From an uncultured Peptococcaceae bacterium (GTDB taxonomy: Bacteria; Bacillota; Peptococcia; Peptococcales; Peptococcaceae): a DNA stretch of 64,000 nucleotides. The stretch spans positions 6,756 to 70,755 of the forward strand of contig CABUKW010000003.1 of NCBI GenBank assembly GCA_902492275.1, written 5' to 3'. The position numbers were made by a program, and so were the translations under genes. This document shows positions 1 to 64,000 of this stretch, one piece after another (within the stretch, counting starts at the first letter, position 1; every line of letters starts with the position of its first letter). The notes beneath the pieces are model-generated. The model was not told where the DNA came from, did no database searches, and saw nothing but the letters and a program-made list of their open reading frames with translations.

Positions 1-421
1 TGTAAATGGTGGAAACGTCCACATTGACGATGTCGCCTTCCTTTAAAACGACATCCGGCGAGGGAATGCCGTGGCAAATTACGTTGTTGATGGAAGTGCA
101 GACGCTTTTGGGAAAGCCCTCATAGTTGAGCGGCGCAGGGATAGCGCCGTGGGCCACTGTAAAATCATGCACTAACGTGTTGATTTCCTCCGTATTCATG
201 CCAACATGAATATGGGCGGCAACATAGTCCAGCACAGCCGTGTTGATGGCAGAGCTGGCCCGAATGCCCTCCAACTCCTTTATCGTGCGGATTGCTTCAA
301 AGTCCGGCACCTCAAAGCCCTTTAAGGCGTAGGTGGCCACCTTGGCGTCCGCGTTGAGATGGCATTTTTTATATTTTAATCCGCTGCCGCACCAGCAGGG
401 ATCATTCCGTCCAATATTCAT
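1..421 (-). CDS. map: Type I methionine aminopeptidase with N-terminal SEC-C zinc motif (N-terminal part only; the rest lies beyond the window start)
   Basis: Manual minus-strand translation from ATG at 421-419: MNIGRNDPCWCGSGLKYKKCH..., then FPKSVCTSINNVICHGIP and GDIVNVDV MetAP motifs. Absent from the ORF track because it runs off the edge. Confidence 0.8.
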   Translation of the reverse strand, partial: MNIGRNDPCWCGSGLKYKKCHLNADAKVATYALKGFEVPDFEAIRTIKELEGIRASSAINTAVLDYVAAHIHVGMNTEEINTLVHDFTVAHGAIPAPLNYEGFPKSVCTSINNVICHGIPSPDVVLKEGDIVNVDVSTIY

Positions 422-533
422 AAAAAGTCACATTCCTTCTTTAGGTAATTTCTTAACAGTAAGTTCACAGCGTTTCTATTATACAATAAAACGGCAGGCA
501 GGGAAAGCACCTGTTTCTTTTTTTCTGGCGACT

Positions 534-881
534 TCATGTTTCAGCCTGCGGCAGACGGTTTTTATCGCCCCATTCGCACATGCCGTCCAAAATCGGGATT
601 AACGATTTGCCCCGCTCCGTTAAGCTATATTCCACCTTGGGCGGAATTTGCGGATACTCTTCCCGATGCACCAGCTGGTCGGCTTCCAGCTCCTTGAGCG
701 AAGAACTCAGCGTTTTATAGGAAATGCCGCCGATATATTTTTTCATCTCGTTAAACCGCACCACGCCAAACTCCATCAGCGTATACAAAATGGTCATCTT
801 ATATTTTCCGCTGATGAGCGATAAGGTATAGCTGAAGCCGGTGGTTTCCAACGATTCGGCAGAAATACAGCGCGTTTCCAT
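534..881 (-). CDS. HxlR-family winged-helix transcriptional regulator
   Basis: 115 aa; LISGKYKMTILYTLME...RFNEMKK...LSSSLKELEADQLVHREEYPQIPPKVEYSLTERG is the typical HxlR signature. Confidence 0.8.
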   Translation of the reverse strand: METRCISAESLETTGFSYTLSLISGKYKMTILYTLMEFGVVRFNEMKKYIGGISYKTLSSSLKELEADQLVHREEYPQIPPKVEYSLTERGKSLIPILDGMCEWGDKNRLPQAET

Positions 882-1047
882 CCAGACACTCTCCTTTGCG
901 TAAGTATATAAAGTCGATGTAAGTATCGCACCAAAATGTGCGTACTTCTCAAACAGTAAATTCTGACTATAATTCTAGTTATAGAAGAAAGGATTGTCAA
1001 TGCAGAAAGAACATAAAATTTGCATGATTGGAAAGGGGAAACTTCAA

Positions 1048-1599
1048 ATGGGTAAAAGGATCATCGTATTAAACGGCAGTTCCCGCAAAAGCGGCAACAC
1101 CTCAGCTTTGGTGCGCGAGTTTGTGCGCGGCGCTGAGCAGGCAGGCAACACGGTAACCGTGTTTGATTTGGGCAGTATGCAGATTAACGGCTGCAAAGGC
1201 TGTTTTGGCGGCGGAAAAAATCCCGACAGTCCCTGCGTACAAAAGGACGACATGGAAAAAATTTATCCGGCTTACAAAGAAGCCGACGTTTTGGTGTTGG
1301 CCTCGCCCTTATATTATTGGACCATAAGCGGACAGCTAAAGACAGCCTTCGACAGACTGTTCGCCGTTGCCGAATGTGACGCCAACTATCGCAATCCGCA
1401 AAAAGAAACGGTGCTGCTGATGGCCGCCGAAGGCTACGGTTTTGAAGAAAGCCAATACTGGTACGACCGGTTAGAACGGCACTTAGGCTGGAAGAGCTTA
1501 GGCAAAGTGCTGTGCGGCGGCGTGATGGAAATTGGCGATATCAAAGGGAGAAAAGAATTGGAGGACGCCTATCGCTTGGGAAATTCCATTCAAGCATAG
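1048..1599 (+). CDS. Flavodoxin-like NADPH-dependent FMN reductase / iron-sulfur flavoprotein family
   Basis: MGKRIIVLNGSSRKSGNTSAL..., ADVLVLASPLYYW. ATG at 1048 follows GGAAAGGGG; the track ORF starts upstream at 994. Confidence 0.7.
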   Translation: MGKRIIVLNGSSRKSGNTSALVREFVRGAEQAGNTVTVFDLGSMQINGCKGCFGGGKNPDSPCVQKDDMEKIYPAYKEADVLVLASPLYYWTISGQLKTAFDRLFAVAECDANYRNPQKETVLLMAAEGYGFEESQYWYDRLERHLGWKSLGKVLCGGVMEIGDIKGRKELEDAYRLGNSIQA

Positions 1600-1633
1600 T
1601 GCAGTTCAATAAAAACGGAGAGGAGTTTTTCTT

Positions 1634-2131
1634 ATGCAACAAATAAACTTACCGAAAGCAGCTAAGCTGACATCACCAAATCCAGTGACGGTTGTTTGCA
1701 CCAAACGGCCCGACGGCGGCACCAACCTGGCCACAGTTTCCTGGTGGACCTATCTATCGTTTCATCCTAACATGATTGCCTTTGCTATGGCGAAAACATC
1801 TTACAGCGGAGAAATGGTGAGGGCACATAAAACTGTAATTCTCACAGTTCCCGGTGCATCTATGGCGGCAGAAGTGATGGGCTGCGGCAGCACGACTGGG
1901 CGGGACACCGATAAAGCAAAAGAGTTTGGAATTGAGTTGAAATCGATCGCAGATTGCGAAATACAAATTCCTGTACACAGTCGTGTAGCCATTGTGTGCA
2001 GCTTGCAGGAGTATTATGAAGTGGGCGACCATTATCTATATATTTGCAATGTGGAGCAGGTATATGGAGATGAAACGGAAGAAGCCTTGTTTGCTTGGAA
2101 CGGGTATGCAGAGTTAAAGCCAGTCAAATAA
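1634..2131 (+). CDS. Flavin reductase-like (FMN-binding split-barrel) protein
   Basis: 165 aa; PNPVTVVCTKRPDGGTNLATVSWWT pattern; RBS GGAGAGGAG upstream. Confidence 0.7.
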   Translation: MQQINLPKAAKLTSPNPVTVVCTKRPDGGTNLATVSWWTYLSFHPNMIAFAMAKTSYSGEMVRAHKTVILTVPGASMAAEVMGCGSTTGRDTDKAKEFGIELKSIADCEIQIPVHSRVAIVCSLQEYYEVGDHYLYICNVEQVYGDETEEALFAWNGYAELKPVK

Positions 2132-2358
2132 TCAAATAAATATAGAAGGTAATCAGAAATAGATGATGACCGATAAAATTGGATAGCGTATAGAAGAAGG
2201 TACATTGCGTGCCTTCTTTTGTTTTATATAACGGTTTTCTGCTAGCGAAGCAATATGGAAGCACAGCACTGGAAAAAGAAAAACATCGACAAAGCAACGG
2301 GCAGATGTTAAACTAAATTTATCGTATAAATTTTGTTGGCAAGGTAAGGAGACAAGCT

Positions 2359-2913
2359 ATGGCATTCTATTTAGTTGATTATGAAAACGTGAATACAGAA
2401 GGGCTGCAGGGCGTAGAGCAGTTGACGGCAGCCGATGAAGTGATTATCTTTTACAGCGAGCACGCAGACCGCTTAACCTTCGATTTACACCGCCGCTTAA
2501 ATGAATCGAAAGCACAGATTCACTATTTTAAAGTGGGGGCTTGCAAAAAGAACGCGCTGGATTTTCAGTTGGTGAGCTATCTGGGCTACCTGATTGCGCA
2601 GAATTCGGGGCAATCCTTTTATATTATCAGCCGCGACACGGGCTTTCAGAGCGTGGTGCGTTTCTGGTCAGAGCAGCAGATTACCGTTGTGCAGACTGGC
2701 GAATTGCAGCCTGCGCAGCAGCCGGAGCAAGCGCCGAAGGACCCGCTGCAGCAACAGGTGGAGGCGCTTTTTGCCGACGCCGGCTTGTCTGCCGTTGTGT
2801 TAGACTGCTTGCGGCGCAGCAAAAACAAGCAGGAGCTGCACAATCTACTGGCGGCCAAGCTGCGCAATGACGGCGTCGGCGACATCTACAAGAAAGTGAA
2901 GCATCTTTTATGA
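2359..2913 (+). CDS. PIN-like / NYN-type nuclease-domain protein (hypothetical)
   Basis: 184 aa; N-terminal MAFYLVDYENV...IIFYS...ALDFQL...YIISRDTGF resembles NYN/PIN-like domains; Q/P-rich linker and helical tail. Confidence 0.45.
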   Translation: MAFYLVDYENVNTEGLQGVEQLTAADEVIIFYSEHADRLTFDLHRRLNESKAQIHYFKVGACKKNALDFQLVSYLGYLIAQNSGQSFYIISRDTGFQSVVRFWSEQQITVVQTGELQPAQQPEQAPKDPLQQQVEALFADAGLSAVVLDCLRRSKNKQELHNLLAAKLRNDGVGDIYKKVKHLL

Positions 2914-2924
2914 GCTGATTCATC

Positions 2925-2952
2925 GGCAGTCCCTTTGGGGGCTGCCTTTTTT
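2925..2952 (+). terminator. Intrinsic terminator after the 2359-2913 gene
   Basis: ggcagtccc-tttg-ggggctgcc hairpin followed by tttttt. Confidence 0.7.
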
Positions 2953-3025
2953 ATGCCGCGATAAAAAAATTTTGGCAGCGCAAGCCCTGTCAAGGAAATA
3001 AAATTCATATTTTTACAAATTTTTC

Positions 3026-3054
3026 TTGCTTTTCTTTTTACTGTACTGTATAAT
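3026..3054 (+). promoter_or_regulatory. Sigma-A type promoter ahead of the rep gene
   Basis: TTGCTT (3026-3031), 17-bp spacer, TG-extended TATAAT (3049-3054). Confidence 0.55.
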
Positions 3055-3123
3055 AAAGGAAAAGAAAAAATTTACAGAAAAGGCAGTCTATTTGCAGCCA
3101 TTTTTTCAGCAAAGGAGAACGGC

Positions 3124-3984
3124 ATGGATCAAAACGAAAGAGAATCTTGTATTGGTAGCTCTATTAGGGGGGTGGACAATACAGCGCAAAGTACTCTCAA
3201 GGGGCATTGTATTGCGGGTTTGGACTGGTTTGAGTTTACGCTCTGGGATTTTTCTGTTTCGGCCATCATGGAGCGGCTTCTCAGGCTATCGCCAGAGCAG
3301 TTTGAAAAATCACGGGGAAGTTATCATGGGTATGGCACCAAGTATACGCTGGGCGATGAGCTGATTACCATTTGGGCCGATGGTGGTGTGCAGCAAGGGG
3401 TTCATGTTATCATAACCGGGCGGGGTTGTGCCTATCTGCAAGAAGTGATGCCCTTTTTGGATTTGCTCATGGCGTTGTCCGCTTTGTGTGTGCAGGTGAC
3501 GCGGCTGGATTTGGCTTTGGATGATAAAACCGGAAATTGGTATACTGTGGCCCAGTTGGTTGACCATGCCCGTAGTATGGAAATTATTAGTCAATGGCGT
3601 GGCTGCGATGTCAGTATGGGTTATTCTTTGACTAGTGGCGAGAATGATAAAGCAGTGATTTATATAGGTTCTACCCGTTCTGATATGTTTTTGCGGGTGT
3701 ACGATAAACGGTTGGAACAGAATGCCCGCGGCGTTCACTGGACAGTGTTGCCGGAGCAATGGACCCGCTGGGAGTTTTGTCTGCGCAACGAAAAGGCCCA
3801 GGCCGTGATGCATAAATTACAGCAGGGCGGCTCGCTGAATCAGCTCTTTGCCGATTTGTTGTCGGAGTCTATGCGTATTGTAAAGGCGGACAAGCAGCAG
3901 ACCAATCGCAGCCGCTGGAAGGTGCGGACAAAATGGCTGCGCTTTGTGCCAGCCATCGCCCAAGCCGACGGTCGTTCCGCCTGA
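3124..3984 (+). CDS. Replication initiation factor (Rep_trans-type rolling-circle Rep) domain protein
   Basis: 286 aa; GLDWFEFTLWD..., VTRLDLALDD, IYIGSTRSDMFLRVYDKRLEQ, WTRWEFCLRNEKA match the Rep_trans layout of phage/ICE/plasmid initiators; RBS AAGGAGA. Confidence 0.7.
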   Translation: MDQNERESCIGSSIRGVDNTAQSTLKGHCIAGLDWFEFTLWDFSVSAIMERLLRLSPEQFEKSRGSYHGYGTKYTLGDELITIWADGGVQQGVHVIITGRGCAYLQEVMPFLDLLMALSALCVQVTRLDLALDDKTGNWYTVAQLVDHARSMEIISQWRGCDVSMGYSLTSGENDKAVIYIGSTRSDMFLRVYDKRLEQNARGVHWTVLPEQWTRWEFCLRNEKAQAVMHKLQQGGSLNQLFADLLSESMRIVKADKQQTNRSRWKVRTKWLRFVPAIAQADGRSA

Positions 3985-4011
3985 TCAAACAGAAAGAGAA
4001 AAAATTGCAAA

Positions 4012-4027
4012 TGTTTCACGTGAAACA
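4012..4027. promoter_or_regulatory. parS (ParB-binding site), perfect 16-mer
   Basis: TGTTTCACGTGAAACA with flanks aaaaattgcaaa / ttttt; lies between the rep stop and the yjbR-like gene. Confidence 0.85.
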
Positions 4028-4070
4028 TTTTTAAAATTTCCGATTAAGAAATTTAGAGGAGTGGAGAATT

Positions 4071-4415
4071 ATGCAAACCAGAGCGGAAGCCATTGCCTGC
4101 TGCCTGCAGTTGCCCGATGTGTACGAGGACTATCCCTTTGCCGATAAAAACTGGACTGTAATGCGGCACCGGCAAAATAAAAAAGCCTATGCCTGGATTT
4201 TTGAACGGCAAGGCCATATCTGGATTAATGTCAAATGCGCGCCGGGCTGGCTGGAGTTTTGGCGACAGAAATACGAAGCCGTTATTCCGGCCTATCACTT
4301 AGACAAAGACCATTGGAACTCCATCATTCTCAATGGCACCGTGGACGATTCCGATATCCGCGACATGATTGGCGAAAGCTACCGGCTCACCGCGCCGAAG
4401 GTGAAGAAAAGATAA
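4071..4415 (+). CDS. MmcQ/YjbR-family DNA-binding protein
   Basis: 114 aa; LPDVYEDYPF...WTVMRH...NKKAYAWIFERQG...INVKC...YHLDKDHWNSI is typical of YjbR. Confidence 0.7.
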   Translation: MQTRAEAIACCLQLPDVYEDYPFADKNWTVMRHRQNKKAYAWIFERQGHIWINVKCAPGWLEFWRQKYEAVIPAYHLDKDHWNSIILNGTVDDSDIRDMIGESYRLTAPKVKKR

Positions 4416-4476
4416 CAGGGAAGGGTGTGTTGTCTGCTATACCGTCGGTAAAGATAGCGGAGGCGCGTTCACTAAT

Positions 4477-4546
4477 CTAACATGGAAAAGCAAGATGGTT
4501 TATGCTATAATTGGGATGATAAATCGGAAGTTGACGGGAGGCTTTT
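4477..4546 (+). repeat. Promoter sub-module, copy 0 (right-hand part of the cassette module only)
   Basis: ctaacatgg...ggtttaTGCTATAATtgggatgataaat resembles 5014-5087 and 5770-5843; extended -10 at 4503-4511; RBS GGGAGG. Confidence 0.6.
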
Positions 4547-4834
4547 ATGTCAAAATTAAGTGACTTAATAAATGCAGAAAATGGATTTCTTGTAAAGTTA
4601 CGATATGAGAATATCTTTGATGAAGCGAAATATTCAGATATTAAAAATCAAATTTTAATTGAAATTCCAACATGGAAAAAACAAGGATTTGTTTTGAATT
4701 GTGATGTTAAAGCGTTAATTGGTTTGATTGATCAATTAGCAGGAGGGAGTCGCTTTTTTGATGAAGAAACAGAAATCAGGGTTGAGGACGCTTGTATGGA
4801 AATAGAAGAAATTGTAAGCTGCTTAGAAAGCTAA
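4547..4834 (+). CDS. Small hypothetical protein (cassette gene 1)
   Basis: 95 aa, acidic, no signal peptide; good RBS; no family recognised. Confidence 0.55.
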   Translation: MSKLSDLINAENGFLVKLRYENIFDEAKYSDIKNQILIEIPTWKKQGFVLNCDVKALIGLIDQLAGGSRFFDEETEIRVEDACMEIEEIVSCLES

Positions 4835-4835
4835 C

Positions 4836-5087
4836 TTCTAGTTTATCAGATAACTGCTATTTGGCTATTTTGATTGAAGCATATCAAAAGCTGTCTTTCA
4901 GCGATATAAACTTTCAGCAGTGCAAAAGGAAAATGGGCGCAATAAAAAAATTGCAAATGTTTCACGTGAAACATTTTTTGCTGTTGGCGTTGGACATGGG
5001 AGTATGCAAGAAGCTAACATGAGAATGCATTGTGGTTCATGCTATAATTGGGATGACAAATTGAGATTTTGAAAGGAGACTAATAGA
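4836..5087 (+). repeat. Cassette junction module, copy 1 (~250 bp, parS-centred, carries promoter and RBS)
   Basis: Differs from 5593-5843 at only about eight positions over ~235 nt by eye. Contains parS at 4958 and TGCTATAAT at 5040-5048. Confidence 0.85.
4958..4973. promoter_or_regulatory. parS, perfect 16-mer
   Basis: aaaaaaattgcaaaTGTTTCACGTGAAACAtttttt inside module copy 1. Confidence 0.85.
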
Positions 5088-5579
5088 ATGATAGATTCTA
5101 TATTTGGTCAAATAGAAAAGGACGAATTTTATTTCAATGGAGATTTCATACTTGAATTTGCGGGTACTGCGTATCCCGTAAAATTATTAATAGAATTTGA
5201 TGATGAACGAATTACACAAAAGCAATATGAAGCATTCCAATGTTTTATGAAAGAATGGCCTGTTTTGCAACCTAAGTTGATAAAAGCGTTAATAGACTAT
5301 TACAACCAGGAAGAACGCTTTTCGTGGGGACCGGATGACGAAGAAGAACTTGCCATATGGTGGCCGGAAATTGAAACGAAAGAAGCTCTTTTACGTGCAG
5401 TAACAGTAGAATCTATCGTAATTCCCAGCGAATATCTTATGGAGGCAAAGGGCGGTCACACTATTTACCTTTTATTTTCGAAAGCATGGGGCGGAGAAGA
5501 TTTGGACGATAATGGAATAGGGGTTGCTTTTTTGAATGAGGAGATTGACGAAATCGCTTACAAAGACATCGCATTTTGA
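5088..5579 (+). CDS. Hypothetical protein, immunity-protein-like small acidic domain (cassette gene 2)
   Basis: 163 aa; RBS AAGGAG; W/E-rich (EEELAIWWPEIETKEAL). Overall look resembles small DUF-type immunity proteins; family not confidently recognised. Confidence 0.55.
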   Translation: MIDSIFGQIEKDEFYFNGDFILEFAGTAYPVKLLIEFDDERITQKQYEAFQCFMKEWPVLQPKLIKALIDYYNQEERFSWGPDDEEELAIWWPEIETKEALLRAVTVESIVIPSEYLMEAKGGHTIYLLFSKAWGGEDLDDNGIGVAFLNEEIDEIAYKDIAF

Positions 5580-5592
5580 TGAAATGACAAGA

Positions 5593-5843
5593 TTCCAGTT
5601 TATCAGATAACTGTCATTCGGCTATTTTGATGGAAGCATATCAAAAGCTGTCTTTCAGCGACATAAACTTTCAGCAGTGCAAAAGGAAAATGGGCGCAAT
5701 AAAAAAATTGCAAATGTTTCACGTGAAACATTTTTTGCTGTTGGCGTTGGACATGGGAGTATGCAAGAAGCTAACATGAGAATGCATTGTGGTTCATGCT
5801 ATAATTGGGACGATAAATTGAGATTTTGAAAGGGGGAGAAAAA
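5593..5843 (+). repeat. Cassette junction module, copy 2
   Basis: Near-identical to 4836-5087; parS at 5715; TGCTATAAT at 5797-5805. Confidence 0.85.
5715..5730. promoter_or_regulatory. parS, perfect 16-mer
   Basis: aaaaaaattgcaaaTGTTTCACGTGAAACAtttttt inside module copy 2. Confidence 0.85.
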
Positions 5844-6239
5844 ATGGCAATATCGAATATAAATACAATTATCAATAGCGATATTCATAAAGTCTGGAAT
5901 ATTGTTTTAGCTGTCGATAAATATAATATATGGCGAAGCGATTTAACTAAAACAGAAATCATAAATGACAAGCAATTTATTGAGTACACTAAAGACGGAT
6001 ATGCTACTAAATTTTCTATTACTAGTGTTGAGCCATATAAACGATGGGAATTTGACATGGAAAATAGCAATATGACGGGGCATTGGGTTGGTACTTTTAC
6101 AGCTAAGGGAAGTGAAACACAAATTGATTTTACAGAAAATGTGACACCTAAAAAATGGTTTATGAAACCTTTTGTAAAAATCTATCTGAAGAAGCAGCAA
6201 GAGAAATTTGTTATGGACTTAAAAAAAGCATTGGAATAA
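5844..6239 (+). CDS. SRPBCC-superfamily (START/Bet v1-like) protein (cassette gene 3)
   Basis: MAISNINTIINSDIHKVWNIV...YNIWRSDL...WEFDMENSNMTGHWVGTF pattern; ATG at 5844 after GGGGGAG. Confidence 0.6.
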   Translation: MAISNINTIINSDIHKVWNIVLAVDKYNIWRSDLTKTEIINDKQFIEYTKDGYATKFSITSVEPYKRWEFDMENSNMTGHWVGTFTAKGSETQIDFTENVTPKKWFMKPFVKIYLKKQQEKFVMDLKKALE

Positions 6240-6242
6240 CAA

Positions 6243-6404
6243 TTCCAGTTTGTCAGGCAGTTGCCGATATTAGATAACTGCTATTTCGCTATTTTGATGG
6301 AAGCATATCAAAACCTGTCTGTCAGCGACATAAACTTTCAGCCGCACCAAGGGAAAAAGGCGCAAAAAATTGCAAATGTTTCACGTGAAACATTTGCAAT
6401 TTTT
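6243..6404 (+). repeat. Cassette junction module, copy 3 (left half plus parS only, more diverged)
   Basis: ttccagttt...gataactgctatttcgctattttgatggaagcatatcaaaacctgtctgtcagcgacataaactttcagc aligns with copies 1 and 2. It ends in a 40-bp perfect palindrome (6365-6404). Confidence 0.75.
6377..6392. promoter_or_regulatory. parS, perfect 16-mer
   Basis: Core of the perfect 40-bp palindrome aaaaattgcaaaTGTTTCACGTGAAACAtttgcaattttt; 17 nt from the convergent brnQ stop. Confidence 0.85.
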
Positions 6405-6408
6405 GTTC

Positions 6409-7734
6409 TTAGAATTTCTTTTGTATGGCGTGTACCAGTGCGCCGATGAGGCCGCCCAGGATAGCGGGAACAATCCAGCCCAGGCTGAGATCGTACAGGG
6501 GCACCAGCTGCAGCCATTGGCTGAGGATACCCAGCGACAGGCCGTAGTTGGCGGCCAACGCTTCTAAGCCGTTGGGAATGCTGATGAGCGCGGTGCCGAC
6601 CAAAATGCCGATATAAATGGCTTGACGGCTTTGCAGCCATTTGTCCAAAAAGGAGACGGCCACCAACGCCATCAATATGGGGTAAACCATCAGCAAAATG
6701 GGCAATGTGATGCTGATTAATTGGGTCAGGCCAATATTGCTGATGAAAAAGCTGAACACGCAAACGGCGATAATTACATGATTGTATTCCAGCTTCACAT
6801 AGGTGCGGCTGAAATAATCGCCGAACGAGGTGGTTAAGCCGATGGCGGTTGTCAAACAGGCGAACAGTACCGCTACGCCTAAAATCAGCATCCCCACTGT
6901 GCCAAACATAGAGTTGGCCACCGCCGATAAAAGCTGACCGCCGTTGGAAAATTGGCCCAGCGCGCTGGAGGTAGCGCCTACATAGGCCAAAATGCCGTAG
7001 ACCACCGCCAAGCCGACAGCGGCCAATAAACCGGCCAGCAACGTATATTTTACGATGTTGCCTTCTTTTTGGATACCCATGCCTTCTACGTTCTCAATGA
7101 CAATGAGGGCGAAAACGCCGGCGGCCAAAGCGTCCAGCGCCTGATAGCCTTCGATTAATCCCTTGAAGAAAGGAATGGAGCCATAATCACCTACCGGCGC
7201 GTTTAACGGACTGATGGGATGAACGATTGCGCTTAGTCCGATAATGAAAATGGACAGCAGCAAAATCGGCGTCAAAATTTTTCCCACGATGTAGACAATC
7301 TTTTGCGGATTGGCCGAGAGAAAATAGGTCAGCCCAAAAAAGACAGCCGTAAACAAAATAGAAAACAGCATTGTGTTGGCCCCTTCGCCTAAAAAGGGCA
7401 GCAGCGCCAGTTCAAAGGACACGCTGCCGGTGCGGGGAATGGCGAATAAGGGGCCGATTAATAGATAAATCAACGCGGCAAAAAAGGCGGCAAACCGCGC
7501 GCCTGCTTTGCTCAGCAATTTCAGCAGAGAACGGCCGGCAAACACAACGGCGGCGATGGTGATAAGCGGCAGCCCCACGTCGGTGGCCACGTAGCCAGCC
7601 AGCGCGGCCCATACGTTGGTACCGGCAGCCTGTCCCATAGCCGGCGGGAAAATCATGTTCCCGGCGCCGAAGAACAGCGCAAAGAGCATGAGCGATAATG
7701 ATAGCAGTTGGGAAAAGGACAATTTTTCTTTCAT
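6409..7734 (-). CDS. brnQ: Branched-chain amino acid transport system II carrier (LIVCS family)
   Basis: 441 aa, about 12 TM segments; LMLFALFFGAGNMIFPPAMG N-terminal signature. Confidence 0.85.
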   Translation of the reverse strand: MKEKLSFSQLLSLSLMLFALFFGAGNMIFPPAMGQAAGTNVWAALAGYVATDVGLPLITIAAVVFAGRSLLKLLSKAGARFAAFFAALIYLLIGPLFAIPRTGSVSFELALLPFLGEGANTMLFSILFTAVFFGLTYFLSANPQKIVYIVGKILTPILLLSIFIIGLSAIVHPISPLNAPVGDYGSIPFFKGLIEGYQALDALAAGVFALIVIENVEGMGIQKEGNIVKYTLLAGLLAAVGLAVVYGILAYVGATSSALGQFSNGGQLLSAVANSMFGTVGMLILGVAVLFACLTTAIGLTTSFGDYFSRTYVKLEYNHVIIAVCVFSFFISNIGLTQLISITLPILLMVYPILMALVAVSFLDKWLQSRQAIYIGILVGTALISIPNGLEALAANYGLSLGILSQWLQLVPLYDLSLGWIVPAILGGLIGALVHAIQKKF

Positions 7735-7980
7735 GACTACCTCCTGTATACAGTATTTCGTTAAAAACTATAAAAAAAGCGGCTTTTCTATAGCCAACGC
7801 AATTATTCTATCACAAATGTGATACAGAAACAACAAGGAAATCATAGAGGTACCGGTGGCGGCGCAAAAAATGCCGACGGAAAAAACAGCTTGTCCTTTG
7901 GAAGTTTACAGGGAACCGGCTGTGCGAGATGTTCGTCTACAAAGAAAGTACGTCTTTATACAAGGAAATGAGGTGTGGCT

Positions 7981-8496
7981 ATGAAAAAATTTTTAGCAGG
8001 TCTTTTTTTAGCAGCGAGCGTTTTGTTTGTAACCGTAACCGCTTCCGCTTGGGCGGCAGAACCAGCGCATCGGCAGGAGATAGGTAATTTTGAAATCTTA
8101 GTCGGCGCAGAACGGGAAGCGCTCGGCCATTTATCCGCGAAGCCCTATTACAAAAACGAAACGCTGATGGTGCCGCTTCGCCCCATTGCAGAAGCCCTGG
8201 GCTATTCTGTCGTCTGGCAGGCGGAAACCGGTCAGGTTACAGTGGAGGACGCTTATACGCAAAAAGCGATGCTGCAGCCCGGAACGAAAATAGTCGCTTT
8301 TGAAGGAAAGCTGACGGTGATTGATTTGAGCCGACAAATAGAAGCGGCGGAAGCAATCGTGATGGATGGAGGCCGTACCTTTGTTCCGCTGGCTTTTTTT
8401 GAAGATTTTTTCAATACAACTTGTTTGGAAGGCGACGCTGTGATAATCGAGCCGGAAATGGCTTATGTACAGGATGAGGAAATGGCTAATCAATAG
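7981..8496 (+). CDS. Secreted copper-amine-oxidase N-terminal (stalk) domain protein
   Basis: Signal peptide MKKFLAGLFLAASVLFVTVTASAWA; LMVPLRPIAEALGYSVVW and GRTFVPLAFF repeats. Confidence 0.65.
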   Translation: MKKFLAGLFLAASVLFVTVTASAWAAEPAHRQEIGNFEILVGAEREALGHLSAKPYYKNETLMVPLRPIAEALGYSVVWQAETGQVTVEDAYTQKAMLQPGTKIVAFEGKLTVIDLSRQIEAAEAIVMDGGRTFVPLAFFEDFFNTTCLEGDAVIIEPEMAYVQDEEMANQ

Positions 8497-8587
8497 CTGG
8501 GATTAAGAATGCTTACACCAATAAAAAGATCGGATATGTTACACTATACAGGTACAGGAAAAATGAGACAACAGGAGCGATGACAAC

Positions 8588-9484
8588 ATGAAGAAAGCAC
8601 TTGGCTACGGCATTTTGGCGTCCTTTTTCTTCGCCTTTACCTTTATTTTAAATCGCAGCATGAATTTGGGCGGCGGCTATTGGCTGTGGAGCGCCTGTCT
8701 GCGGTATCTGTTTATGCTGCCCATGCTGGCGGCGTTGGTGTGGCGGGAGCATTCTTGGCCCAAAATCCAGACAGAGATTTTGCGCAAGCCTAAGCGCTGG
8801 ATTTTGTGGAGTACGGTTGGCTTCGGCTTGTTCTATATGCCCCTCACCATGGCGTCTATTTACGGCGAATCCTGGTTTGTGGCGGCCACCTGGCAGCTGA
8901 CCATCGTGGCCGGCGTTTTGCTGACGCCGCTGTTTGGCCGCGCTGTGCCGGTGAAAAATTTTTTGATGTCCTGTTTGGTGCTGTGCGGCATTTTTTTGCT
9001 GCAAGTGCCCAACATCCGCGTCGGCGCTGTGGAAAATATTTTGATGCCGTTGGCGCTGATTTTGGTGGCAGCCTTTTCTTATCCGCTGGGCAACCGCAAG
9101 ATGATGATTTTGTCGGACTTAACCACCTTGCAGCGGGTTTTTGGCATGACGTTGTGCAGTATGCCCTTTTGGCTGCTGTGTTCTGCGGTGGCTTTGGGCC
9201 GCGCCGGTCTGCCCTCCGGCGGGCAGATGGTGCAGTCGTTGGCGGTGGCGCTGTTTTCCGGCGTGATTGCCACCATTTTATTTTTTAAAGCGACCGACTT
9301 GGTAAAAGAAAATCCGCGGCAGCTGGCTGTCATCGAAGCCACCCAATCAGGCGAGGTGCTGTTCACTCTGCTGGGCGGCATTTTATTCTTAGGCGACAGC
9401 GTGCCCGACATGCTGGGCCTGTGCGGCATTTTTATCGTTGTTGCGGGCATGGTGGGCAACAGCCTGGTGAGCCAAGCAACTTAG
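8588..9484 (+). CDS. DMT-superfamily membrane transporter (putative multidrug efflux family)
   Basis: 298 aa, about 10 TM segments; MKKALGYGILASFFFAFTFILNR start. Confidence 0.6.
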   Translation: MKKALGYGILASFFFAFTFILNRSMNLGGGYWLWSACLRYLFMLPMLAALVWREHSWPKIQTEILRKPKRWILWSTVGFGLFYMPLTMASIYGESWFVAATWQLTIVAGVLLTPLFGRAVPVKNFLMSCLVLCGIFLLQVPNIRVGAVENILMPLALILVAAFSYPLGNRKMMILSDLTTLQRVFGMTLCSMPFWLLCSAVALGRAGLPSGGQMVQSLAVALFSGVIATILFFKATDLVKENPRQLAVIEATQSGEVLFTLLGGILFLGDSVPDMLGLCGIFIVVAGMVGNSLVSQAT

Positions 9485-9502
9485 TACGATTTTTTAATAA
9501 AA

Positions 9503-9557
9503 AGAGCCTGCCGTGGCAGTATTGGTTGCGATACTGCTGCGGCAGGCTCTTTGATTT
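9503..9557 (+). terminator. Intrinsic terminator
   Basis: agagcctgccg...cggcaggctct long hairpin followed by ttgattt. Confidence 0.7.
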
Positions 9558-9638
9558 ACCGTAATTTTCAAGATTAACATTTCGGAAACAGTTTATTATT
9601 AATTCGCAAACAACAGCGGCGTAAGATACAAATATCGG

Positions 9639-10055
9639 GTGAATGAAATGTCCGAAATGACAGGAGGTTTGCAAAAAGAAATGGAAAAGAAAAATTTTGT
9701 GTCGTTGTTGTTCAGTGTAGTAGGGCTTGTGCTGTTTGCCTTAGGGATGTGCATGTGCCTGCTGCCGGAATGGAATGCCTTTAATCAGGGGTTGGTATTG
9801 GGCTGCGCAGGTTTGATTGTGTTACTGATTATGGTTATGGTACGCCGCAAGATGGAAGGAAAGCCAATCGTTGCGGTGCCGGACGGCAAAACCATCGGCG
9901 CTATTTTGTTGACAGTTGTAGGCGTGCTGACGTTGGGCGTAGGCATGTGTCTGGTCATGGTTTGGACCGAATATCTGATGGTTGGCGTGGTGATTGGTCT
10001 GATCGGGATTGTGTTGCTGCTGTGTTTGATTCCTATCTTAAAAGGAATTCACTAA
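9639..10055 (+). CDS. Hypothetical 4-TM membrane protein (GxGMC motif pair)
   Basis: 138 aa; two TM hairpins, each with a G(M/V)GMC motif; start codon uncertain. Confidence 0.55.
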   Translation: MNEMSEMTGGLQKEMEKKNFVSLLFSVVGLVLFALGMCMCLLPEWNAFNQGLVLGCAGLIVLLIMVMVRRKMEGKPIVAVPDGKTIGAILLTVVGVLTLGVGMCLVMVWTEYLMVGVVIGLIGIVLLLCLIPILKGIH

Positions 10056-10082
10056 AATTTTTAAGGATGGAGTGTGTAGAAT

Positions 10083-10289
10083 ATGACAGAGTACAAATTA
10101 AAAACGCCGAAAGGTGTGGAGAAGCTGGTAACAGGAACCTATGAAAAAATTCGCGACGGTGTTGTGGATACTTACGAAAAAATTGAAAGCACAATTGTGG
10201 ATAACTACCAGAAAATTGAGGATAAGTTTGTGGATACTTTCTTAGAAAAAGTAGAAACCGAAGAAATTGTGGATAAAAACGACAAGTAA
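10083..10289 (+). CDS. Small hypothetical protein built from 11-residue repeats
   Basis: 68 aa; VTGTYEKIRDG / VVDTYEKIEST / IVDNYQKIEDK / FVDTFLEKVET repeats. Confidence 0.55.
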   Translation: MTEYKLKTPKGVEKLVTGTYEKIRDGVVDTYEKIESTIVDNYQKIEDKFVDTFLEKVETEEIVDKNDK

Positions 10290-10353
10290 TCCACAATTCC
10301 TATCGTTCGTTCGCAGCTGCCGTATCCCCTATCCGCGGCAGCTGTGCTGTCCA

Positions 10354-10392
10354 ATCTCTGCCGCTGTGCAAAAACTGCGGCAGAGATTTTTT
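10354..10392 (+). terminator. Intrinsic terminator
   Basis: atctctgccgc-loop-gcggcagagat followed by tttttt; preceded by a second hairpin, gcagctgccg...cggcagctg. Confidence 0.8.
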
Positions 10393-10468
10393 GCTTGCCT
10401 CTGAAATGGAAACAAAACTTTAACAATTCGGTGGTATAATAAAAAAAATACGCTGAGGAGGTGTAGGG

Positions 10469-11140
10469 ATGGTGCGCATTTTAGTAGTAGAGGACGATAG
10501 GGAACTGAATAAGGTGGTGTGTTCCTTTTTGACACAGCAGGGCTATGACGCCGTAGGCTGTTTGAGCGCCACGGAAGCTTATGATGCTATGTATGGCGGC
10601 GTTTTTGATTTCATCATTTCAGATATTATGATGCCCGGTGTGGACGGGTTTGAATTTGCCCAGACGGTACGGGAGCTGAATGCAGAAATTCCTATTTTGT
10701 TTATGACAGCGCGGGACGATTTGTCGGCCAAACAACGGGGCTTTCGCGCAGGCATCGACGATTATATGGTGAAGCCGGTGGATTTAGACGAATTGGTGCT
10801 GCGCATCGGCGCGCTGCTGCGGCGGTCTAAAATTGCCAGCAGCAAAAAACTGACGGTAGGCGCGTTGACGCTGGATGCCGAAGAGCATACCGCCTATTTG
10901 GACGATGCGGAAATTGCGCTGACAGTGCGGGAATTTAATCTGCTTTACAAGCTGCTGTCCTATCCGCGCAAAACCTTTACCCGCGCCCAGTTGATGGACG
11001 AATTTTGGGACGCTGACAGCGCTTCCGGGCCGCGGGTGGTGGATGTGTATATCACCAAGCTGCGGGATAAATTGTCGGCCTGTGAGGATTTTGAAATTGT
11101 GACAGTCCATGGCCTGGGGTATAAGGCGGTGCTGAAATGA
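10469..11140 (+). CDS. OmpR-family response regulator
   Basis: 223 aa; receiver (ILVVEDD...DFIISDIMMPGVDG) plus winged-helix output (LTVREFNLLYKLL...GLGYK). Confidence 0.9.
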   Translation: MVRILVVEDDRELNKVVCSFLTQQGYDAVGCLSATEAYDAMYGGVFDFIISDIMMPGVDGFEFAQTVRELNAEIPILFMTARDDLSAKQRGFRAGIDDYMVKPVDLDELVLRIGALLRRSKIASSKKLTVGALTLDAEEHTAYLDDAEIALTVREFNLLYKLLSYPRKTFTRAQLMDEFWDADSASGPRVVDVYITKLRDKLSACEDFEIVTVHGLGYKAVLK

Positions 11141-12195
11141 AAGCGGACAACGTTAGTCAAAAGGTTCATCGCAGCTTATTTTCGGCGCGGCGCTATGTAA
11201 CGTTTTTTCTGCTGATTTCTTTTGTGGTGACAACCAATTTTATTTTGTTTTTGCGAACGTTAGGGGTAACGGTTACCGATGTGCGCGGCAGCGCCATCCT
11301 TACTTTTTGCAATGTCATATTTCTAAGTTTGGTATTTACAGTTTGCGACGGAGTGCGGCAACAGTATATGGTGGAACGTCCCATGCGGCGCATTCTGCAG
11401 GCTACCCAGCGGATTACGCAGGGCGATTTTTCGGTGCGGATTCAGCCGCTGCACGGTTTGGAATGGATGAATGAATTTGATGTGATTATTGCCGATTTTA
11501 ATAAAATGGCGGAAGAACTGTCCAGCATTGAAACCTTGCGCACCGACTTTATTGCCAGTGTGTCCCATGAATTGAAAACGCCGTTGGCCGTGATGCAAAA
11601 CTATGCCACCATGCTGCAGGCGCCCAATCTTACGGCGGGCCAACGAGCCGAATATACCCGCGCCATTGCCGACGCCGCACGGCGGCTTTCCGAGTTGATT
11701 ACCAATATTTTGCGGCTGAATAAGCTGGAAAATCAAAATATTTTTCCCGATGTAACGCAGTACAATTTGGGAGAACAACTGCGGGAATGCGTGTTAGCCT
11801 TGGAAGATTTGTGGGACAAAAAAAATTTGCAGTTAGAAATTGCCATTGACGATGTGCAGGTGGAAGCCGACGCCGAATTGCTGATGCTGGTGTGGAATAA
11901 TTTGCTCTCCAATGCCATTAAATTTACCGAGGATGGCGGCGCCATTGCCGTAACTGTAACAGAAACCGGCCGATGGGCGGTGGTCAGTATTGCGGATACC
12001 GGCTGCGGCATCCGCGCCGAGGTTGGGCGGCGTATATTTGAAAAATTTTATCAGGGCGACAGCTCCCACGCCACGCAGGGCAACGGCTTGGGTTTGGCAC
12101 TGGTGAAACGTATTGTAGATATTATTGGCGGGGAAATATCGGTAGAAAGTGCTGTCGGTGTAGGCAGCACCTTTACCGTGCGGTTGCCCAAATGA
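11137..12195 (+). CDS. Sensor histidine kinase
   Basis: 352 aa; two TM segments, HAMP-like region, H-box SHELKTPL, N/G boxes (NAIKFT, DTGCGI, GLGLALV); overlaps the response-regulator stop by 4 nt. Confidence 0.9.
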   Translation: MKADNVSQKVHRSLFSARRYVTFFLLISFVVTTNFILFLRTLGVTVTDVRGSAILTFCNVIFLSLVFTVCDGVRQQYMVERPMRRILQATQRITQGDFSVRIQPLHGLEWMNEFDVIIADFNKMAEELSSIETLRTDFIASVSHELKTPLAVMQNYATMLQAPNLTAGQRAEYTRAIADAARRLSELITNILRLNKLENQNIFPDVTQYNLGEQLRECVLALEDLWDKKNLQLEIAIDDVQVEADAELLMLVWNNLLSNAIKFTEDGGAIAVTVTETGRWAVVSIADTGCGIRAEVGRRIFEKFYQGDSSHATQGNGLGLALVKRIVDIIGGEISVESAVGVGSTFTVRLPK

Positions 12196-13097
12196 GCGAT
12201 AAAAAACGTTGGCGAACCTTTCTATGGCACTGCCTGTATCCTGGCTGGTTGTGGGTGGTTTTGTTAGCCCTGCTTTCCGCAGCAGCTTTGGTATATGTTT
12301 TTACTGCCCAGAAGGAAGATACCATTCTGGCCTACGTGACTTATGTAGTCTCTTTTTATGCGCTGGTGATTGTTTGCGCGTTGGGATGGAAACAGGGACG
12401 GGCTATCCGGCAATTTTTGTATCATCATCAGTTCAGCAGCCGTTATCTTACCGATTTTGTGTTTCGCACGCGGCTGGGTCTGTATCCATCTTTCTGCATG
12501 CACGGCTTGTATGCCGCCTTTCATGTTGCGATAGGCGTGTATGACCGCTCGCCCTGGTTTGGTGCGCTGGGTGTGTATTACTTTGTTTTGAGCCTGATTA
12601 AATTTTCATTGTTGCGGCATTTAGGAACCGATAGCGTACAGAGGAACTTGAAAAAGTATCGTTTTTGCGGCGGTTTGTTGCTGATGATGAGTTTGGCTAT
12701 GACTATCGTTGTCTGGCAGATGATAAATGGACACGATGGCCGTCAATATCCGGGCTATCTCATCTATGTAGTGGCGCTGTATGCCTTTTACGCGTTTGGA
12801 AATGCCATAAAAAATATGATCAAATGCAGAAAGCTGTACAATCCGATTTTATCGGCAGCAAAAATGATAAGCTTTGCTACGGCGATGGTTTCTATGCTAT
12901 CTTTGCAGGCAGCCATGTTTCAATCATTCGGGGGAACACTGTCTTTGCGGCGCACGATGAGTTTTTGGACCGGTAGCGCGGTGTGTGTGTTTCTATTTGC
13001 CATGGCTTTGTATATGATTGTACATGGCAATCGGCAGCTACAAAAAATTGCAGCACAGCAAGAAAACATGAGGAATGGGGGAAAGAACCTTGAATAA
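12192..13097 (+). CDS. Hypothetical polytopic membrane protein co-transcribed with the two-component system
   Basis: 301 aa, about 7-8 TM segments; start overlaps the kinase stop (ATGA). Confidence 0.6.
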   Translation: MSDKKRWRTFLWHCLYPGWLWVVLLALLSAAALVYVFTAQKEDTILAYVTYVVSFYALVIVCALGWKQGRAIRQFLYHHQFSSRYLTDFVFRTRLGLYPSFCMHGLYAAFHVAIGVYDRSPWFGALGVYYFVLSLIKFSLLRHLGTDSVQRNLKKYRFCGGLLLMMSLAMTIVVWQMINGHDGRQYPGYLIYVVALYAFYAFGNAIKNMIKCRKLYNPILSAAKMISFATAMVSMLSLQAAMFQSFGGTLSLRRTMSFWTGSAVCVFLFAMALYMIVHGNRQLQKIAAQQENMRNGGKNLE

Positions 13098-13503
13098 ACA
13101 TCAGGAGTGCGTTGCACATGTCACTGGGGAGCAGAAAGAAAATTTTTCTTACACTTATTCAGCCCGTCAGCAAGAGGAAATATTGGCCATCCGGCAAAAA
13201 TATTTGTCCCCGGCAGAAGATAAAATGGAACAACTGCGTAGATTGGATAGAAAGACGCATTTGCCCGGCGTTATTGCAGCAATCGCTGTAAGGTTAATCG
13301 GTATCTTAGCCTTCGGTGTTGGACTGTGCTGTGTTACTATTGAAAGCTGGGAAATGTATTTTATACAGGGTGTATTTTTAGGCATCGTGGGGTTGCTATT
13401 GATGATCGCAGCGATTCCGTTGCATCACAGCATTACAAACTATATGCGAAAGAAAATGGCTGCGGAAGTGCTGGCGATTACCGACGAGCTTTTGCAAAAA
13501 TAA
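13075..13503 (+). CDS. Hypothetical membrane protein (GxGLC motif; resembles the 9639-10055 product)
   Basis: 142 aa; helical N-terminus then a TM hairpin with GVGLCC. Start uncertain; overlaps the previous gene by 23 nt. Confidence 0.5.
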   Translation: MGERTLNKHQECVAHVTGEQKENFSYTYSARQQEEILAIRQKYLSPAEDKMEQLRRLDRKTHLPGVIAAIAVRLIGILAFGVGLCCVTIESWEMYFIQGVFLGIVGLLLMIAAIPLHHSITNYMRKKMAAEVLAITDELLQK

Positions 13504-13618
13504 ATAAGAACGATTTTATTTCCTGCCAAATTATTGCGCGGGAAATATTTTTTTCGTCAAAAAAATTTCCCGCCTTCAAAAAAATAAAATAGCTCGACAG
13601 CAATTCTATTGCTACAAG

Positions 13619-13634
13619 TATTTCCCGGAAAATA
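13619..13634. promoter_or_regulatory. Noc-binding-site-like motif (15/16 match to TATTTCCCGGGAAATA)
   Basis: TATTTCCCGGAAAATA. The 21-mer agtatttcccggaaaataatt recurs exactly at 34564-34584. Further TTTCCCG half-sites lie at about 13537-13548 and 13565-13573. Confidence 0.4.
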
Positions 13635-13662
13635 ATTCGACAAAAAATTTTTGAAAAACTTC

Positions 13663-13693
13663 TTGACTCTGCCCTAAGGTCAGACAGTACACT
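13663..13693 (+). promoter_or_regulatory. MerR-type promoter with 19-bp spacer and dyad operator
   Basis: TTGACT (13663-13668), 19-bp spacer ctgccctaaggtcagacag containing an imperfect dyad, then TACACT (13688-13693). Confidence 0.65.
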
Positions 13694-13735
13694 AAATATA
13701 ACAATTCGAATTGGAAATTTAGAGGAGTGGATAGT

Positions 13736-14539
13736 ATGTTGAGTATTGGAGAATTTTCCCGCGCATGTCAGGTTACCATCAAAGCGCTGCATCACTATGA
13801 TAAGCTGGATTTGGTGAAGCCGGCCTACATTGATTCACAAAGCGGGTATCGTTATTACGAAACCAATCAAGTGCCCCAGCTGTTATTGATTCAGCGTCTG
13901 AAACGCTACGGATTTTCGTTGGCTGAAATTCAGCAGCTTTTGTCCACCGATAATCAGAGTATACTCGTTGCAAAATTATCTGCGCAGAAAGAAATTTTAA
14001 AGCAGCAAGTGACACAAACCAACAGTATTGTGCATGAGCTGGAGCAGCATCTACGAGATTTTGAAAGGACGGGAAATATTATGAGTTATCAGAATCAATA
14101 TCAGATTATCTTAAAAGAAACCGACGATATGGCGATTATCAGTTATCGACAGCAGATGAGTGTGGAGGATTTTTGTCAGGCGTACAGCAAATTGTTTGAG
14201 CGCGTTGCGCGGGAACATATCCAGGTGGTTGCGCCGGTGATGACCATTTATCATGACAAGGTGTTTCATCCTGACAGCAGCGATATGGAAGTGGCGGCGC
14301 CAGTAGAAGCCAAACAGGCTGACCGTGTGCTGCAAGGCGGCTTATGCGCCACTACCATACATCGCGGCGCCTATTCGTCTATGGCCGACGCTTACGGTGC
14401 GTTGACCAAATGGATTGCTGACAACGGCTATGAAATCATCGGCACGCCCTACGATATTTATTGGAAGAGCCATCAAGACGGTGTGACGAATGTAGACGAG
14501 TGGGAAACAGAAATTCGGTTCCCGATTGGGAAAAAATAA
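13736..14539 (+). CDS. MerR-family regulator with GyrI-like effector domain (BmrR-like)
   Basis: MLSIGEFSRACQVTIKALHHYDKLDLVKP...SGYRYY HTH; C-terminal GyrI-like half; ATG at 13736 after AGAGGAG. Confidence 0.85.
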   Translation: MLSIGEFSRACQVTIKALHHYDKLDLVKPAYIDSQSGYRYYETNQVPQLLLIQRLKRYGFSLAEIQQLLSTDNQSILVAKLSAQKEILKQQVTQTNSIVHELEQHLRDFERTGNIMSYQNQYQIILKETDDMAIISYRQQMSVEDFCQAYSKLFERVAREHIQVVAPVMTIYHDKVFHPDSSDMEVAAPVEAKQADRVLQGGLCATTIHRGAYSSMADAYGALTKWIADNGYEIIGTPYDIYWKSHQDGVTNVDEWETEIRFPIGKK

Positions 14540-14661
14540 AAGAATTTCCATAGCGCGGCTGCGGCGGCATAACGATTGGTTCTACCGTCGGCTGCCGATT
14601 GGTAGGTATTGGGCAAGGGGTCGGTGAATTGCCGACTCCTTTTTGGACCGTTGCTGTGACA

Positions 14662-14694
14662 GATGGGTGGGCGAATCTCCCACCCATCCTTTTG
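14662..14694 (+). terminator. Intrinsic terminator
   Basis: gatgggtggg-loop-cccacccatc followed by cttttg. Confidence 0.6.
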
Positions 14695-14881
14695 CTGCTG
14701 CTGGAAACCGATTGCGGCAAAATTTTTTTAGCGCCGTCAGCGCCCTTCCTGCCGCAAAGGTTACGCCACGGTAACTATGCCACAAGATTGTGCGTACTTT
14801 TCATGCCTGAAAAAGAGAATTATAATAACAGCATAGCAAGTGAGACAAACAAAAAATATAAAATTTATGGAGGTCATGAAC

Positions 14882-15511
14882 ATGAAAGTAGCAGTTGTAT
14901 GCGCAAACGGTAAAGCAGGAAAATTAATCGTGCAGGAAGCAGTGGAACGGGGCTTGGATGTAACAGCCATCGTGCGCGGAGAAAACAAAACGGTAGCCCA
15001 AAAAGCGCTGATTAAGGATTTATTTGATTTAACGGCACAGGATTTGGCGGGATTTGATGTTGTAATTGACGCTTTTGGCGCATGGACGCCGGAAACCTTG
15101 CCGCAGCACAGCACTTCATTGAAACATTTGTGCGATTTATTGAGCGGCACCAAAATCCGTTTGCTGGTGGTAGGCGGTGCAGGCAGCTTGTATGTGAATG
15201 CAGAACACACCGCTCAGGTTATGGACGGCGCCGACTTCCCAGAAATGTTTAAACCGCTGGCAGCCGCTCAGGGAAAAGCTCTGGACGAATTGCGGGCCAG
15301 AAAGGATGTACAGTGGACCTTTATCAGCCCTGCCGGCGATTTCCAGGCTGACGGCGCAAGAACCGGCGCTTATCTGTTAGGCGGCGAGGAATTGCTGCTG
15401 AACAGCAAAGGGCAAAGCGTCATCAGCTATGCCGACTATGCCATCGCTATGGTAGATGAAGCGGTGAAAGGCAACCATGTGCAGCAGAGAATTTCTGTAG
15501 TTGCCGAATAA
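14882..15511 (+). CDS. NAD(P)H-binding (atypical SDR, NmrA/BVR-B-like) oxidoreductase
   Basis: MKVAVVCANGKAGKLIVQEAVERGLDVTAIVR Rossmann start; RBS GGAGG. Confidence 0.75.
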   Translation: MKVAVVCANGKAGKLIVQEAVERGLDVTAIVRGENKTVAQKALIKDLFDLTAQDLAGFDVVIDAFGAWTPETLPQHSTSLKHLCDLLSGTKIRLLVVGGAGSLYVNAEHTAQVMDGADFPEMFKPLAAAQGKALDELRARKDVQWTFISPAGDFQADGARTGAYLLGGEELLLNSKGQSVISYADYAIAMVDEAVKGNHVQQRISVVAE

Positions 15512-15523
15512 AAAAGCAATAGG

Positions 15524-15565
15524 AAAAGAGCGCGAAACAATTTTCTTGCTTTGCGCTCTTTTATT
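15524..15565. terminator. Bidirectional intrinsic terminator between convergent genes
   Basis: aaaagagcgc-loop-gcgctctttt. Confidence 0.7.
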
Positions 15566-15577
15566 GTGCAGAAAAAA

Positions 15578-16525
15578 TTATAATCGGACGTTTTTTAGGA
15601 AAAATTGCGTGTACCGTATCAGCGCGTAAGTAACCATCACAACGGCAATAAGCTGTTCTGCCAGTATGAGACCGTTGCATACAGCAATAAGCTTTGCATT
15701 AGGAAGATTGCATATCGAGATAAATTTTTGCAGCGCGACGGCAGGAATCACAAAGGGAAAGGTGAGCGCGCCGTAGCTGGGATAAAAGGGCAGCCGCAAA
15801 ATCTTTGGCAAATGATACAATACAAAAAAATAGGCCCCTTGCCCCAGGCAGATAAACAAGGCTGCCAGCATGAAATTGGGATGGGCCGTACAGCTCAGAT
15901 AAGCGGTTAAGCTTAAATTGAAAGGCGCGGCAAAAATGCAGAGCGTAGGCAGCGCAGACGGTTCTACCGGCAATTTGTGATATCGGTAAGCTGCAATAAA
16001 GTACCACGGTAAAAATAGCAGGAAGCCTATCCAAAAGATATACTGCGCAGTGTGCTGCATCTGAAAATGGGGAGCGACGACTGCGGCAAGCATATTGCCG
16101 CCATAAAGAACATTCCAAGTAGCGAACACATCGTTTAATTGAAACTTACGCAAAAAACGCAGGCTAAATGTCAACACCAGAATAATATGACCTGCGTTGG
16201 CAATCACCCAGAATATAAAAGCGACGCGATAGCAAATAACGGACAGGGCGGCAGAAAATTGCAGCAAGGTCATAAAGAAGGCTTCCAACACGCTGAAGGT
16301 CAGCGGATTTTGCAGCTCCTGCCGCGCCTGCGCCCAGCAAAAGAGAAACTTTAGAATTAATAGCAGCCACAATGCTGCTGCGGCGCTTAAATAAAGACAA
16401 TGGAAAAGGGCGTTTTTTTCCAGCATGTTTCCAAGCGCACTTAATCCTAATGTTAGACCGCATACAGCGATTGGCAACTGGCGCAGAAAATTTAGAAGAG
16501 GATTGTTATGGTTCAAAGTTATCAC
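15578..16525 (-). CDS. TDT-family (TehA/SLAC1-like) anion transporter
   Basis: 315 aa, about 10 TM segments; LPIAVCGLTLGLSALGN N-terminal motif. Confidence 0.6.
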   Translation of the reverse strand: MITLNHNNPLLNFLRQLPIAVCGLTLGLSALGNMLEKNALFHCLYLSAAAALWLLLILKFLFCWAQARQELQNPLTFSVLEAFFMTLLQFSAALSVICYRVAFIFWVIANAGHIILVLTFSLRFLRKFQLNDVFATWNVLYGGNMLAAVVAPHFQMQHTAQYIFWIGFLLFLPWYFIAAYRYHKLPVEPSALPTLCIFAAPFNLSLTAYLSCTAHPNFMLAALFICLGQGAYFFVLYHLPKILRLPFYPSYGALTFPFVIPAVALQKFISICNLPNAKLIAVCNGLILAEQLIAVVMVTYALIRYTQFFLKNVRL

Positions 16526-16549
16526 CGGTTTGTATAAGAATTTTGCAAA

Positions 16550-16565
16550 TGTTTCACGTGAAACA
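16550..16565. promoter_or_regulatory. parS, perfect 16-mer
   Basis: ttttgcaaaTGTTTCACGTGAAACAtttat; 12 nt after the hxlR-like stop, upstream of the TDT transporter gene. Confidence 0.85.
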
Positions 16566-16576
16566 TTTATAAATTA

Positions 16577-16960
16577 TCAGCAGTAATCGCATGTTTTGCA
16601 TTGCGGCGGCGTGTATTCGCTGCATTCTTTGTGATATGTGCCGGACCAACGACAAATGCTTTGTAAAATTGGCACAATCGAGGCGCCTTTTTCTGTGAGA
16701 CAATATTCAACGCGCGGCGGGATTTCTTCATATTGCTGGCGTTTGACAATATTATCTGCCAACAGTTCTTTGAGTGCGGCAGCAAGGACAGCGTCGGTGA
16801 TATTGACCATTTCTCTGCGCAGCTCCTTATATCGCAGCTGTTTTTTTGCTGCCAATACGCAAATAATACGAGATTTCCATTTTCCGCCGAAAATGTGCAG
16901 ACCGTATTCCAGTGGACAGCGGATATCTTTTTCCAGTTTGGGCTGATACATTGGTTTCAC
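16577..16960 (-). CDS. HxlR-family transcriptional regulator with Cys-rich tail
   Basis: 127 aa; CPLEYGLHIFGGKWKSRIICVL...YEEIPPRVEYCLTEKG. Confidence 0.8.
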   Translation of the reverse strand: MKPMYQPKLEKDIRCPLEYGLHIFGGKWKSRIICVLAAKKQLRYKELRREMVNITDAVLAAALKELLADNIVKRQQYEEIPPRVEYCLTEKGASIVPILQSICRWSGTYHKECSEYTPPQCKTCDYC

Positions 16961-17122
16961 ATCCTTATCTACGTCTAATTATAAAGAGAACTGTTGGTGA
17001 AAGCAAGTTACTATGAAATTTATAAGTAGCTTATCATTTTATTAAGGTCTTTTTTTTGATTTTGCTCCCGCTTATAATAGGAACAAGCGCAAGGCGCAAT
17101 AAAAAATTGGAGGTATCATGGG

Positions 17123-17413
17123 ATGGATGTAAAAGCTTATCTGGAAATTACTATGAAAATCGAAAAAGCAAATCGGGCTGCTGCAGCCGAGATTTACAGC
17201 AAGTACCGCGAACCATTTTTGCAGGAGATTACAGGCGCGCAGACAAAGGAATTGTTGATTCGCGATGAAGATGTGCAGGTTCTGCACGGCTTTGATAGTG
17301 TAGATCATGCGCAGGCGTATTTGCAGAGCGCGTTGTTTCAGCATGACGTCTTTGTCGGGCTGCAGCCTTTATGGAGTGCCGCGCCTGAGGTGAAGGTTTA
17401 TGGTGTCGCTTAA
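17123..17413 (+). CDS. Small hypothetical protein
   Basis: 96 aa; divergent from the HxlR regulator gene; no family recognised. Confidence 0.5.
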   Translation: MDVKAYLEITMKIEKANRAAAAEIYSKYREPFLQEITGAQTKELLIRDEDVQVLHGFDSVDHAQAYLQSALFQHDVFVGLQPLWSAAPEVKVYGVA

Positions 17414-17440
17414 AGTGTTTCTGTTTTGTTAAATTGCAAA

Positions 17441-17456
17441 TGTTTCACGTGAAACA
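17441..17456. promoter_or_regulatory. parS, perfect 16-mer
   Basis: aaattgcaaaTGTTTCACGTGAAACAtttgcaatttt; 28 nt after the stop at 17413. Confidence 0.85.
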
Positions 17457-17558
17457 TTTGCAATTTTCCTGCGGAAATCATCTGGCTAAAAAGCGGCAAA
17501 AAAATTCGCGGCTTGCTTATCGATGTGGTATAATAAAAAGAAAAAGGAGTTGTGTGCC

Positions 17559-17981
17559 GTGAGCCAGAAAAAAATAGAGAGTGGATTGGTTGCGCTGACC
17601 ACACCGCAAAATCCGGTGGAATCGGAAATGCTGCAGGATTTGCTGCGTCAGGCGCAGATTCCTGTGCTGGTGCAGGATGAAGCGGGCGTAGGCGGCTACA
17701 TGAAAATCTATATGGGCTATTCCATTTATGGCGAAACCTTGTATGTGCATCGGGAAGATTTTGCCCGCGCCCAGGAATTATTGCAGAGTTTGCGGCAGGG
17801 CAGCGAGACGGCCATTTTAGAGGCGCAGACCGATGCCTGCGACGACGCCGAGGCATTTGAAGAGCAGCAGCAAGGCTCTGCGGTGCAGGACGAGTCTGAA
17901 CCAAAGGAAAAATCTATCTGGCCGGGTATTTTGATTTTGGCGGTAGCCATTGTGATCGCGTTGTTGGGTATGGGGCGTTAA
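17559..17981 (+). CDS. DUF2007-like (putative signal-transducing) protein with C-terminal TM anchor
   Basis: GTG at 17559 after AAAGGAG. The ATG at 17523 lies inside a TGGTATAAT -10 box. LQDLLRQAQIPVLVQDE...; C-terminal ILILAVAIVIALLG. Confidence 0.5.
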   Translation: MSQKKIESGLVALTTPQNPVESEMLQDLLRQAQIPVLVQDEAGVGGYMKIYMGYSIYGETLYVHREDFARAQELLQSLRQGSETAILEAQTDACDDAEAFEEQQQGSAVQDESEPKEKSIWPGILILAVAIVIALLGMGR

Positions 17982-18001
17982 TGGGAAACAGAGGTGCGAA
18001 T

Positions 18002-18823
18002 ATGAAAATCGTGACGTTGGTAGAAAATGAAGCAGCACAAAAGGATTTGAAACAGAAGCACGGATTGTGTTTGTACATTGAAACAGAACAGCATAAAATT
18101 TTATTTGACCTAGGGCCTGACGAGACTTTTTTACACAACGCCGAGCAGTGCGGTGTGGACATCAAAGCCGTGGATATTGTGATTATTTCCCACGGTCATG
18201 CCGACCATGGCGGCGGCTTGAGCGCGTTTTTGCAAGTAAATCACACTGCCAAAATTTATATTCACCCCGATGCATTTCTTCCTCACTATAATAAAGTTTT
18301 AAAGGTGCCGATTTACTGCGGGCTGGACACCAAATTTCAGAATAATAAACGGATTGTTTACACCAAAGAGCATTATATCATTGACAAGAGCTTGTTTTTA
18401 TTCTCCGACGTGGAAGGCAATCGCTGTGTGCCATCCATTAACAATTCTATGCGGGAAACCCGTGGGAAACATCGCGTAACCGATGCTTTTACCCACGAGC
18501 AAAATTTAATCATTCAAGAAGATGGCAAAGTTGTGTTGATTGGCGGCTGCGCCCATCGCGGCATTGTTAATATTGTCAAAACGGCAAAATTTTTGACCGG
18601 AAAATATATTGATGTGGTGATTTCCGGGTTCCATCTCACCGACCCTGTGCTGAGAAAAACGGAAGATACAGAATTTCTTGATAAGCTGGCCTATAATTTA
18701 AGCAAATTTTCCTGTCAGTATTACACCTTCCATTGCACCGGGCATCGTCCCTATCAATATCTGCGGGCCAAGCTGGGCGAAAAGGTGAAGTATTTGCGGG
18801 CAGGCGATACGCTAGTCATATAA
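18002..18823 (+). CDS. MBL-fold metallo-hydrolase
   Basis: MKIVTLVEN...; IISHGHADHGGG metal-binding motif. Confidence 0.8.
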   Translation: MKIVTLVENEAAQKDLKQKHGLCLYIETEQHKILFDLGPDETFLHNAEQCGVDIKAVDIVIISHGHADHGGGLSAFLQVNHTAKIYIHPDAFLPHYNKVLKVPIYCGLDTKFQNNKRIVYTKEHYIIDKSLFLFSDVEGNRCVPSINNSMRETRGKHRVTDAFTHEQNLIIQEDGKVVLIGGCAHRGIVNIVKTAKFLTGKYIDVVISGFHLTDPVLRKTEDTEFLDKLAYNLSKFSCQYYTFHCTGHRPYQYLRAKLGEKVKYLRAGDTLVI

Positions 18824-18870
18824 GCGAATGTGTTTATTTTTGATAAATGTTTGACCAACAGGATTGCAAA

Positions 18871-18886
18871 TGTTTCACGTGAAACA
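18871..18886. promoter_or_regulatory. parS, perfect 16-mer
   Basis: Core of a 44-bp palindrome (18857-18900), aacaggattgcaaa-core-tttacaatcctgtt, with one mismatched pair. Confidence 0.85.
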
Positions 18887-19311
18887 TTTACAATCCTGTT
18901 GAGAACTGAGAATTGAAATACAATCATAACGCCATTATGATTGCAATGGATAGGTTTAGTTTTATGCGCTGGTTCAATTATTTTTTTGTTTCATAGACAG
19001 TCGTTCTATTTGAGCGGCTGTTTTTTATATGCGGTAAAAAATTTCTTCATTACTATAAATTTTTTGACCCCGTATTTTTGTCTGTAACGCCGAAAAATTT
19101 GTCACGCGATAAATAAGTCATAAAAAGATAGTCAGCCTGCGAAATCGAAAAATTTGGCGTCAGAAAAAATTTGACTGCTTTGAAGAAAAATCTGGGGCGG
19201 CGTTTTTTTCGAAAATCAAAAATATTTTTTAAATTCGCAAAATTTTTTCGCGGTTTGCTATATTCAGCAGAGAAATTTTCCTTTATAATAGAATTAAAAT
19301 AAAAACAAAAA

Positions 19312-19327
19312 TGTTTCACGTGAAACA
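19312..19327. promoter_or_regulatory. parS, perfect 16-mer, directly upstream of parA
   Basis: aaaaaTGTTTCACGTGAAACAtttgcaaatttt; 50 nt before the parA ATG. Confidence 0.9.
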
Positions 19328-19377
19328 TTTGCAAATTTTGCGAGAAAAATCATGCATCCTGATAAGGAGTGAATCGT

Positions 19378-20136
19378 ATGGGAAAAGTGATTGTTGTTGC
19401 CAATCAGAAGGGCGGCGTAGCCAAAACGACAACGTCGGTCAATTTGGCTGCGTGTCTGGCCCATTATAAAAAGAAAGTGTTGCTCATTGATTTAGATCCG
19501 CAGGGCAATGCCAGCAGCGGGCTGGGTATCAATAAAAATGGGTTGGAACATTCGTCTTATGATGTGCTGGTGAATTTTGTACCCATTGATAAAATTACGG
19601 TGGAAGTTAATAAAAAATTATCGGTATTGCCCGCGAAGGTGGAACTGGCTGGCGCGGAGATGGAATTGGTGGCGGCCATTTCACGGGAAATGCGTTTGAA
19701 AAATGCGTTGGACGATGTGAAAGACAACTATGATTACATCATCATTGATACGCCGCCTTCCTTGGGGTTGCTCACGTTGAATGCGCTCACAGCAGCCGAT
19801 ACCTTTTTGGTGCCCATTCAATGTGAATATTATGCGCTGGAAGGATTGAGCCAACTGCTGAGCACCATTAAACTGGTACAGAAAAATCTCAATCCTGGTT
19901 TGCAGATGGAAGGCATTCTGCTCACTATGTACGATAACCGCACCAATCTGTCCAATCAGGTTGTGGCCGATGTGCGGGAAAATTTCAAAGAAAAAGTATT
20001 TAAAACCATAATTCCCCGGAATGTGCGGCTTAGCGAAGCGCCTAGCTTTGGGCAGTCCATTCTGGATTATGACGCAAAATCCAAAGGCGCAGAGACGTAT
20101 CTGGCGCTGGCCAAGGAGGTAATCAAACATGGCTAA
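19378..20136 (+). CDS. parA: ParA/Soj chromosome-partitioning ATPase
   Basis: MGKVIVVANQKGGVAKTTTSVNLAA deviant Walker A, LLIDLDPQGNAS, IIIDTPPSLG; ATG at 19378 after AAGGAG. Confidence 0.95.
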   Translation: MGKVIVVANQKGGVAKTTTSVNLAACLAHYKKKVLLIDLDPQGNASSGLGINKNGLEHSSYDVLVNFVPIDKITVEVNKKLSVLPAKVELAGAEMELVAAISREMRLKNALDDVKDNYDYIIIDTPPSLGLLTLNALTAADTFLVPIQCEYYALEGLSQLLSTIKLVQKNLNPGLQMEGILLTMYDNRTNLSNQVVADVRENFKEKVFKTIIPRNVRLSEAPSFGQSILDYDAKSKGAETYLALAKEVIKHG

Positions 20137-21034
20137 GACAAAAGGCGGCTTAGGCCGTGGACTAGGCGCGTTGTTGCCTGAGTATGAAGAAATTGTAGAA
20201 ACACACAATAGCAGCGACGGTGTGGTAGAGATTGAACTGGAAAAAATATTTCCCAATCCGGATCAGCCGCGCAAAACCTTTGACGAGGATAAGCTGATTG
20301 ATTTGGCCGAGTCTATTCGTGAGCATGGCGTGTTGCAGCCCATTTTGGTTGCGCCCCGCGACGATAAGTTTATGATTATCGCCGGCGAACGCCGCTATCG
20401 GGCGTCAAAGCGGGCAGGCCTGAGCACCATTCCGGCGTTGATTCGGGAAATGGACGATGAAAAGGTGATGGAGCTGGCGTTGATTGAAAACGTGCAGCGG
20501 GATAACCTGACGCCCATTGAAGAAGCGCGGGCCTATGATGTGCTTATGAACCGGTTTGGTTATACCCAGGAACGGTTATCGAAGCGGATGGGGAAAAGCC
20601 GTAGCGCCATTGCCAATATTACGCGGCTGTTGGCGTTGCCGGAGGACGTGCAGCAGATGGTGCAGGAGGGCAAGCTTACCACTGGTCATGTGCGGCCTAT
20701 GCTGAGCATTGACGTTCCTGAATGGCAGAGCGCCTTCGCCCATGAGATTTATCAAAGCAATCTTTCTGTGCGCGACGTAGAAAAAATGGTGAAGAACTCT
20801 TTAGATGCGGGCATGGTGCAGTGGGAAGAAAAAGAAGTTTTATTTCATAATCGGGCCAAATATAAAAAGCTGCCCGATAATCTGCGGGTTTTGCAGGAAC
20901 AATTAGCGGAAAAATTAAGCACCAAGGTCAGCATCAAAAAAAATACCGATGGCAGCGGTCGGTTGATTATTGAGTATTACAGTGAGGATGATTTGAAGCG
21001 GGTATTTGACGCACTGAACGGCAACTTTTATTGA
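20129..21034 (+). CDS. parB: ParB/Spo0J partition protein (CTPase-type)
   Basis: 301 aa; GLGRGLGALL, NPDQPRK, IIAGERRYRASK arginine patch, HTH region; overlaps the parA stop by 8 nt. Confidence 0.95.
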   Translation: MAKTKGGLGRGLGALLPEYEEIVETHNSSDGVVEIELEKIFPNPDQPRKTFDEDKLIDLAESIREHGVLQPILVAPRDDKFMIIAGERRYRASKRAGLSTIPALIREMDDEKVMELALIENVQRDNLTPIEEARAYDVLMNRFGYTQERLSKRMGKSRSAIANITRLLALPEDVQQMVQEGKLTTGHVRPMLSIDVPEWQSAFAHEIYQSNLSVRDVEKMVKNSLDAGMVQWEEKEVLFHNRAKYKKLPDNLRVLQEQLAEKLSTKVSIKKNTDGSGRLIIEYYSEDDLKRVFDALNGNFY

Positions 21035-21061
21035 TGGGATTGGCGTTAGATGATTTGCAAA

Positions 21062-21077
21062 AGTTTCACGTGAAACA
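21062..21077. promoter_or_regulatory. parS, one mismatch, directly downstream of parB
   Basis: aGTTTCACGTGAAACA with flanks tgatttgcaaa / tttacc; 28 nt after the parB stop. Confidence 0.75.
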
Positions 21078-21298
21078 TTTACCGCAAATGCGCATAAAGT
21101 ACTTGCACAAATTGTTTTGTTGCTATAAAATTAAATAAGAAACAGTGTGATGCATATTTTGTCAGCCGCAAAATATGTTTGCGCCATTTGTTAGCCGAAT
21201 TACATTCCCATGAAACGCTAGGAAGTGATTCGGTTCTTTTTATAAGTGCTGCGAGGTTGCTTTTGTTGCGAAAAGAAAAGATAAGCGAGGTGTTTCGC

Positions 21299-21784
21299 GT
21301 GAAAACGAAACGGACAGGCTTGTATAAATTAAGCGTGTTGTTGCTGGTTTGTGTGTTGTTAACGGGGTGGGCCGAATTATATCCTATGCGCACTTTTCCG
21401 CCGGCAATAGAAAAGGTGCAGTGGATGTATGTAAATCAATGGTCAGATTGGGAAACACACCATCATATGCTTGATGCGGCTGATGTGAGAGCGTTTTACG
21501 ATGAACTGCAAAACTTGGATTTGGTGCGCAGAGGAACGTCGTGGGAAGATATGGACGCTGCACATCATGTGGTGTATGAGGCACACAGTTGTTATCAAGT
21601 AGGCAGATCTGATAAAAATTTATGCTGGGCAAATTTTTATCTTGCTGATGATGGGTTTCTCTTGCTCTCAGTCAGTAACCAGTTTGTCAGCAATCAATTT
21701 GTTCTTTATGAAGACGTCAGTGGAAATTATGATGAGTTTTTTTCGTTGGTGCGGCAGTTGGATGAAAAATCTCAGCTAGAATAA
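21299..21784 (+). CDS. Hypothetical exported/anchored protein
   Basis: GTG at 21299 after AGCGAGG gives VKTKRTGLYKLSVLLLVCVLLTGW, a signal-like N-terminus; the track ORF begins at 21179. Confidence 0.5.
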   Translation: MKTKRTGLYKLSVLLLVCVLLTGWAELYPMRTFPPAIEKVQWMYVNQWSDWETHHHMLDAADVRAFYDELQNLDLVRRGTSWEDMDAAHHVVYEAHSCYQVGRSDKNLCWANFYLADDGFLLLSVSNQFVSNQFVLYEDVSGNYDEFFSLVRQLDEKSQLE

Positions 21785-21793
21785 TTTTGCAAA

Positions 21794-21809
21794 TGTTTCA
21801 CGTGAAACA
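21794..21809. promoter_or_regulatory. parS, perfect 16-mer
   Basis: attttgcaaaTGTTTCACGTGAAACAtctg; 10 nt after the stop at 21784. Confidence 0.85.
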
Positions 21810-21828
21810 TCTGAAGGGAGCGATGTAA

Positions 21829-22080
21829 ATGGGTGAGTTGCGACAGATTCCCGGTGTGGGAAAAACGACCGAGCAGGATTTATTGGCCATCGGTTATAGG
21901 GATATTGCTTCCTTGCGCGGCGCTGATCCGCAGGAAATGTATGAACAGGAATGTATCCGCAAGGGAGTGCAGGTAGACCGTTGTGTGCTTTATGTGTATC
22001 GCTGTGCCGTGTATTATGCCAATACGCCGCCGGAAGAACGAAATCCGGAGCTGCTCAAGTGGTGGAATTGGAAGGATTGA
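21829..22080 (+). CDS. Helix-hairpin-helix domain protein (Cdd1-like pathogenicity-locus family)
   Basis: 83 aa; LRQIPGVGKTTEQDLLAIGYRDIASL. Confidence 0.65.
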   Translation: MGELRQIPGVGKTTEQDLLAIGYRDIASLRGADPQEMYEQECIRKGVQVDRCVLYVYRCAVYYANTPPEERNPELLKWWNWKD

Positions 22081-22118
22081 AAAAATAATTCCAATGCAAC
22101 ATAGAAAGGAGATTTTTT

Positions 22119-22706
22119 ATGAGAAATGAAATGCGAGGGTTTTTCTTTTTAAGCTATGCGTTGATTTGCGTCTGTATGAGTTATTTGTGTGGCGGGCTTT
22201 ATTACGGCGGTGGTTTATGGGCAGGTCTAGCAGTTATTTTTTTGATTATCGGCGTGGTCTTTCTCTCCAATGCCAGAGATTCCAAAACAACGAAGAATAA
22301 CAGGAAAAAGCCGGATATATTATGCGTGGGACAGGCTTGGACGGAGTTTAATTGTTTTCAGTTAAAGGTGGACAATGTTGCTGTGAAAAAGGCTGAGGAT
22401 GGTCGTCGGCTTGGTACCGCTATGTTTCACGTGGAAAACTGGCTGACCGTGCCAACGCAGGGCGAAAATAAGCTATCGGTGCAAATGGAGGCCATTGCGG
22501 AGCAAGGCAATCACAGCGTGGAACTGGAAGTGTTAAACGCAAGCGGCGTTGAAGTGGCGGCAGGTGAACAACAGCAAGCAGCTTATACCATTGTGCTGCC
22601 GGAAAAAGCAGCGCGAATACTGTTGACCTTTTCCGTGACAGTTGAGCAGGATGGCAAGGTGTATCGGCAAAAGTATGAATTTTATCCGGCGCACTACGAA
22701 AGATGA
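22119..22706 (+). CDS. Hypothetical membrane-anchored protein
   Basis: 195 aa; two N-terminal TM segments then a beta-rich domain. Contains a degenerate parS-like 16-mer at 22423. Confidence 0.55.
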   Translation: MRNEMRGFFFLSYALICVCMSYLCGGLYYGGGLWAGLAVIFLIIGVVFLSNARDSKTTKNNRKKPDILCVGQAWTEFNCFQLKVDNVAVKKAEDGRRLGTAMFHVENWLTVPTQGENKLSVQMEAIAEQGNHSVELEVLNASGVEVAAGEQQQAAYTIVLPEKAARILLTFSVTVEQDGKVYRQKYEFYPAHYER

Positions 22707-22806
22707 TGCAGGCGTTATATTTGATTGTTGCGCTGTTGTTGCGTTATCGTTATGTGGAGAAAGGGTTTATAAGCGCATGACATTTATTTAGTAGGAAAAT
22801 TGCAAA

Positions 22807-22822
22807 TGTTTTACGTGAAACA
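22807..22822. promoter_or_regulatory. parS, one mismatch
   Basis: aaaattgcaaaTGTTTtACGTGAAACAtttgcaaaa; intergenic. Confidence 0.75.
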
Positions 22823-22865
22823 TTTGCAAAACGAATGCAGTAATGCTGCCTGTTGGATAAAAAGT

Positions 22866-22890
22866 ATTACGATTTGTTGTAAATCGTAAT
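22866..22890. promoter_or_regulatory. Perfect 10-bp inverted repeat, candidate antitoxin operator
   Basis: attacgattt-gttgt-aaatcgtaat, 60 nt upstream of the phd-like ATG. Confidence 0.5.
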
Positions 22891-22950
22891 GCTGTAATTG
22901 ATTTTCTTGTTCTTTTTGCATATAGCAAAGAAAAAAGTGGAGGTGGCAGC

Positions 22951-23274
22951 ATGGCAATTGCAGCGGGATTATTAAAAAGTTTGGTGCCTATTACACAATT
23001 CAATCGTGGGCAGGCTTCGAAAATTTTTGACAGACTTCGCACAGAACCGCAATTAATTGTTTTGAAAAATAATCAGCCTTCGGCAGTCATATTATCGCCA
23101 CAGGAATATGAACGGCTGCTGGAAGTGGAGGAAGATTATTTATTATTATTAGAGGCCAATGAACGTTTAAAAAATAACAATGGAAAGCCAGCGCAATCGT
23201 TGGCGAGTGTGATGGCAGAATTGAATATTACGGAAGAAGATTTGGCAAGCGCGGAGGATGTGGAGTTTGAATGA
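22951..23274 (+). CDS. Phd/YefM-family type II antitoxin
   Basis: 107 aa; ITQFNRGQASKIFDRL...IVLKNNQPSAVILSPQEYERL; its stop overlaps the next ATG (ATGA). Confidence 0.8.
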   Translation: MAIAAGLLKSLVPITQFNRGQASKIFDRLRTEPQLIVLKNNQPSAVILSPQEYERLLEVEEDYLLLLEANERLKNNNGKPAQSLASVMAELNITEEDLASAEDVEFE

Positions 23275-23479
23275 ACTGGACTGTTGAGTTTCAAAAGAAG
23301 CGAAACAAGATTTAAAAAGATTAGATGGTTCGGTGCGTGATCAAGTTTTGAAGGGCATTCGTGTTGTATATAAAGTAGAGATGGAAGCGACTACGATGAA
23401 GATCATTGTAATTTCAGCACGTACAGATGAGCAGGTGTATAAAGAAGCGTTGATGCGCAGGGAAAAATATAATATGTAA
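23271..23479 (+). pseudogene. Decayed RelE/ParE-family toxin gene (frameshift plus internal deletion)
   Basis: MNWTVEFQKK then a stop. Shifting the frame by one restores KQDLKRLDGSVRDQVLKGI, then ...VVYKVE...IIVISARTDEQVY. The total is far too short for an intact toxin. Confidence 0.65.
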
Positions 23480-23539
23480 ATGTAGAATTGCAAAGAGGGC
23501 GGACAACCATATTGATTGTTCGCCCTCTTTTGTAGTTTC

Positions 23540-23755
23540 TTATTCTGCGTCGGTCAAAGAGATGACCTGATAGCCGCCGTCGATGACAACCTGTTTCATG
23601 GCGTCGTCGCTGACGGTGCCGTCGGTGGTAATATAGGCCGCTTTGTCTTCTAAGCTGACGGTGGCGGTAACGCCGTCTAAGCCGTTTAATGCTTTGGTTA
23701 CTGCGTTTTGGCAGTGGGGGCACATCATGCCTTCAATTTTCATCGTTTTTTTCAT
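23540..23755 (-). CDS. CopZ-like HMA domain, possibly also translated on its own (in frame with and nested in the copA ORF)
   Basis: GAAGGAG, 8 nt, then ATG at 23755; MKKTMKIEGMMCPHCQNAVTKAL... (71 aa). Confidence 0.35.
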   Translation of the reverse strand: MKKTMKIEGMMCPHCQNAVTKALNGLDGVTATVSLEDKAAYITTDGTVSDDAMKQVVIDGGYQVISLTDAE

Positions 23756-26452
23756 GGTACATACTCCTTCGTGATTAATATTTGCTGATGTTTCACGTGA
23801 AACATTTGCATCTGATAAATTGGAAGTCGGTTGGTCATCGGTGAGCGCAAGCACCTGATAGTCGGCGTTGATGACAGCCTGCTTCAGTGCGTCATCACTG
23901 ACGGTGCCGTCGGTGATGATATAGGCGGCGTTATCTTCTAAGCTGACGGTGGCAGTCACGCCGTCTAAGCTGTTCAGCGCTTTGGTAACGGCATTTTGAC
24001 AATGGCTGCACATCATACCGCCGATTTGCATGGTTTTATGCACTCCGCTTTTCTTGCTTTCAGTGGCAGATGCTGGGCCGGTTGGTTTGAGAATAGACGA
24101 AGCGCTTTCCAAGCTGGTGATAAGCTGTACTTCATTGGCATCTGCTGGCAGAGCTGTGACTGTAGTTTGTTCCGGTAATACTGGACGGAATTTGCGCAGC
24201 CGCAGCGCGTTGGTGACAACGAAAACGCTGCTGAAGCTCATAGCCGCAGCGCCAAACATGGGGCTTAGCAGCCATCCCGTCCAATGATAAAATACGCCGG
24301 CGGCTAAAGGAATGCCCAGGCAGTTGTAGAAAAAGGCCCAGAACAGATTTTGTTTGATATTGCGAATGACTGATTTGCTGAGTTGAATGGCAGTCACAAC
24401 GTCCAACAGGTCGTTTTTCATCAGCACAATGTCGGCGCTTTCCAACGCCACATCGGTGCCGGCGCCGATAGCTAAACCAACGTCGGCGCGCGCCAGAGCG
24501 GGCGCGTCGTTGACGCCGTCGCCCACCATGGCGACCACCTTGCCTTGCGCTTGCAGCGCTGCAATCTGTTGTTCTTTGTCCTGCGGCAGCACTTCGGCGA
24601 TAACGTCATCCAACTGTAATTGCTGCTGAATAGCTGTTGCGGTGCGAGCATTGTCGCCGGTGAGCATGATAACCTGCACGCCCATCGCTTTCAGTTGCTG
24701 AATGGCTTGTTGACTGGTCGGCTTCACCACATCGGCTGCGCCGATGATGCCGATTACCTGCTGCTCGTCGGAGAAAATCAACGGCGTTTTTCCGGCGGTG
24801 GCCAAATCATCCAGCACGCTGGCCCATTGCTGCAGTGGAATATTTTTTTCGTTCATCAGGCGGCGATTGCCTGCGTAATAATAGGTGCCGTTAATTTTAG
24901 CCTGAATGCCTTTTCCCGGCAAGGACTGGAATTGTTCCGATGTTGCAGCGCTGATTTGTTGCTCAGCGGCGTAGGTCAGCACTGCTTCGGCCAGCGGATG
25001 CTCGCTGCCTTCTTCCAGCGCGGCGGCGATGCTGATAAATTCCTCTTGCGTGGAAAAAATAGTCTGTACGTCTGTCACAACAGGCTTGCCTTGGGTGATG
25101 GTGCCGGTTTTGTCCAGCACTACAGTTTGAATATTATGGGCCGTTTCCAATGCTTGCCCCGATTTAATCAAAATGCCATGCTCAGCGCCTTTGCCGGTGC
25201 CCACCATAATGGCTACCGGTGTGGCCAATCCCAGCGCGCAGGGGCAAGAGATGACCAGCACGCAAATCGCGCAGGATAAAGCGAATTCAAAGGTGGCGCC
25301 GCTTAACAGCCAGACAATGGCAGTGAGCAGCGCAATGCTGATTACAACGGGCACGAAAATACCAGCGATGCGGTCAGCCATTTTGGCGATGGGCGCTTTG
25401 GTGGCCGATGCATCTTCCACCAGACGGATGATTTGGGCAAAGGTGGTGTCGTTACCAACCTTAGAAGCCGTAAAGCGAATGAAGCCGCCTTTGTTAATTG
25501 TAGCTGCAATAACTTCATCGCCCGGTTCTTTTTCTACCGGGATACTTTCGCCGGTGATGGCCGATTGATCCACGCTGGTATTGCCTTCGGCGATGATGCC
25601 GTCCACCGGAATACGTTGCCCCGGTTTGACCAATACCATATCGCCCACCACAACCTGTTCAACAGGCACTTCCATCTGCTGTCCATTGCGCTCTATGGTG
25701 GCAGTTTTGGGCGCCAAGTCCATCAGCCGCGTCAGAGCTTCGCTGGTTTTGCCTTTAGAGCGGGTTTCCAGATATTTGCCGACGGTGATTAACGCCAAAA
25801 TCATCACAGCCGATTCAAAATATAAATCGTGATGATAGCGAGCCACCAGCTCCATATCGCCGGCGCCTAAGCCGTAACTCATGCGGTAAATGGCGAAGAT
25901 GCCGTAAATCATAGCAGCGCCGGAGCCGATGGCAATCAGGCTGTCCATGTTGGGCGCGCCGTGGGATAAGGTTTGAAAGCCCTTGATATAAAACTTGCGG
26001 TTCACATAAGCGATGGGCAGCGCCAACAAAAATTGCGTAAACGCAAAGCTGACGGCATTGGCGTGGCCGCTTAAAAAGCTGGGCAGCGGCAGACCAACCA
26101 TGTGGCCCATAGAAACATACATCAGCGGGATTAAAAAGACAAAGCTGACAATCAGTCGGTGCTTCATTTCTTTTAGCTGCGTGTCCATAGGATTTTCCCG
26201 CTGTACGGGAGCGGCGGCTGGCGCTGCGGCGCTATTGGCTTCCTGCTTGACGCTGGCGCCGTAGCCTGCCTGTGTTACTGCTGAAATAATGTCGTTGGTT
26301 GTGAGCTTACTGTCGTCAAACTCTACCTGCATGCTGTTGGTCAGCAAATTTACGGTAACGTCGTTCATGCCCTCCAGCTTGCGCACGCATTTTTCCACCC
26401 GTGATGAGCAAGCGGAGCAGGTCATTCCCGTTACATCGAATTTTTCTTTCAA
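23540..26452 (-). CDS. copA: Copper-translocating P1B-type ATPase with one N-terminal and two C-terminal HMA domains
   Basis: 970 aa; GMTCSACSSRVE, CPC motif (SCPCALGLATP), DKTGTIT, MLTGDN, GDGVNDAPAL; C-terminal GMMCSHC and GMMCPHC domains. Confidence 0.9.
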   Translation of the reverse strand: MKEKFDVTGMTCSACSSRVEKCVRKLEGMNDVTVNLLTNSMQVEFDDSKLTTNDIISAVTQAGYGASVKQEANSAAAPAAAPVQRENPMDTQLKEMKHRLIVSFVFLIPLMYVSMGHMVGLPLPSFLSGHANAVSFAFTQFLLALPIAYVNRKFYIKGFQTLSHGAPNMDSLIAIGSGAAMIYGIFAIYRMSYGLGAGDMELVARYHHDLYFESAVMILALITVGKYLETRSKGKTSEALTRLMDLAPKTATIERNGQQMEVPVEQVVVGDMVLVKPGQRIPVDGIIAEGNTSVDQSAITGESIPVEKEPGDEVIAATINKGGFIRFTASKVGNDTTFAQIIRLVEDASATKAPIAKMADRIAGIFVPVVISIALLTAIVWLLSGATFEFALSCAICVLVISCPCALGLATPVAIMVGTGKGAEHGILIKSGQALETAHNIQTVVLDKTGTITQGKPVVTDVQTIFSTQEEFISIAAALEEGSEHPLAEAVLTYAAEQQISAATSEQFQSLPGKGIQAKINGTYYYAGNRRLMNEKNIPLQQWASVLDDLATAGKTPLIFSDEQQVIGIIGAADVVKPTSQQAIQQLKAMGVQVIMLTGDNARTATAIQQQLQLDDVIAEVLPQDKEQQIAALQAQGKVVAMVGDGVNDAPALARADVGLAIGAGTDVALESADIVLMKNDLLDVVTAIQLSKSVIRNIKQNLFWAFFYNCLGIPLAAGVFYHWTGWLLSPMFGAAAMSFSSVFVVTNALRLRKFRPVLPEQTTVTALPADANEVQLITSLESASSILKPTGPASATESKKSGVHKTMQIGGMMCSHCQNAVTKALNSLDGVTATVSLEDNAAYIITDGTVSDDALKQAVINADYQVLALTDDQPTSNLSDANVSRETSANINHEGVCTMKKTMKIEGMMCPHCQNAVTKALNGLDGVTATVSLEDKAAYITTDGTVSDDAMKQVVIDGGYQVISLTDAE
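23789..23804. promoter_or_regulatory. parS, perfect 16-mer, inside the copA reading frame
   Basis: tttgctgaTGTTTCACGTGAAACAtttgcatc; read as ...DANVSRETSAN... in the linker between the two C-terminal HMA domains. Confidence 0.85.
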
Positions 26453-26500
26453 AATAAATTCACCTCGCTATAATAATGTGCCTCAAAATCGTGCATTCTA

Positions 26501-26914
26501 TCATACAGAGACGGTAATACCGTCAATTTTTGCTAACGCTTGCAATATTGTTTGACATGTTGAGGAAGGTGCTGCCAGAATATAATTTTCTGTACCATAA
26601 TGTTCTGACGCCAATGAATTTCCGAGAAAAATGGCAAAGAAAGGCATCTGCTTATTGTAGATTGCCGTGTCGGTTGGTTTATCCATAGCGGCAAGCATTT
26701 GGCGAAAATGGGGCGTTACTACGCCGCTGATTACCACGCCGTCGCGCCAACTGTTTATTTGCCGTTGCCCGTATTGCAGAGCAAGGGTAATAGTCTCTGT
26801 TTCTTCTTTCCAACAATGAATTTCAAAAGGCACGCCATCTATAGCAAACTGCGAAAGCAAACATTTCAAATGGCTGCAATCCGTTACTGCATGATCTATT
26901 TCGATAGCAATCAA
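26501..26914 (-). CDS. Hypothetical protein lying between csoR and copA
   Basis: 137 aa; no family recognised; 48 nt upstream of the copA start. Confidence 0.5.
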   Translation of the reverse strand: MIAIEIDHAVTDCSHLKCLLSQFAIDGVPFEIHCWKEETETITLALQYGQRQINSWRDGVVISGVVTPHFRQMLAAMDKPTDTAIYNKQMPFFAIFLGNSLASEHYGTENYILAAPSSTCQTILQALAKIDGITVSV

Positions 26915-26945
26915 AACATGGCACCTCGCTTAAGTATTTTGCAAA

Positions 26946-26961
26946 TGTTTCACGTGAAACA
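26946..26961. promoter_or_regulatory. parS, perfect 16-mer
   Basis: attttgcaaaTGTTTCACGTGAAACAtctgcaatttttt; between the csoR stop and the 26914 start. Confidence 0.85.
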
Positions 26962-27057
26962 TCTGCAATTTTTTATTGCTATAGCTTTAGCAATGAACTG
27001 CAAAAAATTTTGAAAACGTGTTTCTGCAATACATATAGTAAGTAATGCGCATGGCAA

Positions 27058-27321
27058 TCATTTCATAATTTTGCCCAGCATATTCACCAATTCGTCCACC
27101 TTTTCGTCCCGTTCCGCTTGCGTTTGCGCATTGCTGACGCAATGCTTCAAATGTGCAGTGAGAATTTCTTTGTTGATTTTGTTGAGCATGGCTTCGGCAG
27201 CCATGAGCTGCTGCGAGATATCCATGCAATAGCGGTCGTCTTCTACCATTTTTAAAATGCCGTCTAACTGTCCGCGGGCTGTTTTCAATAATTTTGTGAC
27301 GTAAGCTTTATCAGCCATCAT
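27058..27321 (-). CDS. csoR: CsoR-family copper-sensing repressor
   Basis: 87 aa; RGQLDGILKMVEDDRYCMDISQQL...HLKHC (C-H-C ligand pattern). Confidence 0.9.
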   Translation of the reverse strand: MMADKAYVTKLLKTARGQLDGILKMVEDDRYCMDISQQLMAAEAMLNKINKEILTAHLKHCVSNAQTQAERDEKVDELVNMLGKIMK

Positions 27322-27342
27322 AAGTTATCATCTCCAATCACC

Positions 27343-27359
27343 ATACCCCTGGGGGGTGT
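27343..27359. promoter_or_regulatory. CsoR-type operator (GC-rich pseudo-palindrome)
   Basis: ATACCCCTGGGGGGTGT between the -10 box and the csoR start; resembles known TACCC-n-GGGGGTA CsoR boxes. Confidence 0.7.
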
Positions 27360-27371
27360 CTTGCAAGTCCG

Positions 27372-27400
27372 ATTGTAGCACGGTGATTTTATTCTGTCAA
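27372..27400 (-). promoter_or_regulatory. Sigma-A promoter of the csoR operon
   Basis: Minus strand: TTGACA (27400-27395), 17-bp spacer, TACAAT (27377-27372). Confidence 0.65.
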
Positions 27401-27593
27401 GTGCAAAAGGCAAAAATTTTATTGATACCCATGTATTTTTTAGCCAAGACTTATTTTTTCAGCGTGCATTTTTCCTGATGATAAAAAAATTTTCGCGTGT
27501 TAAGATAAATAGGATGACTTGGATTTTTCTTGCTGCATGTGGAATATCATGCTATACTGAAAAAAACAAAGTGATAGAGAGGGGGCGATAAGC

Positions 27594-28034
27594 ATGAGAT
27601 GGGATTTGTCATGGTTGCTGGCGTTAGTGACAGTATTATTTTTTGTTGTTTTGGCATATATGATTTATGCTCATTTAAAAGAATCTGGACAGTGGACCGA
27701 CGAAACTGATGCAGAACATTTGAATTTGCGAACGAAAATAACAGAGGCCACTGTATTGCGTAAACGTAAACGGTGGCGCGAAGGACAATTACCGACACAA
27801 CCTGTTGACCTCACGTATCTGGCCACTTTTGTATTGGAGGATGGCAGTGAAATTGAATTGGTGCTGCCCAGCAAGGAAAAATATTTTTGGCTGACCGAGG
27901 GGCAACATGGTACGCTGCAGTATGACGGTCAGCGATATGTTAGTTTTGGAGACGGCGACAGCGGTATCAAGGGCTTTATTCGAGATTTTCGGGAAGAAAA
28001 TGCTAGAGTAAAGCAACGGTGTGGGCAGCGATAG
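27594..28034 (+). CDS. DUF2500-like membrane-anchored protein
   Basis: 146 aa; N-terminal TM segment, then ATVLRKRKR...TYLATFVLEDGSEIEL...EGQHGTLQYDGQRYVSFG. Confidence 0.6.
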   Translation: MRWDLSWLLALVTVLFFVVLAYMIYAHLKESGQWTDETDAEHLNLRTKITEATVLRKRKRWREGQLPTQPVDLTYLATFVLEDGSEIELVLPSKEKYFWLTEGQHGTLQYDGQRYVSFGDGDSGIKGFIRDFREENARVKQRCGQR

Positions 28035-28185
28035 CTGTTTGTCCATATTTGATAAACGATCCATATCTAGAATAATACAGAAAAATTGCTGCTTCGGGCG
28101 GCAATTTTTATGCATACAATATCTTTTTTATTTGTTTTGGTTGGCAGCGTGCTTGTGTTACAATAGGCTGCGGGAGGGAGAAACT

Positions 28186-28680
28186 ATGACAGCACAATTA
28201 GATAGCTTAATTTATGCCATGATGGAGTATTATCAAGGCGATGCCAAACGAATTCAGCATTTTTTGAAAGTGCATCAGTTGGCGCGGCTCATTGGACACA
28301 AAGAACAGTTAGAGGAACAGCTACAGCTTATTTTGGAAGCGGCGGCGCTGGTGCATGATATCGGCATCAAACCCGCTGAAGAAAAATTCGGCAGGTGCGA
28401 CGGCAAGCTGCAGGAGCAGGAAGGTCCGGCGCCTGCCCGCGCCATGCTGCAGCGTTTGGAGTTCGACAGTGCCGTTATTGACCGCGTTTGTTATCTGGTC
28501 GCCCATCATCACACCTACAGCAACATTGATGGCTTGGATTATCAAATTTTAGTAGAAGCCGATTTTTTAGTCAATCTGTACGAAGACGGCTGTGATAAAG
28601 ACGCAGCCCGTACTGCTTGTGCCAAAGTGTTCCGAACCAAGGCAGGAATTGCGTTATGTATTTGTATGTATAATCTGTAA
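28186..28680 (+). CDS. HD-domain phosphohydrolase
   Basis: ATG at 28186 after GGGAGGGAG; ALVHDIG and VAHHHTYS motifs. The upstream part of the track ORF looks non-coding. Confidence 0.7.
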   Translation: MTAQLDSLIYAMMEYYQGDAKRIQHFLKVHQLARLIGHKEQLEEQLQLILEAAALVHDIGIKPAEEKFGRCDGKLQEQEGPAPARAMLQRLEFDSAVIDRVCYLVAHHHTYSNIDGLDYQILVEADFLVNLYEDGCDKDAARTACAKVFRTKAGIALCICMYNL

Positions 28681-28720
28681 GGAATGTTCCCTTGACAGAA
28701 GCATCGATGAATGCGGCAAA

Positions 28721-28736
28721 TGTTTCACGTGAAACA
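28721..28736. promoter_or_regulatory. parS, perfect 16-mer
   Basis: gcggcaaaTGTTTCACGTGAAACAtttgcaaaaa; between convergent HD-domain and hicB-like genes. Confidence 0.85.
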
Positions 28737-28781
28737 TTTGCAAAAATGAAACCCCATCAGTTTTCAGCTGATGGGGTTTCA

Positions 28782-28991
28782 TCAAGCGTAAAATAATTTT
28801 CCTTTTGCTTCGGGAATAGGGCGGCCTAATGCTTTGGCCGTTTCTAACCATTCCTCCATAATCAATTCCAAGTTAGACAATACCTCTTGTCTGGTTGCGC
28901 CGTCAGCCATACAGCCCAGTAGTTCAGGAACCTCGGCTATAAAGGCGTTATCTTCTTCGCTCCAATAAATGATAATTTCGTATTTAGGCAT
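28782..28991 (-). CDS. hicB: HicB-like type II antitoxin
   Basis: 69 aa; YEIIIYWSEEDNAFIAEVPELLGCMADGATRQEVLSNLE. Confidence 0.75.
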   Translation of the reverse strand: MPKYEIIIYWSEEDNAFIAEVPELLGCMADGATRQEVLSNLELIMEEWLETAKALGRPIPEAKGKLFYA

Positions 28992-29262
28992 GGTATCTAC
29001 CTCCTAATTGATATTTTAGTAAGAGATTCCGAATCTGTTTTACTTGATAGGCTTTTGCTTTGTTTCCTTTCGGCTGTATATTTAAAATTTCAATAATGTC
29101 ACTTCTTGTGAAAACTAGTTTCCTAAATTTATTGATTATATTTACTAATTTATTTTGTTTTATTGTATGGAAAATTATCGGTTCTGTCAACACAGAGCAG
29201 CGCATTGATTGCTGCAGGGCTCTGGAAACTTTTTCTGTTTGCCTTCGTCTATAAAGTAACAA
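28984..29262 (-). CDS. Hypothetical small basic protein overlapping the hicB start (possible non-HicA toxin partner)
   Basis: Up to 92 aa (an internal Met would give about 73 aa); 8-nt overlap with hicB; lacks the HicA GSH motif. Confidence 0.4.
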   Translation of the reverse strand: MLLYRRRQTEKVSRALQQSMRCSVLTEPIIFHTIKQNKLVNIINKFRKLVFTRSDIIEILNIQPKGNKAKAYQVKQIRNLLLKYQLGGRYHA

Positions 29263-29282
29263 ATAGAGAGAGGGTGTTGCAG

Positions 29283-30209
29283 GTGAAACAATTTATTGCA
29301 ATTTTGCTGCTGGTGGTAGTGCTTTTCGCTGTGGCGGTATATTGTCAGACAGTGGACAAAACAGCTATGGAGGAAGTCAGTGAAGCGCTGTCCAAGATTG
29401 GTTACGATGTGGCTGTTACAGAAGAAACGCAGGATTTTCTGCATGGCCAACGGCATCGTCTGGTGCTGGAGCCTGGGGAAGGGCGTGCGGTGACTGTGTA
29501 TGTTTACAAAAATGCGGATGAGGCCAAAAAAGAGGCTGGCTATATCACCGCTGACGGTTTTGGTTTGGATTATATCGATAAGCTGGGGAATGGTCAGGGT
29601 GTACGGGTAGAATGGATTGCTGCACCCCACTTTTTTCTGTATCAAAACGTGATTGTGCAATATATCGGCACTGATGAAAATATTTTGGCGGCGCTGCAAA
29701 ATTTGTGCGGCGAACAAATTGCCGGTTCGCCTTTCCGGCAGGATACGCCATCTTGTACCACATTGGAGCCGTGGATGTCGCAGCCGGCGCCTGATGCACC
29801 GGAGGTATTTTTGGAGGTGCTGCCTGATTCGGTGCGCAGCGATAGTTTAACGATGCGGTTGGTCAATAACAGTAATCTGAGCAGTGACAGTGTGGACGTG
29901 GAATATGGCGAAGCATTTTCTCTGCTGCAAAAAATGACGATGATTTCCTGCGGCGTTTCAAAGGCTGATGAAAATCAAGCGGTCAGTGAAACGATCGTGA
30001 CCTGGGAACCGGTTGCTGTGGATTGGGCTTTTGATGATTTAGCCTACTCTTTGCCGGTTGGCGCGCAAGTGGAGCTGCAGGTTGCCTTGCCGGATTTAGC
30101 GCCGGGGGAATATCGCATCACCAAAAATATTCTTTATCAGCAAAATGGAGAGAGCGATTACGCTAGTTTTGAAGTATATGCTGATTTTGCGGTGTCTGAT
30201 AAGAAATAA
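29283..30209 (+). CDS. Hypothetical secreted/anchored protein
   Basis: GTG at 29283 after GAGAGGG gives VKQFIAILLLVVVLFAVAVYC, a signal anchor; beta-rich C-terminal domain. Confidence 0.55.
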   Translation: MKQFIAILLLVVVLFAVAVYCQTVDKTAMEEVSEALSKIGYDVAVTEETQDFLHGQRHRLVLEPGEGRAVTVYVYKNADEAKKEAGYITADGFGLDYIDKLGNGQGVRVEWIAAPHFFLYQNVIVQYIGTDENILAALQNLCGEQIAGSPFRQDTPSCTTLEPWMSQPAPDAPEVFLEVLPDSVRSDSLTMRLVNNSNLSSDSVDVEYGEAFSLLQKMTMISCGVSKADENQAVSETIVTWEPVAVDWAFDDLAYSLPVGAQVELQVALPDLAPGEYRITKNILYQQNGESDYASFEVYADFAVSDKK

Positions 30210-30742
30210 TGCTGTTCTTTTGGCGCAGGTGTGATACAATAAACGGTAGAGTACTGTTATCGTTGTTGAAAAAAAGGGAGAGGATTGCGATTAGTATCTA
30301 TCAGTTTATTGCCAGTGAATATGAATTACCTGCATTATTAAGCCCGAAGCTCCATCATCCAGATGGGCGGGACAAAAAATTTGAATCCATAGAGGACTTG
30401 GGCGATTTGGAAATCGTGCGGGAAATGATTGGATATTTGTTCGTGGACATTACCGCCTACACCAAACTGCCGTATATTTACCGGTTGAATTTAGATTACA
30501 CGCCGGAGCGGGGACAGCGTTTATGGGAATATCTTAAGACCAACTGTCAAAGCGGCAAGCGCTGTGAATTGTGGAATATTGATATGGGCGCCCGCGATTT
30601 AGAAACTATTCAAGAAGAATTGCTGCATTTGGACCGCACTTATGTGACGGTGGAAGCATTGTCACCGGAGATAATAGAAGCAGCTTGCAATCATGTACAG
30701 TCGGAGGCGGCTGATTTTCCGCGAATGTTGATTATTCAATGA
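30209..30742 (+). CDS. Hypothetical protein (start uncertain)
   Basis: Track ORF of 177 aa; the likely true start is further in, near GGGAGAGG at about 30275; no family recognised. Confidence 0.45.
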   Translation: MLFFWRRCDTINGRVLLSLLKKRERIAISIYQFIASEYELPALLSPKLHHPDGRDKKFESIEDLGDLEIVREMIGYLFVDITAYTKLPYIYRLNLDYTPERGQRLWEYLKTNCQSGKRCELWNIDMGARDLETIQEELLHLDRTYVTVEALSPEIIEAACNHVQSEAADFPRMLIIQ

Positions 30743-30796
30743 AGCAATCTCAGTTGGTTCTGTTATTGCTATTGGAATTAGAAGGGAGAATGTTTC

Positions 30797-31012
30797 ATGG
30801 CTAATTTGAGCCCTTTTTGTACTTGCAAAAATATGGATTGCCCGTTGCATCCTACCAAACATGAAAACGGCTGCGCGCCCTGCATTGTTAAAAATTTGCG
30901 CTTGAAGGAGATGCCAAACTGTTTTTTCAATCAGGTGGACGGTGCGGAACAGCGGCAAGGTGATGCATTTCAAGATTTTGCTAAATTGGTTTTGCAAAAT
31001 GAAAAGAAATAA
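30797..31012 (+). CDS. Small Cys-rich protein (DUF6485-like)
   Basis: 71 aa; CTCKNMDCPLHPTKHENGCAPCIVKNL...MPNCFF. Confidence 0.6.
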   Translation: MANLSPFCTCKNMDCPLHPTKHENGCAPCIVKNLRLKEMPNCFFNQVDGAEQRQGDAFQDFAKLVLQNEKK

Positions 31013-31038
31013 GTTTTCGGTAACGACTGAAAAATTTT

Positions 31039-31067
31039 ACTGCTGTGCATAGCACGGCAGTTTTTTT
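31039..31067 (+). terminator. Intrinsic terminator
   Basis: actgctgtgc-ata-gcacggcagt followed by ttttttt. Confidence 0.8.
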
Positions 31068-31169
31068 ATTTGTGAAGAGGCAGTCAGGAAGATTCTTTAT
31101 TTATTGCGGACAAGGCTGACCGTTTGTGCTACAATAATTTTCAGGATTATGGACATGCTAAGAGAAAAA

Positions 31170-31185
31170 TGTTTCACGTGAAACA
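31170..31185. promoter_or_regulatory. parS, perfect 16-mer
   Basis: agaaaaaTGTTTCACGTGAAACAtttgcaattt; 20 nt before the rarD-like start. Confidence 0.85.
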
Positions 31186-31205
31186 TTTGCAATTTGGGGG
31201 AGGGC

Positions 31206-32093
31206 ATGAATGTTATGAATTCGTCAGCGGTGTATGTGCTGCTCTGTTATATTTTGTGGGGATTGCTGCCGATTTATTGGAAACAACTCAGCGCAGTCAA
31301 TTCGCTTTACATTTTGGCCAGTCGGATTACCTTTTCTATGATTTTTTGCGGATTGCTATTGCTGCTGTGTAAGCAATGGCCGCAGGTGCGGGCGCTGCGT
31401 CATGATAAACGGCAATGCAGGCTGCTGGCTTGGGGCAGTATTTTAATCACAATCAACTGGGGATCTTATATTTTTGCGGTCAACAGCGGTCATATTTTAG
31501 ATGCCAGTTTGGCCTACTATCTCAATCCGATTATGGTGATTTTGCTGGGCGCTGTCTTTTTTGGCGAGCGCTTGCGCAAATGGCAGACGGTAGCTGTGGT
31601 GCTGTCTGCTGTCGGCGTGCTGTGTTCTGTTTTCTCTTATGGTAAAGTACCGGTATTTGCGCTGATTATCGGCGGCAGCTTTGCTATTTATGGCGCGGTG
31701 AAAAAACAGGTGAACGTGGGCAGCATGGTGTCTACGTTTATGGAAACGGCAATGGTGTTTCCGCTGTTTTTGTTGGTTATGGTTGTGATGGAAAGTCAGG
31801 GCAATGGCTGTATCGGTCAGCTTTCCGGCTGGCAATACGGATTGATTCCGCTGGCGGGAGTGGTGACATCGGTGCCGCTGTTGGTATATGCAAAAGGAAT
31901 CCAGCATACATCGCTGGCGTTGTCAGGCATTTTGATGTACGTAAACCCCACGCTGCAGTTACTCATCGGCGTATTTCTGTATCATGAACCCTTTACCCAA
32001 GCGCAGGCGGTGACGTTTTTGTTTGTGTGGGCGGCGGTGATTATTTTTATCATCGACAGCCTGCGGGGGCGGACGGGTTCTTCTCGTCAATAA
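31206..32093 (+). CDS. rarD: EamA/RarD-family transporter
   Basis: About 295 aa, 10 TM segments; VLLCYILWGLLPIYWK, a RarD-like N-terminus; ATG after GGGGGAGGG. Confidence 0.75.
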   Translation: MNVMNSSAVYVLLCYILWGLLPIYWKQLSAVNSLYILASRITFSMIFCGLLLLLCKQWPQVRALRHDKRQCRLLAWGSILITINWGSYIFAVNSGHILDASLAYYLNPIMVILLGAVFFGERLRKWQTVAVVLSAVGVLCSVFSYGKVPVFALIIGGSFAIYGAVKKQVNVGSMVSTFMETAMVFPLFLLVMVVMESQGNGCIGQLSGWQYGLIPLAGVVTSVPLLVYAKGIQHTSLALSGILMYVNPTLQLLIGVFLYHEPFTQAQAVTFLFVWAAVIIFIIDSLRGRTGSSRQ

Positions 32094-32167
32094 GTACACT
32101 GCAAAAAATTTTTCCTTCTTCGCAAGGTTTATCATTGACTGGAGAAAAGCTGCAAAAAAATTGCAAA

Positions 32168-32183
32168 TGTTTCACGTGAAACA
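32168..32183. promoter_or_regulatory. parS, perfect 16-mer (last of the array)
   Basis: Core of a perfect 42-bp palindrome (32155-32196): aaaaaattgcaaa-core-tttgcaatttttt. Confidence 0.85.
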
Positions 32184-32377
32184 TTTGCAATTTTTTATTG
32201 TAGGATTTTTCAGGAGCGTTAGAGATTTTTTCCGTCTAACATCATTGATTAGTGTACAATGCAGTTTTTCGCTCTTGCCAAAATGAAAAAAACTGCGTAT
32301 ACTGAAAAGGAATGCAACGGCAAAGAAGCTATGGTGATAGGTAGCTGTTGCGATTTACGGAGAAGGTTGGAGCAATT

Positions 32378-33571
32378 ATGAGAAGCAGAAATTATATCAC
32401 AACCTATAGCGGACATTGTTTTTCACCGCTAGAGCCTGACATAGAGGCTATTGATTTGAAAGATATTGCTCATGCATTAGCGCGGATTGGTCGGGCGAAC
32501 GGGCACTTTGTGGATTTTTATTCGGTGGGTCAGCATTGTTTGGATTGTGCGCAGGAAGCGCTGGCGCGTGGTTACAGTGCGCGGCAGGCTCTGGTCTGCT
32601 TGCTGCATGATGCCAGCGAGGCATATATGTCCGATATTACATCGCCGGTCAAAAAATATTTGCGGCAGTATGTAGCGGTGGAAGATCAGCTGTTGGATGT
32701 GATTTATCAAAAATATTTGCCCGGCGGCATCCGTCCCCGGGAACAGCGTGTGATGAAAGAGATTGACAACGCTATGCTGTATCATGAATTTGTACATTTT
32801 ATGGGACAGCGGTTGGCAGAGGAAGAACCAGTACTAGCCAGCGAGCCTTGCTTTAGTTTCACCAGTTTTTGGGCAGTGGAGAAGCAATATTTGTATTTGT
32901 TTGATTTATTGACGCAGCAAATGGCGCAGGAGGAACCGCAGCGCAACTGGCAGACAGTAGGTATCACTGCTGGCGGCGAGCGGTGGCAGGCGGCGGTGCT
33001 GTCCGATGCAGGCTGTAGTTTTCAGGCGGCTGATAGTTTGTGGAAACTTTGCAGCGCATATCAAGACGCCGATGCTGTGTTGATTGATTTGCCTGTAGGG
33101 TTGCCCGAATCGGTTGAAGATGAAAAGCTGCGGCCCGAATATGTGCTGCGCAAACAATTTCAGATTCATGCGGCGGCAGTACCTTGCCGACAGGCGGTAT
33201 ATGCTGCTGATGAGCAATTAGCCCGCGAGGAAAACATTCGTGTGTTGGGTCGTACCCTTTCGCCGCAGCAATTAGCCATGCGGCGGCAGCTACGGGAACT
33301 GGATGAACTGTTGGCAGAGCATAATGAGTGGAAAAATGTATTGCGGCAAAGTCATCCGCAATTATTAGGCGCCAGTCGTCGTCTGATTTTGCAGCAATAT
33401 GGCAGTCAACTGCCGCAGGGCAATGGGAAGCGCTGCTGGGAAGATGCGTTGTGTCTGGCGGTGATTGGTCAGATGGAATGCAGAGGCGACAGTATTACGT
33501 TGCCGGAAACGGCGGGCACTGATGCCCGCGGGATTGGTATGCAGGTGGTAGCGCCGCGGCAGGCTCGTTAA
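32378..33571 (+). CDS. Fusion protein: YfbR-like HD 5'-nucleotidase domain plus DUF429-like domain
   Basis: N-terminus DIAHALARIGRANGH...YSVGQHC...LLHDASEAYMSDITSPVKK; C-terminus DAVLIDLPVGLPE... resembles DUF429. Confidence 0.55.
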   Translation: MRSRNYITTYSGHCFSPLEPDIEAIDLKDIAHALARIGRANGHFVDFYSVGQHCLDCAQEALARGYSARQALVCLLHDASEAYMSDITSPVKKYLRQYVAVEDQLLDVIYQKYLPGGIRPREQRVMKEIDNAMLYHEFVHFMGQRLAEEEPVLASEPCFSFTSFWAVEKQYLYLFDLLTQQMAQEEPQRNWQTVGITAGGERWQAAVLSDAGCSFQAADSLWKLCSAYQDADAVLIDLPVGLPESVEDEKLRPEYVLRKQFQIHAAAVPCRQAVYAADEQLAREENIRVLGRTLSPQQLAMRRQLRELDELLAEHNEWKNVLRQSHPQLLGASRRLILQQYGSQLPQGNGKRCWEDALCLAVIGQMECRGDSITLPETAGTDARGIGMQVVAPRQAR

Positions 33572-33610
33572 TTGGCCGTTGGTGCGATAAAACAAACAGT
33601 AAGCAAACTG

Positions 33611-33637
33611 GGGTGGCCATGGGTCACCCTATTTTTT
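33611..33637 (+). terminator. Intrinsic terminator
   Basis: gggtggcc-atg-ggtcaccc followed by tatttttt. Confidence 0.65.
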
Positions 33638-33651
33638 AAGAGGTGATTAGC

Positions 33652-34557
33652 ATGAAAAAGGTTGCGTTAATTGGTTTGGGTGCGATGGGCGTATTGTATA
33701 GTGATTTATTGTATAGCGCTTTGCAGGATGATTTTTTTGTGATTGCTGATGAAAAACGAATTGCCCGCTATGAAACGGAGGGCGTGTATTGCAATGGTAC
33801 ACGCTGTCAGTTCCCTTATCGCAGTGCCGCTGAGGCAGAGCCGGTAGATTTGCTTTTAGTGGGCGTGAAATTTGGCGGTTTGCAGGCAGCTATCACAGAG
33901 GCTGCGCCATTTGTGCAGCAGGGTACTGTTGTGATTTCGCTGTTGAATGGAATTTCCAGTGAGAAAATTTTGCAGCAAGCGTTTCCGCAGGCCCATGCGT
34001 TGTATTGTATTGCGCAAGGTATGGATGCGGTGAAAGACGGCAATCAAGCCAGCTATCTGCATAAAGGCGTGTTGGTGTTGGGAGAAGCAGACGGCAGTCG
34101 CAGCGAAGCATTGCAGGCAGTAGGACAGTTATTTGATAAAGCGAAAATTCCTTATACGGTTTCTGACACAATTATCCGTAAATTATGGAGCAAATTGATG
34201 TTGAACACAGGTATCAATCAGGTAGTCATGGTGCAGGAAGGTACTTATGCCACTGTGCAGCAGCCGGGTGTGGCGCGGGATAGGATGATTGCCGCTATGC
34301 GAGAGGTGATGCAGGTAGCCAATGCAGAGGGCATCGATTTAAACGAAGGAGATGTACAGGGCTGGTTGCAAATTGCTGATGGTTTAAATCCAGATGGTAT
34401 GCCTTCCATGCGGCAGGATGGTTTGGCAAAACGATATTCGGAAGTCGAATTGTTTTCCGGCACCGTTATTCCGTTAGCGCAAAAGCATCATCTTGCGGTG
34501 CCGACATGTGCCATGCTGTATCAGCAAATTAAAGAGATAGAAGCAGAATATAAATAA
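33652..34557 (+). CDS. panE: 2-dehydropantoate 2-reductase (ketopantoate reductase family)
   Basis: MKKVALIGLGAMG...; LLVGVK, NGI, and KLWSKLMLNTGINQ motifs. Confidence 0.75.
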   Translation: MKKVALIGLGAMGVLYSDLLYSALQDDFFVIADEKRIARYETEGVYCNGTRCQFPYRSAAEAEPVDLLLVGVKFGGLQAAITEAAPFVQQGTVVISLLNGISSEKILQQAFPQAHALYCIAQGMDAVKDGNQASYLHKGVLVLGEADGSRSEALQAVGQLFDKAKIPYTVSDTIIRKLWSKLMLNTGINQVVMVQEGTYATVQQPGVARDRMIAAMREVMQVANAEGIDLNEGDVQGWLQIADGLNPDGMPSMRQDGLAKRYSEVELFSGTVIPLAQKHHLAVPTCAMLYQQIKEIEAEYK

Positions 34558-34565
34558 TGGTACAG

Positions 34566-34581
34566 TATTTCCCGGAAAATA
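34566..34581. promoter_or_regulatory. Noc-binding-site-like motif (15/16)
   Basis: TATTTCCCGGAAAATA; the 21-mer is identical to 13617-13637. Confidence 0.4.
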
Positions 34582-34626
34582 ATTGTTGAGGAAAAATATA
34601 ATTTGCAAAATAAAATCGTCTTGCAA

Positions 34627-34642
34627 TATTTTCTGGGAAATA
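34627..34642. promoter_or_regulatory. Noc-binding-site-like motif, inverted copy (14/16)
   Basis: tattttctgggaaata, which is the reverse complement of TATTTCCCAGAAAATA; starts 61 nt after the start of the 34566 copy. Confidence 0.3.
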
Positions 34643-34907
34643 GTTTTAAGTGAAGTCAAGAAATGAAAGTTACATGAATTTACTAAATGTCAATCGATAA
34701 ATGTTAAATGGGTGCCGATTTGCGGCAGCCATTTTTTGTTACGTATTTTTGAGTATTTTGGTAATGACATGAAATGTGTATTTGCATTATATAGATTTAT
34801 ATTGATAAAGACAAGTTTTAAGAAGTTGTTATTTTTTACAACTTCTATTATAATAGTTGTAAAAAAACGATATAAGTAATGAAGAGAAGGAATGGAGATG
34901 ATGTTTA

Positions 34908-35849
34908 ATGTTACGATTAGAACAGTTGGAATATTTACAAGCAGTTGCGAGATTTAATTCTGTCAAATTAGCGGCAGAGGCGTTATTAGTGGCTCCATCA
35001 ACAATTAGTACTTCGTTGCATAAAATTGAAAAAGAAACAGATATTAAAATCTTGTTACGTACACATCATGGCGTGGAATTGACAGAAACGGCTAGGGAGA
35101 TTGCAGAAAAGGCAGAAGAAGTATTTGCTAAAATGGACGAAATTGACAAAATTATAGAAAAGCATAATATGAATCGTCGTATAGTACAAAATGAAAATGA
35201 CAATATAATAAAATTGTATATGTCACGTGGATATTATCAGGGATCTTTGGGCATGTTTTTTGAGTTGTTTGAAAAATATGGATTGCAAGTTGATTATCCA
35301 GATATATCTCGTGGAAATGAAACATATTTAAAATACGTGGATTCTGAACGGGATACGGTACTTTTAAATTATTTTGTGGAGCCAGTACGGGGACTGCTTG
35401 AAGAATTCCCTAATGTCGAATGTATAAGGCTGAATTCATCACGCCCTTGTATTATTTGTTCTACGGAGTATCCTTTAGCTGTAAAAAATGTGAATGAAAT
35501 TACCGTAAAAGAGGCACTGCAATTACCATTTTTAATGTTTAACGAGGGGTATGATTTAGCGTTACCAATTTATGAGTGGCTGGAAGAACAAGGGGAAATA
35601 AATATTGTGGGGAAATATTCCAATATTACAGTAATGTCAACAATGATGGAAAAAGGAAAAGGGGTATCGGTAACTACGGAAAAAGAAATGATAGGAACTT
35701 TGACAGTATCAAATGATTTGTCAACGCCTAAATTTCGCATAGTGCCAATCAAGTGTGATATGCGTATTTCATTGCTTCTGTGTTTTAATCGGCGAATCGC
35801 ACAGGAACGGCGAAAAATATTACGTCAAATTGCAAAAGAATTTGGCTGA
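34908..35849 (+). CDS. LysR-family transcriptional regulator
   Basis: 313 aa; MLRLEQLEYLQAVARFNSVKLAAEALLVAPSTISTSLHKIE HTH; AT-rich codon usage. Confidence 0.8.
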   Translation: MLRLEQLEYLQAVARFNSVKLAAEALLVAPSTISTSLHKIEKETDIKILLRTHHGVELTETAREIAEKAEEVFAKMDEIDKIIEKHNMNRRIVQNENDNIIKLYMSRGYYQGSLGMFFELFEKYGLQVDYPDISRGNETYLKYVDSERDTVLLNYFVEPVRGLLEEFPNVECIRLNSSRPCIICSTEYPLAVKNVNEITVKEALQLPFLMFNEGYDLALPIYEWLEEQGEINIVGKYSNITVMSTMMEKGKGVSVTTEKEMIGTLTVSNDLSTPKFRIVPIKCDMRISLLLCFNRRIAQERRKILRQIAKEFG

Positions 35850-36069
35850 ATCGGTTATAGGATGGCAGTGTAACAAAATAATTTGTTGCACTGCCATTTT
35901 TATTTTGCGTTCACATCAATTTAGGAAAATTGAATTGAGCTGCAGTCAATACAAAATAATTAGTTTGATTTATATATTGCATAAGATATGCTAGAGATAA
36001 GCAGACAATGTTTGTAACTACAGAATCGCTTAGTATACAGAAAGTGTTTATGAAAGGATATGGTGTAGC

Positions 36070-36819
36070 ATGGTATTAGAAAATAAGATTGCATTAGTAA
36101 CAGGAGGCAGCGCTGGTATGGGTAAAGCAATTGTATTGAAATATCTGCAAGAAGGTGCAATAGTAGTTACAACAGCGCGGCATAAAGAAAGGTTAGATAA
36201 GCTTATAGAATTGACAGATAAAAAAGACAGGTTGTTTCTAGTAAAGAGTGATATGGGTAATAAGGAGGATATAGATTCTTTACTGCGTTTTATACAGGGA
36301 CAGTTTGGTCGATTAGATATCTTAGTCAATAATGCTGGTATTATGGATGGTATGGAGCCAGTGTCAGATGTGTCAGATGCAGTATGGCAGAAGTTATTGG
36401 ATATCAACCTAACAGGACCGTTTATGCTATGTCGTGGTGCAGTAAAAATGATGCTGGCACAGGAAGAAAAAGGCGTAATTATCAATGTAGCTTCTGGTGG
36501 GGGTATTGGTGGCGGAAGAGCCGGCGCTGCATATACAGCCTCTAAGTTTGGTTTGGTAGGTTTGAGCCGTAATATTGCTTATATGTATGGCCCTGATGGG
36601 ATTCGTTGTAATGTGATTTGTCCTGGCGGCGTAGCGACGGAAATAGAAATGGAAAATGTCAATGAAGTAGGCTGGCAACGAGTTGCAAAAGGAACACAAG
36701 CTATCCGTATAGGACAGCCAGAAGAAATTGCTGATTTAGCACTGTATTTGGCTTCGCCGTATGCCACATTATTGAATGGTGCAATTATTACAGCAGATGC
36801 TGGTCGTTCTGCTTGGTAA
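36070..36819 (+). CDS. Short-chain dehydrogenase/reductase
   Basis: LENKIALVTGGSAGMGKAI, NNAG, YTASKFG. Confidence 0.85.
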   Translation: MVLENKIALVTGGSAGMGKAIVLKYLQEGAIVVTTARHKERLDKLIELTDKKDRLFLVKSDMGNKEDIDSLLRFIQGQFGRLDILVNNAGIMDGMEPVSDVSDAVWQKLLDINLTGPFMLCRGAVKMMLAQEEKGVIINVASGGGIGGGRAGAAYTASKFGLVGLSRNIAYMYGPDGIRCNVICPGGVATEIEMENVNEVGWQRVAKGTQAIRIGQPEEIADLALYLASPYATLLNGAIITADAGRSAW

Positions 36820-37043
36820 TAGTCAATTCAATTAAATTGAATTGATGACATGTAAGTTCAAGTCATAAATATTGTTTTTGTGTTCTATAAACGTTAATAT
36901 TGATTTGTAAGATAAATCTCCATAAATCGCTTGAGCGAAAAAAGTTTCGGCCGAAACGGGTGGATGGATTCTTGGCATAAAAGTAAATAAGTAAAGTTGA
37001 TACAGATATATAAATTAGATGTGTATGTTGAGGAGGAATTACG

Positions 37044-39155
37044 ATGGGTTTGAAAAGAGCAATGGTAATTGGTTTAGATGCAGCCGATCCTGTGCAGATT
37101 AGAAGACTGATGGATGAAGGCAAGATGCCGAACTTGAAAAAATTGTTAGAAAACGGCACTGCCAATGAAAATTTGGCGATGATTGGTTGCTTGCCTAGTG
37201 TAACTCCGCCAAACTGGTGCTCCATTGCAACAGGCGCGTGGCCGCGTACGCATGGGATTACCTGCTATAATAATACGACTTTAGGGCAGAGCTTGACATT
37301 AGAAGAAGTAAACTGGACAAGCGCCAATGTAACAGCAGAGTATATTTGGGAGCAGTTTGATAAGGAAGATAAGCGTAGTATTGTGTTAAGTTATTGCGGT
37401 GCATGGCCACCGCGGAAAAGCTACCATGATAAATCTGTAATCATTGACGGTTCTGGTGTTGTACCATTCCTGCGCTGCGCTTTAGACTATCAGAAGGTAA
37501 TCACGATGGAAGAAGGGGATTTCCCGATGGAATATACCCCTCATGTCATTAAAAGCGACAATAAAGATTGTATTATCATGGGTGACCAGTATGAGGAAAT
37601 GAAAAAACAATCCATGAAAACAGAACGCAGTGATTTAGTTGCTTGGGCTATGCCGGAGGGTGTTATGGCATATCCTGCTGGTATTGAGGATGTAGAAGAC
37701 AGCAAACACGATGAAGAGCATGCAGAAGCATATAAGCCGACAAAGGCGGACAAGCTGCGTACAGCATTGAAGGAGCCTAGAAATTGGAGTTTTGAATTGC
37801 CGGAAGGTGCGAAAGAAGCAACCATTATGTTGGCCAAAAATACGGTACGGCGGTTTGCAGTTGTAACGGCTTCCGACGGCGTTCAGTATGACACAGTTAC
37901 CATTTACAAAAATAAAAAGACAAAAGAACCTTTAGGCTCTGTAACAGGAGAAGGCAATTGGTCTGAATTTATGTACGACTACATGATTAAAGATGATGTA
38001 GAACATAAAGTGGCGTACAAAATTAATCTGGTGGAAATGGCTGAAGACGGCAGCAAGGGGGTTCTGTACTGGTCCTATGCAACGGATATGGACAATTTGG
38101 ACTATTTCTACCCAAGAGAAATGGGGCGTAAATTGTATGACGAAGTGGGACCGATGGTGCAGTTTGGCTCTGTAGATATTCGCGGTGATCATAAAGAAAA
38201 TGATAAAATTGTCTTTGAGACCTATGCAAAAGAAGGGTGCGAATGGTTTGCCAATGCGGCGCACTGGCTGTTTAAAGAATATCCAGACTGGCAGCTGTTT
38301 TATGTACACATTCATTCTATCGACAATTTCCAGCACTGGTTTGTAAATGATTGTGTGCCGGAGAGAAATCCAGAGCATCAGTATTATCAAGATTTAATTG
38401 ATGCTGTTTACACTGAAAATGATAAATTTATCGGCGAAATGATGAAATATTTAGATGGCGATACATCTATCATTGTAACTTCCGACCATGGGTGTATGCC
38501 AAAGAGTGCTGGCGATGAATATGAAATCGGTTCTATCAGTGGGACATCTACAAAAGTAATGAGCAAATTGGGATATACTGTAACCTATCGGGACGAAACA
38601 GGGAAACTTCAAATTGATTGGAGTAAAACAAAAGCTGTCGCAAAACGTTCTTCGTATATTCATGTGAATTTAAAGGGCAGAGATCCTGAAGGCATCGTAG
38701 AACCAGAGGAGTATCATCAGTTAGTACTGGATATTATCAGTGATTTATACAATTATCGCAACGAAGACGGTAAGCGTGTGATTGCGCATGCATTTACCCG
38801 TGACGAAATGGAATATCTGGGCATGGGCGGTATTCACTGTGGGGACATTTTATATCAACTGGTACCGACTTTCAACAATGAACACGCAAATGTTATGAGT
38901 ACCGTTCATCACGAAGGCTGGTCTATGCAAAACCTGTGTATTATGGGCGGTGCAGCCTTTAAGAAGGGTGGATTTATTGATAGAAGTGTTCGTATTACGG
39001 ATATTGTGCCAACCGTTTGCCACATTACAGATACCGGAATGTCCGGCAGTGTAGAAGGCGGCGTGATTTATCAGGCCTTAGAAGGTTTTGAAGAAGCAAA
39101 ATATGAACGCGGTGATGAGTGGGCTTATCCAACAGGGAAACGTCTGATTAAGTAA
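37044..39155 (+). CDS. Alkaline-phosphatase-superfamily protein (type I phosphodiesterase/nucleotide pyrophosphatase-like)
   Basis: 703 aa; VIGLDAADP...LPSVTPPNWCSIATG...; later TSDHG motif. Confidence 0.65.
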   Translation: MGLKRAMVIGLDAADPVQIRRLMDEGKMPNLKKLLENGTANENLAMIGCLPSVTPPNWCSIATGAWPRTHGITCYNNTTLGQSLTLEEVNWTSANVTAEYIWEQFDKEDKRSIVLSYCGAWPPRKSYHDKSVIIDGSGVVPFLRCALDYQKVITMEEGDFPMEYTPHVIKSDNKDCIIMGDQYEEMKKQSMKTERSDLVAWAMPEGVMAYPAGIEDVEDSKHDEEHAEAYKPTKADKLRTALKEPRNWSFELPEGAKEATIMLAKNTVRRFAVVTASDGVQYDTVTIYKNKKTKEPLGSVTGEGNWSEFMYDYMIKDDVEHKVAYKINLVEMAEDGSKGVLYWSYATDMDNLDYFYPREMGRKLYDEVGPMVQFGSVDIRGDHKENDKIVFETYAKEGCEWFANAAHWLFKEYPDWQLFYVHIHSIDNFQHWFVNDCVPERNPEHQYYQDLIDAVYTENDKFIGEMMKYLDGDTSIIVTSDHGCMPKSAGDEYEIGSISGTSTKVMSKLGYTVTYRDETGKLQIDWSKTKAVAKRSSYIHVNLKGRDPEGIVEPEEYHQLVLDIISDLYNYRNEDGKRVIAHAFTRDEMEYLGMGGIHCGDILYQLVPTFNNEHANVMSTVHHEGWSMQNLCIMGGAAFKKGGFIDRSVRITDIVPTVCHITDTGMSGSVEGGVIYQALEGFEEAKYERGDEWAYPTGKRLIK

Positions 39156-39279
39156 ATGAAAGCAGGTTATTCCTCTTAAGTGGAAAAAATGGTGCCATAC
39201 AGAAACATTGTTTCCATATATGTTTTGTATGGCATCTCTTTCCAAAGGAAAAGACCGGAGCGGAAGGGATGAAACGAAG

Positions 39280-40086
39280 ATGAAGCTGATAGAGGCCAGA
39301 GATTTATCCCATAAGCAGGGCAGCAAATTTTTATTACAGGGAATTAATTGGGATGTAAATGAGAACGAGCATTGGATCGTATTTGGAGCCAATGGTTGCG
39401 GAAAAACGACGTTGTTGAGCGCAGTGGCTGGATATCGTTCCTATAGCAAAGGGGAAGTGAAGTTGTTTGGCGAGCGGCTTTCCAGAGAGAATGCGGTTTT
39501 GCTGCGACGTTCTATAGGCTTTGTCAGTGCTTCCTATATGGACCGCTGTTTTCGACATGAAAGTGGCTTGGATATTGTACTAAGTGCCAAGTTTGGCGGT
39601 TTTGGCCGCCGCCTGAAAATTACAGATGCCGATGCTCGAAAAGCCATGCAGTTATTACACGCATTTGGAATTGCAGGGAAAGCCAATTATCCTTATGATA
39701 TGCTTTCTCAAGGACAACGGCAAAAGGTGTTACTAGCACGGGCTTTGATGGTGCCGCCACGCTTATTACTATTGGACGAGCCGGTAAATGGATTGGACAT
39801 AGTATCAAGAAATTTTTTCCTCAATACCCTTCAGGAAATCATAGCCACAGAAAACACCAGTGTGGTATATGTGACGCATCATGTGGAAGAAATCCTGCCA
39901 TTTTATACGAAAGCATTGTTGTTGAAAGATGGAAAGATGTATATGCAGGGCAACATAAAAGAAGTATTTTCCGACAAAAATATGACAGACTTTTTTGGTT
40001 ATTCGACGAGAGCAGAGTGGCAAGGAGAACAGTTGCATCTTGTCATTGGAAAGGAACTGCGAATGCCGAAAGAAATATGGGCGTAA
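39280..40086 (+). CDS. Stand-alone ABC-type ATPase (ModF/YlmA-like)
   Basis: MKLIEARDLSH..., Walker A GANGCGKTT, signature LSQGQRQ, Walker B LLLLDEP. No cognate ABC permease or binding protein nearby. Confidence 0.75.
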   Translation: MKLIEARDLSHKQGSKFLLQGINWDVNENEHWIVFGANGCGKTTLLSAVAGYRSYSKGEVKLFGERLSRENAVLLRRSIGFVSASYMDRCFRHESGLDIVLSAKFGGFGRRLKITDADARKAMQLLHAFGIAGKANYPYDMLSQGQRQKVLLARALMVPPRLLLLDEPVNGLDIVSRNFFLNTLQEIIATENTSVVYVTHHVEEILPFYTKALLLKDGKMYMQGNIKEVFSDKNMTDFFGYSTRAEWQGEQLHLVIGKELRMPKEIWA

Positions 40087-40096
40087 AGGAAGCAAC

Positions 40097-40525
40097 ATGG
40101 AGGAAAGAAGAATGAGCATTATCAGTAATTATTCAGGCTATGGTGTTACTTCAAAAGAAGATATTGATTCGTTAACAGTCCGCAGTAAACGATGTGTTTG
40201 CAAAAAATGCGGAGGTCCGTTAACGACAAGTCTTATGATTTATGACATTTACGGAGGGTCTGGAGTAGAGTTATATTGTCCTAAATGTCAACAAAGTGAA
40301 TTTGGGATAGAGCCGGAAATTTATGAAATGGCGCAGTATTATGTAGAGAACTTTCAGTTTAATTATTTTTTAGATATGGAAGAGAATGATCTGAACGAAC
40401 AATTGAACATTGCAAAAGTAGCAGACATGTTAAGTTGGATACTGAAAAATCTTGGCTTATTAGATGGAAACGGGTTGAAAGAATTGATTCCCGATTACAG
40501 ATTTTACGAACGGTTGCACCGTTGA
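40097..40525 (+). CDS. Zinc-ribbon-containing hypothetical protein
   Basis: CVCKKCGG...CPKCQQ pair; ATG at 40097 after AAAGGAAG. Confidence 0.5.
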   Translation: MEERRMSIISNYSGYGVTSKEDIDSLTVRSKRCVCKKCGGPLTTSLMIYDIYGGSGVELYCPKCQQSEFGIEPEIYEMAQYYVENFQFNYFLDMEENDLNEQLNIAKVADMLSWILKNLGLLDGNGLKELIPDYRFYERLHR

Positions 40526-40594
40526 ATTAAAAAAATCAATTTTAAAAATAGATATGAGGGTTGTTTGATTTGGTTGTTAGTAAGGGGGAGATTT

Positions 40595-42082
40595 ATGGTT
40601 GCAGAAGTTCAAATAAAAACCAATAATTTGAAAAAATATATTCACCCGTGTATTGTTATATTTTTTATGCTAATCGGACATGTTATTCCGGCTCCTGAAC
40701 CAGTTACACCTTTGGGCATACAGGTTCTATGTACATTTGTTGGCATGATTTGGGGTTGGAGTACTTGTAGCATGTTGTGGCCGAGTTTATTAGGCGTCGT
40801 TATGCTGGGATTTACCGAGTATACGGCAACGCCGGAAACCGCTTTGGGATTATTATTGACGAATACTACTTTTATAGCGTCATTGGTTGGCTTTATTTTA
40901 TTTGCCTATATCAATGAGACAAACTTGTTAGATGTTGTGGCAACCTGGTTAGTTACAAGAAAATTTGCAGCGGGTAAGCCGTGGGTATTTATGACATTTT
41001 TATTTTTCGCCCTAGCAGTTGTTGCTCCTTTTATCGGGAATCCGATTTTGTTAATTATTTTGGGTATGAGTTTTGTTGGTCCGGTGTTAAAGAAAATGGG
41101 CTATACGAAGAATGATGCGTTGCCAACTTACATGATGCTTGGAATTTCTTTGAGCGGCTTATTTTCTGTGTGGCCATTCTTTATGCCAGGATCGATTTAT
41201 ACGAGAGGGATTATTTCAACTGCAGTTGGTGGTGCAATGATTACAGGGTTCCAATATACTATGTGTATTGTAATCCCGATGGTATTTTCTCTTGTGTTGT
41301 TCTTGTTATCGGGAAAATTTGTTGTTCGGATTGATACGAAAAGGTTTCAAGAAGGATCACAGGTATTGTTAGAGACTGGCGATGGAAACAAAATTACGTT
41401 AAATTCAAATCAAAAGCACGGAGCAATTGTGTTGGCAGTATTCTGTATTGCGATGTTAATTCCTTCTGTCTTACCTGCAAGCTGGGCATTTACAGCTATA
41501 TTTAGTAAAGCGGGAATTGTCGGTGTTTGTGTAATCTTAACAGTAGCGATTCTGATTTTATGTAAAGAAGATGGAGAGCCGTTTGCTAATTTTACAAAAT
41601 TAATGTCCGGTGTCAGTTGGGACATGGTCATGCTGACCGGTGGTATTATGGTAATTGCAGCGGCATTGATTTCTGAAGGAACAGGGATCATTGCATTTCT
41701 ATCCGCAATTGTCATTCCGATGTTGAGTAAAATGTCGCTGGTCGCTTTTGTAATAGCAGTGTGTTTGATTATGTGTATTATGAGCCAGTTTTCTATGAAC
41801 ATGGTGCTGCAAATGGTATTTGCTCCGATTTTGGCTCCAATCTTGGCCGCGGCTGGGTATAATCCAATGATTGCGGTCATGGCAGTATATTTTGGTACGC
41901 AATGGGCATATTTAGCTCCATCTGGCAGCATGATGGCTGCGATGGTATTTGGAAACACGGAATGGGTGGATAAGAAGCAACTTTATAAAATATGTGTTCC
42001 GTGGATTATATTTTCTATTATAATGTCTATAGTCGTAAGCTTGACTTTCCCTGATATATTTTGTGGGAATCTGATTCTTTAG
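40595..42082 (+). CDS. Polytopic permease (ArsB/NhaD- or DASS-like anion permease superfamily)
   Basis: About 495 aa, more than 12 TM segments; ATG at 40595 after AGGGGGAG. Confidence 0.55.
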   Translation: MVAEVQIKTNNLKKYIHPCIVIFFMLIGHVIPAPEPVTPLGIQVLCTFVGMIWGWSTCSMLWPSLLGVVMLGFTEYTATPETALGLLLTNTTFIASLVGFILFAYINETNLLDVVATWLVTRKFAAGKPWVFMTFLFFALAVVAPFIGNPILLIILGMSFVGPVLKKMGYTKNDALPTYMMLGISLSGLFSVWPFFMPGSIYTRGIISTAVGGAMITGFQYTMCIVIPMVFSLVLFLLSGKFVVRIDTKRFQEGSQVLLETGDGNKITLNSNQKHGAIVLAVFCIAMLIPSVLPASWAFTAIFSKAGIVGVCVILTVAILILCKEDGEPFANFTKLMSGVSWDMVMLTGGIMVIAAALISEGTGIIAFLSAIVIPMLSKMSLVAFVIAVCLIMCIMSQFSMNMVLQMVFAPILAPILAAAGYNPMIAVMAVYFGTQWAYLAPSGSMMAAMVFGNTEWVDKKQLYKICVPWIIFSIIMSIVVSLTFPDIFCGNLIL

Positions 42083-42118
42083 GTGTATTATGCTATCCTG
42101 AATTTTTAAGATTACAAT

Positions 42119-42156
42119 AAAACGCGGTTTCTTTATTTTAAAGATAACCGCGTTTT
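42119..42156. terminator. Bidirectional intrinsic terminator between convergent genes
   Basis: aaaacgcggtt-loop-aaccgcgtttt. Confidence 0.8.
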
Positions 42157-42160
42157 GTAG

Positions 42161-43564
42161 TTATATTGTACTTTTACTCATTTCTGCTTTACTGCGGAAA
42201 AATTTCAGTGCAATGGGGATAATGGCGAGCAATAGCAAACAGGATACCGTCATCATTAGATTGGTGGTGGAGGTATAGGCGAACGCCAGGCTTTCCGGTG
42301 AAGAATCGGTAACGGCTGCGATACGCAAATCGGCAATATTACCGGCGACACCTACAATGAGCGCATTCAACATTTGATGGAACCAGTTGGTCAATGACGA
42401 TGCATGACCTGATAATTCCGGCGGTACGCTGGACATTTGCGCGTTGGTAGCTACCAAATTGATGGCGCCCATACCGCAGGAGCGCACGCACATAGCTAAA
42501 ATAATGAATAAGATGGGTGTAGTAGGTACGGCAGTTAAGAATGGTGCAGAGCCTATCAATAAAATGATAATACCCAGTACCATCAGATTTTTTTCGCCCA
42601 ATTTAGGATAAAAGGCAGTAGCAATTGGCATAATGATAATGGCAATTAAAGAAGTTGGCAGCATAATCATGCCGGTTGCCAGTGGTGATACACCTAAGCC
42701 GCTTTGCAGGAACAGCGGCATCAAAAATGTAATCATATATAATGCAATGGAATTCATGCCGCCGGCGATTAACGCTGCGACGTAACGGCGGAATTTTAAG
42801 ACACTCAAGTTCAGCAGGGTGTCAGAACGGTTGTGGCTGCGGATGATATAAGCGGCCAGACAGGCGAGACCCAGAAAAATGCCAAGCAGTAATTTCAAGG
42901 AGAAGCCCCAATTGGACAAATTGCTGAAGGTAAACAGTAAGATTAAACTGCCCATAGAAGTTAGTGCCAGGCCAGGGAAATCTAGGCGCGCATTGCTTTT
43001 GCTGGTGTCTTTCTGCAATAGCTTTAATGTCAAAAACAGTGCCAGCACGATAAAAGGAATATTGAACAAAAGTAAAAATCGCCAATCGGCTACACTGAGA
43101 ATAATACCAGAGAGTACCGATGGCAGCATACCGCCTACCATATTGGCCATTCCCCAGGTGCTGGCGGCTTGGGCTTGCTGACTGGCAGGTAAGGCCTGGT
43201 ATAGCATCGCCAATGATAGCGGCGATAAAAGGCCGCCTGTCAGCCCTAGGAAAAAGCGAGCCACAATTAATAGTTCAATGCACCAAGCCAATGCACCGAC
43301 AATAGAGAGCGCTAAGACGCAGCAAAGTGCCAAACAAAAAATGCGTTTGTAACCGAAGCGGTCACCTAAAAATCCGGCGGCGGGAATAATCATGCCGGCA
43401 GCCAACATGTATCCAGAAGTGAGCCACTGTACCGTGGCTAACGGCGCATCAAAATAGGACATCATAGTTGGCAGCGCTACATTAAACATGGTAATGTTGA
43501 GTGTGCCGATGACAGCGCCTAAACCTAATGTAAGCAGGAGTAAAAATGTGTGTGCTTGTTTCAA
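42161..43564 (-). CDS. MFS transporter, DHA2 (EmrB/QacA-like, 14-TM) family
   Basis: 467 aa; LGAVIGTLNITMFNVALPTM, GFLGDRFGYKR. Confidence 0.8.
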   Translation of the reverse strand: MKQAHTFLLLLTLGLGAVIGTLNITMFNVALPTMMSYFDAPLATVQWLTSGYMLAAGMIIPAAGFLGDRFGYKRIFCLALCCVLALSIVGALAWCIELLIVARFFLGLTGGLLSPLSLAMLYQALPASQQAQAASTWGMANMVGGMLPSVLSGIILSVADWRFLLLFNIPFIVLALFLTLKLLQKDTSKSNARLDFPGLALTSMGSLILLFTFSNLSNWGFSLKLLLGIFLGLACLAAYIIRSHNRSDTLLNLSVLKFRRYVAALIAGGMNSIALYMITFLMPLFLQSGLGVSPLATGMIMLPTSLIAIIIMPIATAFYPKLGEKNLMVLGIIILLIGSAPFLTAVPTTPILFIILAMCVRSCGMGAINLVATNAQMSSVPPELSGHASSLTNWFHQMLNALIVGVAGNIADLRIAAVTDSSPESLAFAYTSTTNLMMTVSCLLLLAIIPIALKFFRSKAEMSKSTI

Positions 43565-43790
43565 AATAAATCCCTTCTTTGTGTAGTAATTTTATGATTC
43601 AGGTAATTTACTTTTTATGATAACAGTCTATAAGAAAATATTGTAACAGAAAAAAATTTCATCGAAATTTTATAAGGTACAAAAAATATGTGTGACAAGT
43701 AATATTTTATTTTGTAATGAGGAATGAAGATGGAGCCGTTATGGATGGAGTTGTAGTAATGGTGACCATCACAAAAATAACAAACAAATA

Positions 43791-43829
43791 AAAATATTCC
43801 GCATGACAATAACTTCATGCGGAATATTT
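43791..43829. terminator. Intrinsic terminator after degV-like gene (hairpin with A/T runs on both sides)
   Basis: tattccgcatg-loop-catgcggaata flanked by aaaa and ttttt. Confidence 0.7.
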
Positions 43830-44666
43830 TTATTTGGTGATATAGGCAAAGCCAATGGCGCCAGGGCCAATGTGGGTGCCGACTGTACTGCCTAAATCGC
43901 AGTAAAGATAGTCATTGTTTGGCAGGAATGCATCTAAAGCTTGCACCATTTCGTCGCGGCCTTCCAGGTTGACAGAGTGGGAGAAGACAACGGGATAGCG
44001 TTCATCGGCGGGCTCCTTTTCTAAATGCTGCGCCATCCAGCGGAGCGCTGCTTTGTGACCGCGCACTTTGCCGACAACTTCTACTCTTCCGTTTATCAGG
44101 GAAATGATTGGTGTAATACCTAAAATTCCACCGATTTTAGCGGTAGCTGCAGAAACACGGCCACCCATTTGCAGATATTTCATCGTTTTCATGCAAGCAA
44201 TTAAGCAGATTCTTTCGTTTAACGCAGTAAGCTGTTCCGCTATTTGCTGAGCGGGTAAGCCTTGTTCCCGCAAACGCACCGCAATTTGCACCAGCAGATG
44301 TTGGCCTAATGCGGCATTTAGGCTGTCTACCAGATAAATCTTATCCGTTTGCAGCATTTGTTTGGCCGTTAGTGCAGATTGATAGGTGCCGCTGAGTTGA
44401 CTGGACAAAAGAATCATAACAATTTCATCGCCGGCTTCCAGATATGGCTGAAAGGTCTGACAAAATTGAAATGGCGTGATTTGCGATGTGGTTGGCAATT
44501 TATCAACAGTTTCCAATTTGTTATAAAATTCAGTCACCGATAAATTTTGCCGGTCCAGGTATTCGGTTTCACCAAACGAGATGTGAATGGGGATAACATC
44601 CACTTGTAGTTGCGCGGCGGCTTCTAAATCTAAATCACCGCTGCTGTCAGTTATGATACGAATCAA
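43830..44666 (-). CDS. DegV-family fatty-acid-binding protein
   Basis: TTG start at 44666 after GGAGG gives (M)IRIITDSSGDL...; typical DegV N-terminus. Confidence 0.8.
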   Translation of the reverse strand: MIRIITDSSGDLDLEAAAQLQVDVIPIHISFGETEYLDRQNLSVTEFYNKLETVDKLPTTSQITPFQFCQTFQPYLEAGDEIVMILLSSQLSGTYQSALTAKQMLQTDKIYLVDSLNAALGQHLLVQIAVRLREQGLPAQQIAEQLTALNERICLIACMKTMKYLQMGGRVSAATAKIGGILGITPIISLINGRVEVVGKVRGHKAALRWMAQHLEKEPADERYPVVFSHSVNLEGRDEMVQALDAFLPNNDYLYCDLGSTVGTHIGPGAIGFAYITK

Positions 44667-44952
44667 AATAAAACCTCCGATATATATTTCTACTGCGTTC
44701 AATTTGTTGTTTCATCCGATATCCCCAACCTATCGGCCAAGACAGTGCAAAAAATTTTGCGGCAGCAGAAAAAGGATATAAAAGTAATAATAATCAATAT
44801 ATTTCCTAAGTGTCAACTGTCATGTATAAATTTTTGCAGTTTGTAACTAAATCAAAAAAATATTTATACAGAAACCTAAAAGACAATGGTTTATTTCTTT
44901 TTTGTGATATCGTAAAATAAAAAGCAGACTTTTTGACGGGGGATTTTGTGAT

Positions 44953-47577
44953 ATGGGGAATAAAAAAGAAAGCAGAGGGAAAACAAGCTTATCAAATATT
45001 TTTCAAATTTACCGCCGTGATTGGAAAAACATTTTGCACAATCCGGTAGCATTGTTGATTGTGGCGGGGCTGTTGGTGTTGCCATCTTTATATGCTTGGG
45101 TCAATTTGGTAGCATGTTGGGATCCATATGGGAATACCAATGGTATTAAAGTAGCCGTGGTCAATTTGGATAAAGGCGTCACGCTGGAGGGCAATGCTAT
45201 CAATGCCGGTGATGAGATTGTGAAAAATTTGCAGGGCAATGATGCCATAGGCTGGCAGTTTGTAGAGGAAGATGACGCCGAATATGGGCTTACCCATGAC
45301 CGCTATTATGCAATGCTGGAAATTCCAGAAGATTTTACGGAGCAGCTTGTCAACGTATTGGATGGCAATTATCAGAAGCCGCAAATTATTTATCGGGTGA
45401 ATGAAAAAAGCAACGCCATTGCGCCCAAAATTACGGATACCGGTGCGAAAACAGTAACCAACGAGGTCAGCAAAGCCATTTTAGAAGTGGTGGATAAGGT
45501 TGTGTTCTCTATGGGCAATGATATGGGACAAGGCTTAGAGAGCAACGAGAGCAAAATTAAGCGATTGCGGGATATTGTGCTGACAGTGAATGACAATTTT
45601 AATGAATTGGAAGCGGAGTTGGAAAAGGCGCAGGAAGGGCTTGCAACCGTAGAGGAATTGTTGGCGACTGCCAATGAATCAATACCGTTAATGGAGGATG
45701 GCATTGGTCAACTGCAGGATTTTTCGGCTCAGAGCGATAGTCTGTTAGGCGATGCGGAGCAATTTCGGACCGACGGCGTGGCCTATATTGGCGATAAATT
45801 TGGCCAGTGTCAGCAATTGGTGGATGAAACGCAGGCATTATTGCAGGAAACGCGAACAAAGCTGAACAGCACAGTGGATTTGGTGCGGGAAATACCGCCG
45901 TTGCTGGAAAAGGCAGAGGCTTTGCAAGCTGCGTTAGAGGAGGTATTGCAGTGGCTGGAACAGCAGGATATTCAGGAGCCGGATTATGAAAAATGGCTGC
46001 AGCTATTGCAAGCAGCAGAGAGTGCTGCCGAAAAGCTGGTGGACGTATTGCAGCGGTTAGAGCAAAATCCAGAGCAGGTGCGGCAGGTGATTGTTGTTAT
46101 GTATGATACAGCGGATGCAGCACTGCAGAAGCAGGAAAGGGCTTTGAAGTTGGTGGAGACAGAATTGCAGGCTTTGCTGGGGGCAGCGCAGACCGAAGAA
46201 GCAAAAGCGTTTTTAACACAAAAAATAGAGCAAACCCAACAGGCGCAGGCAGCGTTACAGACAACGATTGCAGATAACCAGAGCAAGCGGGAGGCAGTGG
46301 CTGCGATGGCGCCGGAAGAGGTTGCGGCTAAAATGGACTCGATTGTGCAGGAGGTAACGCAGGCGCAAGCTAAAGTGCGGGCGGTGGAAGCTCTGGTACA
46401 GAAGCTGCAAAATTCAGGCATCCGTGTGGAAACGATTTTGCAGGATTTGCGCGATGTAGATTCTATTTTGGGCAGAGGCATTGAGCAGGTACGTTCGTTG
46501 TTGGAAACAGCCGATAAGGCATTTGTACTGTCGGATGAAATTTTAGATACTGCTGAGGCAACTTTAGATGAAATTGAGCGGGCTATGCAGGAGATTACGG
46601 CGCAATATGAAAATCGTTGGGCCGATATGCTGGATGGAATGTTTGCCGATTTATATCAAACTTTAGATGATTTGAATGAAGCTTTGGAGCGGGCCGATGG
46701 CGCTGTTCCTAAAATCAGTGAGTTGCTGCAGCAGGCCGGCGATACAGAAACAAAGGGTGCAGATTTGCTAGCCCAGTTGAACCGTGCTGTTCCGGAGGCG
46801 AAAGCGGAGTTGGCGCGGCTCAGTCAAATTATGAATAAGTTCAGCGATAGCAATTTGGACACGTTGATCAGTTTATTGGAAAATGATACCGACGCAGCAG
46901 CCGATTATTTCTCCGGTCCGGTAGAGCTAAAAGAAGAAAGGCTGTATCACATGGACAATTACGGAACAGCTATGGCACCGTTTTATACGATTTTGTCCTT
47001 GTGGGTGGGGTGCTTGTTGTTAAGTGCTGTGCTTACCACGGAAGCCAAGCCGGTTGAAGCAGAACGGGCGAATACAATGATGGAAGAATATTTCGGCAAG
47101 ATGCTGACGTTTTTGACGATAGGGATTGGTCAGTCCTTGATTGTTGCTTTGGGCGATAAATTCATATTGGGTGTGACGGTTGTCGATTTGCCATTGTTTT
47201 TAGGTGTCAGCGTTTTTGCTTCTATCATATTTATGCTGATAGTTTACAGCTTGGTGTCCATTTTAGGTGTGGTAGGCAAAGCGGCCTGTGTTATTTTGTT
47301 GGTATTCCAGATTGCTGGTGCAGGCGGGACGTTCCCGGTGGAAGTGATGCCGGAGTTTTACCAGATTATTCAGCCGTATCTGCCGTTTACTTATGCCATT
47401 GGCGCTATGCGGGAAGCTGTCGCAGGACCGGCGGCAGAAAGCCTGTGGTACGATTTCTGGCATCTATTAATTTTTGGAGCTATGGGGCTGGCAATTGGAA
47501 TGTTGCTGAAAAAGCCGCTGCATCCGTTGATGGAATGGTTTAACCGGAAGTTTAAAGAGAGCGGTATTAGTGAATAA
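44953..47577 (+). CDS. YhgE/Pip-domain membrane protein (phage-infection-protein family)
   Basis: 874 aa; N-terminal TM segment, long Q/E/A/L coiled-coil centre, C-terminal ABC-2-like 5-TM bundle. Confidence 0.8.
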   Translation: MGNKKESRGKTSLSNIFQIYRRDWKNILHNPVALLIVAGLLVLPSLYAWVNLVACWDPYGNTNGIKVAVVNLDKGVTLEGNAINAGDEIVKNLQGNDAIGWQFVEEDDAEYGLTHDRYYAMLEIPEDFTEQLVNVLDGNYQKPQIIYRVNEKSNAIAPKITDTGAKTVTNEVSKAILEVVDKVVFSMGNDMGQGLESNESKIKRLRDIVLTVNDNFNELEAELEKAQEGLATVEELLATANESIPLMEDGIGQLQDFSAQSDSLLGDAEQFRTDGVAYIGDKFGQCQQLVDETQALLQETRTKLNSTVDLVREIPPLLEKAEALQAALEEVLQWLEQQDIQEPDYEKWLQLLQAAESAAEKLVDVLQRLEQNPEQVRQVIVVMYDTADAALQKQERALKLVETELQALLGAAQTEEAKAFLTQKIEQTQQAQAALQTTIADNQSKREAVAAMAPEEVAAKMDSIVQEVTQAQAKVRAVEALVQKLQNSGIRVETILQDLRDVDSILGRGIEQVRSLLETADKAFVLSDEILDTAEATLDEIERAMQEITAQYENRWADMLDGMFADLYQTLDDLNEALERADGAVPKISELLQQAGDTETKGADLLAQLNRAVPEAKAELARLSQIMNKFSDSNLDTLISLLENDTDAAADYFSGPVELKEERLYHMDNYGTAMAPFYTILSLWVGCLLLSAVLTTEAKPVEAERANTMMEEYFGKMLTFLTIGIGQSLIVALGDKFILGVTVVDLPLFLGVSVFASIIFMLIVYSLVSILGVVGKAACVILLVFQIAGAGGTFPVEVMPEFYQIIQPYLPFTYAIGAMREAVAGPAAESLWYDFWHLLIFGAMGLAIGMLLKKPLHPLMEWFNRKFKESGISE

Positions 47578-47585
47578 GCACAGAG

Positions 47586-47845
47586 TTATCCACTGACTGT
47601 GGATAACTCTGTGGATAATCCCTGAATATCGGTGAAAAAATTGTGAGTTTTTTGTTTGGTTGTCAGGAAAATAGAAGCGATGATTTCAAAAAAGTAAGTA
47701 GTCTAAATGATACCTTTCGCGGAAAATAATGAAAAGGAAGTCCGAAAACAAGCCTGTCTTCGGACTTCCTTTTTATTTTTCCAGCAAGAAAAAATCATCC
47801 ACCAATATCCACATTCTGCATAGATTTATGCACAAGTGTGGAGAA
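47586..47845. promoter_or_regulatory. DnaA-box cluster
   Basis: TTATCCACt 47586-47594; perfect TGTGGATAA at 47598-47606 and 47610-47618; one-mismatch boxes at 47805-47813 (aTATCCACA) and 47837-47845 (TGTGGAgAA). Confidence 0.6.
47735..47780. terminator. Bidirectional intrinsic terminator
   Basis: aggaagtccgaa-loop-ttcggacttcct followed by ttttattttt; A-rich on the other side. Confidence 0.8.
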
Positions 47846-47853
47846 ATACTTCT

Positions 47854-48279
47854 TTATTGCGGTTTTCGCTTATAAAAAGTGGTCATACCGCCGATATCGT
47901 GTACATCGGTAAACCCATGGGCGTAAAGCAGCTTTGTAGCCTGTTTGCTGCGAGTGCCGCTTTGACAATAAATTAAAATAGTTTTGTTGCGGTTGCCTAA
48001 AGTCTGGACCGCTTTCTTTTCTAAATCGTTTAACGGCAGATTGATGCTGTTAGGCAGATGACTGTAGGCAAATTCATCGGGTGTGCGCACGTCCAATAAA
48101 GTTACTTTGCGGTTCCCCAGCAGCAGCGACCAGCCATCTGCCGGAGATAGAGAGCGATAAAGCACTTTTCCGTTTTTTTTCTTTTCGGCTGTTTGAAGCG
48201 GACGGCTGCTGCGCCAGCCAGTGAATAATAAAACGACAATGACGACCGCGAGAATGGGAATCCAATGTGAGAGTTCCAT
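47854..48279 (-). CDS. Membrane-anchored rhodanese-domain protein
   Basis: 141 aa; LLDVRTPDEFAYSHLPNSINLPL..., active-site loop YCQSGTRS. Confidence 0.8.
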   Translation of the reverse strand: MELSHWIPILAVVIVVLLFTGWRSSRPLQTAEKKKNGKVLYRSLSPADGWSLLLGNRKVTLLDVRTPDEFAYSHLPNSINLPLNDLEKKAVQTLGNRNKTILIYCQSGTRSKQATKLLYAHGFTDVHDIGGMTTFYKRKPQ

Positions 48280-48424
48280 GAAATCAACTCCGTTTGCAGA
48301 AATGTGGTTTTGTATTATGATGTACTATGCCACAGGAAAAATTTTTTGTCAAATTTTTTGAGTGATTTTTTAAAAAATAACGAATGTATATAATGAAAGA
48401 TGTTTTAAGGGGGGAATGAGATTG

Positions 48425-48982
48425 ATGCAGAGCGAGGAACAGCAACTTTTGCAGCTGCTGTTGGAAAATCCAGAGCAAGGCTTGGCGAAAGCCATGAACC
48501 GATACGGTAAAACGGTGCATTGGATTGTGCTTAAAATATTGGGCGACGATGGGCGTTTAGAGGTCGAAGAATGCACAGCAGATGTATTTGTGCGATTGTG
48601 GCAAAGCGCTGCGCGGTTTGATGGGACGCAGGGGACGTCGTTGGCTTCCTGGCTGTATGGAATTACCCGGCATACGGCGTTGGATTACCGCCGCAGACAG
48701 CGTGGAATAAAGGCTTTGCCGCTAGAAGAAACAGATTTGAAGCTGGAGCTTAATTTGGAAGACATGTTAGCCCGTACACGCAACGAAGAGATTTTGCGCA
48801 CTGTGATAGATGCTTTGCCAACACCGGAACGGGAGATTTTTATCTATCGTTACTTTTTGGAAATGTCTGTTAAGGAGATTGCTGCTCAACTCAATTTGTC
48901 AGTAAAGCAGGTAGAAAATAAATTATACCGCGGGCGGTTATCGCTACGGCGGCAATTGCTGGAGAAAGGGGTAGTTCGATGA
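48425..48982 (+). CDS. ECF-type RNA polymerase sigma-70 factor
   Basis: Region 2 (FVRLWQSAARFDG...SWLYGITRHTALDYRR) and region 4 (REIFIYRYFLEMSVKEIAAQLNLSVKQVENKLYRGR). Confidence 0.85.
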   Translation: MQSEEQQLLQLLLENPEQGLAKAMNRYGKTVHWIVLKILGDDGRLEVEECTADVFVRLWQSAARFDGTQGTSLASWLYGITRHTALDYRRRQRGIKALPLEETDLKLELNLEDMLARTRNEEILRTVIDALPTPEREIFIYRYFLEMSVKEIAAQLNLSVKQVENKLYRGRLSLRRQLLEKGVVR

Positions 48983-50073
48983 GCCGTATAGAAGAATTGA
49001 TGGATTTGCCTGTAGAGCCGGAAATTTTAGAGCAGATGGCTGAAACTACGTACTTGGATAGAGAAACACAAGAACGAATTCAGAAGCTGGCTCTGCGCAA
49101 AATAAGCAGTCTACAGGGTCAAGCAAATCGAAGCGTAACGGCTATAATCACGCCGATAGACACCACACAAGAAAAAGAACAGACTGGAAAACCTAAAAAA
49201 CAACGCCAAAAAAGAAAGGCAGAACGCTTTCTGGCACTGCTGGCTATCTGCGCTCTGCTGGTGTCATTGGGCACTGCTGCGATGGCCACCTTGTCTACCG
49301 ATAGCCGGCTATTGAAGGTGCTGCATGCCGACAGTGAGTCGCAAATTGCGCAGCTTGATGAGATGGGGACACCCATTCAGCAATATGCCAAAGCCGATGG
49401 ATATACCGTAACAGTGCAGGAAGCCATCAGCGATCGATACAATACCTGGGTTCTGATTGATGTGGAAGGCCCTGAAGATGTGACACTGGATGAAAACTGC
49501 GTATTCTTTAAAAATATAAACATTCAAATGGAACACAGAAGCAGTCATGGCTATACCGTTTATCCATTGTCAGATGAAAATCCCAATGACAATAAGTTAA
49601 GCTTCATTTTAGATTTTTCTGCGCGTAAAAAGCTGGCGGGACAAAAACTTACCTTACAGTTAGGTCTGCTGTTAGAGAATGAACTGAACGAGGCGTTAGA
49701 GATAACCGGAGAACGATTATTGGCGGAAGGTCCATGGGAATTTTGGTTTGAGCTACCAAGGCAGGACACCACAGTAACCATGTGGCAGTGGAAAAGGCTG
49801 CACTATCGAGAGGAAAGTTTTTTGCTGCAAAAAATAGAGGTGTCGCCGTTGAGTATTGTTTTCCAGGAGACAAAGTTAAGTGCAGCCGTGTATCTGCGGT
49901 TAAGTAAAGAGGCTGTATACGTATACTTAAAAGATGGGACCCAACTGACCTTGAACAGTAACAGCGGCGGCAGCGGCGGATTGGGAATGCAATATCAATA
50001 TGACTTTCCGTTTCCTTTGGATTTGTCAGAAATCGACAAGATTGTGTACTGCGGTACAGAACTGAATTGGTAA
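48979..50073 (+). CDS. Anti-sigma factor-like membrane protein (DUF4179-type)
   Basis: 364 aa; start overlaps the sigma gene stop; single TM segment (FLALLAICALLVSLG) then a beta-rich extracytoplasmic domain. Confidence 0.65.
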   Translation: MSRIEELMDLPVEPEILEQMAETTYLDRETQERIQKLALRKISSLQGQANRSVTAIITPIDTTQEKEQTGKPKKQRQKRKAERFLALLAICALLVSLGTAAMATLSTDSRLLKVLHADSESQIAQLDEMGTPIQQYAKADGYTVTVQEAISDRYNTWVLIDVEGPEDVTLDENCVFFKNINIQMEHRSSHGYTVYPLSDENPNDNKLSFILDFSARKKLAGQKLTLQLGLLLENELNEALEITGERLLAEGPWEFWFELPRQDTTVTMWQWKRLHYREESFLLQKIEVSPLSIVFQETKLSAAVYLRLSKEAVYVYLKDGTQLTLNSNSGGSGGLGMQYQYDFPFPLDLSEIDKIVYCGTELNW

Positions 50074-50600
50074 GACCGCTTTGGTCCTTGTTTCAAAGTA
50101 TTTATCTGGGAGCCATTGTAGATACAGCGTGTTTCGTTGTCAACAATGGTTCCTCTTTTTAGTCAATGGTGTGCAGTTTGTACAGAAAACAATCATGTGA
50201 TAATCCTGCAACTCTTTCTGTCAAGTCTTTATGAACATTTTTTCAATAAAAATATTTATGCAATCCCATTTACCTTCCTCTTTTTGCTGGCTTTTTTGAC
50301 GGCATTATTTTTTGATGGGCATAAATTTTTCTTGCGTTGCCTTTTGAACCAGCCTCAGCAAATTTATGAAGCCAGTTTGTTTTTACATCTGCTCAGTTTA
50401 TTTTAGAGTCATGTTTTGAATTTTTGTTTACATGAAAAAATATTTTTTATTTTTTAAATTTTAGTTATCGGAATTTCTAGTGTCAGTCATCATTTTTTTA
50501 TATAATATTAGGAAAAGTTTCATGTTTTTTATTTGGAATAACTGTAGTATAATAGAAACATAAACAAAGCATTAATATAAAACAGAAAGGATTTCCGTGA

Positions 50601-50972
50601 ATGAATTGTCTGGCAGTTGGTATTGGTGGTTTTATTGGTGCAATCGGTAGATATTTACTGAGCTTCGTTTCAGGATATTATTTTCTGGAGTTTCCTTTCG
50701 GCACCATGCTCATTAATTTCACTGGAGCATTTTGTATCGGTTTTCTTGCAGGAATTATACCGCTTGGTGTACTGTCGGAACAACAGCAGCTTTTCTTTAA
50801 AACAGGCTTCTGCGGCGGTTTTACCACTTTTTCAACGTTTTCACTGGAGACATTACAGCTATTGGAACAGCGGCATTTTTTCTTGGCAGGCAGCTATGCT
50901 TGCGGCAGTGTGCTGCTGTGTTTAGGCGGCGTTTGGACTGGGAAAACATTGGCGGGAATGATGTGTTCATAA
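50601..50972 (+). CDS. crcB: Fluoride ion channel CrcB/FEX
   Basis: 123 aa, 4 TM segments; GGFIGAIGRY and CGGFTTFSTFSLE motifs. Confidence 0.85.
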   Translation: MNCLAVGIGGFIGAIGRYLLSFVSGYYFLEFPFGTMLINFTGAFCIGFLAGIIPLGVLSEQQQLFFKTGFCGGFTTFSTFSLETLQLLEQRHFFLAGSYACGSVLLCLGGVWTGKTLAGMMCS

Positions 50973-51252
50973 ATTTATTCTTGGCTATCATCATTCATTA
51001 ATGGACATATCAATTTTGGGGGGCGGTGCTCAGCAAAAATAGCGGGCCAAAAGTTTGACGGTTTAAAAATCTCTCCACTGTATGCAAAATACTGCGCACA
51101 TTGCCAAAAAATAAATGTTTTTGTGGTGCAAGGGAAAGGTTATAATAAAACGTACAGACTAACATAAACATAGTTTCATAGTATTTATGATAATAATTCG
51201 TATACCGGTGATGGATATATGTCGATGGCAGATGGACGCTGCAAACGCGCAT

Positions 51253-51368
51253 TTTTGGGTAAAAATACGTTTAAGTGAAAAAATGTACGAAAATTTCGAC
51301 AACAATTATTGATAAGATTTATTGTAAAATGCATATAAAACGCTTTCATTTTGGGTAAAAATGCGTTT
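51253..51368. repeat. Two copies of a 20-nt direct repeat upstream of the hydrogenase operon
   Basis: ttttgggtaaaaatacgttt (51253-51272) and ttttgggtaaaaatgcgttt (51349-51368); 19/20 identical, 96 bp apart. Confidence 0.7.
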
Positions 51369-51530
51369 TAATAGATATATGAGGCTTTATAAATAGTTTG
51401 CTTATGTTCTGACATTTTGCAGATATTTAAGAATTTCACAAGCTCACGAAGTTTGTAGCTGGTTTAGAAGTTCAGAATATAATCGACTATTGTTAGTTTT
51501 AAATATTTTAATTTAAGGGAGGACAAGAAT

Positions 51531-52031
51531 ATGGCTTGTACATGTGGCGGACACAATGAAGCATTATTTGCACAGCTTGACAAAGTGATTGAGCAGCATA
51601 AAGACCAAAGAGGCAGCTTAATCAGCGTACTGCATAAAGCACAGGGGATTTTCGGCTACTTGCCTGAAGAAGTCCAGGCTTATATTGCAGAAAAAATGGA
51701 TATTCCTTTGAGTGAAATTTATGGGGTAGTAACTTTCTACGCATTATTCACAATGAACAAAAAAGGGAAATATACATTCAATGTCTGTCTTGGAACAGCT
51801 TGTTATGTAAAAGGTTCCGGCAAGCTGTTGGAAAAACTGCAGGAAGAACTGGGTATTGGCGTTGGTGAAACAACGGAAGACGGTTTGTTCAGCATCGAGT
51901 GCTGTCGCTGCGTAGGGGCCTGCGGTTTGGCTCCTGTTTTGACAATTAACGATAAAGTGCATGGACATCTGGTTCCAGAAGATATCCCAAGCTTAATTGC
52001 TGAAATCAAAGCAGCAGAAGAACAGAACTAG
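51531..52031 (+). CDS. NuoE-like [2Fe-2S] subunit of a multimeric [FeFe]-hydrogenase (HydC/HndA type)
   Basis: 166 aa; thioredoxin-like [2Fe-2S] cysteines (VCLGTAC...CCRCVGACGLAP). Confidence 0.85.
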   Translation: MACTCGGHNEALFAQLDKVIEQHKDQRGSLISVLHKAQGIFGYLPEEVQAYIAEKMDIPLSEIYGVVTFYALFTMNKKGKYTFNVCLGTACYVKGSGKLLEKLQEELGIGVGETTEDGLFSIECCRCVGACGLAPVLTINDKVHGHLVPEDIPSLIAEIKAAEEQN

Positions 52032-52044
52032 GAGGTGTGGAAGA

Positions 52045-53931
52045 ATGAATAAAATTACAAGTTTTGAAGAATTAAAAGCTTTACAGGAAGCCGAACGTGC
52101 AAAAATTGTTGTACGTGATGGTCAGGCGCCAAACCCTGCCAATCTGGCAAAGCATCATGTTTTGATTTGCGCTGGTACTGGTTGCAGCTCCTCCAACAGT
52201 AACGAAGTAAGAGAAGCTTTGGAAAAACAGTTGGTGGAAGCTGGTTTAGACACAGAAATTGATGTAGTAAGAACCGGTTGCTTTGGTTTCTGTAGCTTAG
52301 GACCAATCATGGTAATTTATCCGGAAGGTACTTTCTATCATCATGTAAAAGTAGAAGATGTGCCAGAAATTATTGAAACCCACTTAAAAGGTGGTCAGTT
52401 GGTAGATCGTCTGTTATATGATATTCCTGGTCAAAACAAAAAAGCTACGGATATGAGCCATATCCCATTCTTCCAGAAACAGCACCGTGTTGCTTTGCGT
52501 AATTGCGGTACTATTGATCCGGAAAATATCAATGAAGCAATTGCCCATAACGCATATCAGGGCTTAGGAAACGCGTTAACCACTATGACACCGGCTGAAG
52601 TGATTGCAGAAGTAGAAAAATCCGGTATTCGTGGCCGTGGTGGCGCTGGTTTCCCAACCGGCAAGAAGTGGAAATTTGCAGCAGGATATCAATCCCCTGA
52701 AAAATATGTAGTTGTAAATGCCGATGAAGGTGATCCAGGTGCATTTATGGACCGTTCCGTTCTGGAAGGCGATCCACACAGCATTTTGGAAGCTATGGCC
52801 ATTGGCGGTTATGCAATTGGCGCACATCATGGTTTTATCTATGTACGTGCCGAATATCCGATTGCCGTACATCGTTTGGAAATTGCCATTGCACAGGCTC
52901 GTGAAGCTGGTTTGTTAGGCCAGAATATCATGGGTAGCGGCTTTGACTTTGATGTTGACATCCGTTTAGGCGCAGGCGCATTTGTTTGTGGGGAAGAAAC
53001 AGCACTGCTGACCTCTGTAGAAGGGAAACGCGGCGAACCAAGACCAAGACCTCCATTCCCGGCTGAAAAAGGTCTGTGGGGCGTACCAACTTTCGTAAAC
53101 AACGTAGAGACCCTGGCCAATATTCCGGTTATCTTTACCAAAGGCGGAGACTGGTTTGCCTCCATCGGTACCGCTGGTTCCAAAGGTACCAAAGTATTCG
53201 CAATGGCTGGTAAAGTAAATAATATCGGTCTGGTTGAAGTACCAATGGGTACGACTTTAAGAGAAATGATTTATGATATCGGCGGCGGTATTCCAAATGG
53301 TAAAGCCTTTAAAGCCGCTCAGACCGGTGGCCCTTCTGGCGGTTGTCTGCCAGCAAGTGCATTGGATACTGAAATTGACTTTGATACCTTAGTGGCGGCT
53401 GGTTCCATGATGGGTTCCGGTGGTTTGATTGTTTTAGATGAAACCACTTGTATGGTAGATATCGCAAAATTCTATCTGGAATTTACTCAGGATGAATCCT
53501 GCGGGAAATGTCCACCTTGCCGTATCGGTACCAAGAGAATGCTGGAAATTTTAGATAAAATCACCCGTGGCGAAGGTACCATGGAAGATATTGATAATCT
53601 GGAAACTTTGGCACGCACGATCAGTAGTTCTGCATTGTGCGCATTGGGTCAGACAGCTCCAAACCCGATTCTGGCTACGCTGAAATTCTTCCGGGATGAA
53701 TATGAAGCGCATATTGTTGACAAAACTTGTCCAGCACATGTATGTAAGAAGTTGTTGCGTTATCAGATTGATCCAGAAAAATGTAAAGGATGTACTGCTT
53801 GCGCCCGTAACTGCCCAGTGGAAGCAATTAACGGCAGCGTAAGAGAACCGCACAGCATTGATCAAGAAAAATGTATCAAGTGCGGTACCTGTATTGAAAA
53901 ATGTAGATTCGGCGCAATCTCCAGAGCGTAA
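52045..53931 (+). CDS. NuoF-like NAD(P)H/FMN/Fe-S subunit of [FeFe]-hydrogenase (HydB/HndC type)
   Basis: GRGGAGFPTGKKW, SCGKCPPCR, C-terminal 2x[4Fe-4S] ferredoxin motifs; ATG at 52045 after GGAGGTG. Confidence 0.9.
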   Translation: MNKITSFEELKALQEAERAKIVVRDGQAPNPANLAKHHVLICAGTGCSSSNSNEVREALEKQLVEAGLDTEIDVVRTGCFGFCSLGPIMVIYPEGTFYHHVKVEDVPEIIETHLKGGQLVDRLLYDIPGQNKKATDMSHIPFFQKQHRVALRNCGTIDPENINEAIAHNAYQGLGNALTTMTPAEVIAEVEKSGIRGRGGAGFPTGKKWKFAAGYQSPEKYVVVNADEGDPGAFMDRSVLEGDPHSILEAMAIGGYAIGAHHGFIYVRAEYPIAVHRLEIAIAQAREAGLLGQNIMGSGFDFDVDIRLGAGAFVCGEETALLTSVEGKRGEPRPRPPFPAEKGLWGVPTFVNNVETLANIPVIFTKGGDWFASIGTAGSKGTKVFAMAGKVNNIGLVEVPMGTTLREMIYDIGGGIPNGKAFKAAQTGGPSGGCLPASALDTEIDFDTLVAAGSMMGSGGLIVLDETTCMVDIAKFYLEFTQDESCGKCPPCRIGTKRMLEILDKITRGEGTMEDIDNLETLARTISSSALCALGQTAPNPILATLKFFRDEYEAHIVDKTCPAHVCKKLLRYQIDPEKCKGCTACARNCPVEAINGSVREPHSIDQEKCIKCGTCIEKCRFGAISRA

Positions 53932-53954
53932 TAGAAGGGGTGATTTTTGTGGAA

Positions 53955-55715
53955 ATGGTAAATGTTATGATCGATGGCGTTTCCGTGCAGGTTGAAGCGG
54001 GTTCTACCGTATTGCAGGCTGCACAGAAAGCAGGCATTAATATTCCAACATTATGTTATTTAAAAGATGTAAACCAACTAGGCGCATGCCGTGTATGTCT
54101 GGTTGAAGTAAAAGGTGCCAAAGCACTGCAGCCTTCCTGCGTATACCCAGTTCGCGAAGGTCTGGAAGTGTACACCAATACTGCAAAAGTTCGTGAAGCA
54201 AGAAAAGGCGTTGTGGAATTGTTGTTATCCAACCATCCAGCTGACTGCCTGAATTGCGTGCGCAGTGGCAACTGCGAATTGCAGCAGTTAGCCCACCAGA
54301 TGGGTATCCGCAAAATCCGTTTCACAGGCGAACAGAGTACATTCCCGGTTGATGACCGCAGTGTAGCAATTGTTCGTGATCCAAATAAATGCGTATACTG
54401 CCGTCGTTGTGAAGCAGTATGTAAAAAAGTACAGGGCGTGAATATTTTAGGCGGCATTGGCCGTGGCTTCAACAGCATCGTTGGCCCTGCATTCGGTCAT
54501 GCGCTGGATGAAATCAATTGCACACTGTGCGGTCAGTGTATCAACGTATGTCCAACCGGCGCATTAGCAGAAAAAGACGATACCCAGAAAGTATGGGATG
54601 CTTTGGCTGACGAAAACAAACACGTTATTGTCCAGTTCTCTCCAGCAGTTCGTATCGCTATCAGTGAAGAATTTGGCCTGCCTTACGGCACCATCTCCAC
54701 CGGCAAATTGGTTGCTGCCCTGAGAAGAATGGGCTTCAACAAAGTATTTGATACCAACTGGTCTGCTGACTTGACAATCATGGAAGAAGGTAACGAATTG
54801 TTAGACCGTCTGCAAAATGGCGGTACCTTGCCAATGATTACCTCCTGTTCGCCAGGCTGGGTAAAATATTGTGAAAACCATTATCCAGACCAGTTAGATC
54901 ATCTGTCCACCGCTAAGTCTCCACAGGCTATGTTCGGTGCAATGGTAAAAACCTATTATCCACAGACAGATGGTATTGACCCAGCCAGCATTTACAGTGT
55001 TTCTGTAATGCCATGTACCGCCAAAAAATTTGAAGCTGCCCGTCCTGAAATGTGCGACAGTGGCTACAGAGATGTCGATGCCGTTATCACAGTTCGTGAA
55101 GTAGCGCGTATGATTAAACAGGCTGGTATTGATTTCGCAAATCTGCCAGACGAAGAATGCGACGCACCAATGGGCGTAGGTACCGGTGCAGGCACAATTT
55201 TCGGTACAACCGGCGGCGTTATGGAAGCTGCTCTGCGTACCGTATATGAAGTAGTAACCGGCAAAACTCTGCCGCGTCTGGAATTGGAAGAAGTTCGTGG
55301 CACAATGGGCGAAATCAAAGAAGCTACCATCGATTTGGATGGCACGCCGGTAAAAGTAGCTATTGTAAATACACTGGCTCGTGCAAAAGATATTATGGAA
55401 CAGGTGAAAGCTGGAACGGCTGACTACACCTTCATCGAAATCATGGCTTGTCCAAACGGCTGCGTAGGCGGCGGCGGTACACCAATCGTTGACGCTTTAA
55501 CCAGAACCAAACTGCCAGAAGATTATCGTGTATTGCGTGCAAAAGGGTTGTACAATGATGATGAAAATCTGACCATTCGGAAATCGCATGAAAACCCATT
55601 TATCGTTGCAGCTTACGAAAACTTCCTGGGCGAACCATTAGGACATAAATCCCATGAATTGCTGCATACTCATTATACACCGCGTAAAAAGTATAATCTG
55701 GAATGCAAAGATTAA
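53955..55715 (+). CDS. hydA: [FeFe]-hydrogenase catalytic subunit, group A3-like
   Basis: N-terminal 2Fe-2S and 4Fe-4S domains; H-cluster motifs TSCSPGW, MPCTAKKFE, EIMACPNGCVGGGG. Confidence 0.9.
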   Translation: MVNVMIDGVSVQVEAGSTVLQAAQKAGINIPTLCYLKDVNQLGACRVCLVEVKGAKALQPSCVYPVREGLEVYTNTAKVREARKGVVELLLSNHPADCLNCVRSGNCELQQLAHQMGIRKIRFTGEQSTFPVDDRSVAIVRDPNKCVYCRRCEAVCKKVQGVNILGGIGRGFNSIVGPAFGHALDEINCTLCGQCINVCPTGALAEKDDTQKVWDALADENKHVIVQFSPAVRIAISEEFGLPYGTISTGKLVAALRRMGFNKVFDTNWSADLTIMEEGNELLDRLQNGGTLPMITSCSPGWVKYCENHYPDQLDHLSTAKSPQAMFGAMVKTYYPQTDGIDPASIYSVSVMPCTAKKFEAARPEMCDSGYRDVDAVITVREVARMIKQAGIDFANLPDEECDAPMGVGTGAGTIFGTTGGVMEAALRTVYEVVTGKTLPRLELEEVRGTMGEIKEATIDLDGTPVKVAIVNTLARAKDIMEQVKAGTADYTFIEIMACPNGCVGGGGTPIVDALTRTKLPEDYRVLRAKGLYNDDENLTIRKSHENPFIVAAYENFLGEPLGHKSHELLHTHYTPRKKYNLECKD

Positions 55716-55749
55716 TTTGCTGATAAATTCTTAATAGAATTTCCTCCTA

Positions 55750-55786
55750 AAAAGAACTGTCGCGTCATTGCGGCAGTTCTTTTTTA
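55750..55786 (+). terminator. Intrinsic terminator after the hydrogenase operon
   Basis: aaaagaactgtcg-loop-cggcagttctttt followed by tta. Confidence 0.7.
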
Positions 55787-55900
55787 TACTTGAAATTGAC
55801 GAAGGACGCTTCACAGGATATAATGGGAACAATATATTTCGTATTGTAAGGCAGATTGAAAAGATTTTTAGGAAAGTATCGTTTTGTGCGGAGCGGTCAT

Positions 55901-56809
55901 ATGGATATTAGATATTTTGAATATTTAAGGGAAATCAATCGGTGTAAGTCATTTAAAAAAGCAGAAAAGCAGCTGCATATCAGTGCGCAGCAATTAGGGC
56001 GTATTGTTACCGCCATAGAAGAGGAGTTTGGCGTTTACATTTTTGAAAGAACCAATCTGGGTTTGCGCTTAACGAAAGATGGAGAAGAATTTCTAACCAT
56101 GGCCAAGGCCTTGCTGGATTTATATCAGGCTATGCATCGCCTGCCTGATGATTTAGATAACAACACACTGCATGGTCCGTTAAACATCTGCGCTTCTATC
56201 AATACCTGGCCTATGATGGGCGAGCTTGTAGCAGCTTTTGCCAATCAATATCCCGGTGTCTCTATCAATTACCGCATGTGTACCGATGTGGAATTGCTGG
56301 ACACGGTAGCGCGATATGACAATACAGTGGGCATTTTATTCCGTGTGATAGTAAAAGGAAACGCCGTATTAGAAATACCAGATACAGTAGAAACAGAATT
56401 TATTCAAAAAAATAAAATGGCAATCTATTGCGGAAAGAGCAATCCGCTTTGCCTGCAGTATAAAAAGGTTTCTTTGCATCATGTACAGGATATCCCTGTG
56501 ATTATATATGCACCCAATGAAGATGATGAAGTCAGAACCTATAAAATTTATGATCTTCTTTGTGGCCGGCAGCCCGTTGTCAAATACAGTACCAATGATG
56601 CCAGCCTGTTTCATAAGATTTTGCAGGATGACGATGAAGCAATCTATCTTGGCGCTGCCTATCCCAAAGAAGTTCGGACCGATTACTGTGCCATGATAGA
56701 ATTGCTGGATGATGTGGTGCAGGAAATCCAGCTTGTGAAAAGTCCGAAAACGGCAGAAAGTTTGACAGCAAGGGCCTTTATGGAATATATGAAGCAGTAT
56801 ATTTCATAG
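55901..56809 (+). CDS. LysR-family transcriptional regulator
   Basis: MDIRYFEYLREINRCKSFKKAEKQLHISAQQLGRIV HTH. Confidence 0.75.
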   Translation: MDIRYFEYLREINRCKSFKKAEKQLHISAQQLGRIVTAIEEEFGVYIFERTNLGLRLTKDGEEFLTMAKALLDLYQAMHRLPDDLDNNTLHGPLNICASINTWPMMGELVAAFANQYPGVSINYRMCTDVELLDTVARYDNTVGILFRVIVKGNAVLEIPDTVETEFIQKNKMAIYCGKSNPLCLQYKKVSLHHVQDIPVIIYAPNEDDEVRTYKIYDLLCGRQPVVKYSTNDASLFHKILQDDDEAIYLGAAYPKEVRTDYCAMIELLDDVVQEIQLVKSPKTAESLTARAFMEYMKQYIS

Positions 56810-56967
56810 ACCGCATATTGGACAGAAAGGAAGGGCGGGTAAACGGAAATGTTGCTCAAGAAATTGCAGAACCTTTTTTCTCTCTATGCAAAACTTGAAA
56901 AATCGGGTATGGTAATTACAAGCTCATTGAAGGTTTTGTAGATTTTAAATAGTCAGGAGGAATTTTT

Positions 56968-57489
56968 ATGATTCGCAAAGCGACAGAGGCTGATTTGGAC
57001 GGCGTCAATGACGGTTACGAGGAATTATTATACTATGAAAAAGAGCATGGCGCCTATACGGTGTGGGAATTGGGCGTGTATCCTACCAGAAACTCAGCGA
57101 AAAAGAGTTTAGAGGAAGATGGGTTGTATGTGCTGGAGGAAGATGGACAAATCGCCGCCAGCGTTACGGTCAATCAAACGCAGCCGCCTGAATATGAAAC
57201 GGTGCATTGGGGCTGCGACGCCAAACCGGAAGAAGTCATGGTGATTCATTTATTATGCGTACGGCCATCGAAAGCCCATCAAGGCATGGGACGGCGCATG
57301 GTAGAATTTATTATTGAAGAAGCCCGGAAGCGCGGCTGCAAAGCAGTGCGTCTGGATACCGGCGCGCAAAATATTCCTGCCAAATCGTTGTATACGAAAA
57401 TCGGCTTCAAACTGACCGGCACTGCTTCTATGGCCATCGGCGGCTTGATTCCCCATGAGGGGCATCTGTTTTTTGAATATGTGCTTTAA
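56968..57489 (+). CDS. GNAT-family N-acetyltransferase
   Basis: 173 aa; LCVRPSKAHQGMGRRMVEFIIEEARKRG acetyl-CoA binding motif. Confidence 0.8.
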   Translation: MIRKATEADLDGVNDGYEELLYYEKEHGAYTVWELGVYPTRNSAKKSLEEDGLYVLEEDGQIAASVTVNQTQPPEYETVHWGCDAKPEEVMVIHLLCVRPSKAHQGMGRRMVEFIIEEARKRGCKAVRLDTGAQNIPAKSLYTKIGFKLTGTASMAIGGLIPHEGHLFFEYVL

Positions 57490-57584
57490 TCCATTAAAAA
57501 AATAGCGGAAAAATATGTTGCATTTTGTATTATTCTGTGCTACTGTATACCATGTTGCTGATACGTAAGAAGTATGCGTTTGTC

Positions 57585-57680
57585 GGCAACTATCTCTGGA
57601 GAGTCTCTATCTTAAGAGCGCCGAAGGTGTACCATAAGTGCGCAGGCACTTGTGAATCTCTCAGGCAAAAGGACAGGGCA
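57585..57680 (+). promoter_or_regulatory. Glycine riboswitch aptamer (single)
   Basis: CTCTGGAGAG...GCGCCGAAGGtG...AATCTCTCAGGCAAAAGGACAG matches the conserved glycine-aptamer core. Confidence 0.8.
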
Positions 57681-57729
57681 TAGAAAATTCGGGCGGCAGA
57701 AATGCCGGATGCGATGTTCTACTCTTCGG

Positions 57730-57763
57730 AGAGCTGATTTTATAATCAGCTCTTTATTTTTTT
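57730..57763 (+). terminator. Riboswitch expression-platform terminator
   Basis: agagctgatt-ttat-aatcagctct followed by ttattttttt. The left arm overlaps ctcttcggagag, which could pair with the aptamer P1 strand. Confidence 0.75.
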
Positions 57764-57804
57764 GTGTCTGTTTTTATGAAGCAGACGGAGAGGAGAATGA
57801 AAAC

Positions 57805-59160
57805 ATGTTAGAATTGGTGCAAAGCGCCAACAGTGTACTTTGGGGGCCAGTGCTGCTGCTATTGTTGTGCGGCACAGGTATCTGGTACACCGTTCGTCTG
57901 CGGTTTATTCAAGTCAGAAAATTTGGAGAAGCCTGCAAATTGGTATTTGGACACATAAGGTTTCGGGGCGGTGAGCGAAAGGCCGGGGAGATGACGCCCT
58001 TTCAGTCTTTGGCCACGGCTATCGCCGCGCAGGTGGGAACCGGTAATTTGACCGGCGCAGCCACTGCGTTGGTTTCCGGCGGTCCCGGCGCTATTTTTTG
58101 GATGTGGGTCAGCGCTTTTTTCGGCATGGCTACTATTTACGCCGAAGCCACACTGGCGCAAACCTATAAAACTACGCTGCCTGACGGCGAAGTAACCGGT
58201 GGGCCGGTTTATTATATCCGCCAGGCGTTTAAGGGGACCTTTGGCAAAATCTTGGCGGCGGCGTTTGCCCTATTTATCATTTTGGCGTTAGGATTTATGG
58301 GCAATATGGTGCAGTCCAACTCCATTGGCAGCGCTTTTACAGAAGTGTTTTCCAGCAGAAATATCAACGTTCCTCCCATCACCCTTGGGATTTTGCTGGC
58401 TGTCTTTGCTGCCTTTATTTTCATCGGCGGTACAAAGCGGCTGGGCGCTTTTGTAGAAAAAGTGGTGCCGCTCATGGCAGCCATGTATGTGATTGGCGGT
58501 TTGGTGCTGATTATTCTGAACATCGCCCACTTGCCGCGCGTGTTGGAAACCATTATTGTATGCGCCTTTAATCCCAGCGCTATGGGCGGCGGCGCCTTGG
58601 GGATTACAGTACAGCAGGCTATTCGTTACGGGGTGGCGCGTGGGCTGTTCTCCAACGAAGCAGGGATGGGCTCTACGCCTCATGCCCATGCCCGAGCGGC
58701 GGCCAAGAATCCCCACGAGCAAGGCCTAACCGCTATGGTTAGCGTTTTTATAGATACCTTTATCGTTTTAAACATGACTGTCTTTGCAGTGCTGTCCACC
58801 GATGCATTGGCAACAGGAAAAGGCGGAATCGCGCTGACCCAGGCGGCCTTTTCAACAGTGTACGGCAGTTTCGGCGATATTTTCGTAGCGATTTGCTTGC
58901 TGTTTTTTGCTTTTTCCACCATTTTGGGCTGGCACTTCTTTGGAGCAGTCAACGTAAAATATTTATTCGGCGATTTTGCCGTAAAGGTGTACTCGTGCAT
59001 TGTGATAGTCTGCATTATTATCGGTTCTACTCTAAAAGTGAACCTAGTCTGGGAATTGTCCGACTTCTTCAACGGCATGATGGTAATTCCTAACGTCTTG
59101 GCGCTGTTGGTGTTGACCGGCGTTGTGGTGACTAGCTGCAAAAAATACAGCGGAAAATAA
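57805..59160 (+). CDS. Alanine/glycine:cation symporter (AGCS family)
   Basis: ATG at 57805 after GGAGAGGAG; FQSLATAIAAQVGTGNLTG and FSNEAGMGS motifs. Confidence 0.85.
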   Translation: MLELVQSANSVLWGPVLLLLLCGTGIWYTVRLRFIQVRKFGEACKLVFGHIRFRGGERKAGEMTPFQSLATAIAAQVGTGNLTGAATALVSGGPGAIFWMWVSAFFGMATIYAEATLAQTYKTTLPDGEVTGGPVYYIRQAFKGTFGKILAAAFALFIILALGFMGNMVQSNSIGSAFTEVFSSRNINVPPITLGILLAVFAAFIFIGGTKRLGAFVEKVVPLMAAMYVIGGLVLIILNIAHLPRVLETIIVCAFNPSAMGGGALGITVQQAIRYGVARGLFSNEAGMGSTPHAHARAAAKNPHEQGLTAMVSVFIDTFIVLNMTVFAVLSTDALATGKGGIALTQAAFSTVYGSFGDIFVAICLLFFAFSTILGWHFFGAVNVKYLFGDFAVKVYSCIVIVCIIIGSTLKVNLVWELSDFFNGMMVIPNVLALLVLTGVVVTSCKKYSGK

Positions 59161-59163
59161 AGA

Positions 59164-59203
59164 ACAGCCGTATCTGCCTCCCGAAGCAGATACGGCTGTT
59201 TTG
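59164..59203. terminator. Intrinsic terminator between convergent genes
   Basis: acagccgtatctgc-loop-gcagatacggctgt followed by tttt. Confidence 0.8.
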
Positions 59204-59246
59204 TACATACAAGGAAATTAATAAAAGCATGGTTTAAAGAAACGCC

Positions 59247-60725
59247 TTATGCGGCCTGCTGCAATTGTTCACCAGTCTGCTTTTGCTGCTCGTCTATCAA
59301 CTGCAGCGTAGCATAGGTCATGTCCACAATATCGCCGCGGGTGGCAGCGGTGCTACCAGAGGCTTGTTCGTCTGTCAAAATGCCGTGGGGTACGGCGATG
59401 GCCAAAGCGTCCTGATAACTGTGTTCAATGCCCAGAACGCGGAGCATCATAACGGCATAATCCCGTTTGGATACAGCTCCTGTGCCGAAGGTAGTCGCAC
59501 TCTGTCCGGCTGCCAGCTTCTTTTCATATAAAAAGCCGATGGAGGAACGAGCCCATTCTGGCACATCGGTAAAGGGACAAATGTCGGCGTAATACTGGCC
59601 GTTTTCCCGTAAAGCGGCGATACCGTCATTCATACGCATTACCATCACGCCCATTTCCACTCGGGTCATGCTGTCCTCTAACCGGAAGCCGCCTTCATCG
59701 CCCGCAAAAAGACCCAGCGCCTGCAAAGCCTCCGCTTTTTTCTGTGTAGATTCGCTGGATACCGACACATGATTAGAAGTGGTTGTCGTATCGGTATCTT
59801 CTTCCTCCGGTTCGCCCAAAATATCCTTCAGATAGCGATCGTCTACCATATCGCCGGTGACGGCGTTCTGCAACGATAAGCCGGCAAAGGGCACGCTGGT
59901 GCTTTTCTGACCAATTGTGCGGCCGGTGTAAATTTCTTTGCTGGTTTCATAAGCGGCTTGATCGTAGCTATGAGTCCCCTTCTGCTGGAACGTATCCAAA
60001 TCTAATAAAAAGTAAGACCAGCGGTCGCTGTTATCCTGTTTGCCGATAGGATCATTGAAGGTAACGTCCAGCATCCACCATTTTTCGTCCAGATAAACGG
60101 CGTTCCAGATATGATTGCCGCCGTAGGCGGTGCCCGTCACCTTTATGCAGGGAATCTCCAGCATTTCACACAATAGTTGCACACTGTTGGCATAGCCCTC
60201 GCAGACAGCCTGCCCTTCGATTAAGCAGCCAAAAGCAGTGAACGCTTTGTAATAACGGTCGGGGTCGGATACTGCCGCCGATACATATTCGCAATTATCT
60301 ACAAGATAATTATTGATATAACGCAGCTTTTCGTAGTCGGTGCTGTAGATGGCAGCGTCGGCTACGATTTCCTTAGCCTTGTTTTGCACATACTGGTTTA
60401 AATCATTATAGTCTCTGCCGCGAAAGGTCACAAAAAAGGTAGTAGGATTTACATTGGAATAATATTGCAGATTGGCGTCCAGACTAAACGGCAGCAGACG
60501 CGTAGCCAAATCCAATACTTCATTCATATAATTTTCAGCAGCGGGGCTTTCTCCGGCTACGTTGGTATTCAGCCGAATTTCTCCCGTTGCCCCATCATGC
60601 AGATAAATTTGATATAACGTTGTAGCCGCGCCAACCTCGTCGGCAGCGGTGTTTGCCCATGCAGGCGCAGCGCCCAGCAACAGCAGACCGATATAAAGCA
60701 GTGTGAGCAGTTTTTTATGTTTCAT
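59247..60725 (-). CDS. Secreted transglutaminase-like cysteine protease domain protein with C-terminal SLH-type domain
   Basis: Signal peptide; GQAVCEGYANSV...GNHIWNAVYLDEKWWMLDVTFNDP (Cys-His-Asp core); C-terminal FTDVPEWA... SLH-like segment. Confidence 0.75.
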   Translation of the reverse strand: MKHKKLLTLLYIGLLLLGAAPAWANTAADEVGAATTLYQIYLHDGATGEIRLNTNVAGESPAAENYMNEVLDLATRLLPFSLDANLQYYSNVNPTTFFVTFRGRDYNDLNQYVQNKAKEIVADAAIYSTDYEKLRYINNYLVDNCEYVSAAVSDPDRYYKAFTAFGCLIEGQAVCEGYANSVQLLCEMLEIPCIKVTGTAYGGNHIWNAVYLDEKWWMLDVTFNDPIGKQDNSDRWSYFLLDLDTFQQKGTHSYDQAAYETSKEIYTGRTIGQKSTSVPFAGLSLQNAVTGDMVDDRYLKDILGEPEEEDTDTTTTSNHVSVSSESTQKKAEALQALGLFAGDEGGFRLEDSMTRVEMGVMVMRMNDGIAALRENGQYYADICPFTDVPEWARSSIGFLYEKKLAAGQSATTFGTGAVSKRDYAVMMLRVLGIEHSYQDALAIAVPHGILTDEQASGSTAATRGDIVDMTYATLQLIDEQQKQTGEQLQQAA

Positions 60726-60962
60726 TGAGATTCCTCACTTTCTTTATTTCTCATTTATAAAGCATTTGTTACAGTATAGCATATTTCAGATAGGAAAATG
60801 TAAGGATTTTATTAAGATTTACTTGCAGAAAAATAATTTTATCAAAAGTAATTTGCTCTAAAAGGATTTTTGCATTATAATATAAAAAATAGTTTGCAAT
60901 CATTTTTATAACAAATGAATTTTGTAACGGTATTTAGGTTGAAAGAGCAGGAGGGAAACCAA

Positions 60963-61508
60963 TTGATAGAGATTTTGACTATGCTGAATCAATATGCCAT
61001 TATTTTTACAGCAGCCATGGCCTTGATTGCCCTGATTTTTTTAATCAGATTGGTGCAGCTGCAGCGAGAAATAAAAACTTTAAAGAAGAAATATACAGCG
61101 CTGACCGTAGGCGTCAACGGTGAAAACCTGAGTGAAATTGTAGAAAATTTGGTGGCCAGCAACGCGCTGACGCAGCAAGCAGCCCAGCAGCTAGAGCAGG
61201 ATGTAAAAGAACTGCGCAAGCGGCAGCAGGCCAATCTGAACCACGTGGCCATTATGCATTACAATGCCTTTGACTTTACCTATGGAGAACTGAGCTTTTC
61301 CATGGCCGTCCTAGATGATTTGGGCAACGGCTATATCTTCACCAATATCCACAACAGAGATGACGCCCGCTGTTATTGCAAGCGGATTTTGAACGGGGAA
61401 AGCAAACATCCGCTCAGTGATGAAGAAAAAGAAGTGCTGGAATATGCGCTGAACAACGAAATCAATTACAGTCGCGCAGCCCGCAATGCAGGCGCTGCCA
61501 AATCATAA
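60963..61508 (+). CDS. DUF4446-like membrane-anchored protein
   Basis: TTG at 60963 after AGGAGGG (or ATG at 60981); N-terminal TM segment, coiled coil, then HVAIMHYNAFD...FSMAVLDD..GNGYIFTNIH. Confidence 0.6.
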   Translation: MIEILTMLNQYAIIFTAAMALIALIFLIRLVQLQREIKTLKKKYTALTVGVNGENLSEIVENLVASNALTQQAAQQLEQDVKELRKRQQANLNHVAIMHYNAFDFTYGELSFSMAVLDDLGNGYIFTNIHNRDDARCYCKRILNGESKHPLSDEEKEVLEYALNNEINYSRAARNAGAAKS

Positions 61509-61532
61509 TAAGCTCAAAGATTTTTCTGGTAG

Positions 61533-61997
61533 ATGGTGATGGAAACGATGGGAGAAAAATGTCCATATAGTTTATTATTTAAACAACTTTCGATTGCTTT
61601 TGAAAATAATTTGCAGCGCGAGGCCGCTCAATATGGATTGACTGCCGCCCAGGCCAGCATTTTGATTTATCTATCTAATGTAGACCACAAAGTCAATCAG
61701 CGTGAATTAGAAAGCTATTATCATCTGAGCAACCCCACTGTAACAGGTTTAATGAAACGGATGGAAGCTAAAGGCTTTATTCGTCGGCAGGTGAGCCAAG
61801 AGGACGGCCGCGCCAAATATATCACGCTTACCGACAAGGCGATGGAAATCAGCAGTGAGGTAAAGCAAAATCTGGCCAAGATGGAACAAAAGGTTGTGCA
61901 GGGCATGTCGCCGGAAGAAAGCGAGCAATTTCATGCCTTGCTGTTACAGGCTTTAAAAAATATTTATGTGTGCCGCGAAAAAACGCAGGAAAACTAA
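61533..61997 (+). CDS. MarR-family transcriptional regulator
   Basis: LTAAQASILIYL...NQRELESYYHLSNPTVTGLMKRMEAKGFIRR. Confidence 0.8.
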   Translation: MVMETMGEKCPYSLLFKQLSIAFENNLQREAAQYGLTAAQASILIYLSNVDHKVNQRELESYYHLSNPTVTGLMKRMEAKGFIRRQVSQEDGRAKYITLTDKAMEISSEVKQNLAKMEQKVVQGMSPEESEQFHALLLQALKNIYVCREKTQEN

Positions 61998-62065
61998 AAG
62001 CAGGCTAGCAGGCTGTTGTATGAAACATATTTCATGCAGCAGCCTTTTTGCTTGTCCGGCGGCAG

Positions 62066-63463
62066 TCACGGCAGAAGAAACCTATCGCCATAGCGGGGTG
62101 CATAGACTGCATAGGAACCGCCCTGTAGCATGTCGGCCAAAAACAGTGCCGTTTGCGCGTCGCCATGATTCAGAAAAATCTTTTCGGGAGCGGGCTGCAG
62201 CTTCTGCAGCCATTGCAGCAGCGCAGGCTGGTCGGCATGGATGGGGCGGGTCGGCAAAGACACCACGCGAGCCTGCACCGCAACCTCATCGCCAAATAGC
62301 GTAACGCTGGCAGCGCCGTCCAGCAACGTGCGGGCTAAGGTGCCGCGGCGTGGATTTCCCAGCAGCGCCACCGTACATTGGGGCCGCCATAAATGATGCT
62401 TGAAATGATGGCGAATGCGTCCGCCGTCGCAGGCGCTGCCAGCGGCAATGATGACCTTGGGCGAGTGGTCCTGATTCAGCAACCGGGATTGTTCACTGGT
62501 AACGCATAGATGCAGCTGGGGAAAATCCAGCAAAGCGCCGCAGCGCTTCTTCAAAATCAGGGCTTCCTCATCCAAATAGCCGTTCAAATAATCGCCGCTG
62601 TAAACAGCGCAGGTTTCCTCCGCCAGAGGGTTGTCCACATACACAGGAAAGTCCGGCAGCGCTGACACCAGCCCCTCCTGTTTGATTTGCTGTAAATAAT
62701 ATAAAATCTCCTGGGTGCGGCCAACGGCAGCGGCGGGAATCAGCACAGTGCCCTGCTTTTGAAAGGTAGCTTCCAGCACCTGCGCCAGCGCCTGCTTATA
62801 ACCCTGTTGCTGCCAATAACAATGGTCTCCGTGGGTACATTCCATCACCACATAATCCGCCGCCGTTACCTGCTGCGGATCCTCCACAAAAGGCAACGCC
62901 CGGTTTCCCAAATCGCCGCTGCACAAAAGCCGCCGCCTTTGGCCGTGCGACGTATAGTCCAGCGTGATCATGGCCGAGCCTAATATATGGCCGGCATCAT
63001 AAAAGCAAAATTGCAAATCCTTTGTTAAAGGCCGCTGTTGCTGGTAATGGCAGATTTTGATTTGCCGCAGCGTTTTTTCCACATCCTGCAGCGTAAAGAG
63101 AGGCTCCTGCAGCGGCTTGCCGGCCCGACGGTTTTTCTCATTGCGCCAGCGCAGTTCCTGCCCTTGCAAATCGGCGCTTTCCCGCAGCATTATGTCCAAC
63201 AAATAAGCGGTAGGCTCGGTCATAAAGATGGGGCCTTCAAACCCCCGTTTTACCAAAAGAGGCAGCCGCCCGCAATGGTCGAGATGACAATGGGTCAGCA
63301 GCACCGCGTCCAACTGCTGCGGCTGAAACAGAAAGCTGCTGTTGTCAATCACATCCTGTCCCTGCTGTAACCCACAATCAATCAATAACTGATATCCTTC
63401 GTGCCGTATGTGCATACAACTGCCAGTCACCGCCCTGGCCGCTCCGCAAAAGGTAAGCTCCAT
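62066..63463 (-). CDS. MBL-fold / beta-CASP RNA-metabolising hydrolase
   Basis: ATG at 63463 after GAAGGAGCGGGAAGG; MELTFCGAARAVTGSC..., THCHLDHCGRLP, beta-CASP and RMMBL-like tail. Confidence 0.8.
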   Translation of the reverse strand: MELTFCGAARAVTGSCMHIRHEGYQLLIDCGLQQGQDVIDNSSFLFQPQQLDAVLLTHCHLDHCGRLPLLVKRGFEGPIFMTEPTAYLLDIMLRESADLQGQELRWRNEKNRRAGKPLQEPLFTLQDVEKTLRQIKICHYQQQRPLTKDLQFCFYDAGHILGSAMITLDYTSHGQRRRLLCSGDLGNRALPFVEDPQQVTAADYVVMECTHGDHCYWQQQGYKQALAQVLEATFQKQGTVLIPAAAVGRTQEILYYLQQIKQEGLVSALPDFPVYVDNPLAEETCAVYSGDYLNGYLDEEALILKKRCGALLDFPQLHLCVTSEQSRLLNQDHSPKVIIAAGSACDGGRIRHHFKHHLWRPQCTVALLGNPRRGTLARTLLDGAASVTLFGDEVAVQARVVSLPTRPIHADQPALLQWLQKLQPAPEKIFLNHGDAQTALFLADMLQGGSYAVYAPRYGDRFLLP

Positions 63464-63585
63464 CCTTCCCGCTCCTTCGTTTGTGTGATAAGAGTTTGTT
63501 TTCCTTTTAGTTTGTCCTAGTGGAAAAAATCTATGCGGATTTTTTCGTTTCCTAATTGATTTTTTGCTGCATATCAGTTCTTTTC

Positions 63586-63645
63586 TATTTGCTACCACTT
63601 CGATTTATTTGCTACCCTTTGGATTTTTTTGCTACACTTTGCCCT
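63586..63645. repeat. Three direct repeats with 20-bp period containing TTTGCTAC
   Basis: tttgctac starts at 63588, 63608 and 63628, exactly 20 bp apart; lies upstream of the beta-CASP gene. Confidence 0.6.
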
Positions 63646-63762
63646 ATCCCTCCGTAATCCGCACATCCTCTGAACTGTGCAGCTTTGCCGGACTAGCTAC
63701 GCTGTCCGTCATGCTTTGCACAGTCTGCGATGCTGTGCGTCTTAAGTCGGAATTTGGGCAAA

Positions 63763-63990
63763 GGTAGCGGGGATTCCGAAACCATAAAAGGGAAAAGAGT
63801 GTCCTGTCCCTTCTGTATTCTGCGTGGCAGACAGGTTGTAGGGGATGCTGCCCACAGGCCAGTAATTTAGGGCAGTGGTAGCGGGGAGTTTTAAACCCAT
63901 AGAAGGTTAAAAAGTGCCTTGCTTTTTCTGTATCCTGTCCGATAGATACGTTGTAGGGTACGCCGCCACTAGCGCGTTTTGAAGCGCGGT
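63763..63990. repeat. Two tandem ~114-bp diverged repeats of unknown nature
   Basis: Both units start ggtagcgggga (63763 and 63877). They share aaaag(a)gtg(t)cct..ttctgtat.ctg...gttgtaggg.a.gc.gcc blocks; roughly two-thirds identical by eye. Confidence 0.55.
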
Positions 63991-64000
63991 TTTTTGCGCG

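Follow-up and report, generated by a model that had tools for sequence, protein, structure and literature searches.

A palindrome of about 30 bp in a gut Peptococcaceae lineage as a probable extension of parS, spread by copying and weakly constrained

In Bacillus subtilis, parS sites lie mostly inside genes, and in the ParB structures 6T1F and 4UMK base contacts are confined to the 16-mer. The number of sites varies among chromosomes, with 10 in B. subtilis, 10 in Corynebacterium glutamicum and about 20 or more in Streptomyces coelicolor (cf. PMC7022226), and Myxococcus xanthus has 22 parS within a 3.1-kb repeat stretch (PMC3899335). Palindromic sites of this kind can also be seen against quasipalindrome template switching, an established mutational mechanism that is stimulated by protein roadblocks (PMC7202029, PMC6357072).

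The locus described here was analysed in a window of 64 kb, the whole stretch of DNA under study. It resembles chromosomal ParABS centromeres in its core, which is identical to TGTTNCACGTGAAACA, in its canonical ParA and ParB, in the clustering of sites at parAB, and in having one site in the parAB leader and one just past parB. Unlike in known ParABS centromeres, the consensus in the window is about 30 bp long (TTGCAAA arms) and is followed by A/T tracts, and the sites number 16 per 28 kb, with variable accessory genes between them. Relatives have additional sites on many other contigs. In contrast to B. subtilis, nearly all sites in the window are intergenic.

The parS array around parAB

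A scan of the 64-kb window for the core TGTTTCACGTGAAACA gave 14 perfect copies and two with one mismatch, located from 4012 to 32183, where 0.05 copies were expected by chance. The same scan that gave 16 sites in 4-32 kb gave none in 32-64 kb. The core is a 16-bp inverted repeat and matches the Firmicute parS consensus. The sites were read as parS on three grounds: the core is exact in 14 copies, the sites cluster at canonical parA and parB genes, and the remaining half of the window has none. The locus is, from its sequence, a chromosomal centromere array with at least 16 predicted ParB loading sites over 28 kb around parAB.

The parA and parB genes lie in the middle of the array. The encoded ParB aligns to the ParB/Spo0J structures 6T1F, 1VZ0 and 4UMK with E about 1e-55, and the alignment of its DNA-binding domain to the parS-solved ParBs 6T1F and 4UMK is gapless. 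An insertion of 8-11 residues with a conserved KYKKLP motif is common to the ParBs of the clade and missing in outgroup ParBs. The GC skew is monotonic across the window, and oriC lies outside it. The genes, sites and relics are listed below, and sites are referred to by the first position of their core.

19369-20136, + strand: parA, ParA-family partition ATPase
20129-21034, + strand: parB, canonical ParB/Spo0J (TIGR00180, 194 bits), with a clade-specific basic linker insertion (...KYKKLP...)
4005-4034 (core 4012-4027): parS 30-mer; left arm TTGCAAA perfect, right arm TTTTTAA
4951-4980 (core 4958-4973): parS 30-mer; left arm perfect; within the duplicated 241-nt module 4836-5076
5708-5737 (core 5715-5730): parS 30-mer; within the second copy of the module, 5593-5833
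6365-6404 (core 6377-6392): perfect 40-bp palindrome flanked by two convergent genes; resembles a terminator on either strand (-15.3 kcal/mol, U7/U6)
16543-16572 (core 16550-16565): parS 30-mer; left arm perfect; in a segment not common to the closest relative
17431-17466 (core 17441-17456): perfect 36-bp palindrome; terminator-like on the + strand, after gene 17123-17413
18857-18900 (core 18871-18886): 44-bp palindrome, one pair mismatched; its outer arm (CAACAGGA/TCCTGTTG) is specific to this site and missing in the closest relative; no U-tract
19305-19334 (core 19312-19327): parS, 41 nt before the parA start and about 20 nt past a clade-conserved TATAAT; right arm perfect
21055-21084 (core 21062-21077): parS with one core mismatch, 27 nt past the parB stop; the deeply conserved post-parB site
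21787-21816 (core 21794-21809): parS; left arm perfect, right arm serves as RBS for gene 21829-22080; the left arm is where a 530-bp indel stops
22800-22829 (core 22807-22822): parS with one core mismatch; both arms perfect and kept in four species; homology to a relative stops at the right arm
23782-23811 (core 23789-23804): the sole intragenic parS, translated as NVSRET within the in-frame linker that joins two tandem CopZ-like HMA domains
26939-26968 (core 26946-26961): parS; a 380-bp indel (ORF 26501-26914) abuts the left arm
28714-28743 (core 28721-28736): parS; the ortholog in the closest relative is degenerate, with about 7 point differences
31163-31192 (core 31170-31185): parS, 8 nt ahead of a rarD-like ORF as listed (31194); a conventional terminator (31039-31061) lies 110 nt upstream
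32155-32196 (core 32168-32183): perfect 42-bp palindrome, 74 nt beyond the stop codon of rarD; resembles a terminator (-15.3 kcal/mol, U7 in each direction)
22423-22438: two-mismatch parS relic inside ORF 22119-22706
29275-29290: two-mismatch parS relic that overlaps what is probably the GTG start codon of the gene listed as ORF 29163-30209

The rarD-like ORF has an alternative ATG, preceded by GGGGGAGGG, about 13 nt inside its listed start. Fifteen of the 16 sites are intergenic, as the preliminary description of this DNA had stated, although only 18.6% of the region is (P=1.4e-10). It had also placed the copies usually 10-60 nt past a stop codon or between convergent genes. The first setting holds for about half of the sites, which have a stop codon 9-47 nt upstream, but only 6377 lies between convergent genes. 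Several sites have a start codon 8-19 nt downstream, with the RBS occupying one arm, and 21794, 31170 and 19312 stand 8-41 nt ahead of a start.

Sequence, pairing and divergence of the arms

On either side of the core, flank positions 1-7 have an information content of 1.0-2.0 bits and positions 8-11 one of 0.4-0.8 bits, with none beyond position 12. The flank consensus TTGCAAA-core-TTTGCAA has at least 1 bit per position over 7 bp on each side, and the profile confirms the longer form aaaaTTGCAAA-core-TTTGCAAtttt that had been drawn by eye. The AAA/TTT adjoining the core is nearly invariant in the window (29-30 of 30 arms) and is A-rich in other Firmicutes too, whereas arm positions 4-7 are 77-83% consensus. 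Perfect arms number 19 of 30, with both arms perfect at only four of the 15 distinct sites, and 37% of all arms in the window depart from the consensus next to a perfect core. DNA that is A-rich 5' and T-rich 3' of the arms is a symmetric trait of the family. The long palindromes reported earlier at 6365-6404 (40 bp) and 32155-32196 (42 bp) are indeed perfect; that at 18857-18900 (44 bp) has one mismatched G/A arm pair.

No excess of arm-arm pairing was detected within the window (z=-1.4). In four species with 48 sites, pairing was 73.9% versus 70.4% in shuffles and covariation 0.176 versus 0.130, and the G-C and C-G pairs of the arms were broken in about 40% of the sites. The two arms appear to be conserved independently, through their sequence and not through pairing.

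Same-clade relatives, which are gut Peptococcaceae MAGs, carry sites with these arms at a density of 10-12 per 20 kb. In 70-odd other Clostridia there are 1-3 sites per 20 kb, including the conserved post-parB site without extended arms. A scan with a one-armed 23-mer gave many matches per clade genome and single matches elsewhere, which is the estimated chance level. Across the genomes compared, the extended flank is specific to one clade of gut Peptococcaceae MAGs, and other Clostridia keep the 16-mer alone.

In orthologous pairs from close relatives, the core diverged by 2.0%, whereas divergence was 10.9% at flank positions 1-3, 11.6% at positions 4-7, 12.6% at positions 8-12 and 9-12% further out; since pairs were chosen on outer-flank identity, this background is biased downward. 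The 16-bp core is the strongly selected part. When the two closest pairs were inspected by hand, the arms differed by roughly 5% and the outer flank by 8%, on small numbers. Orthologous sites still have the TTGCAAA arm in species where the neighbouring intergenic DNA no longer aligns, and site 22807 has two perfect arms in four species, including where its core is mismatched. In the sister subclade (RGIG1748, bin47) the ParB insertion is present as well, and the arms are much more heterogeneous.

Duplication, indels and dispersal of the sites

Part of the array consists of a repeated intergenic module:

4836-5076, + strand: repeated intergenic module, in the order 93-nt element D4, parS, promoter-like element D5 (TGCTATAAT)

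The second copy, at 5593-5833, matches it with 97% identity over 241 nt; a third copy, at 6268-6360, consists of the 93-nt D4 alone. Homology reaching well beyond the element, as is looked for in segmental duplication, was found for a subset of sites only; the remaining 12 share about 30-38 bp with one another. A 6-kb segment (438-6442) with four sites replaces a 309-bp stretch with one site in RGIG1748. At 21794, 22807 and 26946, gene-sized indels or replacements extend precisely to the edge of an arm and leave the arm itself in place. As judged from these alignments, new sites arrive along with inserted segments.

Two differences resemble quasipalindrome template switching, in which clustered multi-base changes perfect the arms or make them co-vary. 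The outer arm of 18871 is perfectly complementary in the window but not in MGYG, and the post-parB site shows a TA to CG change in both arms between UBA7185 and MGBC129548. A protein bound tightly at the parS palindrome would act as a roadblock. Template switching alone would explain the palindromy of single sites but not the TTGCAAA common to all of them, for which copying between sites or selection is also needed.

Spread as part of a small repeat, either MITE-like or driven by recombination, had been proposed before. Recombination-driven copying is supported in part, by the 97% module duplication and the indels at arm edges. The MITE-like version fared differently. The element ends have no consistent flanking direct repeat that would indicate target-site duplication, as the AATT matches are part of the palindromic consensus itself, and none of 10 orthologous sites compared with MGYG-HGUT-00413 showed precise gain or loss of a 30-40-bp unit, the differences being point changes or gene-sized indels. 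Without target-site duplications and precise empty sites a MITE is unsupported. No transposase was present among the scanned ORFs, which are part of those in the window; the only mobility-type gene among them is a Rep_trans/MobT-like ORF at 3124-3984. The element is nevertheless dispersed, with matches on at least nine contigs in MGYG-HGUT-00413 and at least ten in UBA7185, and no long open frame runs across 26 of the 29 sites located on other contigs.

Possible origins of the extended palindrome

According to the preliminary description, every copy would fold as RNA into a hairpin of about 13 bp with a U-tract after it, whichever strand is transcribed. Folding energies of the 16 sites contradict this. 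Only 6377, 32168 and 17441 combine a 13-bp stem (-15.3 kcal/mol) with a U-tract on a strand where a gene ends, which is both strands for 6377 and the + strand for the other two; U-tracts in both directions are restricted to 6377 and 32168, and 17441 has one. If an unpaired tail is required, the stems of ten sites reach only -2.3 to -9.5 kcal/mol on either strand. Stable stems are found at 18871, 22807 and 26946, but the U-tract is missing on the strand where the gene ends, and at 28721 both a U-tract and a strong tail are lacking. Outside 6377, 17441 and 32168, the strand on which a gene ends offers no usable U-tract at any site. A stable stem with an immediate U-tract thus occurs at three of the 16 sites and does not characterize the family. 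At these three, which are kept in the closest relative and have the architecture of bidirectional intrinsic terminators with energies similar to the conventional terminators of the window (mostly -15 to -18 kcal/mol), the RNA hairpin probably also terminates transcription, and a dual function as centromere site and terminator is plausible. That selection on the RNA hairpin and U-tracts of such a dual element explains the extended palindrome and A/T flanks of the whole family is, however, improbable. The symmetric A-rich and T-rich flanks and the small pairing excess in four species would fit, as would sites in relatives with different yet complementary arms (e.g., L013:10937, L004:52 and L038:10879). 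Against this stand the apparent conservation of sequence instead of pairing, the broken G-C pairs, the sites just ahead of start codons, and the separate GC-rich terminators that adjoin some sites (18995-19023 and 31039-31061). Moreover, in contrast to bidirectional terminators, the parS stem is rich in A and T, its base being made of A-U pairs, and the conserved post-parB parS of other Clostridia lies inside an operon junction and lacks terminator features. Termination would be a side job of three copies and not the reason for arm conservation. Even less probable, and in our view very unlikely, is a REP- or MITE-like mobile palindromic repeat with a parS core that spreads through intergenic DNA in a transposition-like manner. 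Its short, palindromic, multi-copy nature, intergenic location and presence on many contigs of clade genomes are those of REP/BIME and MITE repeats, but the core here is a predicted protein-binding site under strong selection, the copies concentrate at parAB and are missing from 32 kb of adjacent DNA, and many of them are one-armed. The difference at 28721 also consists of point changes, and the insertion polymorphism and transposase of a mobile element were not seen in the comparisons above.

A different possibility, which we consider tentatively, is that the 30-bp palindrome is the true recognition site of this clade, with ParB (e.g., via the basic linker insertion) or a partner reading TTGCAAA on each side and purifying selection keeping the arms. 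The degree of consensus at arm positions 4-7 and its persistence at orthologous sites in at least four species agree with this, and separate conservation of each half-site is what would be expected if a dimer contacted its two half-sites independently. The arms also deviate where the DNA has another function (RBS at 21794, coding sequence at 23789, promoter at 19312), and the KYKKLP insertion follows the clade. On the other hand, the gapless DNA-binding domain aligns to structures with contacts inside the 16-mer, more than a third of the arms are non-consensus beside perfect cores, short-term arm divergence equals the background while the core evolves 5-fold slower, and the sister subclade combines the insertion with heterogeneous arms. 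The explanation that we put forward, with about even confidence, is a centromere array whose sites multiply and homogenise by copying, with weak arm selection at most. The TTGC/GCAA outer arms and A/T tracts, making a 30-40-bp palindrome, would be a lineage-specific extension that exists mainly because the sites of the clade are born and kept alike through copying. This copying may proceed by segmental duplication of intergenic modules bearing parS, by arrival with inserted gene cassettes, and by short-patch conversion or template switching, either from one palindrome to another or inside a single one. Some points weigh against this explanation. Because arms persist at orthologous sites amid unalignable DNA and are perfect at 22807 in four species, a restoring force is needed, and selection for an extended protein footprint would serve equally; the slightly slower divergence of the arms in the closest pairs points the same way, with numbers too small to decide. 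In addition, conversion between repeats having just 22-30 bp in common is not known to be efficient.

Taken as a whole, the palindrome of about 30 bp looks like a copied, weakly constrained, lineage-specific extension of parS and not like a terminator family or a mobile element. A more far-reaching version, which is speculative and rather unlikely, is that the parS palindromes are a self-propagating intergenic repeat family, in which new predicted ParB loading sites are made by copy-and-paste rather than by point mutation, through modules at cassette junctions, through short-patch conversion and through template switching that bound ParB would stimulate. If this is true, the centromere array would undergo concerted evolution as a repeat family does, and would double as a junction for the gain and loss of accessory genes.

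The parS array and its extended consensus

In the window, the 16-mer TGTTTCACGTGAAACA occurs 14 times exactly, twice with one mismatch (21062 and 22807; sites are named by the first position of the core) and twice with two mismatches (22423 and 29275), where shuffles gave a chance expectation of 0.05. All matches lie within 4012-32183, and a search for the same 16-mer in the other 32 kb of the window found none. Judging from sequence, we are confident that these elements are parS centromere sites. The parAB genes lie mid-array:

19369-20136, parA
20129-21034, canonical parB

The DNA-binding domain of this ParB aligns without gaps to ParBs solved on parS, and a novel DNA-binding domain was rejected on that ground. 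The parAB leader contains one parS, about 20 nt downstream of a clade-conserved TATAAT, and another lies 27 nt past the parB stop. The locus is surrounded by chromosomal genes: small transporters, copA/copZ, a Phd antitoxin and other genes, of metabolism. A plasmid or phage origin was rejected: the parAB locus has no close plasmid relatives, and viral contigs gave only three single matches to the one-armed 23-mer (core plus one 7-bp arm). Because GC skew is monotonic, oriC lies outside the window.

Conservation past 16 bp, which the preliminary description had read by eye as aaaaTTGCAAA-core-TTTGCAAtttt, was borne out by flank extraction and information content. With both arms pooled, flank positions 1-7 hold 2.0, 1.5, 1.8, 1.0, 1.15, 1.1 and 1.0 bits and positions 8-11 hold 0.4-0.8 bits, A-rich on the 5' side and T-rich on the 3' side; beyond position 12 the pooled arms hold none. 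The perfect palindromes described at 6365-6404 (40 bp) and 32155-32196 (42 bp) were recovered and a perfect 36-bp one was found at 17431-17466, while the 44-bp palindrome at 18857-18900 contains one mismatched pair. The intergenic location of 15 of the 16 sites was likewise confirmed with our own gene set, in a region that is only 18.6% intergenic (P=1.4e-10). The sole intragenic site, 23789, encodes NVSRET in an in-frame linker joining two tandem CopZ-like HMA domains, and its right arm changes between relatives at synonymous positions only.

This HMA domain is tandemly duplicated at 23540-24042 (DNA 80% identical, parS in the in-frame linker); the second copy is still preceded by an RBS and ATG, and the copA-HMA-HMA stretch is a single 970-aa ORF. 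Both two-mismatch relics (22423-22438 and 29275-29290) are in coding DNA, the latter overlapping a probable GTG start (MKQFIAILLLVV...) that is followed by the arm-like ATTGCAATTTT. An Rfam scan of the window gave no match at or near parS sites, its sole match being a glycine riboswitch at 57586-57686 (RF00504, 55 bits), upstream of ORF 57652-59160.

Syntenic loci were recovered from relatives by a ParB-based search. In the closest relative, MGYG-HGUT-00413, ParB is 97% and DNA 84-94% identical to the window; in RGIG1748, SRR15057920_bin.47, RGIG420, UBA7185 and MGBC129548, ParB is ~80% and DNA ~70-80% identical. In the clade genomes parS has TTGCAAA-type arms and a density of 10-12 sites per 20 kb, and about 70 other Clostridia and Bacillota carry 1-3 in the same length. 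Outgroups keep the post-parB parS 7-15 nt after the stop, immediately ahead of the RBS of the next gene, and no extended arms were found at these outgroup sites. The extended consensus is real, and it is therefore specific to the clade; a literature search found no report of one. The 30-mer (core plus both arms) is confined to a handful of genomes, nearly all of them gut Peptococcaceae MAGs. Since the 23-mer matched at least nine contigs in MGYG-HGUT-00413 and at least ten in UBA7185, sites in the clade must go well beyond those in the window; no long open frame runs across 26 of 29 such sites on other contigs. Outside the clade there were single matches, by a rough estimate the chance level for seven extra bases over ~10^6 parS arms.

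Some parS sites in relatives come in pairs whose starts are a constant short distance apart, 43 bp in RGIG1748 (8571/8614 and 9156/9199 of its locus L015) and 42 bp in RGIG420 (3008/3050 of L016). A further pair is 25 bp apart (locus L023, 5420/5445), and in two other Clostridia (loci L048 and L061, 10847/10863) the 16-mers directly abut. A 1.6-kb contig labelled Mailhella (L008) has three parS with clade-type arms, two of which share flanks with the MAG MGBC129548 (L012); it is probably mis-binned.

Folding potential and sequence of the arms

Every copy had been expected to form a hairpin of about 13 bp followed by a U-tract in either direction. A parS-centred hairpin was forced on both strands and an unpaired tail required, and a script was used to recalculate energies and tails because the terminator scanner had missed the full-length copies, its stem taking in the U-tract.

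Predicted parS-centred hairpins and tails
6377: 13-bp stem, -15.3 kcal/mol; U7 and U6 on the two strands
32168: 13-bp stem, -15.3 kcal/mol; U7 and U7
17441: 13-bp stem, -15.3 kcal/mol; U5, + strand
22807 and 26946: U-tracts solely on the strand without a gene end
18871: very stable hairpin, -25 to -31 kcal/mol; without U-tract
Ten sites: stems of just -2.3 to -9.5 kcal/mol

The expectation held in both directions for 6377 and 32168 only, and for 17441 on the + strand only. By their predicted folding these three copies are credible terminators, and they are still terminator-like in the closest relative, but the reading fails for the family, given the ten weak stems. Conventional terminators in the window range from -15.1 to -41.9 kcal/mol, and two of them lie about 110 nt from parS sites. 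Sites 21794 and 31170 stand 19 and 8 nt ahead of the next ORF, one arm holding the RBS. No report of parS as a terminator was found in the literature. Hairpin-forming parS with U-tracts and terminators may be mistaken for each other, in both directions.

The arms behave as independently conserved sequence, not as a helix under conservation. TTGCAAA is perfect in 19 of 30 window arms, and both arms are perfect at only 4 of 15 distinct sites. Complementarity at positions 1-7 was 76 in the window versus 79.8 with right arms shuffled among sites (z=-1.4). In an alignment of 48 sites from four species, not selected on flank, paired cells amounted to 73.9% versus 70.4% when shuffled and covariation to 0.176 versus 0.130, an excess that related sequences can show without structure; in ~40% of these sites the arm's two G-C pairs are broken. 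Paired changes do occur: a site in a relative's locus (L013:10937) has the alternative complementary arms TTTGCGGTAAA and TTTACCGCAAA, two further sites (L004:52 and L038:10879) likewise have arms that depart from the consensus yet complement each other, and between UBA7185 and MGBC129548 both arms of the post-parB site change from TA to CG. At 18871 the outer arm is fully complementary in the window and not in MGYG-HGUT-00413. Quasipalindrome template switching is known to leave clustered, palindrome-perfecting changes (PMC7202029) and is stimulated by protein roadblocks (PMC6357072); the paired changes in the parS arms show this signature.

Other functions for the arms were rejected. By inspection, TTGCAA as a -35 element lacks a suitable -10 at 16-18 bp on either side, and the promoter scan puts promoters elsewhere, e.g., at TGCTATAAT elements ~70 nt downstream of 4958 and 5715. 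A sigma-54 -24/-12 element would need GG at a spacing where, again by inspection, it is missing. As a free-standing motif, TTGCAAA has 26 further occurrences in the window, counting both strands, and none of them has a partner copy at parS-like spacing; it ranks high among 7-mers of the same composition, as do overlapping coding-type words.

Duplication and gene turnover around parS

Some copies arose through segmental duplication. The left end of the array and the DNA beside it contain the following features:

4836-5076 and 5593-5833, duplicated module, 97% identical over 241 nt, composed of D4 (an element of 93 nt), parS and D5 (promoter-like, containing TGCTATAAT)
4400-6420, cassette-like array with small genes 4547-4834 (unknown), 5088-5579 (DUF6985) and 5826-6239 (SRPBCC)
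438-6442, flavin reductases, PIN-domain gene (2359-2913), Rep_trans/MobT-like gene (3124-3984), YjbR and the cassette array

The module separates three unrelated low-GC small genes, and a third D4 copy lies ahead of 6377. In RGIG1748, a 309-bp stretch with one parS (L015 2128-2437) stands in place of the 6 kb of 438-6442 with its four parS, which looks like the remnant of an integrated element beside an ancestral parS. MGYG-HGUT-00413 likewise has D4 where cassettes meet, and different genes stand between its copies there (loci L007 6566-6686 and 7627-7677, and L157 786-906). Each small gene of 4400-6420 has a promoter-like element with TGCTATAAT on its 5' side and D4 on its 3' side, and D4 has internal inverted repeats, e.g., TTTTGAT...ATCAAAA.

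Gene-sized indels or replacements stop at the outer arm edge at 21794 (left), 22807 (right) and 26946 (left), the arm being retained at two of the three. Where the window and its closest relative differ by an indel of one gene (21251-21787, 26563-26943 and L013 19965-20593), the indel directly adjoins parS in each case, and the last of the three carries its own two-armed parS (L013:19993). The hallmarks of a MITE, which had been proposed as one way of spread, are absent: no target-site duplications flank the window sites, and at ten sites compared with MGYG-HGUT-00413 the 30-40-bp unit is never precisely absent or present. The ortholog of 28721 there is degenerate, ~7 point changes apart.

Possible selection, copying and recognition of the arms

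At short distances the arms do not look protected. Over 28 orthologous site pairs, divergence was 2.0% in the core, 10.9% at flank positions 1-3, 11.6% at 4-7, 12.6% at 8-12 and 9-12% in the outer flank, a background biased low by the choice of pairs on outer-flank identity. In the two closest pairs, examined by hand, arm divergence was intermediate, with counts too small to decide. At larger distances arms persist amid unalignable neighbouring DNA, most clearly at 22807, where both arms are perfect in four species and the core has a mismatch in two.

Recombination-driven spread, also proposed in the preliminary description, accounts for some copies, and for arm uniformity we infer it at about even odds: copying between sites would be the main cause, with weak selection at most. 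Dense arrays have a precedent in M. xanthus, whose parS sites are likewise repeat-borne (PMC3899335). The main rival, recognition of the arms by ParB or a partner, is tentative and somewhat unlikely. The persistence at 22807 would suit it, as would a basic 8-11-residue insertion that the clade ParBs have at about residues 236-250, in the linker leading to the C-terminal domain; it includes a conserved KYKKLP motif and is absent from outgroup ParBs, and the sister subclade (RGIG1748, SRR15057920_bin.47 and RGIG420) has the same insertion despite more heterogeneous arms (TTCAAAA, TTACAAA, TTGCAAC and others). Both explanations are more likely than the two that follow. Selection for termination as the driver of the arms, which the three terminator-like copies would favour, is improbable with so many weak stems, and a REP-like mobile family, to which short palindromic, mostly intergenic copies on many contigs might point, is more improbable still with no precise presence or absence of the unit.

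The parS site is commonly regarded as a 16-bp sequence, born and lost via point mutation. Here a whole clade has a parS of ~30 bp, almost purely intergenic and dense, among accessory genes that turn over fast. Should ParB or a partner recognise the arms, this very well studied protein family would follow broader recognition rules than has been assumed. Should the arms instead result incidentally from copying, the array would be a clean natural case in which bacterial centromere sites evolve in concert, and also a natural example of palindrome growth around a protein-bound core.

Follow-up and report, generated by a model that had tools for sequence, protein, structure and literature searches.

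The stretch of DNA analyzed here (64 kb; hereafter called the window) carries a parA gene directly upstream of parB, with an 8-nt overlap between the two, and around this operon lie 14 perfect copies of the parS 16-mer TGTTTCACGTGAAACA and two copies with one mismatch. From left to right, the sites and their associated features are:

4012..4027: parS 1, perfect; 27 nt past the Rep_trans stop codon; TTGCAAA on its left; ortholog in the sister genome
4836..5076, plus strand: 241-nt repeated intergenic module made up, in this order, of a 93-nt element, parS, and a 51-nt element that bears a TGCTATAAT promoter-like box
5593-5833 (full), 6268-6395 and 4474-4543 (both partial): further copies of the 241-nt module
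4958..4973: parS 2, perfect; within the 241-nt module; cassette missing from the sister genome
5715..5730: parS 3, perfect; within the second copy of the module
6377..6392: parS 4, perfect; 40-bp perfect palindrome with A/T runs, between the convergent SRPBCC gene and brnQ; dG ~-20 kcal/mol
16550..16565: parS 5, perfect; flanked by HxlR (3' end) and the TehA/SLAC1 gene (5' end); segment replaced in the sister genome
17441..17456: parS 6, perfect; 36-bp palindrome
18871..18886: parS 7, perfect; long imperfect palindrome with 23-nt arms, after the MBL-fold gene; dG -27 to -31 kcal/mol
19312..19327: parS 8, perfect; 41 nt before the parA start and past a TATAAT-like box, probably within the parA 5' leader; conserved in the relatives L001-L004
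19369..20136, plus strand: parA, Soj-type ParA ATPase, 255 aa
20129..21034, plus strand: parB, with ParB_N, HTH_ParB, and ParB_C
21062..21077: parS 9, one mismatch (A, position 1), AGTTTCACGTGAAACA; 27 nt past the parB stop; one different mismatch in the sister genome
21794..21809: parS 10, perfect; 9 nt past the stop of a gene without a counterpart in the sister genome
22423..22438, minus strand: doubtful parS-like sequence TTTTCCACGTGAAACA, within the ORF 22119-22706, without conserved flanks
22807..22822: parS 11, one mismatch (T, position 6), TGTTTTACGTGAAACA; perfect in the sister genome; synteny breakpoint 7 nt rightward
23789..23804: parS 12, perfect; in the in-frame linker (encoding NVSRET) from the copA C-terminal HMA domain to a copZ-like HMA unit
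26946..26961: parS 13, perfect; synteny breakpoint 3 nt leftward
28721..28736: parS 14, perfect; degenerate at the orthologous position in the sister genome
31170..31185: parS 15, perfect; 8 nt before the EamA ORF
32168..32183: parS 16, perfect; 42-bp perfect palindrome with A/T runs

The array spans 28.2 kb, with a mean of about one site per 1.8 kb, and neighboring sites are 0.4-3 kb apart, save for one 10-kb gap at 6.4-16.5 kb that is also kept in relatives. parAB has eight sites to its left and eight to its right, and those at 19312 and 21062 flank the operon directly. The original prediction was accurate in all these respects: each of its 14 start positions for perfect sites matches, as do its two one-mismatch copies, its site-free gap, its even division around parAB, and its statement that nothing follows between 32.2 and 64 kb, which holds even when up to two mismatches are allowed. 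At the same tolerance, no site occurs at 1-4011 or in the 6.7 kb further left (L081), giving 16 sites in the 28.2-kb array versus 0 in the remaining 42.6 kb examined. All 14 perfect sites are full palindromes and, as had been claimed, none is expected by chance (perfect copies in 0 of 100 dinucleotide-preserving shuffles). Fifteen of the 16 sites are intergenic (P ~1.6e-10), and 13 sit 9-137 nt past a stop codon. The 16-bp palindrome of chromosomal ParABS systems (TGTTNCACGTGAAACA) is matched by the 14 perfect and two one-mismatch sites, and the Noc-binding-site (NBS) type of palindrome, ATTTCCCGGGAAAT, by none of the 16. It should be mentioned that separate NBS-like sequences are present elsewhere in the window, and that two weaker parS look-alikes, beyond those listed earlier, were seen at 22423 and 29275; the latter, with its CAGGTG core, is unlikely to be a parS.

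ParB contains the Pfam domains ParB_N (2.1e-34), HTH_ParB (6.1e-37), and ParB_C (8.1e-12), together with a GERRYRAS CTP-binding motif and an N-terminal LGRGL motif. Among solved structures, its best matches are the ParB/Spo0J proteins of Caulobacter, Myxococcus, Thermus, Helicobacter, and B. subtilis (E 1e-53 to 1e-56), including Caulobacter ParB 6T1F at E 1e-56. It scores 194 bits against TIGR00180 (cutoff 58) and falls below the Noc cutoff (247 versus 315 bits). ParA belongs to the AAA_31 (4.8e-70) and CbiA families, and its Walker A motif, KGGVAKT, has a G-to-A variant that is common to outgroup Peptococcia and Desulfitobacteriaceae. Both proteins are of the canonical chromosomal types. Across the clade, ParA is 95-99% and ParB 80-97% identical, and synteny is conserved.

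The surrounding genes look accessory, as originally described: they include those for a Phd antitoxin, a HicB-like antitoxin, PIN7, CsoR-CopA-CopZ, and several proteins without a family match. No transposase, RAYT, or integrase domain was found in the window. The GC skew is positive over the entire window, and the majority of genes lie on the plus strand. The absence of the usual rsmG and noc neighbors, also noted originally, stands for the 64-kb window, in which neither gene occurs, but not for the genome, in which synteny would put both about 30 kb upstream of parA.

In the Clostridia and Peptococcia, the canonical gene order is dnaA, rpmH ... mnmG, rsmG, noc, parA, parB, DUF4446. In two relatives, DNA 3.4-4.4 kb past noc is homologous to the left flank and start of the window, and dnaA, rpmH, mnmG, rsmG, and noc stand just upstream in the canonical order. 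By synteny with relatives at 67-79% DNA identity, the window is predicted to lie about 10 kb downstream of dnaA-oriC-rpmH-mnmG-rsmG-noc, and the array would therefore be roughly 23-52 kb from oriC. The origin-proximal location expected of a ParABS system is likewise predicted here through synteny with relatives only. In three relatives, parAB shares one contig with mnmG, rsmG, or noc (and with dnaA in two of them), 14-22 kb from noc, and no second parAB was found next to noc in any clade genome searched. The genes, their order, and their orientation are the same in the clade as in the canonical origin locus. Outgroups keep these genes together in a run of about 12 kb that carries 1-3 parS sites, whereas in the clade the block is expanded and carries 12-16 sites, with 14-30 kb of mostly accessory DNA between noc and parA and about 40 kb between parB and DUF4446.

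Comparison of the locus across related genomes, which took in 76 Clostridia/Bacillota loci retrieved through ParB and, for the outgroups, 18 loci retrieved through Noc, indicates that the dense array is kept within the clade (about 12-16 sites in 21-28 kb) and missing in the outgroups. The array of the sister genome has 14 perfect sites and one one-mismatch site in 26.7 kb, 12 of them orthologous to sites in the window, and each of the two genomes has 3-4 private sites within replaced or inserted segments. RGIG1748 has 14 sites in 26 kb, and L002 and L004 have a similar density; the 76 other Bacillota loci mostly have 0-3 sites in 21 kb, and in some Lachnospiraceae the 1 kb preceding parA contains 4-6 sites. 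Outside its array, the sister genome has at least 10 further perfect sites on nine other contigs, and some extra sites in relatives lie at least 77-135 kb from parAB, these counts being lower bounds because the scan for dispersed sites required one TTGCAAA flank. Several of the relatives' contigs of 155-333 kb have a single matching 8-kb tile each, among the matches listed. The dispersed copies are likewise intergenic. The palindrome thus also occurs beyond the array, which is the core rather than the whole set of sites. Nor is the palindrome an evenly spread REP-type repeat, the pitfall named in the original prediction: the array is at least about 50-fold denser in it than other regions, with 16 sites in 28 kb compared to 0 in the adjacent 42 kb and single sites on relatives' contigs of 100-330 kb.

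The array is best read as an unusually dense yet conventional bacterial centromere, of the kind known from Corynebacterium and Myxococcus. The type of ParB, the conservation in the clade, and the synteny near oriC support the dense chromosomal ParB centromere proposed originally, and these 28 kb very probably serve a gut Peptococcaceae bacterium as its main chromosomal centromere, or ParB-loading zone, for which we propose the following mechanism and origin. Canonical ParB dimers, encoded mid-array, would bind each 16-bp parS, close as CTP-bound clamps, and move outward by sliding. Given loading sites at a mean spacing of 1.8 kb, these clamps would be expected to join up as a single ParB-coated domain of about 30-40 kb, which the adjacent Soj-type ParA would segregate and which probably loads SMC as well. 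We infer that the zone, about 23-52 kb from oriC, arose because the ancestral oriC-proximal rsmG-noc-parA-parB-DUF4446 block was split in this lineage by mostly accessory DNA, whose intergenic spacers carry the lineage-specific TTGCAAA-parS-TTTGCAA.

B. subtilis Spo0J has about 10 parS sites, most of them in the fifth of the chromosome nearest the origin and several within genes. The window resembles this system in the 16-bp consensus, the Soj/Spo0J-type proteins, a Noc paralog in the genome, and the presence of both distal and origin-proximal sites, and differs from it in the dense, intergenic core and in the noc-soj-spo0J adjacency, which is broken by about 30 kb. In C. glutamicum, 10 parS sites lie in 35 kb, nine of them intergenic, and ChIP-seq detected ParB on all sites (Bohm et al. 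2020, PMC7083940). Both loci have canonical ParAB and many identical 16-bp sites in one cluster of about 30 kb, mostly intergenic (9/10 versus 15/16 in the window) and offset from oriC (73 kb versus a predicted ~23-52 kb). However, the window has roughly double the number of sites over a somewhat shorter span, parAB lies mid-array, the host belongs to the Bacillota, and an extended consensus of 30 bp is common to the sites; of the two clusters, it is that of C. glutamicum on which ChIP-seq has shown ParB. M. xanthus has 24 sites, most within 3 kb (bioRxiv 10.1101/2021.05.05.442810), next to parAB and about 30 kb from oriC, with a reported ParB peak about 33 kb wide (Harms et al. 2013, PMC3778016; bioRxiv 10.1101/2021.05.05.442810). 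There, too, very many sites stand beside parAB, and a ParB domain of similar width is predicted for the window; however, most of the M. xanthus sites lie in about 3 kb upstream of parAB, whereas those of the window are spread over 28 kb on both sides, interleaved with genes. The marks of a multi-parS clustered centromere, namely at least 10 near-identical sites, a span of tens of kb, an offset from oriC, and mostly intergenic placement, are all found here.

The sites are embedded in a clade-specific 30-bp unit, TTGCAAA-parS-TTTGCAA. The original prediction mentioned neither this unit nor the intergenic placement of the sites nor the dispersed copies in relatives. In the window and in L001, 75-100% of half-sites have the TTGCAAA/TTTGCAA flank, which is weaker in L002-L004 and absent in the other Bacillota loci compared. 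When the window is set against the sister genome, divergence affects 4/105 comparisons at positions -7 to -1 and 51/345 at positions -30 to -8, and the unit persists where the DNA beyond it is non-homologous. Known ParB-parS contacts do not account for these conserved flanks. We give some weight, although it is not the likely explanation, to the idea of a 30-bp palindromic element, self-propagating or prone to recombination (REP/MITE-like or a cassette boundary), in which parS merely happens to lie; the number of sites would then reflect spread and cassette turnover and not a selected enlargement of the centromere, and ParB could bind the sites all the same. Several synteny breakpoints 3-12 nt from the 16-mer are consistent with it, as are the private sites in replaced or inserted segments and the intergenic position of the dispersed copies. 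At 4.5-6.4 kb, unrelated small genes are separated by three tandem parS-bearing 241-nt modules, and the sister genome has one more copy of the module on another contig. However, the full module is low-copy; the core matches the universal parS exactly, with far better conservation than its flanks; the copies cluster strongly at parAB instead of showing the even, high-copy spread of REP/MITE elements (0 sites in the 42.6 kb beside the array); no transposase, RAYT, or integrase lies nearby; and the position of parS 14 differs between genomes through point substitutions, not insertion. Intergenic spacers are, in any case, where breakpoints are expected. It is also conceivable, but rather improbable, that the functional unit of the clade is the 30-bp TTGCAAA-parS-TTTGCAA, doubling as a boundary or recombination point for gene-cassette turnover, or that ParB reads the extended site. 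In the former case, the centromere would be a growing island that captures accessory genes, each insert bringing or acquiring its own ParB-loading site.

Alternatively, the extended palindromes may be mainly bidirectional intrinsic terminators with parS embedded in their stems. The 13 sites that follow stop codons would suit this role, six sites (6377, 17441, 18871, 22807, 26946, and 32168) give hairpins with 13-23-bp arms (dG -12 to -31 kcal/mol), several of them bordered by A and T runs, and the left-right symmetry beside the core is above the shuffled expectation (z ~4). The other 10 of the 16 sites form only an A/U-rich stem of up to 11 bp (dG -2 to -7 kcal/mol) with no directly following U tract, the TTGC/GCAA half-motifs are independent on the two sides, with no symmetry excess at -7 to -4, and a terminator scan flagged only one parS, which makes terminators an unlikely main function. 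That the locus instead serves an integrated plasmid or ICE as its partition module, as the Rep_trans/MobT-like and PIN7 genes just left of the first parS, the nearby toxin-antitoxin and copper-resistance genes, and the non-adjacent rsmG, noc, and DUF4446 might suggest, is highly improbable, given that the best plasmid ParB is 45% identical and no nearer than the chromosomal ParBs of other Clostridia, that the locus is syntenic in all clade genomes with ParA and ParB highly conserved, and that parAB is linked to the noc region on single contigs in three relatives with no second parAB beside noc.

As a chromosomal centromere, the array leaves the known ParABS mechanism unchanged, and dense clusters of identical, mostly intergenic parS sites are already documented; it is a very dense new case of a known multi-parS type. 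Reviews list the variation in parS number and the drivers of clustering among the open questions (PMC7333895). The clade offers a natural series, from outgroups with a compact noc-parAB and 1-3 sites to an expanded block with 12-16, in which the gain and loss of parS can be measured between close relatives and the extended consensus is lineage-specific. It is therefore a useful comparative case for the growth of centromere regions, and could be used to test whether bases beyond the 16-mer are read by ParB.

The original prediction placed 14 perfect copies of the parS 16-mer TGTTTCACGTGAAACA and two one-mismatch copies around parA and parB, eight on each side. A pattern search of the window found all 14 perfect copies at exactly the predicted coordinates, a search with up to two mismatches recovered the other two, at 21062 and 22807, and the eight-plus-eight arrangement was confirmed; the operon itself is bracketed by the sites at 19312, 41 nt before parA, and 21062, 27 nt past parB. 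No perfect parS arose in 100 dinucleotide-preserving shuffles. With up to two mismatches allowed, no site lies between 32.2 and 64 kb, as had been claimed, nor in positions 1-4011, nor in the 6.7 kb of further leftward DNA supplied by L081, a metagenome contig identical to the window start. The operon, two weaker look-alikes from the same search and one neighbouring gene are as follows.

19369-20136, parA, encoding a 255-aa Soj-type ATPase
20129-21034, parB, with ParB_N, HTH_ParB and ParB_C domains
22423, weaker parS look-alike within an ORF, conserved flanks missing
29275, weaker parS look-alike with a CAGGTG core
27058-27321, CsoR, near copA

Although noncoding DNA makes up only 18.7% of the region, 15 of the 16 sites are intergenic (P about 1.6e-10), and 13 of the 16 sit 9-137 nt 3' of a stop codon. 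The single exception, at 23789, falls within an in-frame linker that joins copA's C-terminal HMA domain to a copZ-like unit. The copA ORF (23540-26452, minus strand) continues without a stop into this duplicated HMA unit, which has its own RBS and ATG, and the two units form a 205-nt repeat (23550-23754 and 23838-24042; 80% identical) with the perfect parS in the linker.

The ParB protein has an LGRGL motif at its N-terminus and the CTP-binding box GERRYRAS, and the solved proteins that match it best are chromosomal ParB/Spo0J from Caulobacter, Myxococcus, Thermus, Helicobacter, and B. subtilis (E 1e-53 to 1e-56). Because it scores 247 bits on the Noc model, under the cutoff of 315, it is ParB and not Noc. 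The Walker A motif of ParA reads KGGVAKT, not KGGVGKT, in the window, in the clade parAB loci L001-L004, and in three further loci (L026, L055, and L069), and KGGTAKT in two others (L006 and L015). The KGGVAKT variant is common to outgroup Peptococcia and Desulfitobacteriaceae and is therefore unrelated to the parS expansion; it is a lineage trait of Peptococcia and Desulfitobacteriia, independent of parS number.

The nearest genomes to the window are uncultured gut Peptococcaceae MAGs. The closest, MGYG-HGUT-00413 (the sister genome), has a ParB 97% identical and DNA 84-94% identical to those of the window, with synteny across about 1-43.7 kb, and four other species of this clade have ParBs about 80% identical. 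The sister genome carries 14 perfect and one one-mismatch parS across 26.7 kb (40 kb of contig examined). Within about 21 kb around parAB, L001 has 11 perfect sites and one with a mismatch, and L003 has 12 perfect sites; on shorter DNA, L002 has five plus one (14 kb) and L004 three plus one (5 kb). In the 76 other Bacillota loci the count is mostly 0-3 in about 21 kb, and a few Lachnospiraceae have 4-6 crowded into 1 kb upstream of parA. Twelve array sites of the sister genome are orthologous to window sites, and three or four sites are private to each of the two genomes, in inserted or replaced segments. The window site at 28721 is matched in the sister genome by degenerate sequence, so parS sites are also gained or lost by point substitution. 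Taken together, these observations mean that the number of sites is conserved in the related genomes, though individual sites turn over.

A 7.6-kb segment (34584-42173) encoding a LysR regulator, a short-chain dehydrogenase, a phosphodiesterase, an ABC ATPase, and a CitMHS transporter, with no parS inside, is replaced by 1.4 kb in the sister genome. Positions 4474-6417 form a cassette-like tandem array: a 241-nt module recurs between three small genes that are unrelated to one another, namely a 95-aa hypothetical, DUF6985, and an SRPBCC/polyketide-cyclase-like gene. At the corresponding position the sister genome carries a different insert, of 1.8 kb. The module copies are 87-97% identical to one another and consist of a 93-nt element, parS, and a 51-nt element with the extended -10 box TGCTATAAT. 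The module was rejected as a widespread mobile element, since there are only three or four copies here plus a further one on another contig of the sister genome (L153), and no Rfam family was found in or around the repeated modules. Directly left of the first parS, at 2359-3984, lie a PIN7-domain gene and a gene for a Rep_trans/MobT-like rolling-circle protein of 286 aa, whose MobT score is 81 bits (cutoff 600); the pair may be the remnant of an integrative mobilisable element.

Domain and marker searches found no dnaA, rpmH, mnmG, rsmG, or noc in the window. The predicted lack of rsmG and noc as neighbours thus holds for the window, but by synteny both genes lie about 30 kb upstream of parA. 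Of the tblastn matches to E. coli L34, the C-terminus of DnaA, and the N-terminus of MnmG, only strong ones were used (E 1e-5 down to 1e-131), and the RsmG and Noc identities were confirmed with NCBIfam. Most Clostridia, and also outgroup Peptococcia and Desulfitobacteriaceae, have the contiguous order dnaA, oriC, rpmH ... mnmG, rsmG, (noc), parA, parB; in these contiguous loci, which have 1-3 parS, DUF4446 usually follows parB directly. In the clade, the dnaA-to-noc block is intact in the three loci whose DNA extends to dnaA, and Noc scores 324 bits against the cutoff of 315, but no parA occurs within 10 kb after noc (a shorter stretch in some loci). On single contigs of three relatives, the noc-to-parA distance is 13.6 kb (RGIG1748), 17.8 kb (RGIG7294), and 22 kb (HGM14212). 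DUF4446, which normally adjoins parB, lies in the window at 60915-61508, 40 kb downstream of it.

In RGIG1748 and RGIG7294, a stretch homologous to L081 150-993, L081 5953-7193, and window 1-438 begins 3.4-4.4 kb past noc, and the homology runs on into the window brnQ gene. By synteny, therefore, noc lies about 10 kb upstream of window position 1, which is itself about 20 kb from oriC. This puts parA about 30 kb beyond noc and the array at roughly 23-52 kb from oriC. Throughout the window GC skew is positive, and the plus strand carries most genes, as expected for a leading strand leaving an origin on the left.

Several other features of the origin region and the window should be mentioned. 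In HGM14212, a gene like part of the metal-binding double selenoprotein MbdU (L176 3191-3913) lies between rsmG and noc, with a parS overlapping the 3' end of the gene. At 13533, 13620, 19678, 34567, and 34628 are five sequences that resemble Noc-binding sites (ATTTCCCGGGAAAT with 1-2 mismatches; 0.38 expected by chance), consistent with a genome that encodes Noc. A cluster of DnaA-box-like sequences at 10115-10295, in the parS-free gap, was rejected as oriC: the seven boxes are codons of a repetitive 68-aa ORF (10083-10289; VD-x-Y/F-x-K-I/V-E repeats) with no family match. Six further DnaA-box-like 9-mers (two perfect TTATCCACA and four one-mismatch copies) are intergenic at 47586-47845, flanked by genes for an ABC-2 transporter and a rhodanese; this cluster may be DnaA-titrating or regulatory and is not oriC. 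The 3' end of a glycine riboswitch aptamer (57586-57686; 55 bits, E 1.2e-08) overlaps the predicted start codon, a GTG at 57652, of the sodium:alanine symporter gene at 57652-59160.

Beyond the array, we scanned one genome per species for TTGCAAA followed by parS; one conserved flank was required, so the counts are lower bounds. Such sites are present on many non-array contigs of the clade. The sister genome has at least 24 perfect parS, 14 on the parAB contig and at least 10 on nine further contigs, none of which maps to the window; a noc-centred search brought one more, 1.7 kb after noc on contig 44. Among the matches listed, sites occur 135 kb into a 333-kb contig of RGIG1748 and 116 kb into a 194-kb contig of the relative MGBC129548; such dispersed sites are intergenic too, 23 of 30 lying outside ORFs of at least 100 aa. 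At the end of MGBC129548 contig 32 (L168 440-700), a tandem 63-bp repeat of at least four units, with a perfect parS in each, runs nearly to the contig end and resembles an iterated centromere of the plasmid type. Overall, parS forms a dense core with sparse distal sites, not the uniform distribution of a REP-type palindrome. B. subtilis likewise has a core plus distal sites, whereas the core is far denser in this clade.

The sites share a consensus that reaches beyond the 16-mer, AAAATTGCAAA-TGTTTCACGTGAAACA-TTTGCAATTTT, making a unit of 30 bp.

Conservation of half-site flanks, numbered outward from the 16-mer
Window: T T at -7, -6, 75-82%; G C at -5, -4, 75%; A A A at -3 to -1, 89-100%
L001: T T at -7, -6, 82%; G C at -5, -4, 73-77%; A A A at -3 to -1, 91-95%
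L002-L004 (ParB 80% identical): T T at -7, -6, 78-88%; G C, 42%; A A A, 70-97%
Other Bacillota: T T and G C at background; A enriched only at -1 and -2

Comparison of the window with the sister genome shows differences in 4 of 105 cases at positions -7 to -1 and in 51 of 345 at positions -30 to -8; the 30-bp unit is kept even where the DNA beyond is non-homologous, and several synteny breakpoints fall 3-12 nt from the 16-mer. The presence of one TTGC/GCAA half at a site is independent of the presence of the other. A first symmetry test on all clade sites was biased because many came from the scan requiring one TTGCAAA flank; rerun on loci found via ParB alone, the test gave symmetry above motif-frequency expectation only at the three core-adjacent positions (z about 4) and, more weakly, from -14 to -8.

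The evidence best supports a conventional ParABS centromere with an expanded ParB-loading zone. With a parS every 1.8 kb on average, sliding ParB-CTP clamps would merge into one continuous domain of about 30-40 kb; the ParB peak measured in M. xanthus is about 33 kb wide (bioRxiv 10.1101/2021.05.05.442810). From what is known of the family, ParB binding and spreading, ParA interaction, and SMC loading would be expected at the array.

It may also be that parS sites spread with, or act as recombination points for, the accessory DNA that inflates the locus, based on the following observations: (i) the 30-bp unit is conserved; (ii) breakpoints fall at its edges; (iii) private sites lie in private segments; and (iv) there is a small cassette-like array at 4.5-6.4 kb. 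We consider such a contributing process, which could coexist with centromere function, rather unlikely; a stronger version, with the 30-bp unit as a functional entity in its own right, seems more doubtful still. A purely terminator role fits only a minority of sites: about six of the 16 fold as long hairpins with A/T runs and could terminate transcription bidirectionally, whereas the other ten have only an A/U-rich stem of at most 11 bp. A terminator scan flagged one site, a low count because the A/T runs are absorbed into the stems, and the sites were therefore folded separately. Conservation across the clade, synteny, and protein relationships contradict a plasmid or ICE origin; the best plasmid ParB match (72,556 plasmid records) is 45% identical and no closer than other Clostridia chromosomal ParBs.

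Our preferred reading, the expanded ParB-loading zone, has precedents. C. glutamicum has ten identical parS in 35 kb, nine of them intergenic, 73 kb from oriC; ChIP-seq found ParB on all ten, and one site is enough for segregation (PMC7083940). M. xanthus has 24, mostly inside 3 kb, about 30 kb from oriC (PMC3778016; bioRxiv 10.1101/2021.05.05.442810), and 20-23 are cited for S. coelicolor and Listeria innocua in a review that regards the causes of parS number and clustering as open questions (PMC7333895). In the literature collection that was searched, no paper dealt with Peptococcaceae parS or described a parS consensus longer than the 16-mer. Since multi-parS clusters are already known in C. 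glutamicum and M. xanthus, the array is a very dense case of a known type; what sets it apart is how dense it is for a member of the Bacillota, together with the extended consensus and the disrupted noc-parAB-DUF4446 synteny. In other words, it is a useful comparative case for specialists rather than a surprise.

Follow-up and report, generated by a model that had tools for sequence, protein, structure and literature searches.

A strain-variable gene slot with parS-centred junctions at the edge of the parS cluster in a gut Peptococcaceae bacterium

In the orphan toxin-tip/immunity arrays of CDI and Rhs systems, a repeated conserved stretch lets homologous recombination swap cassettes. Integron arrays are built differently: their attC sites are cassette-specific, and their cassettes are mostly promoterless and read from a common Pc. 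Dense clusters of parS, the site read by ParB, have been described in Corynebacterium, Streptomyces and Myxococcus. Finally, a review (PMC5704250) covers IMEs that have a Rep_Trans relaxase and a variable cargo array, many of them decayed. Here we compare with these systems a locus from an uncultured Peptococcaceae bacterium, analysed within a window of 64 kb (the whole stretch of DNA that was examined). The locus is an array of three unrelated AT-rich ORFs (A, B and C), with two modules of ~250 bp between them and a partial copy at the end. It reads parS/yjbR/R'-A/L-parS-R/B/L-parS-R/C/L'-parS, where L is the 3' arm and R the promoter arm of the module. The features are the following, in window coordinates.

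3124 to 3984, plus strand: Rep_trans (MobT-like) gene, 286 aa (Pfam Rep_trans, 5.7e-31, and Rol_Rep_N)
3999 to 4039, no strand: parS-1, core at 4012-4027, 27 nt past the Rep_trans stop codon
4071 to 4415, plus strand: yjbR (MmcQ/YjbR family; Pfam YjbR, 6.3e-27), an ancestral chromosomal gene and no cassette
4474 to 4546, plus strand: right arm R' preceding A, 82% identical to the other right arms, a promoter-like match; TGCTATAAT at 4503-4511, leader GATAAATCGGAAGTTGA at 4518-4534, RBS GGGAGG at 4536-4541
4547 to 4834, plus strand: cassette A, 95 aa, GC 30%, no known family
4835 to 5087, plus strand: module 2, with L at 4835-4946, parS at 4958-4973 followed by T6, and R with TGCTATAAT at 5040-5048 and an RBS
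5088 to 5579, plus strand: cassette B, 163 aa, DUF6985 (Pfam, 1.2e-16), GC 38%
5580 to 5843, plus strand: module 3, with L at 5593-5703, parS at 5715-5730, and R with TGCTATAAT at 5797-5805 and an RBS
5844 to 6239, plus strand: cassette C, 131 aa, SRPBCC/Polyketide_cyc2 (Pfam, 2.2e-9), GC 31%
6240 to 6408, no strand: terminal left arm L' and parS-4, core at 6377-6392, between the convergent C and brnQ
6409 to 7734, minus strand: brnQ (Pfam Branch_AA_trans, 3e-132), the conserved right-hand flank of the slot by synteny with relatives
19369 to 21034, plus strand: parA (19369-20136) and parB (20129-21034), at the centre of a 16-site parS cluster (4012-32183)

A sequence-only reading of this DNA had described three unrelated small ORFs, each followed by a near-identical and probably non-coding module with a parS site and an extended -10 promoter. 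This description was borne out: in profile searches A matched no family, B matched DUF6985 and C matched SRPBCC/Polyketide_cyc2, the module looks non-coding, and the promoter is credible as far as its sequence goes. A repeat finder aligned the two full modules (4836-5076 and 5593-5833) over 241 nt at 97% identity, and it placed a third copy of the left arm at 6268-6360 (87%) and right-arm copies, three in all, at 4474-4524, 5011-5061 and 5768-5818 (82% to the first). Each full module runs from L through a perfect parS to R, which carries TGCTATAAT and an RBS. The central 129 nt, parS included, are identical in the two modules, and all mismatches lie near the ORFs. The GC content of the cassettes is 30-38%, compared to ~51% in the flanks. 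The array had also been said to abut the Rep_trans gene, but the ancestral yjbR (4071-4415) intervenes; and a fourth parS, at 4012-4027 between Rep_trans and yjbR, had been missed. This array also occurs on an independent human-gut metagenome contig (L001/L004), and it is therefore not an assembly artefact. An Rfam scan of positions 2900-6600, with E up to 1, gave nothing relevant.

The succession of gene, junction and gene had suggested a likeness to integron cassette arrays. This is partly supported: the layout agrees, and the mechanism does not. Like integron arrays and CALINs, the locus has tandem, unrelated, promoter-proximal small ORFs, a repeated palindrome-centred junction and strain-variable content. 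Unlike them, it is devoid of IntI (within ~10 kb each side), attC cores and the extrahelical-base architecture. The RYYYAAC inverse core occurs in none of the modules, and each full module has a single GTTRRRY match (GTTGGAC), which is unpartnered. Its junctions, centred on a perfect parS palindrome, are near-identical (97%) where attC sites are specific to each cassette; every unit has its own predicted TGCTATAAT promoter and RBS; and the slot variants are explained by homologous recombination. The absence of an integrase nearby, already noted from the sequence, was confirmed: no Phage_integrase, resolvase or transposase was found in the Pfam tables for ~10 kb each side, nor among the ORFs of the window. 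With the CDI and Rhs orphan arrays the slot shares tandem small accessory genes, a repeated junction serving as portable homology, and shuffling from strain to strain. It differs from them in that it has neither a toxin gene nor a coding repeat and that its cassette proteins are not known to act in immunity; in PADLOC and PHROGs searches with all cassette proteins the only match was Rep.

The perfect parS 16-mer TGTTTCACGTGAAACA is found at 4958, 5715 and 6377, and the exact Bacillus-type 16-mer consensus TGTTNCACGTGAAACA at these three positions and at 4012. The window has 14 exact and 2 one-mismatch sites, giving 16 in 28 kb around parAB, compared to 0.05 expected per window by chance. The ParB protein has the domains ParB_N, HTH_ParB and ParB_C, and parAB is the presumed reader of all these sites. 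Judged by its sequence, the module parS is the host's own ordinary chromosomal ParB site, one of the 16 clustered around parAB and not a feature peculiar to the cassettes, and it would be expected to bind ParB. High parS density is typical of the clade, with 10-12 sites per +/-10 kb in the relatives versus a median of 2 in 76 other loci. The cluster resembles other multi-parS chromosomal ParABS centromeres in its canonical 16-mer, in the position of parAB in mid-cluster and in having many sites within tens of kb. It departs from them in three ways: the sites of this clade are almost all intergenic; they carry a clade-specific extended palindrome of 30-40 nt with A/T-run flanks, which is terminator-like; and three of the sites here lie within duplicated junctions between what are probably foreign genes. 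The notion that every parS interval is a cassette slot was rejected: in a comparison of the window with L073, indels lie beside some parS sites and are not parS-bounded on both sides.

The TGCTATAAT boxes end at 4511, 5048 and 5805, and they are three of the four best promoter-like matches in positions 2900-6600. All three right arms contain a sigma-70 extended -10 sequence (TGnTATAAT), with poor -35 boxes, and L006 and L072 carry the box as TGATATAAT. Each unit is thus equipped with a predicted promoter and RBS of its own, from which its gene may be expressed. The leader and RBS in front of A match the 5' leader that its homologues natively have in other gut Firmicutes. Homology of the promoter arm to the promoter modules of pELF, pRGI00402 and Tn916-like elements was convincing by eye, but most shuffle tests were non-significant and it was rejected. 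In these tests the likeness of the arm to mobile-element promoters had no statistical support beyond the leader, the only survivors being the C leader and the B 3' flank.

At the other end of the unit, the palindrome of the terminal parS copy is perfect over 40 nt (6365-6404), lies between A and T runs and stands 16 nt away from the stop codon of brnQ. Its folding energy is -23.3 kcal/mol on one strand and -20.6 kcal/mol on the other (z about -6), with U5/U6 runs. The full parS palindromes, which have A/U runs beside them, range from -20 to -27 kcal/mol; the hairpins of the internal module parS sites reach only -8.9 kcal/mol and are weak as terminators. A terminator scan called no parS hairpin; it skipped them because they have fewer than 3 G-C pairs. 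From its fold and flanks, the full palindromic parS probably also serves as a bidirectional terminator.

The arms are restricted to a single locus in all collections scanned. The 64-kb window contains no other copies, and the exact left-arm pattern had no match in the genome contigs collection. A degenerate left-arm pattern matched once in 185,579 species genomes, at the same locus (L006), and had no match in viral contigs; the right-arm pattern retrieved one L054-type contig from the JGI metagenomes. With arms at one locus only, the 250-bp module is not a mobile or portable element. An integrated plasmid or phage was also rejected, as a plasmid and phage BLAST of positions 2914-6408 matched gene C alone.

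The cassette genes are probably foreign and horizontally acquired. Homologues of A (73-92% identical at the amino acid level) head small-gene operons elsewhere. The nearest relatives of B outside the clade, mostly in Lachnospiraceae, are at most 64% identical over their full length, and a truncated homologue of 137 aa is 74% identical. Out-of-clade relatives of B (L070, L071) have no parS, arms or boundary motif (the 16-mer ACTTCCRGTTTATCAG, discussed below), which means that the flanks of B are not intrinsic to its gene family. For B, the 3' flank finds its match in a Tn916-like cargo slot of C. difficile (z about 10). Gene C and its leader (5825-6252) are 84% identical at the nucleotide level to a gene on the E. 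faecium plasmid pELF_JHP35, where it sits in a dfrF-SRPBCC-TfoX run beside Rep_trans-Xis-Int; the match includes about 45 nt of leader. In PLSDB, no plasmid matches anything but gene C, and in more distant SRPBCC relatives (a C. estertheticum plasmid and a faecal 'phage' contig) no motif was found. The homology to outside relatives ends within about 15-45 nt of each ORF.

These matches invite comparison with MobT/Rep_trans IMEs and Tn916-family ICEs (in pELF_JHP35: HTH / MGMT-like / dfrF / SRPBCC / TfoX), which likewise have Rep_trans beside small AT-rich accessory genes. The gene C homologue and the similar B 3' flank are further points of likeness, and on pELF_JHP35 intergenic terminator-promoter modules are also duplicated within the cargo run. 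By contrast, the cargo here is on the same strand as Rep, while on pELF_JHP35 it is divergent from it; the slot has no integrase, excisionase, coupling protein or recognisable att or oriT; its Rep is shorter; the host yjbR stands between Rep and cargo; and a host parS fills the terminator position of the junction. The locus has a Rep_trans family initiator and no recombinase, and it is at best a decayed remnant of such an IME. The slot may derive from the cargo region that a since-decayed MobT/Rep_trans-type mobilizable element once carried. Against this origin, neither integrase nor excisionase was found in the Pfam tables for ~10 kb each side, and no att-like repeats were seen at the boundaries of the Rep insertion relative to L009 and L013.

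The Rep_trans protein scores 81 bits against NCBIfam MobT, far under the cutoff of 600 bits, and is therefore not a MobT equivalog. It aligns to the Rep of PDB 4cij along the full length of the crystallised chain, the ...rfYek... stretch included, and the presumed catalytic residue, Tyr193 (LRVYDK), is retained. Its C-terminus is ~90 aa shorter in the alignment than that of distant homologues; in the pT181 Rep family, origin specificity is carried by the C-terminal part. The gene is present in every array-bearing lineage and missing from L009 and L013, relatives without arms, and its dN/dS of 0.17-0.33 across four lineages indicates purifying selection. A full-length distant homologue (P0128) is a solitary gene among IS110/TnpV genes, an uninformative context.

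The content of the slot varies between relatives. One locus has three architectures: the window type, the L054 type and the L006/L072 type. In L054 and at least nine other metagenome contigs the order is Rep/parS-R/B/L-parS/brnQ, with B as the sole cassette. In L006 and L072 it is Rep/parS/yjbR/R-X/Y/Z/L-parS, with three other genes. Variable cassette content had been among the expectations of the sequence-only reading, and its opposite, a simple duplication with identical content in all relatives, is contradicted by these differences in gene content. The yjbR gene is deleted in the L054-type strains and adjoins PIN7 in L009 and L013, which are more distant and have no Rep_trans. The B-only form differs from the window by exactly the loss of the segments between direct repeats. 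A novel joint, ...AAACATTTTTT/GCTGTTGG..., is identical in the Rep-B spacer of L054 and in both internal modules of the window, and in L006 GCTGTTGG comes after yjbR; from this we infer that the internal modules descend from a parS/R joint made by the yjbR deletion. The window retains yjbR despite carrying this joint, which calls for units to have been inserted from an L054-like genome. The B unit was recently exchanged: from parS to parS (4947-5733) the window is 98.6% identical to L054, versus 92.0% and 94.2% in the flanks, and the B gene has 2 differences in 492 nt (binomial probability about 3e-11). L006 and L072 are 100% identical over yjbR-X-Y-Z and 87-98% around it, and in L072 Z is truncated between two AACGGGAG repeats. 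These two observations indicate that the slot locus recombines.

We consider it fairly probable that the yjbR-brnQ region is a strain-variable cargo slot in which homologous recombination at the parS-centred repeats stacks units and removes them. It lies on the margin of the dense parS cluster of the host, and a conserved short Rep_trans gene precedes it. A unit would consist of R (extended -10 promoter, leader and RBS), one acquired AT-rich gene, L, and a parS palindrome with its T-run, and the 250-bp module would be the end-to-start joint (L-parS-R) that arises when units are placed in tandem. Units could be stacked, lost and exchanged either by unequal crossing-over, or by [R-gene-L-parS] circles that integrate and excise in the Campbell manner. 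The process would be fed by DNA arriving from related strains, and parS would be carried along with the junction. The mechanism is drawn from its end products, no intermediate or event having been observed; the slot variants are the expected products of direct-repeat recombination, and such ordinary recombination explains the array better than an integron-like machine. Homologous recombination leaves the first entry of foreign genes between the arms unexplained. It gives no role to a conserved Rep_trans under purifying selection, and the ACTTCCRGTTTATCAG shared after six ORFs, which also fits a site-specific boundary, counts against it.

The duplication might instead be kept for partition or regulation, the extra parS sites aiding ParB loading at the centromere, or ParB controlling or insulating the foreign genes from a position ~70 bp upstream of the -10 boxes. 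The density of parS in the clade (10-12 per +/-10 kb of parB, almost all intergenic) and the extended palindrome specific to it speak for such a role, and the identical 129-nt module centres between differing edges suggest homogenisation or constraint. Identical centres are, however, equally expected after recent duplication, and strains of the L054 and L006 types get by with two parS sites at the locus. This explanation accounts for retention, not origin, and is compatible with recombination. As an alternative to it, we regard it as unlikely.

A dedicated site-specific cassette system seems rather more doubtful. In such a system, units made of a leader motif, an ORF and ACTTCCRGTTTATCAG would be cut and joined at a short inverted motif, or at parS, by the Rep_trans protein (a rolling-circle nickase/relaxase type) in an integrase-like role. 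The idea draws on the boundary motif: ACTTCCRGTTTATCAG occurs 0-50 nt after each of the six cassette ORFs (A, B, C, X, Y and Z) in two species, with an inverted copy upstream of A and Y, and this shared motif after every ORF is why a dedicated mechanism stays under consideration. In Rep_trans/MobT elements of Enterococcus and C. difficile, cargo genes have related motifs at their 3' ends, as is also seen on a small gut plasmid, and the outside homology of A and C stops at the motifs. Rep_trans tracks the arms, is intact and under purifying selection, and has its tyrosine aligned to that of the 4cij Rep, and no integrase was found within ~10 kb each side. Against this, the co-occurrence of Rep_trans and arms represents one phylogenetic event, and the motif after A is its native 3' flank in a home operon with no sign of mobility. 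The corresponding motifs of pELF double as leaders of the next gene, and the direct-repeat deletions, the microhomology deletion and the exchange of a parS-bounded unit need no special enzyme. Moreover, the Rep is without the C-terminal ~90 aa of its longer distant homologues, and no nick-site hairpin was identified. A ACTTCCRGTTTATCAG-like 16-mer at 23812-23827, by the parS at 23789, is a probable coincidence, as it lies within coding sequence and is weaker in L073 (11/16). In a bolder form, to which we give little credence, there would be an undescribed cassette system of gut Firmicutes, in which single ORFs, each lying between copies of a short inverted motif (leader GAYAAATYGGAAGT in front, ACTTCCRGTTTATCAG past the stop codon), would be captured by rolling-circle-type nick-and-join and piled up downstream of Rep_trans/MobT genes. 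Here the junctions would have recruited parS, coupling cassette traffic to ParB loading.

A MITE-like element, in which a 250-bp module bounded by terminal inverted repeats (CTTCTAGTTTATC ... GATGACAAATTGAG) and equipped with parS and an outward-facing promoter inserted repeatedly between genes, is very improbable. The module ends are indeed imperfect inverted repeats and the two modules near-identical, but the arms are absent from the rest of the window and, in all collections scanned, confined to this locus, and no target-site duplications were seen; these results largely refute it. It would also leave unexplained the unrelated, foreign, strain-variable genes and the half modules at the ends of the array (R alone, L alone). 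Hardly credible at all is an integrase-less integron array or an integrated rolling-circle plasmid multimer, which tandem small ORFs, a palindrome-centred junction and a neighbouring Rep_trans might call to mind: the junctions differ from those of integrons as set out above, and for a multimer there is one Rep copy, the chromosomal flanks are conserved in relatives, and PLSDB matches extend to gene C only.

Under the preferred reading, of recombination at parS-centred repeats, the locus illustrates that chromosome-partition sites can be copied together with the junctions of accessory genes, and that parS junctions can act as portable homology by which foreign genes are stacked, lost and exchanged between diverged strains beside the centromere. 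Should the boundary motif by Rep_trans prove to be a recombination site, Gram-positive mobile elements would have a new mechanism of cassette capture; otherwise the locus is a clean example of a recombination-driven cargo slot. The gut Peptococcaceae clade has an unusually dense intergenic array of extended-palindrome parS sites, which may double as terminators, and it offers a natural system for studying the origin and spread of ParB loading sites and their interplay with transcription.

Both a sequence reading of positions 3000-8000 and a repeat analysis bore out the array of three unrelated small ORFs with a repeated parS-centred module that the sequence-only reading had described. The three cassette ORFs are the following.

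Cassette ORFs of the window array
4547-4834, + strand: ORF A, no family in Pfam, NCBIfam, PADLOC or PHROGs
5088-5579, + strand: ORF B, DUF6985
5844-6239, + strand: ORF C, SRPBCC

Profile searches against the same four collections indicated that the A, B and C proteins are mutually unrelated. The two modules between the ORFs (4836-5076 and 5593-5833, 241 nt) are 97% identical, and the repeat analysis added a partial copy 3' of C (6268-6360, 87% identical to the left arm) and a partial right arm 5' of A (4474-4524, 82% identity). Each module consists of a left arm (L) starting at the stop codon or just after it, a perfect parS 16-mer, and a right, promoter arm (R) that terminates in TGCTATAAT, a short leader and an RBS; the perfect 16-mers of the array are at 4958, 5715 and 6377. 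The array is more structured than that reading had seen. A fourth parS, absent from its account, lies at 4012, between the Rep_trans gene and yjbR, and it is yjbR, not the array as had been stated, that adjoins Rep_trans. The GC content of the cassette genes is 30-38%, compared to 50-52% in Rep_trans, yjbR, PIN7 and brnQ, and the cassette genes were therefore probably acquired.

Exact-protein look-ups and locus searches revealed three slot architectures, all with PIN7-Rep_trans as the left flank and brnQ as the right one. The window type was also found in an independent 33.6-kb human-gut contig. The common B-only type, present in loci L054, L056-L063 and L069, has the order Rep, parS-R, B, L-parS, brnQ, and lacks yjbR, A and C. 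In the third type, found in the related MAG L006 and in L072, yjbR is followed by three other genes and parS is present at the two ends only.

Cassette genes of the L006/L072 slot
X: no family
Y: small membrane protein
Z: LprI-domain lipoprotein

In the distant relatives L009 and L013, PIN7 lies directly beside yjbR, followed by ECF-sigma and anti-sigma genes, and Rep_trans and the arms are absent from these loci. The slot thus differs between relatives, rather than having the identical content everywhere that would have spoken against the sequence-only reading. At L054 1-4029, phage- or ICE-like genes (DUF2800/PDDEXK_1, Hydrolase_2, DUF6273, DUF3873 and HTH_38) occupy the place of the flavin reductase region upstream of PIN7; therefore, the left side of PIN7-Rep_trans is also variable. 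The PIN7-domain gene itself (window 2359-2913) is conserved immediately upstream of Rep_trans, with a dN/dS of 0.03-0.09 in most comparisons, and adjoins yjbR in relatives without Rep_trans.

How could the module have arisen? In alignments, L adjoins the terminal parS before brnQ in all three slot types and R follows yjbR in L006, which show L as the ancestral 3' flank of the slot and R as its ancestral predicted promoter. An L-parS-R joint can form only if the end of a unit is fused to the beginning of the next. The joint itself, parS-TTTTTT followed directly by GCTGTTGG, is identical in the L054 Rep-B spacer and in both internal modules of the window, whereas in L006 the sequence before GCTGTTGG is yjbR-proximal; for this reason the parS-R joint would have been made by a deletion removing yjbR in an L054-like genome. 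Since the window retains yjbR, its internal units would have been imported from such a genome. The identity profile agrees with this history: the window is 98.6% identical to L054 over 4947-5733, exactly from parS to parS, compared to 92.0% in the left flank and 94.2% in the right, and B differs from its L054 counterpart at 2 positions in 492 nt (P ~3e-11). Similarly, L006 and L072 are 100% identical across yjbR-X-Y-Z and 87-98% identical around it. Z in L072 (4890-4930, compared to L006 13040-13250) is truncated by a deletion between two AACGGGAG repeats, an apparent microhomology deletion ending just before the boundary motif considered below. Unequal crossing-over, excision of [R-gene-L-parS] circles and Campbell-type reinsertion at another L-parS would all be suitable routes, with the 40-nt parS palindrome and the arms of ~100 nt providing the homology. 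Recombination between direct repeats would yield all of these features and, judging from these end products, is a moderately likely explanation of the array.

A MITE-like or otherwise dispersed module can be rejected, because the searches place the arms at this locus only. Within the 64-kb window neither arm recurs. A degenerate pattern for the left arm, made to cover every known variant, gave a single match in 185,579 species-representative genomes, the orthologous locus of L006, and was not found in viral contigs; the right-arm pattern gave one contig in JGI metagenomes, again at the same locus. BLAST against plasmids and phages matched gene C only.

The parS sites of the modules could also be a centromere of plasmid type or a recombination site special to the cassettes. 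We rejected this candidate: they are, by position and sequence, the host's standard intergenic parS element, because they belong to a dense, clade-typical intergenic cluster around parA-parB with an extended palindrome. Between 4012 and 32183 the window holds 16 sites in 28 kb, 14 of them exact and 2 with one mismatch (compared to 0.05 expected), surrounding the parA-parB operon at 19369-21034. In Peptococcaceae relatives (loci L073-L076 and L009-L012), 10-12 sites lie within ±10 kb of parB, while the median is 2 and the maximum 6 in 76 other loci retrieved by the same ParB query, so that a high parS density is, on the loci compared, typical of the clade. The extended palindrome, TTGCAAA-parS-TTTGCAA with A/T runs on both sides, is strong in the window and the sister genome L073; more distant relatives have a weaker form, and other loci lack it. 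The full palindromes give predicted hairpins of -20 to -27 kcal/mol with A- and U-run flanks, 14 of the 16 sites lie outside long ORFs (binomial P ~3e-8), and many follow a stop codon by 9-100 nt, while some precede a start codon by 8-41 nt. The host element thus resembles a bidirectional terminator. In the internal module copies just half of the extension is retained, and the predicted fold before a T6 run is weak (-8.9 kcal/mol).

Elsewhere in the cluster, the parS at 23789-23804 (window 23540-24042, - strand) can be read in frame (..SDANVSRETSANINHEGVCTM..) with no intervening stop. It is flanked by two HMA-domain coding repeats of 80% identity in the 3'-terminal part of a P-type ATPase ORF of 970 codons; the second of these, with an RBS and an ATG of its own, resembles a copZ gene, and the arrangement is conserved in L073 (12960-13560). 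Several indels between the window and L073 lie directly beside parS sites (window 21251-21787 vs L073 11126-11181; also 15514-17413, 22829-23494 and 28748-29184), and a ~160-codon ORF ending at 21784, between the parS sites at 21062 and 21794, is missing in L073.

The first 16 nt of L, ACTTCCRGTTTATCAG, are found 0-50 nt after every cassette ORF in both species. An inverted version, GATAAATCGGAAGT, is present in the leaders of A and Y, with degenerate versions before B and C. In other gut Firmicutes, A homologues with 92% aa identity share this leader and carry a related 3' flank, TAACTTCCCATTTATTGG; their operon there seems to be native and stable, and the homology of the window to these loci ends exactly at the leader and 3' flank motif. 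Cargo genes of the E. faecium linear plasmid pELF_JHP35, of a small gut plasmid and of a C. difficile element carry related motifs at their 3' ends, and the stricter pattern ACAAN(0-2)TTCCRGTTT was found only in the array loci and pELF in ~2 Mb of fetched loci. The motif is possibly an RNA-level feature, and the complementarity of the leader and post-stop motifs speaks for this; it is possibly also flank sequence inherited from the donors. A dedicated mechanism, with the motif as a true recombination site of Rep_trans-type enzymes, is improbable. The 16-mer ACTTCCAATTTATCAG at 23812-23827 (- strand), 7 nt from the parS at 23789, has one mismatch to the motif; this is probably a coincidence, since it lies within coding sequence and is matched at just 11/16 positions in L073.

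With respect to the origin of the cargo, a gene on pELF_JHP35 shares 84% identity with C, the match taking in ~45 nt of the leader and 13 nt past the stop codon. This homologue sits in a small cargo run (HTH, MGMT-like, dfrF, SRPBCC, TfoX) adjoining a Rep_trans protein, an excisionase and a Tn916-type integrase (L157 1745-4860), and in that element a terminator-promoter junction is duplicated between cargo genes, as are the junctions of the window array. In Tn916-like elements of C. difficile and Vescimonas (L160, L161), modules homologous to the pELF junctions fill the cargo slot that follows mobT/orf19, and a segment of this slot in C. difficile matches the 24 nt that follow the B stop codon (z ~10). 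A class of IMEs that have Rep_Trans/MobT relaxases and variable cargo arrays and are frequently decayed has been described (PMC5704250). Because of this class and of the matches of C and of the B 3' flank, we infer with moderate confidence that Rep_trans and the slot are a remnant or domesticated derivative of such an IME. Against this origin, the supposed element is interrupted by yjbR, an ancestral host gene. No integrase, excisionase or att repeats were found at the locus, and promoter-arm similarity to pELF and Tn916-like elements beyond the leader fails shuffle tests.

The Rep_trans protein (286 aa) is present in every array-bearing lineage, and its alignment with the crystallised Rep (PDB 4cij) takes in the ...RvYdK... 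stretch, which in this family bears the catalytic tyrosine; the protein lacks ~90 C-terminal residues of distant homologues. Its dN/dS of 0.17-0.33, compared to 0.03-0.10 in most PIN7 and brnQ comparisons, is indicative of purifying selection. The gene is the most diverged segment between L006 (10001-10864) and L072 (1881-2741), a local divergence peak of 87-92% nt identity within a 97-100% region, and its central part is mosaic, the L072 allele resembling that of L054.

The integron analogy drawn from sequence alone holds for layout and strain variability but not for mechanism or family membership. On the sequence comparisons, the most fitting description of the locus is a recombination-driven cargo slot with a host centromere site in its junctions, embedded in an unusually dense parS array with terminator-like predicted folds. 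This draws on known kinds, cargo hotspots or decayed IMEs and multi-parS centromeres, and calls for no new category. The coupling of parS to the junctions and the parS architecture of the clade are of interest to specialists in chromosome segregation and mobile elements, and the question of the boundary motif offers a testable path toward something more novel.
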